A stretch of 64,000 bases of DNA from Macrostomum lignano. Lineage: Eukaryota. The translations under genes and the position numbers were made by a program. Location: the NCBI GenBank assembly GCA_002269645.1, contig NIVC01001931.1, positions 1 to 64,000 on the forward strand, read 5' to 3'. The notes under the pieces were generated by a model. The model was given only the letters and a program-made list of their open reading frames with translations. It was not told the DNA's origin and ran no database searches. This document shows, piece by piece, positions 1 to 64,000 of this stretch; positions within the stretch are counted from its first letter, which is position 1; each line of letters starts with the position of its first letter.

Positions 1-93
1 AAGACTGGTTTTAACATACCTACTAACTCGTATTAAGCAGACTAGAGCCTAGAGCTAGCTGGTAGATGCACATTGAACAACATTTTCACCCAC

Positions 94-3000
94 TCTGCAC
101 GGTGATGTTGTTCATGTGCATATCGCTGCCGGCCTTGGCTTCTGGCTGGACACCCAGCCGAGCAGCAGTTTGCGCAGGTGGTACTCTGACCAGCTGGCGT
201 CCTCGGGCACCATCCGGGCGTCAAACACGACGCTGTAATCGCTCGCGCTCGCCGACTCTGCGATAATCGAAGTCTGCGTTGGCCGGACTGCCGAGCTGGT
301 AGTGCCGGCGGCCAGGAACTGGTTGCTGCGGCGGCCGGGTCGAATGCCGGCACCAGCGCGGGGCGACCAGTGGAGTCAGAGATGATGTAAGGATGGGGTC
401 AGGACGACTCTGCAGTGCCGATTCTTCCATAGCGGTTTCAGTGATTGGGTCTTTTTGTGTCTACTGAGGGCCCCTCGCGCATGTGCGCAAGCAGGGAGGG
501 ATAGAGACGGGGGATGAGACAATGAACGGGCGAGGCGACAAAACACCCCCACAATTGATCCAACTTTCCTCAGCCTTACTCACACAAAGCAATTCTTACA
601 ATGTAATCACATGGTCTTCAGGGATGGGATCGTCAGAGATAAGATCGTCAGGGATGGATCGTTAGCAATGGGATCGGCAGCGATGGAATCGTCAGCGGTG
701 GGATCGTCAGGGATGCGATTGTCAGATGGGGTCGCCCAGCACTCACGTGATCGTCCAGCAAGTGCCGTCTCTTCTCAGCATAGTTATTTACGGTGAGCAG
801 CTCAACTCCGGCAAAGTGCACAGCCGAGCTGTACTCGGCCTCGATGTTGATGAAGATTCTTCGCGTCGCGTCGCAGTAGACACACGGGGTCTTCGTGTCA
901 ACCAAGTCGAGAGAAATTCGAGAAACTCGCCGGTGAAGTTGGTGGCAAAGTACTGCTTCAGCAAGGTGGTGTTCCAGGTGTTGGTGTCGACCTCGGCCGG
1001 GTTGCGGGCCCCGATGTGGAAGCGGACGACGCAGTTGCCCCCATCCGGCACGGTGGCCACCTTGCGGCCGATGCGATAGCGGCTCGAGTCCAGACTGCTC
1101 AACTGCGGGTGTGGCGATTCCGGGAAGACTTTTAGGGAAGGGTAGATTAAATGATAGATTATAGGGTAGAGTGAAGGGTTAGAGTGAAGGGTAGAATGAA
1201 GGGTAAAATGAAGGATAGAATGAAGAGCAGATTGAAGTGTAGATTTAAAGGTAGATTGAAGATTAGAGTGAAGGGTAAAGGGAAGGGTGGATTGAAGGGC
1301 AGATTGCAGGTTAGGGCGCAGGTTTAGGTACAACAGCTCAATTTTAATTACCTTCTGTCTTAAGATCGCATCGGTGCATTTCTCCTGAGACAGGCCGGAA
1401 AAAGTCAGGATGACCTCCTTGTCCAGCGGCGACACCACCATCACGGGCTCGGCCTCGGCAGCAGAGGGTACAGCTCCACGTCTGTCAGCGGCTCCGGCAC
1501 GACGGAGAACAGGCCCGTGATCTCGTTGAACTCGCGGAAGGCGGACAGAAAGTTGCGGGCGAAGTCCTCCTCCTGCCATAGCAGGCGGTTGCGGAAGCCG
1601 GTGTCGATCAGCTCCGAGTCCCGCATGAGGACGTAGCTTAGCGTGATCTGCTGCCTGCAGAGCGGCCGGATGGGAGCCTGCTGACCCACCTGACTGCTAC
1701 TGGCTCTACCTGTCTACTGCTGGTTTTATTTGCCTGCTACCTGATCTACCTGACTGCTACTTGATCTACCTGACTGCTGCTTGATCTACCTGACTGCTGC
1801 TTGATCTACCTGACTGCTGCTTGATCTACCTGACTGCTGCTTGATCTACCTGACTGCTAGGGGTTCCAGGGGAGCTAGTTGTGCTTACCTACTCATATTT
1901 TGGTAACTGGAAAAACCAACGGCTCCTAAAGATAGCAATTTATTAAAATCATGTCCTTTTGAGTCCCGCAATTACAAGCATATTGAGCAAGAATCTTGGG
2001 AACTGAGCCTCGTCAATTTTAGCGTACTGAAGCATCTCTTAGAAATTTCATTGCTTATTAAAAGCGCGAATAAATTGAATTTTTCTGTCCAGCCAATTCG
2101 TCAAAGTTCTCTGTTTGCGCTAGCCCATTGTTCTCCTCAGTTATACCTGAACTGAGTCCGGACTGATTGGGTACAAAATTAAAATTTCAACTCGCGGGTT
2201 TTACTGCCGTTTAGTCACTCAGATACGAATTAAATAAACCTGCAGTTGAATATTCCGAGGGCAGGGCTATTCAGAGCTTCTTTTAGCTTCAATAAATTTA
2301 TTGAGGTCTCTTCTGCGGGGATTTCGGTACCCAGGGGCGGTCCGGCAGGTGAGAGACAGCGGATTAGCACACAGGGCCAGTTGCAGGAATGAGATGGCCA
2401 TGACTGAAGCAAGGGCAAGCGATGCAAAGGCACTCGCAAGCACACAATTGAATTGTAATTTGCTTTCGTCACACCAGATTCACCAATTATTAATAATATT
2501 TCAGTAATCATAACTATCCAAAACAGCGGCTCACCTCTCCTCTTCGATCTCAATGGGCATGTCGCTATCGAACGGCACGTAGGTGTAGATTGGCGGCTGG
2601 TTGTTCTCCCGGAGGCTGTCCCGGAAATAGTCCAGATAGAGCACCTTCACCCAGTGGCTGATGAGCTGGCGCAGCGACACGGAGTCGCCGGCGGCCGACC
2701 AGATGCGGGGCGAGACGCGCGCCCGGACCAGGTGCACCAGGCGGCGGACGGCGAACTCGCGTCGGTGCAACTCGTCGAGGCGGGGCTCGCAGGCCGCCTC
2801 CAGCAGGCAGTCGTCGCAGGCGCGGTGCGGCACGGGGCCCTGCACTCGAAGCTGGTCGGCGCGGCGCAGCAGGCCGGCGCGGAACTGGGCGAGCGCGTTG
2901 GCTGGCGAGGGTTCGAATCTCAGCGGGTCAGCGGACTGTATGGTGTACTGCGTGCGGAACTGCAGCTGCGACCCCCTGCGAATGGACACAGTCATTGGGA

Positions 3001-6000
3001 GCATCGGCTTATGCTGGGAGCCGGGCAACTTGTCCGGTGCGCTTAGATGATTAGTAAGGTGTGACCGAGTGATTTGTAAATTTGTGACCAGGTGATTTGT
3101 AAATTTGTGACCAGGTGATTTGTAAATTTGTGACCAGGTGATTTCTCATTCTGGTGATTGGGTTTCTCATTCCGGTGATTGGGTTTCTCATTCCGGTGAT
3201 TGGGTTTCTCATTCCGGTGATTGGGTTTCTCATTCTGGTGATTGGGTTTCTCATTCCGGTGATTGGGTTTCTCATTCCGGTGATTGGGATTCTCATTCCG
3301 GTGATTGGGATTCTCATTCCGGTGATTGGGTAAGCACGGTGGTGGCAAACAGGCGCCCAAACGTACACAATTTGAGCGTCCAGATTTAGGAAGGTGGCGC
3401 CCTCCACGGAGTCGGGCAACGTCAGCCGGAAGCCCCTAGCAACCAGCTTGGCCTCCTCAGTTGCGTTGGCGTAGCAGTCGGCTATGAGGCTCGCAGCGTC
3501 CTCGCGCAGCTGAGACGCGTTCTTTTGCGACCAGTGGCGCAGGTCCTCCTTGCTGAGCAGCAGGGCGTCCCGGTGGTGGATCAGTGAGGCGTTGGCGCCG
3601 GTCTCCGAGCAACCGGCGGCCGACTTGACGACAAAGACGGCGCGCTCGGGCACGCGGTTCAGGCGGATCTGCATGGCGTCTAGGCGGTAGTCACGTGACA
3701 GGAAACCGGAGCGGAACAGGCGGGCCAGGCGCTCGTTAGACCAGGTGGCCTCGCGGGAGCTGCGCAGCACGTAGTTGGCCTTGAAGGCCAGGCCGGTGGC
3801 GCTGCGGGGGAGGAGGCAGCGATGAGTATTTTTAATGGGCAGATGAGCACATCCTACATGTACATGAGCAGATCGATGAGCACATTTTGCAGGAACAGAT
3901 GAGCACATTTTACAGGAACAGATGAGCATATTTTACATGGGCAGATGAGCACATTTAAGAAATTGTACCTGGTGGCATTAACCCTTTTCACCTACAAAAA
4001 TTAGCAGATTGAGAAAGTACCTGCAGAAAGGAGCAATTCCTCACCTAGAGAGTCAGAGAGACGTAGAGTATGGCTAGAGAAACAAGCATTCTTACTCGGA
4101 AGAGATGAGCACTTTCTACATAACTGTCAACGCCCGAGACTGTTCTACCCTTGGTACGTCAGGTCTCTCAGCAGAAAGAATTGCGAGCCCCAACTCACTC
4201 GGACACGATGTCGGAGACGCTGATGGCGCCCTCGATGCTGAAAACCCGGTCATCCTCCCTGGCCTGCAGGAAGCCGGTGGACAGCCACAGGCGCAGGCCG
4301 GCCTTCGCGAATTGCGACACCAGGCGGTGGACTTTGGCCGCGCGCTGCGCCGGTGACACCGGCAGGACCGTCAAGCTCACCTGGTGCTGCACCTTGCGGC
4401 GCATCTTGTCGAACTTTGCGTCGGCCGGGTTGATTGAAGTCTGCAGGACGGCAACTTCCATGTCAGGAAAGACGAACCGAAGACCTTCCAGCAGCTCCCG
4501 CTCCAGCAGGTCCTTGCGCCACACCCGCTCCGGGTCGCCGAGGGTGGACAATGTGAATACCGCGGTGAATTCGATTCTGTCCTGCGAGCTGTTAGGAGGG
4601 AATTTTTGCGGCTTCAAGTCCGGCAGGTAGGACAGGTGGGACAGGGGACAGGTAGATCGGGAGAGATGGAAAGGTGGGAAGGTGGGAGGGTAGGAGAGGT
4701 GGGAAGATGGAGGGTGGAACAGGTGGGAAGATGGGAGGGTGGGACAGGTGAAACAGGTGGGAGGTGGTAGCGATAAGAGGGTGGGAAGGTGGGAATGGTG
4801 GATAGATGAAATAGATGAGAGAGGTGGGACAGGTGGGACAGGTGGGAGGGGGAGGGAAGAGAGATGGTAGAGCGCAAGATAAGAACAGAGGTGAGCAGAG
4901 TAGCTGCAGATGCCAACGCCAAGCAAAGGAGCTACTTGAGCTGACGAGTACAGGAGGCGTACCGGCACTCGTCCTCATCAAAGTGGTCCAAATCGAAGTC
5001 ACGCTCCCTGTCCACAGCGAAGTACTGCCTGGACGTGTAGTAGTAGGCCTTCTGCAGGATCTGCTGCGAGAACCAGGCGCCGCAGAGTCGCTTGGAGTAG
5101 TGGCTGTACCGCAGCTTGGTCACAATGAGCCGGCGCGACTCGCCAAAGTAGTTCTTGTACTTGTACTTAACGGTTCGGAAGATTTGCTTCTCTGAAATTT
5201 TTTGTCTTTTAATGCTTAGAACGGGCTATGGCACGAGTAGAGTGGTGCAGGGGTAGCTAGAGTGGTGCTGGTGCAGGGGTATCTAGAGTGGTGCTGGTGC
5301 AGGGGTAGCTAGAGTGGTGCTGGTGCAGGGTAGCTAGAGTGGTGCTGGTGCAGGGGTATCTAGAGTGGTGCTGGTGCAGGGGTAGCTAGAGTGGTGCTGG
5401 TGCAGGGGTAGCTAGAGTGGTGCTGGTGCAGGGGTAGCTAGAGTGGTGCTGGTGCAGGGGTATCTAGAGTGGTGCTGGTGCAGGGGTATCTAGAGTGGTG
5501 CTGGTGCAGGGGTAGCTAGAGTGGTGCTGGTGCAGGGGTAGCTAGAGTGGTGCTGGTGCAGGGGTAGCTAGAGTGGTGCTGGTGCAGGGTATCTAGAGTG
5601 GTGCTGGTGCAGGGGTAGCTAGAGTGGTGCTGGTGCAGGGGTATCTAGAGTGGTGCTGGTGCAGGGGTAGCTAGAGTGGTGCTGGTGCAGGGGTATCTAG
5701 AGTGGTGCTGGTGCAGGGGTAGCTAGAGTGGTGCTGGTGCAGGGGTAGCTAGAGTGGTGCTGGTGCAGGGGTATCTAGAGTGGTGCTGGTGCAGGGGTAT
5801 CTAGAGTGGTGCTGGTGCAGGGGTATCTAGAGTGGTGCTGGTGCAGGGGTATCTAGAGTGGTGCAGGGGTATCTAGAGTGGTGCAAGGACCGTTTATTTG
5901 ACGGTCACATCGGAGGGTCACAATGGAGGGCCACATGTGATACCATTGTTTGAGTTTCACAAAACGGTCACAGTCAAAATGCGACAGTCCCACTTTTATA

Positions 6001-9000
6001 CGGGAATTTTATAGACTTTGCTCTTTGGTGAAATGTACAAAGTTTTTTAGAAATTTTAAAGCCTTTGCACCTGGTTTCTTGATTACTCTCGTAACTCATT
6101 CGTCCCAACTCTCAGTTGCTTTCAGTTCTCCATGGAGGTTGGGAAAATCATTTTCAAAGACAAGTGCTTCCAATCAGCACCAAGTCATCAAACCAGACGG
6201 GGTCAATATTGACACGGGCATTCTAATTAAGCGAAACTGTCTGATGAAGGCCTGTGGCTCAACGCCCACGCAAAATTGCAGCATTTCTGCGGAATCAGCA
6301 GATCTTGTTTTCGACTCCGCCAGTGTCTCCGTCTGCTCAGATCTCCGCCATCGCTGCATCAGAGGTCCTGCTGTGCCACGCCTTCCCATGTTGCTCGTGG
6401 CCACCTCTGCTTGGTCTCCGTTCATGGAAATACTTGTAACTGCTTCGCTTTAATCTACTCAAACCCGATCTACTCTAATCCGATCTTCAAAGACCCAATC
6501 AACTTCGTCAATTGGACTCAACAGAAGCCCGGAATCTCAATATACTTCATTCACTGCTCAAACAAAAAAACCGAAAGCTCACCGTCGACCCGTACGCGCG
6601 CTCGAGTCGGACACGCGGCCCAGCCACCGGTGAAAGCCTTCGTCCGCGCGAATGAACCGCTCGAAGGAGTCGCGGATGTCGCCGCTCGCCGTCCGGTGTC
6701 GGCGCGGAACAGAGCGCGCAGGTTCGTAGAGGCCTCGTCTTTATCGGGTGCGAATGTCACGTTGCTGGGGTGGGGAAGGAAAAGGAGGGGGTCGGGCATG
6801 GCCCGAGTTGCTGAGAAGAAATACATCGAGTAGGAAAATCGAGAAGACGAAAGATCTGTCTCGTGAAAAAGATGGAGATGAGAGAGAGTTTCCATCGACA
6901 GGTTAGGAAAAGAATGAAAAGAAAATGAGAAAAGATGTGAAGAGAGAGGGGGGAAAAGAGGCCGGAGGAAAGAGGCGGGAGGAAGAGGCGGGGAAGAGGC
7001 GAGAGGGAAGAGGCGAGAGGGAAGAGGCGGGAGGGAAGAGGCGGGAGGGAAGAGGCGGGGAAGAGGCGGAGGGAAGAGGCGGGGGGAAGAGGCGGGAGGA
7101 AGAGGCGGAGGGAAGAGGCGGGGGAAGAGGCGGGAGGGAAGAGGCGGGGAAGAGGCGGGAGGGAAGAGGTGGGAGGGAAGAGGCGGGGGAAGAGGCGGGA
7201 GGGAAGAGGCGGGAGGGAAGAGGCGGGGGAAGAGGCGAGGAAGAGGCGGGAGGGAAGAGGCGGAGGGAAGAGGCGGGGAAGAGGCGGGAGGGAAGAGGCG
7301 GGAGGGAAGAGGCGGGGAAGAGGCGGGAGGGAAGAGGCGGGAGGGAAGAGGCGGGGAAGAGGCGGGAGGGAAGAGGCGGGAGGGAAGAGGCGGGGGAAGA
7401 GGCGGGAGGGAAGAGGCGGGGAAAGAGGCGGGAGGGAAGAGGTGGGAGGGAAGAGGCGGGGGAAGAGGCGAGAGGGAAGAGGCGGGAGGGAAGATGCGAG
7501 AGGGAAGAGGCGAGAGGGAAGAGGCGGGGGAAGAGGCGGGAGGGAAGAGGCGGGAGGGAAGAGGCGGGGAAGAGGCGGGAGGGAAGAGGCGGGAGGGAAG
7601 AGGCGGGAGGAAGATGCGAGAGGAAGAGGCGGGAGGGAAGAGGCGGGAGGGAAGAGGCGGGAGAAGAGGCGAGAGGGAAGAGGCGGGGGAAGAGGCGGGA
7701 GGGAAGAGGCGGGAGGGAAGAGGCGGGGGAAGAGGCGGAGGGAAGAGGCGGGAGGGAAGAGGCGGGAGGGAAGAGGCGGGGGAAGAGGCGGGAGGGAAGA
7801 GGCGGGAGGGAAGAGGCGGGAGGAAGAGGCGGGGAAGAGGCGGGAGGGAAGAGGCGGGAGGGAAGAGGCGGGGGAAGAGGCGGGAGGGAAGAGGCGGGAG
7901 GGAAGATGCGAGAGGGAAGAGGCGGGAGGGAAGAGGCGGGGAAGAGGCGGGGGAAGAGGCGGAGGGAAGAGGCGGGGGAAGAGGTGGGAGGGAAGAGGCG
8001 GGAGGGAAGATGCGAGAGGGAAGAGGCGGGAGGGAAGAGGCGGGAGGGAAGAGGCGGGAGGGAAGATGCGAGAGGAAGAGGCGGGGGAAGAGGCGAGAGG
8101 GAAGAGGCGGGGAAGAGGCGGGAGGGAAGAGGTGGGAGGGAAGAGGCGGGGGAAGAGGCGGGAGGGAAGAGGCGGGTGGGAAGAGGCGGGGGAAGAGGCG
8201 GGAGGGAAGAGGCGGGAGGGAAGAGGCGGGGAAGAGGCGGGAGGGAAGAGGCGGGAGGGAAGAGGCGGGGGAAGAGGCGGGAGGGAAGAGGCGGGAGGGA
8301 AGAGGCGGGGAAGAGGCGGAGGAAGAGGCGGGAGGGAAGATGCGAGAGGGAAGAGGCGGGAGGGAAGAGGCGGGAGGGAAGAGGCGGGAGGGAAGATGCG
8401 AGAGGGAAGAGGCGGGGAAGAGGTGGGAGGGAAGAGGCGGGGGAAGAGGGGCAGAGAAAAAGATGTACGAGCGTACATGGAAGCACCAGTATTCAGAGAG
8501 AAAATAACAAAAATGAAAAACTTTAAGTCAGCTGACAGGGCCGAGCAGGCTACTCACCTGAGCAGGATCATGTTGTGGAACTCGTTGGGCACGGCGCTCC
8601 GGTCGCCGTCGATCGCAGGAAGGGAAGCCGGTGCAGCAGGCTGGTCTCGCACATGGCGGTGAAGTACACGGAGTTCTCGCGCAGGTGCGACTGGCCGAGC
8701 GAACCGCCACGTTTGCCGAGTAGGAGAAGAACTTGCGGTCCGGGTAGGGCACCTCTTGCAGGTAGTCCATGCAGGCGACGATGATTGGCAGCACTGGGGT
8801 TGTGTGATTGATTGATTGGTTTACTTGGTTCACTGTGAGCACGAGATAATTGTCACAGTGAACCAAGTCAGATATGGCCTGACTTTTTAAGCTTGGGAAG
8901 AAACGAAAATGAGTCAAAAACTTGGTCGAGAATCGGATCGATAAACGATATCTCTAATAACAGTAAACTGCAGAAGCTCGAGTGGACCCAGTAGTATTTA

Positions 9001-12000
9001 TAATATTCAAGTGACAAGAATAAAGATGATCGAGGTGACCCAGGAGACTGGTCAAGTGACAGGTTGACCCAGGTGACTGGTCAGGTGACTGGTTGACCCA
9101 GGTGACTGGTTGATCCAGGTGACTGGTTGACCCAGGTGACTGGTTGACCCAGGTGACTGGTTGACCCAGGTGACTGGTTGACCCAGGTGACTGGTTGACC
9201 CAGGTGACTGGTTGACCCAGGTGACAACCAGTACAATTAGCTACCCGAGTCAACAGTACAATTAGCTAGTACAATTAGCTAAAAACTCCGGTGAGCCAGA
9301 CCCTAAGATGAATTCTGTGGCCTACGAGCGTATTTAAACGAGATGAGCAGGCAGACCTGGGATCGATAGCAAACTTTGCAGTCCTCTCAAAGCACCCCCC
9401 ACGGGTGGATTAAAAACAACAGGAAATTGTCTTATGCATCACGAAGGTCCTCCTTTTGAAAAGCTTTCGACAGTTCTATTTCGATACACCTGTAGTAACT
9501 AAATGATGAGGATGAAAGCAGCTAAGCGAACTCTGGCTAAAGAATCTAAAGAAGCGGCTCGATAAGCATAATTGGCACTGTGTGCCCCAGGAGACTCTCG
9601 CGGAGACGCGGGGGAGACATCCCTAAAAGTTCAGATGTAAATTTAAAAACAATGAAAACATTTTTTTAAATTTCTGCTGAATTTAACTCTGCATACCTGG
9701 TTTATCTGCTAGAAATATAAGATACCTGCAGTTCCTATCTGTTAGAATTAGAAAATACCTGCAGATGGGCAGTTCCTACCTGTTAGAATTAGAAAATACC
9801 TGCAGATGGGCAGTTCCTACCTGTTAGAATTAGAAAATACCTGTAGATGGGCAGTTCCTACCTGTTAGAATTAGAAAATACCTGCAGATGGGCAGTTCCT
9901 ACCTGTTAGAATTAGAAAATATCTGCAGATGGGCAGTTCCTACCTGTTAGAATTAGAAAATACCTGCAGATGGGCAGTTCCTACCTGTTAGAATCCCGAC
10001 CGGAAATAATTGTTCTTTAAATGCGTCAAATAGCACATAAAAAATGAATTGGGGGGAATCCCAAAATAACTGTCGAAATGACACGAAATTGGCGAGAATC
10101 GACAATTGGTGGCACAGCTTGGCACAAATATAACTGTGCCAAATGGCATAGCTACGGCACAATTGGTACAATTGTATCAAGTGTGCCAAATATGACATAC
10201 AAAGACATTTGTAACTCTGTCAAAGGGCATGTTTGTGGCACAACTGGCACACTTACTGTTTTTGAAAGGACAAATATTTTCGGTCGGGATTAGAAAATAC
10301 CTGCAGATGGGCAGTTCCTACCTGTTAGAATTAGAAAATACCTGCAGATGGGCAGTTCCTACCTGTTAGAATTAGAAAATACCTGCAGATGGGCAGTTCC
10401 TACCTGTTAGAATTAGAAAATACCTGCAGATGGGCAGTTCCTACCTGCTCGACAATCTGTCCCTAATCATTGTGAGTAAATTCCTACAATAAGTCAAAGC
10501 ACTCGGCTCAAATAGCAGTGTGAGCGAGTCTGAACTCACCTGAAATTCGCACATTGCTCAGCCGCAGGAAGAACACATCGCCAGACGAATGAGTCTCCAT
10601 GTAGTGCTCGAGGTTGTGCAGAAATTGTGCGGCCAAATCGGTTGAATTCGGATGCCGCTCGTTCCTGGCAGTGATCCACAGGTCCAGCTGAGCATTCACC
10701 ATCACCTTCTGGCCCAGCACCTCCAGCTCGAATGCGTTGTTCTTATGATGCATTGTGTAATAGTGGTCTCCGTTCTCTAGCAAGTAATGTACCTGTGTGC
10801 GAGGCGAGCCATTGTTCAATTCGTTAGATTTTTAGAGAAATTTTTTCATAGATTTGGGCTTTGAAATACATCCCCTGAAGGGATGGCTCCGCTTCACTTG
10901 AGGCATCTCCCCATGCCACACCTGGGAATCTCCCTATTTCCCACCTGGGAATCTCCCCATGCCCCACCTGGGAATCTCCCCATGCCCCACCTGGGAATCT
11001 CCCCATGCCCCACCTGGGAATCGCCCCATGCCCCATCTGGGAATCTCACCATGCCCCATCTGGGAATCTCCCCATGCCCCACTTGGGAATCTCCCCATGC
11101 CACACCTGGGAATCTCCCCATGCCACACCTGGGAATCGCCCCATGCCCCACCTGGGAATCGCCCCATGCCCCATCTGGGAATCTCCCCATGCCCCACCTG
11201 GGAATCTCCCCATGCCCCACCTGGGAATCTCCCCATGCCCCACCTGGGAATCGCCCCATGCCCCATCTGGGAATCTCACCATGCCCCATCTGGGAATCTC
11301 CCCATGCCCCACTTGGGAATCTCCCCATGCCACACCTGGGAATCTCTCCATGCCACACCTGGGAATCGCCCCATGCCCCACCTGGGAATCGCCCCATGCC
11401 CCATCTGGGAATCTCCCCATGCCCCATCTGGGAATCTTCCCATGCCCCACTTGGGAATCTCCCCATGCCACACCTGGGAATCTCCCCATGCCCCACTTGG
11501 GAATCTCCCCATGCCACACCTGGGAATCTCCCCATGCCCCACTTGGGAATCTCCCCATGCCACACCTGGGAATCTCCCCATGCCCCACTTGGGAATCTCC
11601 CCATGCCACACCTGGGAATCTCCCCATGCCCCATCTGGGAATCTCCCCATGCCCCACCCGGGAATCTCCCCATGCCACACCTGGGAATCTCCTCATGCTC
11701 CACCTGGGAATCTCCCCATGCCCCATCTGGGAATCTCCCCATGCCCCGTCTGGGAATCTTCCCATGCCCCACTTGGGAATCTCCCCATGCCCCACCTGAG
11801 AATCTCCCCATGCCTCATCTGGGAATCTCCCCATGCCACACCTGGGAATCTCCCCATGCCACACCTGGGAATCTCCTCATGCTCCACCTGGGAATCTCCC
11901 CATGCCCCACCTGGGAATCTCCCCATGCCCCACCCGGGAATCTCCCCATGCCACACCTGGGAATCTCCTCATGCTCCATTTGGGAATCTCCCCATGCCCC

Positions 12001-15000
12001 ATCTGGGAATCTCCCCATGCCCCATCTGGGAATCTTCCCATGCCCCATCTGGGAATCTCCCCATGCCCCACCTGAGAATCTCCCCATGCCTCATCTGGGA
12101 ATCTCCCCATGCCACACCTGGGAATCTCCCTATGCCACACCTGGGAATCTCCCTATGCCACACCTGGGAATCTCCTCATGCTCTACCTGGGAATCTCCCC
12201 ATGCCCCCATGATTTTTGAGCAGACAAGGAGAACGGCCGGCCGAGCTTCCTACCAAGACCTCCACTGAGTTGTTGAGCCGGGCAGAGTTGGTGAGCAGCT
12301 CGCGGCTAAAGAATGGCGACAGTTCGACAGTCATCTGCAGCTTGATTCGCTCCTTGTTCTCCTGCACATACGGACAGGTGATGATCTCTCGGTAGATGTC
12401 GCAAATGTCCCGGACAGGCACTTGAACGCCTGGATATGGAGTTTCAGTACGAGATATGAAAGCCGCTGCGCGAGTGCTCAAAGGAGGGCACATCAGCTCG
12501 CTTACCCATGGAGTTGAAGGCGGACTTGGGCACGTCGATCCGCCACACTCTAGCGATCAGATCCAGGAAGCCGGCCGGCAGCTCGAACTTGGCCGAGCTG
12601 GACTGGCCTGGCCGCAGCTGCTGGTCTTTCTCCAGGCTGACGAAAATCACCAGGTGGTTCGGGCCGACCAAGACTCGATTCACGTCCGGATTGTAGCGGC
12701 CGGTGACGGTGAAAGCGCTGGCGTTGAATGCGCGCTGCAGCACTTCGTCCACCTTGTCAATCACCTGCTCATTTGTCAAGCCGTCCAGAGAGGACTTGGC
12801 AGCCAGGTCGGAGATGCTCAGCAAGACGGTGAACTTCCGGCGCGTGATGATGGTCAGATAGGGGCAATCTGCAAATGGGGGGCAAGCTCGGGTACTTTCA
12901 AATATTCGCAAGAGGGCTGCGGCACCCTTGCGAAACGCCTTCCGCGACATCAGAAACCAGTGGCGAGGCAACTCTGCTCATTCCTCTGACTCCTGAGCAC
13001 ATGAATTACTTGAAGGGCACCAACACTGTACGCAGGCACGCATTCATACACGCGCTCACACAGGGTGCACAGCGGCCCTGACTTTTTAATCGTCAAGCAT
13101 GTTTATCGCCGTCATATTCTGCCGCTAGTCCCGGGAGTTCGTACTCAATTGTTTCTGAGAACATTTTTGTGTGAGGCACAAATCCGAGCAAAAACTCACT
13201 GAGATTTTGGCCGACCTCCGCTTCCGACCGCGTGACCGGTGCATCGTCCGGTGCAGGTGGAAGGACGCTGTCCGGGCCAGCTGGCGATCCCGGCGAGAGA
13301 GCGGTCCCATCGGCTCCGCCAGAAAATGGATCCCGGGGGCACCGGCTGGCGAAGCGTCTGGTGCACTGACGGGCGAATCTTCAGGGGGGCGAGGTGGGCC
13401 AAACGGATCAGAAGGTGGACCGGCTGGCTGATCGACAGGTGGACCGGCTGGTTGATCGACAGGTGGACCGGCCGGTTGATCGACAGGTGGACCGGCCGGT
13501 TGATCGACAGGTGGACCGGCCGGTTGATCGACAGGTGGACCGGCTGGCTGATCGACAGGTGGACCGGCTGGTTGATCGACAGGTGGACCGGCTGGCTGAT
13601 CGACAGGTGGACCGGCTGGTTGATCGACAGGTGGACCGGCTGGTTGATCGACAGGTGGACCGGCCGGTTGATCGACAGGTGGACCGGCCGGTTGATCGAC
13701 AGGTGGACCGGCCGGTTGATCGACAGGTGGACCGGCTGGCTGATCGACAGGTGGACCGGCCGGTTGATCGACAGGTGGACCGGCTGGTCGATCGACAGGT
13801 GAACCTGCTGGCTGATCGACAGGTGGACCGTCAAGCAGGCTGTCCGCTGAACCACCTCGTCCTCCTCCAGTTGGGCCGTCAAGCGAGCTGCCCGCTGAAC
13901 CTCCACGTCCTCCAGTTGGGCCGTCAAGCGAGCTGCCCGCTGAACCTTCTCGTCCTCCAGTTGGGCCGTCAAGCGAGCTGCCCGCTGAACCTTCTCGTCC
14001 TCCTCCAGTTGGGCCGTCAAGCGAGCTGCCCGCTGAACCTCCTCGTACCCTCCTCCAGTTGGGCCGTCAAGCGAGCTGCCCGCTGAACCTTCTCGTCCTC
14101 CTCCAGTTGGGCCGTCAAGCGAGCTGCCCGCTGAACCTCCTCGTCCTCCTCCAGTTGGGCCGTCAAGCGAGCTGCCCGCTGAACCTCCTCGTCCTCCTCC
14201 AGTTGGGCCGTCAAGCGAGCTGCCCGCTGAACCTTCTCGTCCTCCAGTTGGGCCGTCAAGCGAGCTGCCCGCTGAACCTCCTCGTCCTCCTCCAGTTGGG
14301 CCGTCAAGCAAGCTGCCCGCTGAACCTCCACGTCCTCCAGTTGGGCCGTCAAGCGAGCTGCCCGCTGAACCTCCTCGTCCTCCTCCAGTTGGGCCGTCAA
14401 GCGAGCTGCCCGCTGAACCTCCTCGTCCTCCTCCAGTTGGGCCGTCAAGCGAGCTGCCCGCTGAACCTTCTCGTCCTCCAGTTGGGCCGTCAAGCGAGCT
14501 GCCCGCTGAACCTCCTCGTCCTCCTCCAGTTGGGCCGTCAAGCAAGCTGCCCGCTGAACCTCCACGTCCTCCAGTTGGGCCGTCAAGCGAGCTGCCCGCT
14601 GAACCTCCTCGTCCTCCTCCAGTTGGGCCGTCAAGCGAGCTGCCCGCTGAACCTCCACGTCCTCCTCCAGTTGGGCCGTCAAGCGAGCTGCCCGCTGAAC
14701 CTTCTCGTCCTCCAGTTGGGCCGTCAAGCGAGCTGCCCGCTGAACCTCCTCGTCCTCCTCCAGTTGGGCCGTCAAGCAAGCTGCCCGCTGAACCTCCACG
14801 TCCTCCAGTTGGGCCGTCAAGCGAGCTGCCCGCTGAACCTTCTCGTCCTCCAGTTGGGCCGTCAAGCGAGCTGCCCGCTGAACCTCCTCGTCCTCCTCCA
14901 GTTGGGCCGTCAAGCAAGCTGCCCGCTGAACCTCCACGTCCTCCAGTTGGGCCGTCAAGCGAGCTGCCCGCTGAACCTCCTCGTCCTCCTCCAGTTGGGC

Positions 15001-18000
15001 CGTCAAGCGAGCTGCCCGCTGAACCTCCTCGTCCTCCTCCAGTTGGGCCGTCAAGCGAGCTGCCCGCTGAACCTTCTCGTCCTCCAGTTGGGCCGTCAAG
15101 CGAGCTGCCCGCTGAACCTCCTCGTCCTCCTCCAGTTGGGCCGTCAAGCAAGCTGCCCGCTGAACCTCCACGTCCTCCAGTTGGGCCGTCAAGCGAGCTG
15201 CCCGCTGAACCTTCTCGTCCTCCAGTTGGGCCGTCAAGCGAGCTGCCCGCTGAACCTCCTCGTCCTCCTCCAGTTGGGCCGTCAAGCGAGCTGCCCGCTG
15301 AACCTTCTCGTCCTCCAGTTGGGCCGTCAAGCGAGCTGCCCGCTGAACCTCCTCGTCCTCCTCCAGTTGGGCCGTCAAGCAAGCTGCCCGCTGAATTTTC
15401 TCGTCCTCCGCCAGAGTCGTCATTGAGTTGTCTCTTCGCCCTGGCAAGCCGCCGCTGCCGGTGTTGAGCCACAGCTCCATCGCTGTTGCCGGGGCGAGAC
15501 GAGCAGCTCAGGCCGGATTCGCGCCGAACCCGCCGGTGCAGGTACAGAGCCGACAGGCTGTCGTCAAGCAGAAAGTTTTCAGCGCCCGAGGCGTTGCCGA
15601 TCTGGCAAAAAAATCGGATAGTGCGTGAGAAGTTAAAAGTACAAATGAAATTCGAAATCGATTGCAAAAAGTAGCACCTCTAACAGCCGGTTCAGTGAGA
15701 CCTTGAAGTCCAGGTTGAATATACGGTAGAGGTCGACACCTGGATAGCGAATGGGGTGGTAATTTGTAAATCAGTCAATTTCTACCAAAATTTAACATTC
15801 AAAATAAAAGATATTCAGCTTACATTTGCTGTTTTGAGCAGTAAACTTGAGCAGAGCGAAGTTCTCGCTGTTAACTGCAATCGGCGAGTTCTCAATTAGT
15901 ATTATTCAACCATTGATGAGTAATTAAAAACTTTCTAGCAGTCTAAAATACCTTTGAGCAGTACCGAAGCGCTGGCAGGCTTCAGTCTGTCGGCCAGGTA
16001 ATTAACAATCAGCCGTGGCGAGGTAATTACCGCCGACATTAGCAGAGCCCGGCTCGGATGGCTTTGGCTTGCCGTCCTGTGCAGAAATGAAATATCACAT
16101 GGGGAAGGGGTGCACTCAAAGACCTTTAGAAGTAGATGGCCGGGCACAGTTCAGTGCCGGGAACGAGTTTGATGGCTGAGAACACTGCCGAGATAGCGCT
16201 TGAGGATTGTGCCTTATCCTTTCGAGCTTAACCGGACCAGTTTTCGAATATTTTCAATTTGATGCGACAATGCAGAGAAATAAAGAATTTGTGTCTAGTC
16301 CACCTATTTCTAGTTTTAGTGGTCCTCGGCTCATTGAAAGCTCAGAGTTTAATTACATTTACGGATAGCAACCCAGTTTCGGATTACCTTGGCCTGATTT
16401 TAATATATGAAAAATCTGACAAAATGGAACTGCCGTAATTAAAGAGCCGATACTCAAAGAGACGGAAATCAGAGGTGTATAACAAGGATGATATGTACGG
16501 CAGTGTTCCTATCATGATGAATTCTGCACTTTTATACAGTGGGTGCCATTTTGATGAGATAGGTGCCACTTTAATAGACTGGTTGCCACTGTAATAGAAT
16601 GGGTGCCACTTTATTAGACTGGGTGCCACTTTAATGGAATTGGTGCCACTTTAATAGACTGGGTGCCACTTTAATAGACTGGGTGCCACTTTAATAGACT
16701 GGGTGCCACTTTATTAGACTGGGTGCCATTTTAATAGAATGGGTGCCACTTTAATAGAATGAGTGCCACTTTAATAGAATGGGTGCCGCTGTAATAGAAT
16801 GGGTGCCAGTTTGATAGAATGGGTGCCAGTTTGATAGAATGGGTGCCAGTTTGATAGAATGGGTGCCAGTTTAATAGAATGGGTGCCAGTTTGATAGAAT
16901 GGGTGCCACTTTATTAGACTGGGTGCCAGTTTGATAGAATGGGTGCCAGTTTAATAGAATGGGTGCCAGTTTGATAGAATGGGTGCCAGTTTGATAGAAT
17001 GGGTGCCAGTTTGATAGAATGGGTGCCAGTTTAATAGAATGGGTGCCAGTTTGATAGAATGGGTGCCAGTTTGATAAAATGGGTGCCAGTTTAATAGAAT
17101 GGGTGCCAGTTTGATAGAATGGGTGCCAGTTTGATAGAATGGGTGCCAGTTTAATAGAATGGGTGCCAGTTTAATAGAATGGGTGCCAGTTTAATAGAAT
17201 GGGTGCCAGTTTAATAGAATGGGTGCCAGTTTGATAGAATGGGTGCCAGTTTAATAGAATGGGTGCCACTTTATTAGACTGGGTGCCAGTTTGATAGAAT
17301 GGGTGCCAGTTTAATAGAATGGGTGCCAGTTTAATAGAATGGGTGCCAGTTTAATAGAATGGGTGCCAGTTTAATAGAATGGGTGCCAGTTTAATAGAAT
17401 GGGTGCTAGTTTGATAGAATGGGTGCCAGTTTGATAGAATGGGTGCCAGTTTGATAGAATGGGTGCCAGTTTGATAGAATGGGTGCCAGTTTGATAGAAT
17501 GGGTGCCAGTTTGATAGAATGGGTGCCAGTTTGATAGAATGGGTGCCAGTTTGATAGAATGGGTGCCAGTTTAATAGAATGGGTGCCAGTTTGATAGAAT
17601 GGGTGCCAGTTTAATAGAATGGGTGCCAGTTTGATAGAATGGGTGCCAGTTTGATAGAATGGGTGCCAGTTTGATAGAATGGGTGCCAGTTTGATAGAAT
17701 GGGTGCCAGTTTAATAGAATGGGTGCCAGTTTAATAGAATGGGTGCCAATTTGATAGAATGGGTGCCAGTTTAATAGAATGGGTGCCAGTTTGATAGAAT
17801 GGGTGCCAGTTTGATAGAATAGGTGCCAGTTTAATAGAATGGGTGCCAGTTTGATAGAATGGGTGCCAGTTTGATAGAATGGGTGCCACTTTATTAGAAT
17901 GGGTGCCAGTTTGATAGAATGGGTGCCAGTTTGATAGAATGGGTGCCAGTTTGATAGAATGGGTGCCAGTTTGATAGAATGGGTGCCAGTTTAATAGAAT

Positions 18001-21000
18001 GGGTGCCAGTTTGATAGAATGGGTGCCAGTTTAATAGACTGGGTGCCAGTTTAATAGAATGGGTGCCAGTTTGATAGAATGGGTGCCAGTTTGATAGAAT
18101 GGGTGCCAGTTTAATAGAATGGGTGCCAGTTTGATAGAATGGGTGCCAGTTTGATAGAATGGGTGCCAGTTTGATAGAATGGGTGCCAGTTTGATAGAAT
18201 GGGTGCCAGTTTGATAGAATGGGTGCCAGTTTAATAGACTGGGTGCCAGTTTGATAGAATGGGTGCCAGTTTGATAGAATGGGTGCCAGTTTGATAGAAT
18301 GGGTGCCAGTTTGATAGAATGGGTGCCAGTTTGATAGAATGGGTGCCAGTTTAATAGACTGGGTGCCAGTTTAATAGAATGGGTGCCAGTTTGATAGAAT
18401 GGGTGCCAGTTTGATAGAATGGGTGCCAGTTTGATAGAATGGGTGCCAATGTAAAAGGATAGGGCCACTTTATTAGAATGGGTGCCAGTTTGATAGAATG
18501 GGTGCCAGTTTGATAGAATGGGTGCCAGTTTGATAGAATGGGTGCCAATGTAAAAGGATAGGGCCACTTTATTAGAATGGGTGCCAGTTTGATAGAATGG
18601 GTGCCAGTTTGATAGAATGGGTGCCAGTTTGATAGAATGGGTGCCAGTTTGATAGAATGGGTGCCAGTTTGATAGAATGGGTGCCAGTTTGATAGAATGG
18701 GTGCCAGTTTGATAGAATGGGTGCCAGTTTGATAGAATGGGTGCCAGTTTGATAGAATGGGTGCCAGTTTAATAGAATGGGTGCCAGTTTAATAGAATGG
18801 GTGCCAGTTTGATAGAATGGGTGCCAGTTTGATAGAATGGGTGCCAGTTTGATAGAATGGGTGCCAGTTTGATAGAATGGGTGCCAGTTTGATAGAATGG
18901 GTGCCAATGTAAAAGGATAGGGCCACTTTATTAGAATGGGTGCCAGTTTGATAGAATGGGTGCCAGTTTGATAGAATGGGTGCCAGTTTGATAGAATGGG
19001 TGCCAATGTAAAAGGATAGGGCCACTTTATTAGAATGGGTGCCAGTTTGATAGAATGGGTGCCAGTTTGATAGAATGGGTGCCAGTTTGATAGAATGGGT
19101 GCCAGTTTGATAGAATGGGTGCCAGTTTGATAGAATGGGTGCCAGTTTGATAGAATGGGTGCCAGTTTGATAGAATGGGTGCCAGTTTAATAGAATGGGT
19201 GCCAGTTTGATAGAATGGGTGCCAGTTTGATAGAATGGGTGCCAGTTTGATAGAATGGGTGCCAGTTTGATAGAATGGGTGCCAGTTTAATAGACTGGGT
19301 GCCAGTTTAATAGAATGGGTGCCAGTTTGATAGAATGGGTGCCAGTTTGATAGAATGGGTGCCAGTTTAATAGACTGGGTGCCAGTTTAATAGAATGGGT
19401 GCCAGTTTGATAGAATGGGTGCCAGTTTGATAGAATGGGTGCCAGTTTGATAGAATGGGTGCCAGTTTGATAGAATGGGTGCCAGTTTAATAGACTGGGT
19501 GCCAGTTTAATAGAATGGGTGCCAGTTTGATAGAATGGGTGCCAATTTAATAGACTGGGTGCCAGTTTAATAGAATGGGTGCCAGTTTAATAGAATGGGT
19601 GCCAGTTTGATAGAATGGGTGCCAGTTTGATAGAATGGGTGCCAGTTTGATAGAATGGGTGCCAGTTTGATAGAATGGGTGCCAGTTTGATAGAATGGGT
19701 GCCAGTTTGATAGAATGGGTGCCAGTTTGATAGAATGGGTGCCAATGTAAAAGGATAGGGCCACTTTATTAGAATGGGTGCCAGTTTGATAGAATGGGTG
19801 CCAGTTTGATAGAAGAATGGGTGCCAGTTTGATAGAATGGGTGCCAATGTAAAAGGATAGGGCCACTTTATTAGAATGGGTGCCAGTTTGATAGAATGGG
19901 TGCCAGTTTGATAGAATGGGTGCCAGTTTGATAGAATGGGTGCCAGTTTGATAGAATGGGTGCCAGTTTGATAGAATGGGTGCCAATGTAAAAGGATAGG
20001 GCCACTTTATTAGAATGGGTGCCAGTTTGATAGAATGGGTGCCAGTTTGATAGAATGGGTGCCAGTTTGATAGAATGGGTGCCAGTTTGATAGAATGGGT
20101 GCCAGTTTGATAGAATGGGTGCCAGTTTGATAGAATGGGTGCCAGTTTGATAGAATGGGTGCCATGGAGAACATGTGACAAATGTAATTTCTTTTCTATG
20201 TGCTCTTTTTCAGACCCAGGCACACAGAGAAATACAAAAAATTCAAGTCAAGTTCACAGACACTCACAGCTGCGAGTCTGAGCATTCCATGATGGAGACC
20301 CTAGCGTCGCTTCTCAATGCGAGCTGAGTGCAGCCGGTCGCGGAACCCCTGGGCGTCCACCATAGCTCGAACAGAACGAACCGAAAGCCTTCAAGGTAGG
20401 TCTCCTCGGGACTCCACGACTCCATGTCGAACTGAGAGATTATTAATTGCGAACCGGGTTTTAGCTGGATTCATTTTACGAACGTTGACGGAAAGTATTT
20501 TCAAAAAGATTTCGTAAAAAACACATACGAGGAGAAGTTCGCTGTCAGCGAGGCCGTATTTGGACACCTTTGCTTCCGGGATTGACACAATGGCAGCTTT
20601 AAAGCAAAAGAGAAGAGGGAACAGGTGTTAACTGCGGTGCCCACTACTGAGCTATAGTCCAACCTCTACACCCACAACTACTCTGCACCCGCACCCGCAC
20701 CCACACTACACCCGCACCCACCCTCTACACCCACTACCCTCCATTCCTGCACCCACACACTCAAACTCTACACCCGCACCCAGACCCAGCCTCTACACAG
20801 AAACCCACCCTCTACACCGCACTCAGTCTACGCCCACACCTACCCTCTCAGTCTCACTTCGTATTTCCAACATTTACTTCCCATACATAACTTCTGCATC
20901 CCATACGGCATGCCGATACAATCTGCATTTCAAAAAACTTAATCTCTACATTGCATACCCAACTTAAACATCCAGTACCCCCGCCATGTTCTTGTCACCC

Positions 21001-21101
21001 AATACAAAATACGACATGGTACGAAATGAGAAATTCGCCAGTAGATGGACAATTAACTTACCTGCCAGCAGAAGCCATAAGCAGCACCTCTGAGCGCCCA
21101 T
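94..21101 (-). CDS. Large multi-exon gene for an uncharacterised secreted/extracellular modular protein (3' end beyond the window start); six apparent -1 frame breaks
   Basis: Manually spliced exons (minus strand): 21101-21062 (MGAQRCCLWLLLA), 20596-20529, 20431-20268, 16076-15952, 15739-15678, 15601-13200, 12868-12506, 12429-12254, 10792-10540, 8793-8558, 6764-6583, 5191-4936, 4588-4199, 3801-3367, 2975-2535, 1654-1352, 1102-792, about 318-94. All have GT/AG ends. Intron phases match at every junction except 13200 to 12868, which is unresolved (a small exon near 13010-13080 may be missing). The N-terminus MGAQRCCLWLLLAAAIVSIPEA is signal-peptide-like. About 6.4 kb of coding sequence lies in the window. 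Confidence 0.8.
1691..1860. repeat. 20-bp intronic minisatellite (TGACTGCTGCTTGATCTACC)
   Basis: About 8 tandem copies visible. Confidence 0.9.
3062..3330. repeat. Adjacent 23-bp and 21-bp intronic minisatellites
   Basis: GTGATTTGTAAATTTGTGACCAG about 3 copies, then GTGATTGGGTTTCTCATTCCG about 9 copies. Confidence 0.9.
4620..4860. repeat. Degenerate purine-rich AGGTGGGA(C) intronic repeat
   Basis: Repeated aggtggga/acaggtgg words fill the intron. Confidence 0.75.
5237..5885. repeat. 26-bp intronic minisatellite (CTAGAGTGGTGCTGGTGCAGGGGTA[G/T])
   Basis: About 25 tandem copies. Confidence 0.92.
6955..8450. repeat. 1.5 kb purine-rich intronic array (GGGAAGAGGCGGGA, 11-14 bp units)
   Basis: Almost T-free on the + strand. 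Source of the spurious P/S- and R/G/E-rich ORFs. Confidence 0.95.
9055..9225. repeat. 17-bp intronic minisatellite (GACTGGTTGACCCAGGT)
   Basis: About 9 tandem copies. Confidence 0.9.
9745..10445. repeat. 41-bp intronic minisatellite interrupted by a MITE
   Basis: TTAGAAAATACCTGCAGATGGGCAGTTCCTACCTGTTAGAA units on both sides of 9995-10288. Confidence 0.9.
9995..10288. mobile_element. 294-bp MITE (CCC termini, 2-bp TSD; CMC-like) inserted in a 41-bp minisatellite
   Basis: TIR CCCGACCGGAAATAATTGTTCTTT against the reverse complement CCCGACCGAAAATATTTGTCCTTT. TSD AT. Neighbouring repeat units show the empty site. Confidence 0.75.
10905..12210. repeat. 23-bp intronic minisatellite (TGGGAATCTCCCCATGCCCCACC)
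   Basis: About 56 copies. Stop-poor, so it generates many overlapping artefact ORFs. Confidence 0.95.
13200..15601 (-). CDS. 2.4 kb repeat-encoding exon of the large gene: RRVRR/RAKR, then (GGGRGGSAGSSLDGPT)n, then (GPPVDQPA)n, then RGRKRR
   Basis: Acceptor ttttttgccag at 15602-3 and donor gtgagt at 13199. Unique coding flanks run in frame into a 45/48-bp repeat (about 13830-15410) and a 24-bp repeat (about 13420-13830). One frame break at about 14047. Confidence 0.75.
16530..20165. repeat. 3.6 kb 20-bp intronic satellite (GGGTGCCAGTTTGATAGAAT)
   Basis: About 180 copies, degenerate at the left edge, with recurring 39-bp variant blocks. Confidence 0.97.
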
Positions 21102-21133
21102 CGGTGTGGGCGAATAAACTTGCAAAGTTAGTA
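21102..21133 (-). promoter_or_regulatory. Branch-point consensus TACTAAC plus AG acceptor 17 nt before the ATG of the large gene
   Basis: The minus strand reads TTTACTAACTTTGCAAG|TTTATTCGCCCACACCG ATG. Confidence 0.45.
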
Positions 21134-21510
21134 AATTGGCTTGTTTTTTCTGCGCTTTTGTTGGTTTGTAGTTTTATTGCAGTTGACAATTTTTTTCTCG
21201 TCAATGCGCTTAGAGAATCGGCCTTCAGTGAATGAAATGTGGCTCAGGAGACGGGAGAGTAGCAAAGAAACATTAGCTGGGCCGGACTTCAAATACGCGC
21301 AGGGGTCAGCTTGCTGAGAAACACCCCTATAGAATAGAAAAACCCTAAGCTTGGTGGAGCGGCGATTATAGGCGATCGATAAAAGAAGGAATGGGAGAGA
21401 GGGTGAGGGGCGCCTGCTGGCTGGTTGTGGGTGGGGGGTTGGGGTTGATTGGTTCAGAAAATGGCCTGGCGTCAGCCGAGATCCGATTGGCTGGCGGGCC
21501 AGATAAGCCT

Positions 21511-21902
21511 TAGGCCCATAGATAAAGTATACCATAGATTCCACCCCTACCCCCGCGGAGTGTCTAAATTGTGACCATCACTTTATTCACTGCGCTCCTA
21601 TTGGCTGGGCCACGCTATGCACATTGAGTCCACGTGTGTACATTCCCCCAACTCCGCTTTTCTATTATCTCCGCTTTAACTGTTGAAACTGGTAAGACAT
21701 CCTTTCGTTCCGCGCATTAAAGTTATAAAGCTTTCTTGTGTGGAAGGGGTGAGGGAATGAAATCGAAGGTGTTGAAAGGAAGGCTTTCGCGCCAGCCAAT
21801 GAGAGCACGGTGAGTTTTATGGTGGTCAAAGTTTGGACACGAGCGTGTGTACATTCTGGGCAGGGGTGGAATCTATGTATACTTTATCTATGCTTAGGCC
21901 TA
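21511..21902. mobile_element. Foldback/MITE-like element with imperfect inverted arms of about 100 bp
   Basis: CATAGATAAAGTATACCATAGATTCCACCCCT...ATTGGCTGG is mirrored by CCAGCCAAT...AGGGGTGGAATCTATGTATACTTTATCTATG. No clear TSD. Confidence 0.55.
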
Positions 21903-22957
21903 CCCCAAGGGTGTGAATGTACAGCGAATAACGAAGGGGAATTGGACTGAAACTGAAATACTTACTGTACATACTAATTTGGCAATATAATTATTTTTGT
22001 GCGCCCATTTTATGTCACTTATCTCTGAGTCATAAACACATCTTAGATTTGAGAAAATGCACACGTGCCAGCTTTTTAATGTTGAAAAAAATTATGGCGC
22101 TGATTTGCTGGTTCAGTTGGCTTGGGTTACGTGCACGTTAAAATCACGAAAGCTAGCTACACTATTTTTCCTTTGATTTAGACTCTAGTTACGCGATGAA
22201 CAATACTGCAAGCCTTGAGTTCGCATCGCAATCTCGGATTCGAGCGAATATTCGGGGATTTGAAATATATACCTTCAAATATTAATATTGATTGTTTATT
22301 ATTGTACAGGTGCAACGTATTATTCTTCAAGACACGAATGTCATAAAATTGTAATTATATAACGAAAAAAGTTGCATCACGGGATTCCAAGATCACAAAA
22401 TCCTACAATCATAAATATCATACAATACCCGCACACGGCGCACATGGATACTAGTGTTGAATCTCATATCCTAAAACCTTACTCAAGCAGACTGATCCCT
22501 ACAGTGAGGAGGCGCGTGACAGCTGAACAGATTAATTTAATCAAAATCAATTCTGCTTGACTATTGATTAGAAAGTGTGCAGACACAGCAGGCTATTTTT
22601 TAAGAATATCTATAGCTTTCTCTTTTTAATTTCATGCCTATTAGTCTAATTACGTCCCAAAAATCGTTATGATACTGAATTGCCATGCTGTTTATACCCA
22701 GATCCTCTGCATCTCGTTTCCCCTGCTGTGCAACTTACCCACTGTCTTAAAATTAATACCTGAGCTCCAGCCCGAACTGGGAAAAAGCTTCTTTATGGAT
22801 TTTGCGATCACATAAACAACTTTGGGGGCAAGTCAACTATTTCGTTGCCTTACGCGGGAAACCCATGCAGTAAAAGCAGAACTCGTAAAGCTTACTAAGA
22901 ATAGCACAGCAGCTGTCAACTGGTTCAGCACAGATATAAATACACAAATTTTCAGCA

Positions 22958-24052
22958 CACGAAACTGACACAAAACTGCACGAAACTGACACGAAACTGA
23001 CACGAAACTGCACGAAACTGACACGAAACTGCACGAAACTGACACAAAACTGCACGAAACTGACACGAAACTGACACGAAACTGCACGAAACTGACACAA
23101 AACTGCACGAAACTGACACAAAACTGCACGAAACTGACACGAAACTGACACGAAACTGCACGAAACTGACACGAAACTGCACGAAACTGCACGAAACTGA
23201 CACGAAACTGCACGAAACTGACACGAAACTGCACGAAACTGCACGAAACTGACACGAAACTGACACGAAACTGCACGAAACTGCACGAAACTGCACGAAA
23301 CTGACACGAAACTGCACGAAACTGCACGAAACTGACACGAAACTGCACGAAACTGACATGAACTTGCACGAACTGCACGAAACTGCACGAAACTGACACG
23401 AAACTGCACGAAACTGCACGAAACTGCACGAAACTGCACGAAACTGCACGAAACTGCACGAAACTGCACGAAACTGACACGAAACTGACACGAAACTGCA
23501 CGAAACTGACACGAAACTGACACGAAACTGCACGAAACTGACACGAAACTGCACGAAACTGCACGAACTGACACGAAACTGCACGAACTGACACGAAACT
23601 GCACGAAACTGACACGAAACTGACACGAAACTGCACGAAACTGACACGAAACTGCACGAAACTGCACGAACTGACACGAAACTGCACGAACTGACACGAA
23701 ACTGCACGAAACTGCACGAAATTGCACGAAACTGACACGAAACTGCACGAAATTGCACGAAACTGCACGAACTGACACGAAACTGCACGAAATTGCACGA
23801 ACTGACACGAAACTGCACAAACTGACACGAAACTGCACGAAACTGCACGAAATTGCACGAACTGACACGAAACTGCACGAAACTGCACGAAATTGCACGA
23901 AACTGACACGAACTTGCATGAACTGCACGAAACTGCACGAACTGACACGAAACTGCACGAAACTGACACGAAACTGCACGAAACTGACACGAACTTGCAT
24001 GAACTGCACGAAACTGCACGAACTGACACGAAACTGCATGAAATTTCACGAA
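22958..24052. repeat. 10/11-bp satellite (CACGAAACTG[A]) upstream of the GPCR
   Basis: About 1.1 kb of mixed 10- and 11-bp units. Confidence 0.95.
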
Positions 24053-24351
24053 ACTGATTTGGTCAGATTGAGTTGGCGCACCTCACTCTATAGTTGCACT
24101 ACTCGTACTAGCGCCTATCCCAGATCCCACTTCCTTGTTCTAGGACATGTTTTCCTAGAATTTGTTTTGCACCTTAAGCTAGGATTGCTCAAACGGAAGT
24201 GTGAGCAGAGAATAGGAAGGGGAAGAACGAAGATGGTGCTGCAGATTTTCATTGGCCGTGACCCTCAGAGCCTCGCTGTCCAATGCCACTTAATCTGCCC
24301 TATGCTGCATAAAATAGACGGCAACCATCGGCACGAACAGTCAACGCCAAG

Positions 24352-25509
24352 ATGCCAGCCGCCATTCAGCTAATAAACCAGACTTCCGTTGATTCGTCAA
24401 AAAGCGATCACGCCATGGAAGTTGAAGCGCCGCTGGAGGAGACGGTGCCATGGGCGCTGACCTTGGGGGCCACCGTCGCGGCACTGTGCACGAACATCTT
24501 CCTGCTGACGGCGCTCATCAGGGGCGGCCCGGTTGGGGCCTCTCGCAACAAGGGCCACAGCCTGCTGGTGCTGACAGCCACGGAGATCGCCCTTACCCTG
24601 TTCTTCAGCGTGCATCTGATGCTGCACCGGTTCAACTGGCCCCTGCAGCGCGGCACGCTGGAGTCCGGTTTCCACACGCTGCACACCGTGCGCAACGGCT
24701 GGCTGCTGGTGCTCACCTCCTGCCGTACCTTCGCCGTGGTTCGCCCGCTGCGCAGCCGGCCGGACTGGTTCAACTGGCGCCAGCAGATCCTGGCCATGCT
24801 GATCATCACCGGCCTGTCGGTCGCTCTCGTGTTCGCCAGCAGAGCCCTGACCACCCCGGAAGCAGCGAACGTTCCTACATCGGGGACAGCGGCGGCGGCA
24901 GCGGAAACAAAAACAGCTGGCGATTGGCCGAAGCTGGCCATCACGGCCACGCCGGATCCGGCTGCCGGCCCGCTGATGATGACGGCGGCGAACGCCACGC
25001 TGATCAGCCTCGCCGCGTTCCGCGAGCAGATCCGACCGCTCATGCTGAGCTTCGCCAGCGTCGCGCTGTTCGGCACGCTGCTGCCCGGCACCGGCGTGTT
25101 CTGCCTGGGCTGCCGCATGGCCTGGGCGCTGCGCAGGCAGACCTTCCAGCACAAATCGTCGCGCCGCTCCTGCAAGATGGTCCTGCTGCTGTCATTTGGC
25201 TTCGTCGGATTCGAATTCCCGTTCGCCGCAATGCAGATCGGCAGCGTGGCCTACATGCTGTGCTACCCGTTCGAGACGCTGTTAGACCTGCAGCCGGTGG
25301 TCCTCCGTCTGGACACCGTGACCGCCTGGAGTCTGCTGTGCGTTCCGCTCGACTCCTGCCTGAACTTCATCGTGCTGATGGCCTACAGCCGGACATTCCG
25401 GGCCAGTCTGCAGCGGTTGAAGCGTCGCAAGCTGCCCGCCAGACGGTCGCCGAGACCGTCAGCTACGGACAGCGCGTCGAAGCGACTGCAGGCCGTCACC
25501 TGCGTCTGA
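24352..25509 (+). CDS. Intronless divergent class A (rhodopsin-like) GPCR, orphan/peptide-receptor-like, 385 aa
   Basis: Seven hydrophobic segments. TM1 Asn (CTN), TM2 LTATE, TM3 end SCRTFAVVRP (DRY-equivalent), TM6 GFEFP, TM7 DSCLNFIV, helix 8 SRTFRASL, N-terminal NQT sequon. GC3-rich codons and an intact ORF. Confidence 0.85.
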   Translation: MPAAIQLINQTSVDSSKSDHAMEVEAPLEETVPWALTLGATVAALCTNIFLLTALIRGGPVGASRNKGHSLLVLTATEIALTLFFSVHLMLHRFNWPLQRGTLESGFHTLHTVRNGWLLVLTSCRTFAVVRPLRSRPDWFNWRQQILAMLIITGLSVALVFASRALTTPEAANVPTSGTAAAAAETKTAGDWPKLAITATPDPAAGPLMMTAANATLISLAAFREQIRPLMLSFASVALFGTLLPGTGVFCLGCRMAWALRRQTFQHKSSRRSCKMVLLLSFGFVGFEFPFAAMQIGSVAYMLCYPFETLLDLQPVVLRLDTVTAWSLLCVPLDSCLNFIVLMAYSRTFRASLQRLKRRKLPARRSPRPSATDSASKRLQAVTCV

Positions 25510-26619
25510 GCTCGTCCCGATGCTCTTGTGACTCATGTTGATCTCAACGGATCAGAGAGGCGAGGCTCAGGCTACACAGAAGCAAGCGGGATTCTCTGTG
25601 AGATTCTCAAGGATTAGCTTTATGAAATAATTTTATATTTAAGAAAGATTAATTGGATTAAACAGAAAACATGACAAATTAAATCAAGTTATAATTGTCA
25701 GCAGTAATTTCGATTGAATGTTATACTTGTACTAACTCTTGCCGTTAGCATATTTGTGAGTAAAAGCGAGTCAAGCGACCTTAAAAGCGAAGACAGCATG
25801 CAGCTGCTTGACTCAGTTGGCGCTTTAACCAACAGGCGCGCCCTGTAGCAATGCTTGTTGCTAAGCACAGCAAAATGTTTTTTATCAAAAAGTTTTCAAA
25901 CTCCCAAGCCTCCGCTTGGGGATAAAAAACCTCCCAAAAAGCATCCCAAAATCTATATGTTCGCCCCAAATACGCTCGTAATTATTTTTGTCAATTTGTT
26001 TCGCCAATTGTCTGTCACGCAAAGTCCTGCTTTTGTCAAGTTGGCAGTTCGGTGCAGTTTTACAGTCGGATTATGCGCGGCTTTCTTCTGCTTTCGCTGA
26101 GCAATAGTTGTCCCAGACGGCTTCACCTGCGCTCGAAGTTGTACTTTTGTGTTTCAATATTTTTCTAACCGCTTCTTTACTCGCAGATTGGTGAGTCTTT
26201 AAGCTTTTAAAGGCACTTTTAAACCTCGCTCACGCGTGAAAAACCTCTCTTTGTTGGCTTCAGTTAGTAATGGATCGCTACTTTCAACAGCATTAGCGCG
26301 CTTTGCCCGGAACAAGTTGTGCGTGCAAATCCCGTACACTAAATCGCCTCCTGCAGACTCATCGGTATTTTCCTATGCCTGTGCCATATTTGCCCATTAA
26401 AACTTGCACTGAGTTGAAATTCTGGACTTGCAGCTTTTTGTAAAATTGTATTTTTCTCCAACTTATCAAGAAAATAGATCGGTGTTGAAAGCTTCGTGTT
26501 TTGGTCCGCTTCGTGGCATTAAACGGGTGTCACAATCTCATTGCCGCTTTCTTGATTTGGTCACGGATGGAACTTCGAACTTGGCGGCCACAAGAATAGG
26601 GGAGCGGCGCCGATATGAG

Positions 26620-26890
26620 GGGCGCCAAATTTGCTGAGGGGCGCAAAATTTGGTGAGGGGCGCTGGATTTGGTGAGGGCGCTGGATTTGGTGAGGGCGCT
26701 GGATTTGGTGAGGGCGCTGGATTTGGTGAGGGGCGCCGAATTTGGTGAGGGGCGCCGAATTTGGTGAGGGGCGCTGAATTTGGTGAGGGGCGCCACATTT
26801 GGTAAGAGGCGCTATAGTTGGTGAGACTGCGCCACATTTGGTAAGAGGCGCCAAAGTTGGTGAGCGGGCGCCACATTTGGTAAGAGCCGC
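26620..26890. repeat. 18-20-bp GGCGC-containing degenerate repeat
   Basis: GAGGGCGCTGGATTTGGT and GAGGGGCGCCGAATTTGGT units. Confidence 0.8.
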
Positions 26891-27540
26891 TATCGAGTGA
26901 GCATATTCTGACGCCAAATTTAACAAACATTTTTTCTACCAATAGCCGCTGAAAACCTGCAGTTGATGCACGGGAGGGATTCTGGGTCGAGGTGCAAGAG
27001 GTGCAGATCAACCAAAGCCGGAAACAGTCCGGGTTTTCAGCGCATAGGCGCTCATGTTTATAGCTACCGAGTCTATCTACATTGTGTAGTCGTACACGAG
27101 ACTGATGTAATTACTATTATTAGAGTTCTTCAGCATCTAATCAGATGAAAGCCCCTGACGCCGAAACTTTCTACAGCAAAGAAAATATTTTAGAATTTTC
27201 CTGTCCTATATCTATGCTCCATTTATCAACCTACAGTAGCTATAAGTTCCGAACAGTGAAGAGTGAATGGCTACTCGTAGTCTTAGTAGCTGCTAGGCAA
27301 TTGAAAATGTCTCCAGAGAAGAGCGACAGGTTGACCCTTCGAGCAAGGCAAATCCAACAATGGCATGTGTTGTGAGCAGCCATTCTTCTGGCCGGTCTCG
27401 TTCACTCTAGCTCCATCCTTTGCCGCAAGGTCGCATTATTTTAACTAACATTTGTTTCATTTGTCGGCGGTGTGTGTATCTACCATTAAGTTGAATAGCA
27501 GCAGTCTGAGTCAGCGACAGTCTGGCTGGGTGGCGTTGAT

Positions 27541-30500
27541 CTGACTTTGCTCTGATAGCGTGTTTTGGCTATTGACTTTACACTGATAGCGTGTTTTGGC
27601 TACTGACTTTACACTGATAGCGTGTTTTGGCTACTGACTTTACTCTGATAGCGTGTTTTGGCTACTGACTTTACTCTGATAGCGTGTTTTGGCTACTGAC
27701 TTTACACTGATAGCGTGTTTTGGCTACTGACTTTACTCTGATAGCGTGTTTTGGCTACTGACTTTACTCTGATAGCGTGTTTTGGCTACTGACTTTACTC
27801 TGATAGCGTGTTTTGGCTACTGACTTTACACTGATAGCGTGTTTTGGCTACTGACTTTACTCTGATAGCGTGTTTTGGCTACTGACTTTACTCTGATAGC
27901 GTGTTTTGGCTACTGACTTTACTCTGATAGCGTGTTTTGGCTACTGACTTTACACTGATAGCGTGTTTTGGCTACTGACTTTACTCTGATAGCGTGTTTT
28001 GGCTACTGACTTTACTCTGATAGCGTGTTTTGGCTACTGACTTTACACTGATAGCGTGTTTTGGCTACTGACTTTACTCTGATAGCGTGTTTTGGCTACT
28101 GACTTTACTCTGATAGCGTGTTTTGGCTACTGACTTTACACTGATAGCGTGTTTTGGCTACTGACTTTACTCTGATAGCGTGTTTTGGCTACTGACTTTA
28201 CACTGATAGCGTGTTTTGGCTACTGACTTTACTCTGATAGCGTGTTTTGGCTACTGACTTTACACTGATAGCGTGTTTTGGCTACTGACTTTACACTGAT
28301 AGCGTGTTTTGGCTACTGACTTTACTCTGATAGCGTGTTTTGGCTACTGACTTTACACTGATAGCGTGTTTTGGCTACTGACTTTACTCTGATAGCGTGT
28401 TTTGGCTACTGACTTTACACTGATAGCGTGTTTTGGCTACTGACTTTACTCTGATAGCGTGTTTTGGCTACTGACTTTACTCTGATAGCGTGTTTTGGCT
28501 ACTGACTTTACACTGATAGCGTGTTTTGGCTACTGACTTTACACTGATAGCGTGTTTTGGCTACTGACTTTACTCTGATAGCGTGTTTTGGCTACTGACT
28601 TTACTCTGATAGCGTGTTTTGGCTATGACTTCGCACTGATAGCGAGTTTTGGCTATTGACTTTCGCACTGATAGCGTGTTTTGGCTACTGACTTTACACT
28701 GATAGCGTGTTTTGGCTACTGACTTTACTCTGATAGCGTGTTTTGGCTACTGACTTTACTCTGATAGCGTGTTTTGGCTACTGACTTTACTCTGATAGCG
28801 TGTTTTGGCTACTGACTTTACACTGATAGCGTGTTTTGGCTACTGACTTTACTCTGATAGCGTGTTTTGGCTACTGACTTTACTCTGATAGCGTGTTTTG
28901 GCTACTGACTTTACTCTGATAGCGTGTTTTGGCTACTGACTTTACACTGATAGCGTGTTTTGGCTACTGACTTTACTCTGATAGCGTGTTTTGGCTACTG
29001 ACTTTACTCTGATAGCGTGTTTTGGCTACTGACTTTACTCTGATAGCGTGTTTTGGCTACTGACTTTACACTGATAGCGTGTTTTGGCTACTGACTTTAC
29101 TCTGATAGCGTGTTTTGGCTACTGACTTTACTCTGATAGCGTGTTTTGGCTACTGACTTTACACTGATAGCGTGTTTTGGCTACTGACTTTACTCTGATA
29201 GCGTGTTTTGGCTACTGACTTTACACTGATAGCGTGTTTTGGCTACTGACTTTACTCTGATAGCGTGTTTTGGCTACTGACTTTACACTGATAGCGTGTT
29301 TTGGCTACTGACTTTACACTGATAGCGTGTTTTGGCTACTGACTTTACTCTGATAGCGTGTTTTGGCTACTGACTTTACACTGATAGCGTGTTTTGGCTA
29401 CTGACTTTACTCTGATAGCGTGTTTTGGCTACTGACTTTACACTGATAGCGTGTTTTGGCTACTGACTTTACTCTGATAGCGTGTTTTGGCTACTGACTT
29501 TACTCTGATAGCGTGTTTTGGCTACTGACTTTACACTGATAGCGTGTTTTGGCTACTGACTTTACACTGATAGCGTGTTTTGGCTACTGACTTTACTCTG
29601 ATAGCGTGTTTTGGCTACTGACTTTACTCTGATAGCGTGTTTTGGCTATTGACTTCGCACTGATAGCGTGTTTTGGCTACTGACTTTACACTGATAGCGT
29701 GTTTTGGCTACTGACTTTACACTGATAGCGTGTTTTGGCTACTGACTTTACTCTGATAGCGTGTTTTGGCTACTGACTTTACACTGATAGCGTGTTTTGG
29801 CTACTGACTTTACACTGATAGCGTGTTTTGGCTACTGACTTTACACTGATAGCGTGTTTTGGCTACTGACTTTACACTGATAGCGTGTTTTGGCTACTGA
29901 CTTTACTCTGATAGCGTGTTTTGGCTATTGACTTCGCACTGATAGCGTGTTTTGGCTACTGACTTTACTCTGATAGCGTGTTTTGGCTACTGACTTTACT
30001 CTGATAGCGTGTTTTGGCTACTGACTTTACTCTGATAGCGTGTTTTGGCTACTGACTTTACTCTGATAGCGTGTTTTGGCTACTGACTTTACACTGATAG
30101 CGTGTTTTGGCTACTGACTTTACACTGATAGCGTGTTTTGGCTACTGACTTTACACTGATAGCGTGTTTTGGCTACTGACTTTACTCTGATAGCGTGTTT
30201 TGGCTACTGACTTTACACTGATAGCGTGTTTTGGCTACTGACTTTACTCTGATAGCGTGTTTTGGCTACTGACTTTACTGATAGCGTGTTTTGGCTACTG
30301 ACTTTACTCTGATAGCGTGTTTTGGCTACTGACTTTACTCTGATAGCGTGTTTTGGCTACTGACTTTACACTGATAGCGTGTTTTGGCTACTGACTTTAC
30401 TCTGATAGCGTGTTTTGGCTACTGACTTTACTCTGATAGCGTGTTTTGGCTACTGACTTTACACTGATAGCGTGTTTTGGCTACTGACTTTACTCTGATA

Positions 30501-33093
30501 GCGTGTTTTGGCTACTGACTTTACTCTGATAGCGTGTTTTGGCTACTGACTTTACACTGATAGCGTGTTTTGGCTACTGACTTTACTCTGATAGCGTGTT
30601 TTGGCTACTGACTTTACTCTGATAGCGTGTTTTGGCTACTGACTTTACTCTGATAGCGTGTTTTGGCTACTGACTTTACTCTGATAGCGTGTTTTGGCTA
30701 CTGACTTTACTCTGATAGCGTGTTTTGGCTACTGACTTTACTCTGATAGCGTGTTTTGGCTACTGACTTTACTCTGATAGCGTGTTTTGGCTACTGACTT
30801 TACTCTGATAGCGTGTTTTGGCTACTGACTTTACACTGATAGCGTGTTTTGGCTACTGACTTTACACTGATAGCGTGTTTTGGCTACTGACTTTACTCTG
30901 ATAGCGTGTTTTGGCTACTGACTTTACACTGATAGCGTGTTTTGGCTACTGACTTTACACTGATAGCGTGTTTTGGCTACTGACTTTACACTGATAGCGT
31001 GTTTTGGCTACTGACTTTACACTGATAGCGTGTTTTGGCTACTGACTTTACACTGATAGCGTGTTTTGGCTACTGACTTTACTCTGATAGCGTGTTTTGG
31101 CTACTGACTTTACACTGATAGCGTGTTTTGGCTACTGACTTTACTCTGATAGCGTGTTTTGGCTACTGACTTTACACTGATAGCGTGTTTTGGCTACTGA
31201 CTTTACTCTGATAGCGTGTTTTGGCTACTGACTTTACTCTGATAGCGTGTTTTGGCTACTGACTTTACACTGATAGCGTGTTTTGGCTACTGACTTTACT
31301 CTGATAGCGTGTTTTGGCTACTGACTTTACTCTGATAGCGTGTTTTGGCTACTGACTTTACACTGATAGCGTGTTTTGGCTACTGACTTTACTCTGATAG
31401 CGTGTTTTGGCTACTGACTTTACTCTGATAGCGTGTTTTGGCTACTGACTTTACTCTGATAGCGTGTTTTGGCTACTGACTTTACTCTGATAGCGTGTTT
31501 TGGCTACTGACTTTACTCTGATAGCGTGTTTTGGCTACTGACTTTACTCTGATAGCGTGTTTTGGCTACTGACTTTACTCTGATAGCGTGTTTTGGCTAT
31601 TGACTTCGCACTGATAGCGTGTTTTGGCTACTGACTTTCGCACTGATAGCGTGTTTTGGCTACTGACTTTACACTGATAGCGTGTTTTGGCTACTGACTT
31701 TACTCTGATAGCGTGTTTTGGCTACTGACTTTACTCTGATAGCGTGTTTTGGCTACTGACTTTACACTGATAGCGTGTTTTGGCTACTGACTTTACACTG
31801 ATAGCGTGTTTTGGCTACTGACTTTACACTGATAGCGTGTTTTGGCTACTGACTTTACTCTGATAGCGTGTTTTGGCTACTGACTTTACTCTGATAGCGT
31901 GTTTTGGCTATTGACTTCGCACTGATAGCGTGTTTTGGCTACTGACTTTACTCTGATAGCGTGTTTTGGCTACTGACTTTACTCTGATAGCGTGTTTTGG
32001 CTACTGACTTTACTCTGATAGCGTGTTTTGGCTACTGACTTTACTCTGATAGCGTGTTTTGGCTACTGACTTTACTCTGATAGCGTGTTTTGGCTACTGA
32101 CTTTACTCTGATAGCGTGTTTTGGCTACTGACTTTACACTGATAGCGTGTTTTGGCTACTGACTTTACACTGATAGCGTGTTTTGGCTACTGACTTTACA
32201 CTGATAGCGTGTTTTGGCTACTGACTTTACTCTGATAGCGTGTTTTGGCTACTGACTTTACACTGATAGCGTGTTTTGGCTACTGACTTTACTCTGATAG
32301 CGTGTTTTGGCTATTGACTTCGCACTGATAGCGTGTTTTGGCTACTGACTTTACTCTGATAGCGTGTTTTGGCTACTGACTTTACTCTGATAGCGTGTTT
32401 TGGCTACTGACTTTACACTGATAGCGTGTTTTGGCTACTGACTTTACTCTGATAGCGTGTTTTGGCTACTGACTTTACTCTGATAGCGTGTTTTGGCTAC
32501 TGACTTTACACTGATAGCGTGTTTTGGCTACTGACTTTACTCTGATAGCGTGTTTTGGCTACTGACTTTACTCTGATAGCGTGTTTTGGCTACTGACTTT
32601 ACTCTGATAGCGTGTTTTGGCTACTGACTTTACTCTGATAGCGTGTTTTGGCTACTGACTTTACTCTGATAGCGTGTTTTGGCTACTGACTTTGCTCTGA
32701 TAGCGTGTTTTGGCTACTGACTTTGCTCTGATAGCGTGTTTTGGCTACTGACTTTACTCTGATAGCGTGTTTTGGCTACTGACTTTACTCTGATAGCGTG
32801 TTTTGGCTACTGACTTTACTCTGATAGCGTGTTTTGGCTACTGACTTTACACTGATAGCGTGTTTTGGCTACTGACTTTACACTGATAGCGTGTTTTGGC
32901 TACTGACTTTACTCTGATAGCGTGTTTTGGCTATTGACTTTACACTGATAGCGTGTTTTGGCTACTGACTTTACACTGATAGCGTGTTTTGGCTACTGAC
33001 TTTACACTGATAGCGTGTTTTGGCTACTGACTTTACTCTGATAGCGTGTTTTGGCTACTGACTTTACTCTGATAGCGTGTTTTGGCCACTGAC
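27541..33093. repeat. 5.5 kb 31-bp satellite (CTGATAGCGTGTTTTGGCTACTGACTTTAC[A/T])
   Basis: About 179 nearly identical copies, differing mainly at one A/T position. Confidence 0.98.
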
Positions 33094-33732
33094 TCATTCA
33101 TTTCGGTGCTTTTTTAGCTGTTCAGGTGATAGTGAATTCTTCTGGTCTAAGAACGATTAACAAGAAGGCGACATGACAAAAGAACGCAAAAACATGAAGA
33201 ACTGTTTTTCCATTTTCGTATTTGAGTAAATAAAAATGAACACATGACACATTCGTCAGTAGCCTGTTTGTATTTGAGTAGAAAAGTTTGTTAAGCAAAA
33301 GCGACACACAAAAAGTGACTGACATAATTATCAATGCCCATAGAAACGTGGCTGACATAAAACTAAGCGCACACAAGCATGCTGTAACTAGCTAGTGAGT
33401 AAATCAAAATGCCAGCACCCTGCGCTGCTGCTGCCAAAAAGTAATGCAGATGCCCGTTTAGTCTGTCAGTTATGCTTACACATTTATTGAATAGTGAGAC
33501 ACATTTTAGGCAAAATAGTCAGCTGAATGAACTCATGTAACGGATAAGCAACAGCTTGGCTTGGATAACCAGAACAGGTGGCGTGTCGCTGAGCAGTCCA
33601 CACAGACAATTAGCAAAGGAAAGCACACGGACAAGGAGAGAGGGGCAGGCCGGAGGGAGTAGCGATGGCCTGCACTGCAGCAAGCTGGAGGTAGGGAGCG
33701 CCAAGCCGAGGCTTAGGAATTTAACTAATCCG

Positions 33733-34597
33733 TCAAGTGCTGCTGCATCCCTGGCTCAGCAGGTGCTCGGCTGCTCGCTCCGGGTTCCACAGGTGCATCG
33801 ATAGGGCGACTCGACATTCGTGCTGGAAAATAAAAAAATGATACTTGGGTGCAGGCAAGATGGCCGTTGCTCTGATTAATAGCCATTTACCTACTTTGAT
33901 ACTTTAAGGTAGTTCAATTTAGCGCCAACTGAAGTTACATAGGGGAGGGGAACCCCAACAGTCTAAAAATATAGAGAGAATACGTGTCTAAAAATAGACA
34001 CGAACAGGGAATTACACCAATCTAAAAATAGAAACATCATAGAGAACGGAAATCCACAAACAAACGAACCTCGGAGAATCCCATCTGCTGGAGCGCCGCA
34101 ACCTTCCTGGTCAGCTCCGGCTCCCTGTCCGGCGCGTTAGCGTAGGCGGCAGCCCAGTGGCGCGCAGTGGCCAGAAAGATGTCGTGCCGCTCCCTGAACT
34201 GGCTGGCCACCACGGCGTCCTGTGGATCGTCGGGCTCGGCACAGGCCAGCAGGGCCTGCAGGGACAGCAGCACGGTGCGCAGAGTCATGGCGGCGGCCCA
34301 CTGGTCCTTGAGAATGTCCAGACAGATGGCGCCAGTCACTGAGCTGATGTTGGGGTGCCAGATTCTGGTGACGAATTTCACAATGGGAGGCGAGAACGGG
34401 TAATTGTCGGGGATGCGGATCTCCAGCTGGAAGCGGCCCTGATCGTAGGGCGTGTCGGGCGGCCCGACGATTTCGCCGCGCAGCTCGCGGAGCGACTCGG
34501 CGGCCGGGAGGACGCGGATCTGGTGGCTGGTGATCTCCTTGCTGGTCATGACCTCCTTGAACTCGCGCCGGATTCGCTGGTCGGCTATGCTGGTCAT
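33733..34597 (-). CDS. UBE2K: Ubiquitin-conjugating enzyme E2 K (E2-25K/HIP2) with C-terminal UBA domain, 205 aa, 2 exons
   Basis: Exon 1 is 34597-34070 (MTSIADQRIRREFKEV...HPNISSVTGAICLDILKDQWAAAMTLRTVLLSLQALL...EPDDPQDAVVA, with the catalytic Cys). A phase-0 intron precedes exon 2, 33822-33733 (HECRVALSMHLWNPERAAEHLL, UBA). Confidence 0.95.
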
Positions 34598-34616
34598 GGC
34601 GGCTTGGGACTGAAAA
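34598..34616 (-). promoter_or_regulatory. 3' splice acceptor (TTTTCAG) 12 nt upstream of the UBE2K ATG; candidate trans-splice site
   Basis: The minus strand reads GGCTTTTCAG|TCCCAAGCCGCC ATG. Two AATAAA hexamers lie on the minus strand at 34899-34904 and 34931-34936. Confidence 0.45.
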
Positions 34617-35319
34617 GCCAGGGGGTCATTGAGGGCATTTCAGGGCAGCGGACGCAGTGCGACCAGCCTGTTGGGACTCGGGAGCCACAAGTACTGGGGA
34701 GTTCTGATAGTAATGAATGAGCTCAGCTTGTGACTGAGAGTTCAGGCAGCAGTGGGGAGTTCAGGTAGCAGTGGGGACAATATAAATTTCCCAGGAGCAC
34801 CTTAAATCCTTCAGCCCAAATTAGAAGGTAATTACATGTATGAAAAGTAAATAAGAAAGGAAAAGTATTGCAAGCATACGCAGTTCATATCAGCCAATTT
34901 TATTCTATCAGTAATCAGACTATCAATACTTTTATTCATAATAAATTACTAAGAATTTCACTAGGACACATGGACAACAAATACATAACAGTTGTGGACT
35001 TACTGTCACTTACATAAGATTCGACTGTCATTACTAAGGTGCCAACGCAAATACGATAAACAGCGCACGGGTGAGCAAAGCCGCTGCACTTTAGCGATCG
35101 ATATTCGACAAAGAATTTTCCAGAAAAAAGTACAAACCCAAAACCCTACACCCACGCCCTGCTCGCATGATTGCCTTGTCTATGAAATCCGATTGCTCAC
35201 GAAAGCTTTTTACAGTTACTGGGATCAAGCTGCAGCCAGTGCTCAAGGCTTCATCTATCTATATAGCATTAGCCAGAGCAGGTCTAATCTGATAAATTCC
35301 CTGGGATCACCTGCGACTG

Positions 35320-35875
35320 CTCATTGTTGGCTAACTGATAGCTGACTGCTCATTGTTGGCTAGCTGATAGCTGACTGCTCATTGTTGGCTAGGTGATAGC
35401 TGACTGCTCATTGTTGGCTAACTGATAGCTGACTGCTCATTGTTGGCTAACTGATAGCTGACTGCTCATTGTTGGCTAACTGATAACTGACTGCTCATTG
35501 TTGGCTAGCTGATAGCTGACTGCTCATTGTTGGCTAGCTGATAGCTGACTGCTCATTGTTGGCTACTGATAAGCTGACTGCTCATTGTTGGCTAACTGAT
35601 AACTGACTGCTCATTGTTGGCTAACTGATAACTGACTGCTCATTGTTGGCTAACTGATAGCTCTGACTGCTCATTGTTGGCTACTGATAGCTGACTGCTC
35701 ATTGTTGGCTAGCTGATAGCTGACTGCTCATTGTTGGCTAGCTGATAGCTGACTGCTCATTGTTGGCTAACTGATAGCTGACTGCTCATTGTTGGCTAAC
35801 TGATAGCTGACTGCTCATTGTTGGCTAGCTGATAGCTGACTGCTCATTGTTGGCTAACTGATAGCTGACTGCTCA
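35320..35875. repeat. 29-bp minisatellite between RNF121 and UBE2K
   Basis: GCTGACTGCTCATTGTTGGCTA[A/G]CTGATA, about 19 copies. Confidence 0.92.
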
Positions 35876-36261
35876 GCATAATAACACAGCAATTAGATAG
35901 AATTTGATCAGGGGAAAACAGAAAATTAATAAAAGGGGAATTATAGAAGGAACTAAACAAAGAGCATCGATAACAGATAGTTACTGCAGTAGTAGTGCTA
36001 TCTGTAAACCGAATCTATTCTGTATATTGACTTTCATGACGAATAGAACAAAACTAAACGAAACGAGTTTACAAGGACAAGCAATAAATTCAAACCAATA
36101 TTGATGCAGTCAAGCAAACACAGGAATAGCAATTACGAGATGCGCGTGCAAAACAGGCAGATGTGCTGTACTCCGCGCAAGCTTTGATCTTTGCTAGGCC
36201 AGTGCGGGCTCTGGTTCGGGACATTATGATCATGGTAGCGGATTTGACTTAGCACAGATAA

Positions 36262-36535
36262 CCAGGGTGACACAGGGACACAGGGGTGACCCTGGGGAAC
36301 AGGGGTGACACAGGGACACAGGGGTGACGCTGGGGAACAGGGGTGACACAGGGACACGGGTGACGCTGGGAACAGGGGTGACACAGGGACACAGGGGTGA
36401 CGCTGGGAACAGGGGTGACACAGGGACACGGGTGACGCTGGGGAACAGGGGTGACACAGGGACACAGGGGTGACGCCGGTTAACAGGGGTAACACAGGGA
36501 CACAGGGGTGACGCTGGGGAACAGAGGTGATGCTG
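36262..36535. repeat. About 37-bp minisatellite downstream of the RNF121 stop
   Basis: GGGTGACACAGGGACACAGGGGTGACGCTGGGGAACA units. Confidence 0.85.
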
Positions 36536-36702
36536 GGGGGGGGGAGCTGGGGAAGTGACACTTGGGTACCGATGGAGTTGGGCAGCAGGGAGGGATACCA
36601 ATTGCAACAGTTGTTACCAGATCGATGGCAGATCACAGTAAAACGGTGGCTCAAGTTAGGAGTGTACAACTAAGAGCTGAGAGTCATATTTGTAGCAAGT
36701 CA

Positions 36703-41783
<5,081 letters not shown>

Positions 41784-44700
41784 CTAGAGTGCAATTAAAA
41801 GATTAAACATTGTATCGAATTAACCACATAATACAATATTGTGGCATAAATAAAAAAATCATTACATACCTTGTTGTTAACAACAACAATGCCACTCTGT
41901 CCATGAAACGACATTTCAAGTCTGGAAAAAAGGTTTGCCATATATTAGAATTAGTGATGAGATGCTTACAACTTTGCAATCTTAGCATTTAGGTAATCAC
42001 AAAACTTCCATAGAGGTTAGCAAATTGATTTCAAGTAGAATGGCTTGTTAAATTATAGTTGGGACAAGGATAAAATAAGAAAGTGGTTTCATATTTCATC
42101 TGATCATGCTAAATGCCCAAAGCACAGCTTGCATTGTACTTTGTATATGACTATAATAAGTGTTTACAATACCCAACATCATTTCAAATTTGAAACATAA
42201 CCCTAGAATTATAATATAATTAATATGTCCTACTAATATATTCTAAATAACTTGCTAATTATTTATTACAATTATTAACTACAATATTAATAATGATTAG
42301 CTTGGCTCCACATAGATTAATTAGACCCTATAGATATGCCTAGGCTAGGCCCCATAATGAAGAACATGGCAAGTGTACAATAAAATGATTTTTAGGGATG
42401 GTCAATTGTACACTAAAAAACCTAAGTATGCACCAAATTTGTAATTATATGCCAATTTTTTCTTAATGATATAGATGCTACATTAATACTTTACTGCCAT
42501 ATGTCCATAGCTCAAGATTAATTATTAAAGGGCATTTTAACAATATGAATAATAAGAAAGATCTATCAAATTTATTAAACAAAACTTAAAGAGGGTAGAT
42601 TCAAGAATTCATGACCAAGATATAAAAATGATATCAAGCTGTATCTGTTCTATAGAGCTATATAATAAAACATCAAGGTCCTTGGTCCTATCTATGTTAT
42701 AAATCATAGTCTATGATATTGATATGCCCTATTGCCTGGATATCAATGCTGTGGTTTCTTTTGCAAAATTATTTTCCTTGCATTTTTAACTGCCATGATT
42801 GTCAGCTATTAGAATAGATCATAAATAATAGTCTAGTATTATGTTTGGTCAATAAAATATGTAATTAGTTTTTTATTAATATGTAACTTTTATTTTCCAT
42901 TTTTATTTCAAATGGTCCTTCAAACTATTATAGTATACTCTATAGACTTTGGCCTATCCTTTTTATTGTAACATTGATCAAATATTTTAATATTTATCTG
43001 GCAATATGGCTAGTAGACAACCAGCTCTAACTCTTATTTTATTACCTAGTGAAATCAGCATATACTTTTGAGAGCCATATATTGATGGCCAACCTGGACA
43101 ATGCATTTGATGCAATCTTGTAGGCTTCTTAGATATCCCTTCATTATCTACTCAGTGTTGGGCACCAGTCTGTTAATAAGCCTTAAAAAGCATTAAGATT
43201 TTTTGCACCAATAGATTAACAAATTTTAAATTTAAGTCATTAATTTTGTTAGTTAACAAAAAAATCATTGATAACATTAATTACAATGCCTATGAGACCA
43301 AAGATGCAAAAAAGTTATTTTCTCTTACTTTATACTACTTTTAGTAGCCTTTTATATATAAGTTTTTGCTATTATTTGTTACTAAATAAATTGTAAATTG
43401 ATTGGATGATGTCTCCATATCTTTATGTTGGCTGACAAAAAATGGAAAAGCAAAGACAGTGCATTTTGAAGTTTGTTTTATAAAAAAAGTGAAATATTAT
43501 TGTATGTTGTGTTAACATTAACATAATAATGCTTAATAATGAATATGAGTTAACTTTCATTTTCAGTAAACTTAATGAAATTAAGAGTTAATAAGTAAGT
43601 TAACACTTCCATTAATAGAAGTTAAGATTTTAATCAAGCTACTACCCAATGGTGATAAAGAAATAACTCATAATTCTCCAGAATGATATAGCTATTGGTG
43701 CCAAGCCACTCAACATGAATGCTATTCACAGGCATTAGCTGCTGGTCTAAGAGGCTAGAGGGATAATCTAACTAGACTAGTACCATGTCAATAGCTTGCT
43801 AGACCTGTTAGATCAGGCAAAGCTGGACCTTGCTTAGCTTGCAAGGCATATTCAGCATGCCAGTGAAGTATAAGACTGACTAGGCCCAAGGGCTAAGGTC
43901 TACGATGCTCCATACCTACCTCTATCTTTAGTAGGTTAAGGCTAGTGGGAGGTCTACACCTATTTGCCACTGCCCCCTCACTACATTGCCTCGCAAGCCA
44001 ACCCAGGGGTACCCATCCCCAAAAGTGTTCAAAGTAGACCCTAGGGCTCCAGTGTTGTTGACCCATCTAGTGGCTCTTGTTGAACTTGGATATGCTAGTC
44101 TGGCTTGCCAGTCTGCAGGCCATGGTACTGCTCAACATATCCTCTAATGCCTAAGGTATTGACCATGCCAATGGGCTAGAAGGCTAGGGAGTAGTTTGGT
44201 TACAAGTGGTCTCCTTCCTGGTGTCAGGCCAGCCTTGAAGTTTTTTTTGGCCTATTGCCTGGTCAGGTGGAGTGACTAGGTGGGTACTGTGCCCCTTTGA
44301 GGATAGCCCACCAACCTTTATCAAGGCCTTCAAGCTGACTATAGATAATCAAGTTATATCGAGGGACAGGAAACTTTCTAAACCCCAACTTCAGTCCAAA
44401 GGTTGGGGGACTTGCTGGCAGATCCCAACCAACTGATTCAACTGTGGCAAAGGAAGAACCAGCTGGCTCTGCTGGCAGATCCAACCAGAGCTACCAAAAC
44501 CAAAGTAGCCAAAGACCTGCCAGCTTTGCTGGTGGATCTAAGGGAACTGCAGGCTCTGAGCCTTGAGGACCAGCCAAATCTAGCAGATCTAACAAAGCTC
44601 AACAAGCTTGGCTTAAGTACAAATGTGCTAAGCAACATGCCAAGAGGCAGGCCAAGAAGGGAGCTGCGAGGGCCGCCTAAGTGGTAGCATCCACCATGGA

Positions 44701-45908
44701 TGCTAAAGCAACTGGTGTCCCAAGGCAACCAGACAAGCCAGCTGGTGGAAGCTCTAGCAGTTTAGTGGCAGCACTTCCTTGTGGATGTTGCTGTAGCTGC
44801 TAAGGCCAAAAACATGGTGCAACAAATGGCCACTGCTAACAAGAAAGTTCCTTTGGGAGCTACCTTTGCAGCAAAAGCCAAGGCCAAAATCCTGGGAGTG
44901 ATCATTCAAGGTTGCAACTAGGACTAGACCACTGGTCAGCTTCAAAACGTGTGGAGTGCTATTGACTCCTATCTGATTGGGCTGACTGTTGAGGAGGGAA
45001 TTTCTATCAGCATTGAGCAGATGGTGCTACAAAGCACATTTGTTCTTTTTGCTCCTAGCAGTGAGAAGGATATTTAGCAGCTGCTCCAGTGGCTGGTGAT
45101 GGTCTACTTAGATGCTGAGCTCAGTGGAGCCCTTTTTCTTTGCGAAGGCCAGCATCAAAGACAATAATACCCTACATGGTTTTTGTCCCTTCCAAGAGCA
45201 CAATAGCTAGACTAGACATTGTATACCGGGTCCTACTGCGTCTAAATTGTAATCTCTTTGCTAGTAGACTGGTGTATCACTGCAAGGTCTGCAGGGGGAC
45301 ATGGGCAATTCAATCATCCTCAGCTTATCCAATGCTTGGGCAAGTTGGTACCCCAATGGATTTTCTTTCTAGCTAGGTACCCTCAAGCTCAAGCTGCACC
45401 AAGGAAAATCTGCCAAAGGGAAGGCTACTTGCCAACCCCGGCATCTCTGGCAAGAGCAAGGCATAGTCTAAGGCCCAAGGAAAGGTGCAAACCAATCCCA
45501 AAGCCAAAGCTACATCTTGCCCCTCTGCTAGCAGCAATTGGGCAATTGCAGTGATGGCTCCAGCCAAGCCCTAGGAACTGAACCTACCAGCTAGAGAAAG
45601 AGTTAAGGACAAGGCTAGGTCTTTAGAATCTAAGCTCTTCTTGGCCACCCTAGTAGGGTCTAAGGGCAAAGATGCAAATGAGGAAACCTCCATCTTGTCA
45701 TTGGAGCCCGAGGAATCTGCGGGGGCTAGTAGAGGTAAGGAGGCCATGGATATCAACCAACTCCCATCTTCCCATCAAGCCCCAATGGCCTAGGACAAGG
45801 ATGAACTGTTGTCCAAGTCTCCTTGATGGCCTAGGGTTCTAGCCAGCTATTGCATTTAATACAGTATGACTAAGCTCCATTCTGCCAAAGGAGTAGCATA
45901 CATTCTGT

Positions 45909-46545
45909 CTGCAAATTAATTTACAGCATTGCATATCTGTGGCAGTAAATCTGATGAAGATTGCTGAGCTGTATAGGCTAGGCCTTATCCTGATCCAGGA
46001 ACCCTAGATTTGCAATGGTAAATTGCCTAACATTCCTCCTAGCTATACTGATTTTTGTGTTATGGCCTAGGGAACAGCCACCCTAGAGTGGCTATCCTTG
46101 CTACTAGCCATCTCCACGCTTGGCTAAAGACTGATCATTCAGATAGAGACTTCTGTGTCATCCAATCTAATTATCTCTCTCTGCATATATGTCTTGTTGC
46201 CTCAATCTATATTCTAGGCAATAGAGACCTGGCACCTGAGAGTCTGCTGCACCTTGCATAGTATTGCAAGTCCCAGAATGCTAAGCTATGCTTAGGGGGC
46301 AACTTCAATGTACAACATAAGCATTGAGGCAGCAAAGACACCAATACTAGAGGGGAGAAGCTCTTGGCCCTTATCTCTAATACAAACCTTATGCTCTGCA
46401 ATTGCAGTAGCACTCTTACTTTCAACAATGACAGATAGACTGAGGTCCTCAATGCCATACTCATTACCCCCAAGACTCTTTGACAGAGTCAAGGAGTGGA
46501 AAGTCTAGTCTTAGGAGCCCTTTCTATCTGACCACTGCTTTGTTG
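45909..46545 (+). mobile_element. Decayed non-LTR retrotransposon APE endonuclease domain; probable ORF1 remnant upstream (about 44200-45900)
   Basis: LQINLQHC at 45909, ILIQEP* at about 45987, GNFNVQHKH*GSKDTNTRGEKL at about 46298 and SDH at 46527 are the APE motifs. Interrupted by stop codons. Confidence 0.8.
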
Positions 46546-46974
46546 CCTTTAACTAAACCCCAGTTCTTGATCACTTGGAGGTGTAATATTAACAACACTG
46601 ATTGGGTGGCCTATAAGGCTACCCTTGATCTGCATCTGCAAGAACTCAGACTTATATCCAATTAAAACCTACAAAGATATGGACCATATGGCCAAGATGT
46701 TGACAGGTTGTATTATTGCAGCCTATGAAGTGGCCTACCCTGTTTATGCTTACAAAGGTACCATGTAGGCATAATGGTACCATGGTAAAACCCAGAGCTG
46801 GGGAAACTCAGGCAAAAGGCCAAACCCTTTACCGCCATGCCATGAAGACCAATAACAAGGGCATTATGACAATGTTTCATAGAAACCAAGTATTATATTT
46901 CTTTATTTTGTAAGTATATTGTACATTATTAGTATTTCTTTGCTTTATTTTATTAATATTTTATACAATATATA

Positions 46975-47280
46975 TTAATATTGCACATTAATATTTCAAC
47001 TGCACTGTTGACCAGAGTGTCTCCTACATGGGGAAGACCAAAAGACACGCACACTAGAACCAAGGAGCACTGGCTCAAACCATTGGCCATCCAAACCTAC
47101 CTTTTGGAATGTAACAGCTGCTCTAATTGTACACCTGAAGAACATTTTAAAATCATTGATCAATGCCCATCTAATCACAAGCTCAAGATCTTAGAAGCCT
47201 TGTATATAAAAAACCAGTTGCCCACCCTTAATACACAACTCCAACACAGTGGTACAGGCCATGTTCTCCATGTATTCTGA
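46975..47280 (+). mobile_element. Penelope-like element GIY-YIG endonuclease 3' fragment (pseudogenised)
   Basis: FNCTVDQSVSYMGKTKRH, then a frameshift, then TRTKEH...CNSC...FKIIDQC...LKILEALYIKNQLPTLNTQ. Matches the typical PLE GIY-YIG C-terminus. Confidence 0.75.
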
Positions 47281-48544
47281 GTGAGAGAGCACTGACCTTG
47301 TAACCAGTGCTCATTCAATTATATTTTGTTTTCTGCCTATTGGTCTTTGCCCTACCCTACAGACTATCAACCTCTTACTATTTTGTACATACAAAATACT
47401 TACTTACCAGTTATATATGTTTCATTGACAAATAATTTATAAATTCGCTTACTCACACCTTTCGTTTCAAACAATATACCTGACAATGCACCTTGGTATA
47501 CAAAATGTGTCAAAAAAACCACATGTTGATTTTCTGATTTCTCTTTATTTTACTTGCCAAGCAAGCCACTTTACCTAATATTGCATTTATGTTACTTTTG
47601 TATTTGTTGCCTAATATGAATTTATTTTACTATTTCATTTGTATTTCATGCATATCATACTATTTCTCAATCTCATAGAGAAGTTTAGACTTTTTAAAGT
47701 TTATATTGATAAAATACTTCAATTTTTCCATTTTTTTTAATTTTCACCAGACACTTGGTGGATGCCCAAAATGATAAAAAAGCAAAAAAATCCCCAAAAA
47801 ACCACATTCTATGGTAATGCAACCTCAGTTTATTAATTGACTATGATGTCAATAAGAATTTGATAAAAATTGTTTCAATGAAATTTGTATTTAAAAATGA
47901 ATATTTTTCAAAACAAAAAAGTTAACTTGCTTTGTGAATATAAAATTAAGAAATCACAAGTAATATTCATCATTTTCCAACTATAATATATAGTGAATAC
48001 AAATGACTTTATCAAATTTGGTATTGAGTTTTGTTATAATGTCAAATAATTGCCTTGTCACAGTTTCCTCTATTTTAAATTTGCTATATCTACGATGTGC
48101 GACAATATTATTGTCTTCTATATTGTGATTTGTTGCTACCTTTGCCATTGTGGTTGATATTAATATCTCTTACCAAATGATTTAGTGATATAAGTATTGT
48201 AATTAATCATATTACAAATGTCTAATATTCAAGTTTGCATTGATAAAATCAACCTCCATGAAGAATCCCCTACTCAAAAACCTATTATCCTATTCCATGC
48301 CCCGATAGTTGATCATTTATCTTTTTGTAAAGATCAATCCCTTTTTCCTGGAGTTTAGAATTTATCAACACCATTTTGAATAGGTCTCTATGCCTCTATT
48401 AAAGTTTATGTTGATAAAATCAACCCCTATATAGAATCCTTTATCTTAAAAACCCCCATCCTATTACTCATGCCCCAGTGTTTGGTCATTGACATTTTGG
48501 TTAGGTCTACCTTTCCACTGAGTCTAGAATTTATCAATACCATC

Positions 48545-48836
48545 CTAGGTTTTTTTGTGCGCAGAGTGTGCATATGCACCCTAAATTTTAAAATTGCATC
48601 CTGAAATTAAAAAAGTAGGTGCGGTCTTATAACCATTTTTCTTTAAAGGCGAGATAACAGACAAGAAGTCAAGGCATTCTTTATACAAAGATGTATAGAC
48701 ATAAGACATGTCTATACATTCCCAGTTGTCTGAAACAAGACTCAAGAGAAATTGCACTCTGAACCTTAAAATCGCACCTTGAAATTTGGCACAAGGTGCG
48801 ATTTTGCACCTTGTCTCTGGCGAAAAAAAGCCCCAG
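48545..48836. mobile_element. 292-bp MITE
   Basis: Imperfect TIRs CTAGGTTTTTTTGTGCGCAGAG and CTCTGGCGAAAAAAAAGCCCCAG. Near-identical 8-bp flanks ATACCATC/ATACTATC. Interrupts a degenerate repeat of roughly 170 bp. Confidence 0.55.
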
Positions 48837-48964
48837 ATACTATCTTGAATAGGTCTCCATGCCTCTATTCAAGTTTATGTTGATAAAATCAATCCCCATG
48901 AAGAATCTCCCTACCTAAAACCTCCCATTCCCTATGTCCCAACTCCCAGTAGTTGGTTTGAAGC

Positions 48965-49466
48965 CTGGATGGAATTCTTGCAGAAAAATCACAACGCGTT
49001 ATGCGATTGCGCAAAAAAATGCAATTTTGCATAAAAAAATCCGGAAAAAATATGTCGCAGAATTTCAGACAAAATTGCTAATTCTTAATATATGCAAAAG
49101 TGCACTTGAGATATTGCATTTTGCAAAAGATAATCCTACTAGCTAAGATCACGAAGAAAAAAAGAATAAAAAGTAAAAACTAAATAAGGCACAAAAGTAA
49201 TAATTCGAAAAAATTCTATAAAAAGTAGAAACTCGTAACATTCTCTAACATACGTATTTGGACAAAAATTCAAATTACTATATTTTCTTAGAATGCATTT
49301 TTCATTATTGTCTTATTGATTACTTTTTTAGATGAACATACATTTACCATTTTGCAACGTACTAAGTACCAAAATAAAAAATGCGACCAATCAAAAATAT
49401 TTTGCATGCCATAAAAAAAATTGCATAATTATGTTTGACTTTAGAAATACAAGAATTCCATCCTAG
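48965..49466. mobile_element. 502-bp MITE with 9-bp TSD (Mutator-like)
   Basis: TIR (C)TGGATGGAATTCTTG...CAAGAATTCCATCCTAG with an exact flanking duplication GTTTGAAGC. Confidence 0.65.
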
Positions 49467-50817
49467 GTTTGAAGCACCTACATATGGTTTGAAACTATTA
49501 TAAATGAAGCTCAAATCAGATCATAAATGAAGCTCAGATTTCAGGTGCTATGAAATCAGCACCATCAAAACCCCTAGGCCTATAGAGGCAAAATTATGCT
49601 CCTATCAAATTGCAACTAATTTATAAACATAAACTTGAAGAAGTCTAGAAGCTCCTATCTTGTATATATACCAATTAGCTTTATAGTATTCTAGCATAAT
49701 ATTTTAATGATTTATTTGTGAATTGCACCTGGGAGGGTTTGTCTGGTTCTTAGATTAAGTTTGTTATCAATTGTTATCTTGCTTAGGCCCCTACCTTATT
49801 TATAAATATAGGCCTATACTTTGCAGTCAGCAGCCACTTTCTCACTTCATTTCACCTTTTGTCCCTCTTTTGCTTGCAGGGCCTAAAGCCATCTGGCTTT
49901 CTTTGCCTTCCTAATTCTACACCCTCCCACTGCCTACCTCATTAGGGCTTAGCCTAGGCTACCAATCAATAGGCGCATAGGGTCTTGACTGGCCTTTGCA
50001 AAGCACAACCTGAGCCAATTAAAGTTATAGGCTAAACTAATTTAGGCTATAAACTAGTAGGCCTATGAAATTGGCTGCTGATCTGCATTGTAGACTTTAT
50101 CTAAATTAACTGCTACATCAAAGAAAAACGGTATATGCATAGGCATAGGGCATAGCCATAGGCCTAGTACATCATGGCTCATGGGATTCGTGGACATATA
50201 TGGGCCTATATATATAAGTAATGATACATAAAATATAAATATTTATCACATGTAGCCATTACAGCCTGTCTGTAGAGCATGTAGGCGTAACACAAAAATG
50301 AAAAATTGAGATGGCCTAATTCAATTAGCAATCGCAGAATTTCATTTCGCAGAAAGAGAAAAGAAAAGAAGGTCCATACATACGATCTCAAGCACAAAAT
50401 TTTAACCCTATTTTATTGCATTCAAATCAAACAGTGGAATTGAAAACCGGAATAATCAAAGAAAAATATTAACAAAGGCGAAGTGTCACGAACGATCAGA
50501 GTAATTGAGACGGGAAATTGAGCTGGATTTTGGGGGATAAGAGCTGGAGTCTTAAAACTACATTTTCTGTTATAAATCAGAGGGCCTATAATGAAAATTG
50601 TTTGTCTATCGGTTGAAATCTCTAATGAAAAATTGAACTTTAAAATTTGACCCCAGATGTACATGTATACGAGCGTACATAACGCCATATACCTCAGTAG
50701 TTCCTGAATTCCCCTACACTAACACTAAACACGTTCTATGGCGATGGAATGATGCAGTCAGGAATTGATTTTAATTGACTATTTTACACCTATTGACGCA
50801 TCAAATCCTTGCACTAT

Positions 50818-52993
50818 TGTGACGTTGTCAGTTTAAGGTGGTCCCGAAAAGGGCCGTTGGACTGCTGTTCTCCATAGTCATTCAACCCTTCAGTTTCACC
50901 GTTTCAACTAAACTTTTGGCTGGCGCGTGGCGCCGTTCCCTGCCGTGGCGCCCTGTCGCCGTTTCCTGCCTTGGCGCGTGGCGCCGTTCTCTGCCTTGGC
51001 GCGTGGCGCCGTTCCCTGCCGTGGCGCCCTGTCGCCGTTTCCTGCCTTGGCGCGTGGCGCCGTTCCTTTGCCTGGCGCGCTGCGCCGTCCTCTGCCTTGG
51101 CGCTCTTGCGCCGTTCTCCGCCTGGCGCGCTGCGCCGTCTCCTGCCTTGGCGCGTTGCGCCTTTCTCCGCCTGGCGCGCTGCGCCGTTTTCTGCCTTGGC
51201 GCTCCGCGCCGTCCTGTCTCCGCCTTGGGCGCTCCCTTGCCGGTTTCTCCCTCCCGCCTGTTTGGCGCGCCGCGCCGTGTCCCGCCGCCCTTGGCGCTTG
51301 TCGTCGTTTGCCCGCAGTTGTCCGGACTGTGTCTCTGTTTCGTGCCTCTGCTCTGCATCTTTTGCCTCATCCATCTTGTCACCTTTGTTCTGTGCTCCTT
51401 GCCTCATCTGTCTTGTCACCTCTGTTCGTCCTGTCGTTTTTTTGTGCGTTTGCGTGCCCCGCGCGCTCCGCTCTGCGCTACTTTTGTAACCAATGTTATT
51501 CTCACTGCCATACCTACGTTGACTTTGATTTTCACCATTCATCTACCTGTATTCATTATTTACTGCAGTCTGTTCCTTTGTTTTCGTATTCCCCTTCAGC
51601 CTCTTCACTTCTTTTTGCGAGCGTGTGAAACATCCCATTTTGTTGCGGTGCCGGACCTCGAAAGCCGGGCGCCATAGGCGTTTTTCAACGCTCTTTCTTT
51701 TCTCTGTGCCTGTTTTTTTTTCTTTGCGCCTCTGTGCGCGTGTCTGGGCGGCGCCTGCGTCCCATTGGGGGCGAGCCCATGCGGTCCACCGGGACCGGCC
51801 CAGCTGTTGAGCCGTTTGTCGGCTGGCTGCACCCTGCAGCGGATGCATTCTGCATCGTTTACACACCTTCACTCCACTGCTTCCCTCGCGTGCTAGCTCT
51901 TCTTTGTAATGTTCTGTAACTTTCTGTAATCCTACCACCTGTTCTGTAATTTGACTTCGATTATTCAGCCACTCATAAGCCTGTGGGTTAGTAATCCCTA
52001 AAGCCTCCAGTAATCATATGCTCATACAAACTGACTCAACCCCACTGTAATTCATTCTACTGTAATTTCATTTGCTGCGGTCATGCTGTGTTTTTCTTGC
52101 CGTCACCCCGCGTGTTGGTTTTCTTTTTGCGCGACCCTATCCTTTTTCGGAAGGGAGGCGGGTGTGACGTTGTCAGTTTAAGGTGGTCCCGAAAAGGGCC
52201 GTTGGACTGCTGTTCTCCATAGTCATTCAACCCTTCAGTTTCACCGTTTCAACTAACCTTTTCCATTCGTTTATTGCGACGTTTACTTGTAGTAGTGCCC
52301 AACGATTTTGTGGCAATTTCTAATTCACTGTATATTTTGCTATCCTCTCTCGCGACCGTATAAAATTGGCACGATCGATAATTTTAAGTTCTCTCGCCAG
52401 CCAATGAAATCACTCGTGCTCGCGCTACCCCCCTCTGCGCTCTTTTATTAAACCCCCCCGCCTGGCGGCGGGCACTCCACGCTCCCCTCGCTCTCTCTCG
52501 CTCGTCTCTCCCCGCCTGTTCCTTGTTTCCTTCCCTGCGGCCTCTTAGCTGTCTTATCTGTTTGTCTGGCTGCCTCGAGCCTCCTTATTTCTCACCACGG
52601 CCCTTCTGTCTGGGCCAGCCTGCTCACACACTTACTTGACTGTTTCACGCCACGACCGACGCCAACTTTCCCTGCCTTCACTGTGCTCATAGCCACTGCT
52701 CACGTCACGTCGCCATTGTGTCATTCGCCTGCCACTTGACTTCATATCCAAATTATATTCAACCCATTGCTGCAGCCGCCAGTGCCCAGAAAGCTATAGT
52801 CTGTTTATTGCCAGTAACAACCAAACTTAATACTGATATTAACAATAAAGACAACTACGGCAGTTCCTGCCTTTATCGCCAAGTGCTCCGCTACAAAATC
52901 CGCTTTACAAGAATTGACTTCAACTTATTTTGGGACTAAAACGGCCCTTTTAAGGGTCACCGCATAGCTGGCCGCTACGCCAATAACGTGACA
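50818..52993 (+). mobile_element. Internally deleted LTR retroelement (gypsy-like TSD): about 100 bp 5' LTR stub, non-coding interior, PPT, 831-bp 3' LTR
   Basis: The direct repeat TGTGACGTTGTCAG... occurs at 50818 and 52163. A polypurine tract GGAAGGGAGGCGGG lies immediately before 52163. The end is ...CGTGACA at 52993, with a 4-bp TSD CTAT on both sides. Confidence 0.65.
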
Positions 52994-53164
52994 CTATAGT
53001 ATAATGCCTCTTTTTTTTATGCAGACTATATGCTTATCTGACGGAGTTGATTTTGTTATATCTGCTCTATCTGGTGTGCAAATCGAATTACCTTGCATTG
53101 CAGCTTATGGACTATTGTTCTCATCTTGAACCCAATATTGCGCACGACTGCAGCTAATCTAACT

Positions 53165-55919
53165 CAGTGGCGTACGCAGGATTTTTGTATCGGGGGGGGG
53201 GGCAACCCTAGATGAAGTTCTGTTTACTCATTCTTGGCAGATCTGTTCTTACTTAAATTTCTTAGCAGATCTGTGAATTTTGGTTAACACATTCTTAACA
53301 GATCTGTTCTTACTTAAATCTCTTAGCAGATCTGTATCTGCTTTTGTCTTACAAGATCTTACAAATCTTTGCAAGCCATTTTTTATTGTTTGGTACGTAA
53401 AAAACATTCGTAATTTTTTAGAAAATACTTATTAGGTAAAGAGAAAACAAAATTTCCAACTGTATATCAGAAAAAAGACTTTCGTATATTTTCACATTTC
53501 TCTGCTGGATCTTGTCAGATCAGTTCTTGCAGATCTGTACAGACCAGTTTTGAAAAGTGTCTGAATTGTTTTTTTCCACAAAACATTTAACATAATAGTA
53601 ATTGCGTTTTTTAATGATTTGTATTTATTTTAGTTGTTCTTCTGGCAGCCAACAGTAAATGAATTTGTTTAAATACTCTTTCCGCAGTAACTGAACATAG
53701 TGGACCCTTATAGTTTGAATTCTCGCTCTTTCAATATCCATCCATCTCAGTTCTTTCTTTTGACTTAGCCGAATACATAATTTTTAATTCCTTAAATTGT
53801 TTCATAGTGTAGTATCACTATCTTTTACTTTTTTAGCCATAATAACTTTTTTGATTAAGTATAGCTATGGCTTTAAATGAAGAGCAGATCGCGTCATCAA
53901 TTCAAAAAATTTGACATAATTGACAGACTGACTATAAAATGTATGATATGCTATATATATATCTATATTATATATATATATATATATATCTAGGCTTGTT
54001 TCCTACTCCTAGGACTATAAGTATGAGTAGGCCTAGGCCTATGACTTTGTTATATGCTTTAATAGAAACAGAATGCATGTCTAGACCTAGTGATGTTGTC
54101 CATTAATAATTCATTAATCCATTAATAATTCAGAAATTCAGTTACATACATAGATCTGTATTTTTTGTAGTCTTTTGCATTTCATTATATTATATTTATA
54201 TATACATACCTAGTTCTAGCCCCTAGGCTAGGGCTAGGCTAGTTCTAGTGACCTAGCTAGTAAGTAAATCTTAATTAAATAGGTCTATTCTGTTTTTGTT
54301 TGTTTTATATATGCTTATCTAGATTTATAAATAGGTAGACTGACATATCTGTAAAACTTGGTTTTAATCCCTCCTTGATTTTAAACACTTAGGTTAAGAG
54401 TGTAATGTCTATTTTTAGTAAATAGTGTTATAACTAGAGGCTTATCATTTTAATTTTAAAATAAAATAGGCCTTACTCTACTAAAAATTGTAATTGCTAT
54501 ATAGGGTATAGTTTTTATGAATTAGAATTAAACCTGGATGCTTAAATATAGGCTTATGGTTGTTAGAAAGTTATCTTAAGCCTTGACCTACTATTTGAAG
54601 AATATAGATAGGCATAGCAAAATCTAAAAGTATTTATACTAGATAGGCCTAGATAAATAATATGAAAAATATAGAATAGAAGAAAAACAGGTCTAAATTT
54701 AATTAGACCAAAGAACTTTTACAAAAGTTATTACTCTGACTATTTAAAAACATAACAATGATATTTGTTTTATATTTTAGTTATTTTGAATTGAATATTA
54801 ATGTTTAAAATCCCAGAACTTTACTACAATTTTCCTTTTAATTGATGCTACTTTACATGGTCAATATGGCATCGCTACTTATGGGTTCCAAGCTTGTCTT
54901 TATAGGCCTACCAAGTGGCAAAGTGGCAAGCATCCTATGATTGCTAAAAGAAAAAATGAAGCCAGCCTAAAGTAAAAATGCAACATGATAAAGAGCCCTA
55001 AAGTATTACTAAGAGCTCTTATAGACCTACTTTTATTGATAACAAAGTAAGCTTTCTAGCAATATTGACTTTAAAATCTTTCAGTACTGGACTCTTTCAG
55101 TTTCAATTATTTGCATACCAATTTAATTGTACATTGTAGTAAAAGATGCACCTGGTTTTTTTCAAATGTTTCTGCTTCTATTTTTTAGTTTCTAAAAGTA
55201 TTGCTCACCCTAATTTTATTAGTCCATTGTACCATTAGTATTTTTTCTATTGAATGTGTGCTTAAATTTTGTTTTGAAGTTGACTTATTTTTTGCTTGTG
55301 ATATTTCCCTTGTGCATAGAAGTTTTATTTCATGAGCATATATGTGTATTTGTTTACATTTTCACAAATAAATATGTCTACTTTATTTTAATTGTTCAAT
55401 GACATTTGCTTTTGTTCTGGCAGCTTACTAGCACAATACTAAAAGTGCAGAATCAAATAAGAAAGTCCTGTCATAACTCGTGTTCTTTATTGGAATTAAA
55501 TTAGTGCATTGGGGTTTTATAAATGGATTACTAAACAGATCTGGGAAGATTTGATAAGACGGACAATGCATTCAATTGGTAAAGCCTAATACATCTTACA
55601 AGATCTGCCCAGATCTCCTAAGATCTGCTCGTGCAGACCGTGCAAGATCTTCCTGCAGATCTTGTAAGTTCTGCCTATATATTTTAATGCTGCAGATCTG
55701 TTACGTTCTTGCAAGAACGTAGCGAGAAGCTCCAGACAGATCTGCTAAGAAATGGCATGACGATTTCATCTAGGGAATCCTTAGGGGCGCCAATATTGAG
55801 TGTCTTGTGGGGGGCGCCATTCTGGGGGGGCGCAGTTTTTGTGGGGCGCAATTTTTTTGGCGGGCGATTAGGGGGCGGACTGTGCCCCCCCTCCCCTTGC
55901 GTACGCCATACATGCACTG
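53165..55919. mobile_element. Small hAT-type MITE (about 185 bp) split by EnSpm copy A
   Basis: Termini CAGTGGCGTACGC and GCGTACGCCA...CACTG. Perfect 8-bp TSD ATCTAACT at 53157-53164 and 55920-55927. Confidence 0.7.
53206..55775. mobile_element. Non-autonomous CMC/EnSpm-like DNA transposon, copy A (2.57 kb)
   Basis: TIR CCCTAGATGAA...TTCATCTAGGG, 2-bp TSD (AA), many subterminal CAGATCT repeats, no ORF. Confidence 0.75.
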
Positions 55920-56455
55920 ATCTAACTTCCCTGGCGTTAAAAAGGCCATTCATATTACATGTAGATCTCAAGATGGGGTCTAGCCTAGCTACACTGCGAC
56001 TGCATGCTGCATTGTACATGTCCTTGCATGTACATAGTAGCTGTCGAGTAACTGCTGCTAACATGTAGGTAAGTCGTTACTGATTAGTCATGAAGCTACT
56101 GCAGCCTCTACTCAACGCGTCTCACTCATTCTCTTTAATTTTAGCTTTTAGTTTCTATAGCGCATGTAAATGATGTATCACATGTACTAAAAACACCGCT
56201 GTTCAGGTCATCAACATTTGACTGACAGTCTTCTACTGTGAGGCAACAGCAGTCAAATAGTTCACATTGATAGTCAAATGTTCATGTCAATCTTTTGGCG
56301 ATCCGGCCTAATTACCGTTTCATTTCAGAAGCTCGAATATACAGTGTCAGTAATATAGCATCAAGAACTTTATTTTACATGTCGAACAGCAAATTAGTTG
56401 CCAGCGCAATTTATTCATCTGCCTTCCAAATGCCTATTCGAATTAATAGCAGAAG

Positions 56456-56486
56456 ACTAGCAATCTACGCCCCCCGTTGGGGAGCC
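56456..56486 (-). mobile_element. Helitron-like 3' terminus (GC hairpin plus CTAG|T)
   Basis: The minus strand reads CCCCAACGGGGGGCGTAGATTGCTAGT. The same motif recurs at 63214-63243. The body likely extends to about 60100 through degenerate CCTTGACATCTCAGC repeats. Confidence 0.45.
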
Positions 56487-56703
56487 AAATAAATGCAATA
56501 CACGTTTTTTTAATAAGCTACATATATCCTTGAAATCTTAAAAAATCTCCTGTCAAACCTTGTAAGCCTTGACATGTCAGTAATTCCCCCCCCCCCACAA
56601 GCTTTGACATATCAACTTCCCCCCTTGACATCTCAGCAATGCCCCCAATAAGCCTTGGAAATCTAAAAATATCTGTCAACCTTCTAACCCTAGCCTAACC
56701 CTA

Positions 56704-59242
56704 CCCTAGATGAAATCGTCATGCCATTTCTTAGCAGATCTGTCTGGAGCTTCTCGCTACGTTCTTGCAAGAACGTAACAGATCTGCACTATTTAAATAT
56801 ATAGGCAGAACTTACAAGATCTGCAGGAAGATCTTGCACGGTCTGCACGAGCAGATCTTAGGAGATCTGGGCAGATCTTGTAAGATGTATTAAGCTTTAC
56901 CAATTGAATGCATTGTCCGTCTTATCAAATCTTCCAAGATCTGTTTAGTAATCCATTTATAAAACCCCAATGCACTAATTTAATTCCAATAAAGAACACG
57001 AGTTATGACAGGACTTTCTTATTTGATTCTGCACTTTTAGTATTGTGCTAGTAAGCTGCCAGAACAAAAGCAAATGTCATTGAACAATTAAAATAAAGTA
57101 GACATATTTATTTGTGAAAATGTAAACAAATACACATAAATGCTCATGAAATAAAACTTGTATGCACAAGGGAAATGGCACAAGCAAAAAATAAGTCAAC
57201 TTCAAAACAAAAGTTAAGCACACATTCAATAGAAAAAATACTAATGGTACAATGGACTAATAAAATTAGGGTGAGCAATACTTTTAGAAACTAAAAAATA
57301 GAAGCAGAAACATTTGAAAAAAAACCAGGTGCATCTTTTACTACAATGTACAATTAAATTGGTTTGCAAATAATTGAAACTGAAAGAGTCCAGTACTGAA
57401 AGATTTTAAAGTCAATATTGCTAGAAAGCTTACTTTGTTATCAATAAAAGTAGGTCTATAAGAGCTCTTAGTAATACTTTAGGGCTCTTTATCATGTTGC
57501 ATTTTTACTTTAGGCTGGATTCATTTTTTCTTTTAGCAATCATAGGATGCTTGCCACTTTGCCATTTGGTATAAAGACAAGCTTGGAACCCATAAGTAGC
57601 AATGCCATATTGACCATGTAAAGTAGCATGAATGAAAGGGAAAATTGTAGTAAAGTTCTGGGATTTTAAACATCAATATTCAATTCAAAATAACTAAAAC
57701 ATAAAACAAATATCATTGTTATGTTTTTAAATAGTCAGAGTAATAACTTTTGTAAAAGTTCTTTGGTCTAATTAAATTTAGACCTGTTTTTCTTCTATTC
57801 TATATTTTTCATATTATTTATCTAGGCCTATCTAGTATAAATAATTTTAGATTTTGATATGCCTATCTATATTCTTCAAATAGTAGGTCAAGGCTTAAGA
57901 TAACTTTCTAACAACCACAAGCCTATATTTAAGCATCCAGGTTTAATTCTAATTCAGAAAAACTATACCCTATATAGCAATTACAATTTTTAGTAGAGTA
58001 GGGCCTATATTATTTTAAAATTAAAATGATAAGCCTAGTTATAACACTATTTACTAAAAATAGACATTACACTCTTAACCTAAGTGTTTAAAATCAAGGA
58101 GGGATTAAAACCAAGTTTTACAGATATGTCAGTCTACCTATTTATAAATCTAGATAAGCATATATAAAACAAACAAAAACAGAATAGACCTATTTAATTA
58201 AGATTTACTTACTAGCTAGGTCACTAGAACTAGCCTAGCCCTAGCCTAGGGGCTAGAACTAGGTATGTATATATAAATATAATATAATGAAATGCAAGAC
58301 TACAAAAATACTGATCTATGTATGTAACTGAATTTCTAAATTATTAATGGATTAATGAATTATTAATGGACATCACTAGGTCTAGACATGCATTCTGTTT
58401 CTATTAAAGCATATAACAAAGTCATAGGCCTAGGCCTACTCATACTTATAGGCCTGGGAGTAGGAAACAAGCCTAGATATATATATGATATAGATATATA
58501 TATAGCATATCATACATTTTATAGTCAGTCTGTCAATTATGTCAAATTTTTTTAATTGATGACGCGATCTGCTCTTCATTTAAAGCCATAGCTATACTTA
58601 ATCAAAAAAGTTATTATGGCTAAAAAAGTAAAAAATAGTGATACTACACTATGAAACAATTTAAGGAATTAAAAATTACGTATTCGGCAAAGTCAAAAGA
58701 AAGAACTGAGATTATTGCAAGAGCGAGAATTCAAACTATAAGGGTCCACTATGTTCAGAACTGCGGAAAGAATATTTAAACAAATTCATTTACTGTTGGC
58801 TGCCAGAAGAACAACTAAAATAAATACAAATCATTAAAAAACGCAATTACTATTATGTTAAATATTTTGTGGAAAAAAACAATTCAGACACTTTTCAAAA
58901 CTGGTCTGTACAGATCTGCAAGAACTGATCTGACAAGATCCAGCAGAGAAATGTGAAAATATACGAAAGTCTTTTTTCTGATATACAGTTAGAAATTTTG
59001 TTTTCTCTTTACCTCATAAGTATTTTCTAAAAAATCACGAATGTTTTTTACGTATTAAACAATAAAAAATGGCTTGCAAAGATTTGTAAGATCTTGTAAG
59101 ACAAAAGCAGATACAGATCTGCTAAGAGATTTAAGTAAGAACAGATCTGTTAAGAATGTGTTAACCAAAGTTCACAGATCTGTTAAGAAATTTAAGTAAG
59201 AACAGATCTGCCAAGAATGAGTAAACAGAACTTCATCTAGGG
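56704..59242. mobile_element. Non-autonomous CMC/EnSpm-like DNA transposon, copy B, inverted relative to copy A
   Basis: Same TIRs, 2-bp TSD (TA). The sequence is the near reverse complement of 53206-55775. Confidence 0.75.
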
Positions 59243-59287
59243 TAACCCTAACCCTAGCCCTAACCCTAACCCTAACCCTAACCTAAC
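59243..59287. repeat. Short interstitial telomere-type (TAACCC)n tract, continued on the other side of EnSpm copy B (56686-56703)
   Basis: TAACCCTAACCCTAGCCCTAACCCTAACCCTAACCCTAACC. Confidence 0.7.
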
Positions 59288-60124
59288 ATTGAAATTTCAG
59301 TAATTCTCTCTAAGAGTCACTATAGCACTACTACAGCATTATAGCGATTTCCTGCAAGCCTCGACATCGTAGGGATTCCCAAATGAATCTCTTAACTTCG
59401 ACATGAAGCTTCTTTTATTTTTTACATTACGCTTTTTTTATCAGCGATCCCTCCCCTGAGGAGGCATCAAATAATGTAATAAAAAGTTTTCAATAAACTA
59501 CATGTAGCTTCTGACTTTAGCCTTGAAATCTCATTTATACCCCGTGAGCCTTGACATCTCAGCTATTCCCCCGTAAGCCTTAACATGTCAGCGATGGCCT
59601 CCATAAACCTTGAAATCTAAAAAATCCCCTGTTATTCTGTTAACCTTGAAACCCGATAAAATATAACCCTCAACCCACACCTGACCTAAACCTAACTTTA
59701 ACCCAACCTAAAGCCTTGAAATCTCAGCAATTCTTCTCCCCTAAGCCTTGACATTTTAGTGATTCCTTCTTTAAGAATCACAGCACTATAACGATATCCA
59801 CCAAGCTTTGACATCGTAGCAATTCCCAAATGAATCTTTTAACTTGAACATGACTTTTCTTTTATGTATAGCTCGTACATACGCTCGTAGTGCTACTTTT
59901 ATTTTTTACATGACTCTTCTTCTATAAGCGCCTCCCGTGGCGAGCCAACAAAGAATGCAATAAAAAAATTGAGTAAAGTACATGAACTTTGAAGTAGCTT
60001 CTGACTTTTGCTTTGACATCTCAGAAACCCCCCCCCCCGTAATCTCAGCAGTTATTCTCTGAGAGCCTTTACGTCTCAGTTTTTCTCCCCAGCACAGCAT
60101 TATAGCTGCATTTAATTTTTGATT

Positions 60125-62485
60125 TTTATGATTTTCTATGATTTTTAAATGACGCTTCTACGATTTTTACATGACGCTTCTATGATTTTTTACATGACGC
60201 TTCTATGATTTTTTACATGACGCTTCTATGATTGTTTACATGACGCTTCTATGATTTTTTAAATGACGCTTCTATGATTGTTTACATGACGCTTCTATGA
60301 TTGTTTACATGACGCTTCTATGATTTTTTACATGACGCTTCTATGATTGTTTACATGACGCTTCTATGATTGTTTACATGACGCTTCTATGATTGTTTAC
60401 ATGACGCTTCTATGATTCTTTACGTGACGCTTTTATGATTTTCACATGACGCTTCTATGATTTTTTAAATGACGCATCTATGATTTTTATATGACGCTTC
60501 TATGATTTTTTTAAATGACGCTTCTATGATTGTTTACATGATGCTTCTTTGATTTTTTAAATGACGCATCTATGATTTTTTTACATGACGCTTCTATGAT
60601 TCTTTACATGACGCTTCTATGATTGTTTACATGACGCTACTATGATTTTTTTACATGATGCTTCTATGATTGTTTACATGACGCTTCTATGATTGTTTAC
60701 ATGACGCTTCTATGATTTTTTCATGACGCTTCTGTGATTGTTTACATGACGCTTCTATGATTGTATACATGATTCTTTTATGATTGCTTACATGACGCTT
60801 CTATGATTGTTTACATGACGCTTCTATGATTGTTTACATGACGCTTCTATGATTGCTTACATGACGCTTCTATGATTGTTTACATGACTCTTCTATGATT
60901 TTTTACATGACGCTTCTATGGTTGTTTACATGACGCTTCTATGATTTTTACATGACGCTTCTATGATTTTTTATATGACGCTTCTATGATTTTTTTAAAT
61001 GATGCATCTATGATTTTTATATGACGCTTCTACGATTTTTTACATGACGCTTCTATGATTGTTTACATGACGCTTCCATAATTTTTTAAATGACGCATCT
61101 ATGATTTTTGCATGACGCTTCTATGATTTTTTAAATGACGCTTCTACGATTTTTTACATGACGCTTCTATGATTGTTTCATGACGCTTCTATGATTGTTT
61201 ACATGACGCTTCTATGATTGTTTACATGACGCTTCTATGATTTTTTTACATGACGCTTCTATAATTGTTTACATGACGCTTCTATGATTTTTTACATGAC
61301 GCTTCTATGATTGTTTACATGACGCTTCTATGATTGTTTACATGACGCTTCTATGATTCTTTACGTGACGCTTCTATGATTTTTATATGATGCTTCTATG
61401 ATTTTTTAAATGACGCTTCTATGATTGTTTACATGATGCTTCTATGGTTTTTTAAATGACGCATCTATGATTTTTATATGATGCTTCTATGATTTTTTAA
61501 ATGAAGCATCTATGATTTTTATATGACGCTTCTATAATTTTTTATATGACGCTTCTACGATTTTTTACATGACGCTACTATGATTTTTACATGACGCTTC
61601 TTTTTAAAAAGTCTTTTAGTTTTCCTGACGTTGAAAAGCTTTAATTAAAAAAATTATACTCTATGAAAATTCGAACCATCGTCGCTGCATTTAGCAGTTC
61701 AGTCTGTTCACCTCTAGGCATCTATGATGCATCTATGATTTTTATATGACGCTTCTATGATTGTTTACATGACGCTTCTATGATTGTTTACATGACGCTT
61801 CCATGATTTTTTAAATGACGCATCTATGATTTTTGCATGACGCTTCTATGATTTTTTAAATGACGCTTCTACGATTTTTTACATGACGCTTCTATGATTG
61901 TTTACATGACGCTTCTATGATTGTTTACATGACGCTTCTATGATTGTTTACATGACGCTTCTATGATTTTTTTACATGACGCTTCTATAATTGTTTACAT
62001 GACGCTTCTATGATTTTTTACATGACGCTTCTATGATTGTTTACATGACGCTTCTATGATTGTTTACATGACGCTTCTATGATTCTTTACGTGACGCTTC
62101 TATGATTTTCACATGACGCTTCTATGATTGTTTACATGACGCTTCCATGATTTTTTAAATGACGCATCTATGATTTTTATATGACGCTTCTATGATTTTT
62201 TTAAATGACGCTTCTATGATTGTTTACATGATGCTTCTATGATTTTTTAAATGACGCATCTATGATTTTTATATGATGCTTCTATGATTTTTTAAATGAC
62301 GCTTCTATGATTGTTTACATGATGCTTCTATGGTTTTTTAAATGACGCATCTATGATTTTTATATGATGCTTCTATGATTTTTTAAATGACGCATCTATG
62401 ATTTTTATATGACGCTTCTATAATTTTTTATATGACGCTTCTACGATTTTTTACATGACGCTACTATGATTTTTACATGACGCTT
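60125..62485. repeat. 22-24-bp AT-rich satellite (ATGACGCTTCTATGATTGTTTAC) with an internal duplication of about 886 bp
   Basis: The array is interrupted by a unique block of about 120 bp present twice (about 61600 and about 62486). Confidence 0.92.
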
Positions 62486-63060
62486 CTTTTTAAAAAGTCT
62501 TTTAGTTTTCCTGACGTTGAAAAGCTTTAATTAAAAAAATTATACTCTATGAAAATTCGAACCATCGTCGCTGCATTTAGCAGTTCAGTCTGTTCACCTC
62601 TAGGCTAGTTCTCATCTTTTTGATAACATCAAATTTTGCACTTATATATATATATATAATTCAACAGTTTAAAATCCAAGCATAGAGTAAATCACACGAA
62701 GCAGTTATGACATAATCAGTTTCTCAGTCAGTCAGTATCAGTTAACAATATGGTTACGCAATTTAAATCAAGTCTGGTGCTACGCTTCCACACTGCATTT
62801 TCAATTCAAGTCGGAGTTACAATTCAGTGATGATGCAATCTATTTCAGAACCAGAATTCAACCAGTCAGTTTTTTCTCTAGCATTCTTACAATGCATTTC
62901 AAGTCGAAAAGTTTGCTTGACCTTTGCAAAAAAGCATGTTTTTCGAATATTTAATGCCTTTAGCATCGAGCAATTTCTTAGCCGCGATGCATGTACAGTC
63001 ACGGGAAAATTTCTGATCGAACAGTGCAAGTTTGAACAAAATCGGTCCAGCCATTTTTTC

Positions 63061-63073
63061 TCTAATCGATCAC

Positions 63074-63106
<33 letters not shown>

Positions 63107-63152
63107 CACAGACAGACCATTTTTAGTATATAGGATTTCTCTAATCGATCAC

Positions 63153-63185
<33 letters not shown>

Positions 63186-63215
63186 CACAGACAGACCATT
63201 TTTAGTATATAGGAC
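63061..63215. repeat. (GATA)n microsatellite inside a 79-bp tandem duplication
   Basis: TCTAATCGATCACATAGATA... at 63061 and 63140. Confidence 0.85.
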
Positions 63216-63243
63216 TAGCAATCTTCGCCCCCCGATGGGGGAC
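63214..63243 (-). mobile_element. Second Helitron-like 3' terminus of the same family
   Basis: ACTAGCAATCTTCGCCCCCCGATGGGGG, matching 56456-56486, next to a (GATA)n tract. Confidence 0.45.
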
Positions 63244-63349
63244 ATCTGGATAGAATCTCTGTTCTCTACAAGTAACAAAAAAACAGCTAAAAATCCTTCA
63301 AAAAGACAACAGACAAACTGCTCAAATGAAGTGCATTGCAAAAAGAAAT

Positions 63350-63795
63350 CATCCCAAGACTGCAAGCATCCCCCAGATAGCAAGCATCCCCAAGATAGCA
63401 AGCATCCCCAGATAGCAAGCATCCCCCAGATAGCAAGCATCCCCCGGATAGCAAGCATCCCCAGAAAGCAAGCATCCCCCAGATAGCAAGCATCCCTCAG
63501 ATAGCAAGCATCCCCCAGATAGCAAGCATCCCCCAGATAGCAAGCATCCCCCAGATAGCAAGCATCCCTCAGATAGCAAGCATCCCCCAGATAGCAAGCA
63601 TCCCCAAGATAGCAAGCATCCCCTAGATAGCAAGCATCCCCCAGATAGCAGGCATCCCCTAGATAGCAAGCATCCCCAGATAGCAGGCATCCCCCAGATA
63701 GCAAGCATCCCCCAGATAGCAAGCATCCCCCAGATAGCAAGCATCCCCAAGATAGCAAGCATCCCCAAGATAGATAGCATCCCCAAATAGTAAGC
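63350..63795. repeat. 18/19-bp minisatellite (CCCCCAGATAGCAAGCAT)
   Basis: About 23 copies. Confidence 0.9.
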
Positions 63796-64000
63796 ATCCA
63801 CCAGACAATAAGTAGCTAGTGCGACAATTTCCTTAGCATTATAGCGGCTCCTTTAAAATTCGCTTACTTTTACGTTTGAAATTGTGTATCTTTTATGTTT
63901 AACAAGGTGGCTCTTTTATGTTATACATTGTGGCTCTTTTATGTTATACATTGTGGCTCTTTTTTGTTCTACGCTCGTACATGGTAACTCTTTTATGTTT

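Follow-up and report, generated by a model that had tools for sequence, protein, structure and literature searches.

The DNA between positions 94 and 21101 of the Macrostomum lignano window (the whole 64,000-nucleotide stretch that was analyzed) is strewn with satellites and raises the question of whether it encodes one giant protein and, if so, of what kind. A first-pass annotation had read into it a single hidden, very large multiexon gene, which is borne out by the exon chain rebuilt here and by independent M. lignano protein records. The further claims made for its product, namely, an unbroken reading frame, a signal peptide, proprotein sites, a translated repeat cassette, and about 10 globular modules of an unrecognized family, fared unequally and are taken up below.

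A giant gene running past the window edge

Reconstruction from splice sites and codon usage places a very large, many-exon gene on the minus strand, in which a chain of 17 phase-compatible exons begins with an ATG at 21101 and closes with a donor at position 94. All 16 introns of this chain are bounded by canonical GT-AG dinucleotides, the majority of the donors being GTRAGT-like. The exons sum to 6,309 nt (2,103 codons), or to 6,335 nt (2,111 codons) with an alternative acceptor for exon 6, i.e., about 2,105 codons overall, reproducing both the end coordinates and the size of more than about 2,100 aa proposed earlier. A codon-usage model trained on the neighboring genes (GC3 of 83%) gives a strong coding signal on the minus strand only, with segments scoring 20 to 90 bits; the plus strand has no codon-usage coding segments outside repeats, and neither Rfam nor tRNA scanning of the window yielded matches. 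Six junctions that had been derived beforehand are reproduced by M. lignano protein records, and those from exon 10/11 to exon 15/16 are identical in UniProt entry A0A1I8IT96; the links between exons 3 and 4, 8 and 9, and 9 and 10 come from phase and codon usage only. The protein records also continue past the donor at 94, reading on beyond exon 17 as …NNITVQ/ILDP… for ~930 aa outside the window, which implies a whole product of ~3,000 aa. The window thus holds the 5′ two-thirds of one giant gene, with at least 17 exons here and further ones past the left edge, and the full product would measure about 3,000 aa if the repeat exon (exon 5, see below) is counted and about 2,250 aa if it is left out.

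The introns contain satellites with periods of 20, 23, 41, 17, 14, 26, 21, 12, and 15 nt, among them a 20-mer repeated 181 times in intron 3 (16540 to 20164), a 23-mer repeated 57 times in intron 7 (10905 to 12207), and a 14-mer repeated 113 times in intron 9 (6956 to 8449). These are passengers typical of the M. lignano genome. Divisibility of the period by 3 was considered as a mark of coding arrays and rejected, since in positions 1 to 24000 just 5 of the 15 distinct arrays reported by TRF have such periods, as expected by chance.

A signal-peptide-like start and its connection to the rest

Exon 1 (21062 to 21101, minus strand, as are all the exons) supplies the ATG and, in MGAQRCCLWLLLA, the N-terminal half of what looks like a signal peptide, and it ends in a phase 1 donor, GTAAGT. 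Exon 2 (20529 to 20596), with the acceptor TTTAAAG and the donor GTATGT, encodes AAIVSIPEAKVSKYGLADSELLL, ends in phase 0, and has a positive codon score in this frame only. Together they place a strongly hydrophobic core at the N terminus (mean Kyte-Doolittle value of 2.8 over 12 aa), consistent with the signal peptide suggested by the first-pass annotation. Exon 3 (20268 to 20431; FDMESWSPEETYLEGFRFVLFELWW...CSDSQ) has a codon segment score of 20.3, and its donor, CT/GTGAGT, overlaps an in-frame TGA. The frame of exon 4 (16031 to 16076) is tentative: TASQSHPSRALLMSA is the reading that joins exon 3 to exon 5 in the window, whereas the public entry A0A1I8JQ18 reads the same DNA in another frame, as DGKPKPSEPGSANVGGNYLATAD.

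Given this stop at the exon 3 donor, exons 1 to 3 could be a separate gene for a small secreted peptide of 91 aa, with the giant protein starting independently at exon 4 or 5, for example by SL trans-splicing at 16076 and initiation at an ATG at 16039. The giant protein would then be intracellular and have no signal peptide. Several observations are compatible with such a division: exons 1 to 3 are linked to exon 4 by splice phase alone, for which a chance match is expected about 1 time in 5; a satellite-filled gap of 4.2 kb separates exons 3 and 4; an in-frame ATG lies 3 codons upstream of the exon 4 donor; A0A1I8JQ18 begins at exon 4, in its different frame; trans-splicing is common in M. 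lignano (PMC5730564); and the protein is low in cysteine and not enriched in sequons. Nevertheless, we consider two transcription units unlikely. The exon 3 donor is a perfect GTGAGT, the acceptor of exon 4 comes with a good pyrimidine tract, exons 1 to 5 form an open, in-phase chain in the window, and there is no AATAAA between the exon 3 stop and the satellite. Further, three clustered furin-type motifs encoded in exon 5 make sense only in the secretory pathway.

A putative giant repeat exon

Those motifs, of the furin-like R-x-K/R-R type (RVRR, RQRR, and RAKR), lie within 35 aa just upstream of the repeat region, in the unique start (IGNASGAENFLLDDSLSALYLHRRVRRES...RQRRLARAKRQLNDD) of a putative exon 5 (13200 to 15601), and agree with the proprotein sites that had been proposed. 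The exon is covered by A0A1I8JQ18, which spans exons 4 to 8. Its arrays, within the same coordinates, consist of 33 units of 48 or 45 nt (GGGRGGSAGSSLDGPT in the frame chosen), followed by 17 units of 24 nt (PAGPPVDQ in that frame) and a Pro-rich tail; if translated, they would give peptides such as GSAGSSLDGPTGG and PAGPPVDQ.

The long open reading frame across this cassette, which the first-pass annotation took as coding, carries little weight in itself. The arrays are open in all three frames as well as on the opposite strand, the long frame scores −0.95 bits per codon versus about +0.45 in the sure exons, and the Gly/Ser and Pro repeat frames have a GC3 of 25 to 38%, unlike the remainder of the gene. 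It is possible, though less likely than not, that the arrays are ordinary satellites, intronic or read in another frame, and that the mature protein does not include the cassette. Several observations would suit an untranslated cassette: one repeat unit carries 2 extra nt and is thereby 50 nt long, which changes the peptide frame within the array; array periods in the region are divisible by 3 only at the chance rate given above; and 15% of the genome consists of tandem repeats (PMC5730564). Against this, there is no usable donor between the unique start of exon 5 and the arrays, the splice sites on either side of the exon, acceptor and donor alike, are strong, and the unit lengths of 48, 45, and 24 nt are compatible with coding, the changes in unit length being multiples of 3 with the one exception. 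Moreover, the inner 24-mers have only two polymorphic columns, both of them synonymous in the PAGPPVDQ frame; splicing of the Pro-rich frame at the strong 13199 donor gives the phase required by the strong acceptor of exon 6; and the public model A0A1I8JQ18 includes the arrays.

The nonrepetitive exons and their frame breaks

Downstream of the repeats, exons 6, 7, 8, 11, 12, 13, and 14 are intact. Exon 6 (12506 to 12868; 120 codons, CPYLTIITRRKFTVLLSISDL...AFNSM) has the strong phase 1 acceptor TTTGCAG and a weak alternative at 12894; exon 7 (12254 to 12429; VQVPVRDICDIYREIITCPYVQENKERIKLQ...VEVL) is identical to A0A1I8JQ18 at 59 of 59 residues; and exon 8 (10540 to 10792; …NGDHYYTMHHKNNAFELEVLGQ…FFLRLSNVRIS) has an alternative acceptor at 10774. 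They are joined in this state by exon 11 (4963 to 5191; KQIFRTVKYKYKNYFGESRRLIV…DEDEC), exon 12 (4199 to 4588; 129 codons), which encodes the module that we modeled with AF2, exon 13 (3367 to 3801; 144 codons), which matches A0A1I8IT96 at 145 of 145 residues, and exon 14 (2535 to 2975; 146 codons).

The remaining exons are not open throughout. Exon 9 (8558 to 8793), which no public protein record covers, reads as though one base were missing at each of two frame breaks, near 8684 and 8616, and is entered in frame 0, with exit in frame 1 being required for its junction with exon 10. In exon 10 (6583 to 6764), two breaks near 6695 and 6606 compensate each other, and A0A1I8IT96 reads straight through (…RADTGRPSGDIRDSFERF…SDSSGVRVD). 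Single breaks are found near 1459 in exon 15 (1352 to 1654), where the window reads …YPLLPRPSP followed by a stop and A0A1I8IT96 reads …YPLLPRPSPVMVVSPLDK; near 911 in exon 16 (747 to 1102), where A0A1I8IT96 reads …GEFSRISLDLVDTK; and near 139 in exon 17 (94 to 318), the last exon in the window, which ends in a phase 1 donor at 94 and whose 5′ half and acceptor are tentative. There are thus at least seven codon-supported frame changes of a single base each, two in exon 9, two in exon 10, and one each in exons 15, 16, and 17. A straight spliced translation is open for its first 1,265 codons, for which the weak exon 6 acceptor at 12894 is required, and then meets 15 stops. Of the earlier proposal, the chain of exons stands as largely real, with 17 GT-AG-bounded members rebuilt here, whereas the continuous product does not. 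Tiny introns were considered as the cause of the frame changes within exons and rejected, as adjacent coding blocks touch or overlap one another and there is no fitting GT...AG pair of more than 18 nt.

Whether the breaks reflect the assembly or the decay of the gene can be judged from the public records. Five of the breaks are bridged in A0A1I8IT96, which shows no amino acid substitution in ~855 residues, all of its differences from the window being frame changes, and this points to assembly indels as more likely than a pseudogene. The shifted frames of exons 9 and 10 are also those expected from the splice phases on either side. The published M. lignano assembly was built from PacBio reads with Canu and polished with Pilon (PMC5730564). 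Hence, we infer that the breaks stem from indel errors left behind in a long-read assembly and are not signs of gene decay.

The clustering of the breaks sits less easily with this explanation. At least seven fall in exons totaling 1.3 kb, as against none in 2.3 kb of other exons, seven in number, and none in ~2.8 kb of neighboring genes, a pattern that a uniform error rate would not give. It might instead be that the window carries a decaying duplicate that gathers real frameshifts, with its function being carried out by an intact copy at another site of this partly duplicated genome. The 2-nt insertion in exon 5 could be counted among such lesions, a second copy that is ~99% identical is represented by A0A1I8IPX5 (8 amino acid substitutions), and duplications account for 180 Mb of the assembly (PMC5730564). 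Yet true decay would bring far more substitutions than indels, the opposite of what the comparison with A0A1I8IT96 reveals. Codon bias is undiminished in all the shifted blocks, no in-frame nonsense mutation occurs within the codon-supported frames, and A0A1I8IT96 has indel-type garbling of its own in exon 12, where the window is clean. On balance, we regard a decaying duplicate as improbable and retain assembly error as the explanation of the breaks.

An orphan protein filed under three names

Among 5.8 and 1.84 billion proteins, the only matches are three UniProt entries, all from M. lignano. A0A1I8JQ18 (“FH2”) and A0A1I8IT96 (“PDDEXK_1”) derive from the same gene, the former covering exons 4 to 8 and the latter exons 10 to 17 and part of the 3′ region, with 100% identity in each in-frame block; A0A1I8IPX5 (“VWFD domain-containing”) is the ~99% identical copy. 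These fragments split the gene, lack exons 1 to 3 and exon 9, and hop between frames. An exhaustive phmmer search with exon 12 alone as the query, against 1.84 billion representatives, returned an M. lignano match only. A homologue search with exons 1 to the start of exon 5 and with exons 9 and 10 returned nothing, but it missed even A0A1I8JQ18, which shares an exact 60-aa stretch with the query, and so it is uninformative as a negative.

Pfam recovered no families for the raw open reading frame pieces and the frame-corrected exon products (E values of ≤5) or for the three public models (E value cutoffs of 1 to 5); a match to AMP_deaminase at 15 bits, against a cutoff of 27, was treated as chance. 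Sequence searches of the PDB gave nothing beyond noise at E values of ≤10. The family is accordingly as unrecognizable as the first-pass annotation had found it, with no full-length match to a well-characterized family in Pfam, the PDB, or the protein databases, and judged by sequence the protein resembles nothing detectable outside M. lignano. None of the identities implied by the entry names is upheld: with no Pfam family matched, there is no FH2 domain to make A0A1I8JQ18 a formin, no von Willebrand factor type D domain in A0A1I8IPX5, and, at E values of ≤5, no PDDEXK_1 domain to make A0A1I8IT96 a PD-(D/E)XK nuclease. The Pro-rich PAGPPVDQ repeats are the probable source of the “FH2” label. 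No paper in the searchable literature mentions any of the three accessions.

Composition, fold, and resemblance to known systems

The known C-terminal part of 1,809 aa contains no transmembrane stretch, which lends no support to the giant surface receptor that had been offered as one reading. The cysteine content is low (1.2 to 1.4%), with 26 cysteines in this part and 1.2% in the composite, and N-glycosylation sequons are not enriched, neither feature being typical of extracellular modular proteins. An RRRR motif near the C terminus counts in favor of secretion and processing, as do the hydrophobic N terminus, the three furin-like motifs, and the lack of a transmembrane stretch. It is only the length of the product that makes a count of about 10 globular modules plausible; BLASTP and phmmer detect no internal repeats among the modules.

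The AF2 model of exon 12 has the element order beta-alpha-beta-beta-alpha-beta at low confidence (pLDDT of 53.5, pTM of 0.47), and that of an 800-aa multimodule segment is unusable (pLDDT of 33). The same order characterizes the ferredoxin-like and SEA folds. Foldseek searches with the exon 12 model found generic ferredoxin-like matches, none of them significant and none an SEA domain. The model thus weakly suggests a ferredoxin-like fold for the module. In its putative long chain of ~110- to 140-aa alpha/beta modules after a low-complexity region, the protein is reminiscent of MUC16-type tandem SEA glycoproteins. It differs from them in matching no Pfam SEA profile (PF01390) even at E values of ≤5, in lacking a G/SVVV-type autoproteolysis motif (no G[ST][VIL]3 in the 2,065-aa composite), and in the absence of mutual similarity between its modules.

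From M. lignano itself, a parallel is offered by the temporary-adhesion proteins Mlig-ap1 and Mlig-ap2, which are very large, secreted, and without homologues in general databases and have large repetitive regions (PMC6410801). The present protein, whose secretion is predicted, is like them in its giant size, its putative repeat region, and its want of general-database homologues. Mlig-ap1 and Mlig-ap2, however, have a high cysteine content, vWD, C8, TIL, EGF, TSP1, LDLa, and C-lectin domains, and KR-rich regions or repeats of 221 to 255 aa (PMC6410801), whereas the protein described here has none of these domains (no Pfam families), 1.2 to 1.4% cysteine, and repeats of 8 to 16 aa. The adhesive, mucus, or egg-coat role proposed earlier thus gains no support from the comparison with the known adhesives.

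Predicted product and its significance

Taking these findings together, we propose as the joint best explanation, and hold to be reasonably probable, that the locus is one giant M. lignano gene, that its breaks are assembly errors, and that its product is a processed, secreted structural protein. The best inference from sequence for that product is a predicted secreted structural glycoprotein processed by convertases. The signal peptide of exons 1 and 2 would take it into the secretory pathway, where furin-type convertases might cut at the RVRR/RQRR/RAKR cluster. The minisatellite-like arrays of exon 5 would encode a Gly/Ser/Pro-rich low-complexity spacer, and the C-terminal region would form a long chain of unique alpha/beta modules. 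Such a protein could provide structure to an extracellular secretion, such as mucus, rhabdite, gland, or egg-coat material.

For the public record, the entries named for FH2, VWFD, and PDDEXK_1 domains can be corrected to pieces of one orphan giant gene and its near-identical copy. The locus also counsels caution: in a satellite-rich, GC3-rich genome, it takes little to construct long open reading frames across repeat arrays or “continuous” chains of GT-AG exons, and real genes are also broken by residual single-base indels. General principles are unchanged by the finding. For M. lignano, a model of regeneration and bioadhesion in which the known glues are giant lineage-specific secreted proteins, a full-length model provides a concrete target for in situ hybridization and RNAi. 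A bolder and rather doubtful version of the proposal is that this is a flatworm-specific giant secreted protein with a previously unseen family of alpha/beta modules and a translated minisatellite spacer, Gly/Ser/Pro-rich and encoded within a 2.4-kb exon, that convertases release at a cluster of furin-type sites. If true, it would add a new building block of flatworm secretions, such as mucus, rhabdites, glue, or the egg coat, and would present a case of satellite expansion directly lengthening a protein.

A minus-strand gene with 17 exons in the window

The window is eukaryotic and satellite-rich, and scans of it found neither tRNA genes nor Rfam families. Mechanical ORFs in positions 1 to 22000 are fragments or read-throughs of repeats. 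The protein-like fragments lie on the minus strand in all cases; hence, the end coordinates proposed in the first-pass annotation, 94 and 21101, delimit a minus-strand gene. On this strand the ATG at 21101 opens MGAQRCCLWLLLA before the donor GTAAGT, and the last exonic base ahead of the final donor in the window is at 94 (…NNITVQ A, followed by GTGGGT). Reading the minus strand in three frames, with GT-AG sites and matching phases demanded, gives 17 exons within the window (E1 to E17, 5′ to 3′). Their summed length of 6,309 nt (2,103 codons), or 6,335 nt (2,111 codons) with a weak alternative acceptor at 12894 for E6 (12868-12506), reproduces the earlier estimate of a product of more than about 2,100 aa. 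A codon-usage model trained on the neighboring genes (GC3 83%) detects strong coding segments, of 20 to 90 bits, on the minus strand only.

This model was fixed before two longer UniProt records, A0A1I8IPX5 and A0A1I8IT96, were seen. The junctions E10/11, E11/12, E12/13, E13/14, E14/15, and E15/16 of A0A1I8IT96 match it exactly (E11, 5191-4963; E13, 3801-3367; E14, 2975-2535). Beyond the last donor both records run on as …NNITVQ/ILDP… for about 930 further residues; hence, the gene leaves the window at its left edge, as had been suspected from the sequence. Counting E5, the full product amounts to about 3,000 aa; leaving E5 out reduces it to about 2,250 aa. The outline of a hidden giant gene between satellites had been recovered well.

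Frame breaks

The product had also been described as continuous, but in this sequence it is not: once spliced, the chain translates without interruption for just 1,265 codons and then meets 15 stops. A per-exon Viterbi parse, in which each frame change costs 10 bits, places breaks in the codon-supported minus-strand frame at about 8684 and 8616 in E9 (8793-8558), 6695 and 6606 in E10 (6764-6583), 1459 in E15 (1654-1352), 911 in E16 (1102-747), and 139 in E17 (318-94). Nearly all have the appearance of one missing base, and tiny introns are ruled out as their cause because the coding blocks abut. The splice phases at either end of E9 and E10 are consistent with the shifted frames; a single-frame reading scores -6.3 bits in each of these exons and encounters three stops in E15 and one each in E16 and E17.

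Across the in-frame blocks of E10 to E17, about 855 residues, A0A1I8IT96 shows no amino acid substitution relative to the window, and the differences are frame changes only. It reads through the E10 breaks as …ADTGRPSGDIRD… and …SDSSGVRVDEKQIF…, and through those of E15, E16, and E17 as …LLPRPSPVMVV…, …GEFSRISLDLV…, and …SSQNAKAGSD…, respectively; in E12, the record is garbled and the window clean. Real divergence brings far more substitutions than indels, so that a pattern of indels alone points to technical errors in the two assemblies from which window and record derive. For Macrostomum lignano, the published assembly was made with PacBio/Canu and polished with Pilon, and near-identical duplications account for 180 Mb of the genome (PMC5730564). 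A second copy of the gene does exist in A0A1I8IPX5, with 8 substitutions relative to the window. That the window copy is a decaying duplicate strikes us as quite improbable given the substitution-free match to A0A1I8IT96, but we keep this rival because the breaks are clustered (at least seven in 1.3 kb versus none in the remaining 2.3 kb of exons, and none in about 2.8 kb of the neighboring genes) and because E5 has a break that consists of 2 nt inserted into just one repeat unit, both of which misfit a uniform error model. Technical error is nevertheless our preferred reading.

The 5′ end

E1 (21101-21062) and E2 (20596-20529) encode MGAQRCCLWLLLAAAIVSIPEAK…, a basic start followed by a strongly hydrophobic core (Kyte-Doolittle mean of 2.8 over 12 residues), and the splice sites of E1, E2, and E3 (20431-20268) are good. 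The proposed secretion signal has a candidate in this signal-like start and is less secure in its join to E4 (16076-16031) and onward: the 4.2-kb intron between E3 and E4 is filled by a 20-mer satellite, and the link is based on phase and an open 15-codon reading only, with a chance expectation of about one in five. The giant protein may instead have no signal peptide, with E1 to E3 being separate. The E3 donor (CT/GTGAGT) overlaps an in-frame TGA, so that these exons could form a gene of their own, encoding a secreted peptide of 91 aa; three codons ahead of the E4 donor there is an ATG, trans-splicing is common in M. lignano (PMC5730564), and a third UniProt record, A0A1I8JQ18, has E4 in a frame other than that of our model. 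Together these make such a protein possible, though we consider it unlikely and retain the joined chain.

The repeat arrays of E5

The unique start of E5 (15601-13200) has acceptable codon usage and carries RVRR, RQRR, and RAKR within 35 residues; it is followed by an array of 33 units, each 48 or 45 nt long, and then by 17 units of 24 nt. The 48/45-nt array (13820-15414, minus strand) has a higher-order period of 234 nt, comprising three 48-nt and two 45-nt units, and an aberrant 50-nt unit near 14050 carries a 2-nt “GT” insertion that moves the peptide reading out of the GSAGSSLDGPT frame and into EEVQRAARLTAQLE. The 827-codon ORF over the arrays is void as coding evidence, every frame being open on both strands. 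The “processed repeat cassette” of the first-pass annotation corresponds to E5, where three furin-like motifs precede the arrays.

On balance, we lean slightly toward the arrays being translated. All but one of the unit-length differences are multiples of three; the 15 inner 24-mers have only two polymorphic columns, both of which fall at third codon positions and are synonymous when read as PAGPPVDQ; no usable donor was found ahead of the arrays; and the Pro-rich reading exits the strong donor at 13199 in the phase required by the strong E6 acceptor. Against this, the Gly/Ser and Pro frames have a GC3 of 25-38%, whereas the rest of the gene is at 83%; breaks interrupt the peptide frame in the 50-nt unit and again near 13300; and periods divisible by three occur in 5 of 15 local arrays, which is the chance rate. 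If translated, the arrays would yield a low-complexity spacer rich in Gly, Ser, and Pro; this would not be a classical multipeptide precursor, since dibasic sites are absent between the repeats.

The nonrepetitive modules

The nonrepetitive part (E6 to E17 and the portion beyond the window, about 2,065 residues) has a pI of 7.6, 1.2% Cys, N-x-S/T sequons at an unenriched 0.8 per 100 aa, a single R-x-K/R-R motif (RRRR), and no transmembrane stretch. Searches of the modules for Pfam families, PDB relatives by sequence, and internal sequence repeats found none, in agreement with the family having gone unrecognized earlier. The E7-E8 product (12254-12429 and 10540-10792) matches the AMP_deaminase N-terminal profile at 15.4 bits (cutoff, 27; E = 0.006), which we take as chance, as it is below the cutoff and lacks PDB sequence support. 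AlphaFold2 gave E12 (4588-4199) alone a beta-alpha-beta-beta-alpha-beta order at low confidence (pLDDT 53.5, pTM 0.47); Foldseek returned no significant match to this model, the best ones all being generic ferredoxin-like sandwiches, and a model of an 800-residue segment reached a pLDDT of just 33, too low to be of use. A chain of ferredoxin-like, SEA-like modules might be considered a lead, not a result; neither the SEA profile nor the G/SVVV motif was found in the giant protein. Its function we can only infer. The adhesives Mlig-ap1 and Mlig-ap2 are rich in cysteine, possess vWD, C8, TIL, EGF, and TSP1 domains, and contain 221-255-aa repeats (PMC6410801). Identity with either is rejected, as the domain, cysteine, and repeat features differ; what the giant protein has in common with them is only that it is very large, appears to be secreted, and has no relatives beyond the species.

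Genomic neighborhood

Tandem repeats make up 15% of the M. lignano genome (PMC5730564) and satellites occupy the window's intergenic parts as well; hence, the intron satellites are ordinary and not special to the giant gene. Two intergenic satellites are very large (27541-33094, a 31-mer x179 at 97% identity; 60134-62487, a 23-mer x103), and further arrays lie at 22958-23993, 35315-35875, and 63362-63805. An intronless 385-codon ORF (24352-25506, plus strand), transcribed divergently from the giant gene, has several hydrophobic stretches and no Pfam match and looks like a putative seven-transmembrane receptor. An intronless ubiquitin-conjugating enzyme gene (34040-34639, minus strand; Pfam UQ_con, E = 6.8e-41) has a UBA-like C-terminal extension, presumably in the manner of UBE2K. 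Three intact minus-strand exons (36703-36951, 39329-39703, and 40896-41363) encode a multipass membrane RING protein that we take to resemble RNF121; Pfam searches with the single exons gave no match.

Public records

The concatenated translations of the clearest exons had one match among 5.8 billion proteins, A0A1I8JQ18 of M. lignano, which covers 16076-10541 of the minus strand with jumps between frames. An exhaustive phmmer search with E12 against 1.84 billion cluster representatives retrieved one protein, A0A1I8IPX5, also of M. lignano, which as a query in turn found A0A1I8IT96. A word-indexed homologue search gave no match even though its query held an exact 60-residue stretch of A0A1I8JQ18; hence, its negatives should not be overread. 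The three records are named “FH2,” “VWFD,” and “PDDEXK_1 domain-containing protein”; Pfam searches of all three gave no family, and our literature search found no paper mentioning the accessions. These are unrelated automatic names on pieces of one gene or a near-identical copy. The giant gene is real and lineage-restricted, and it is already in public databases, yet solely as misnamed fragments.
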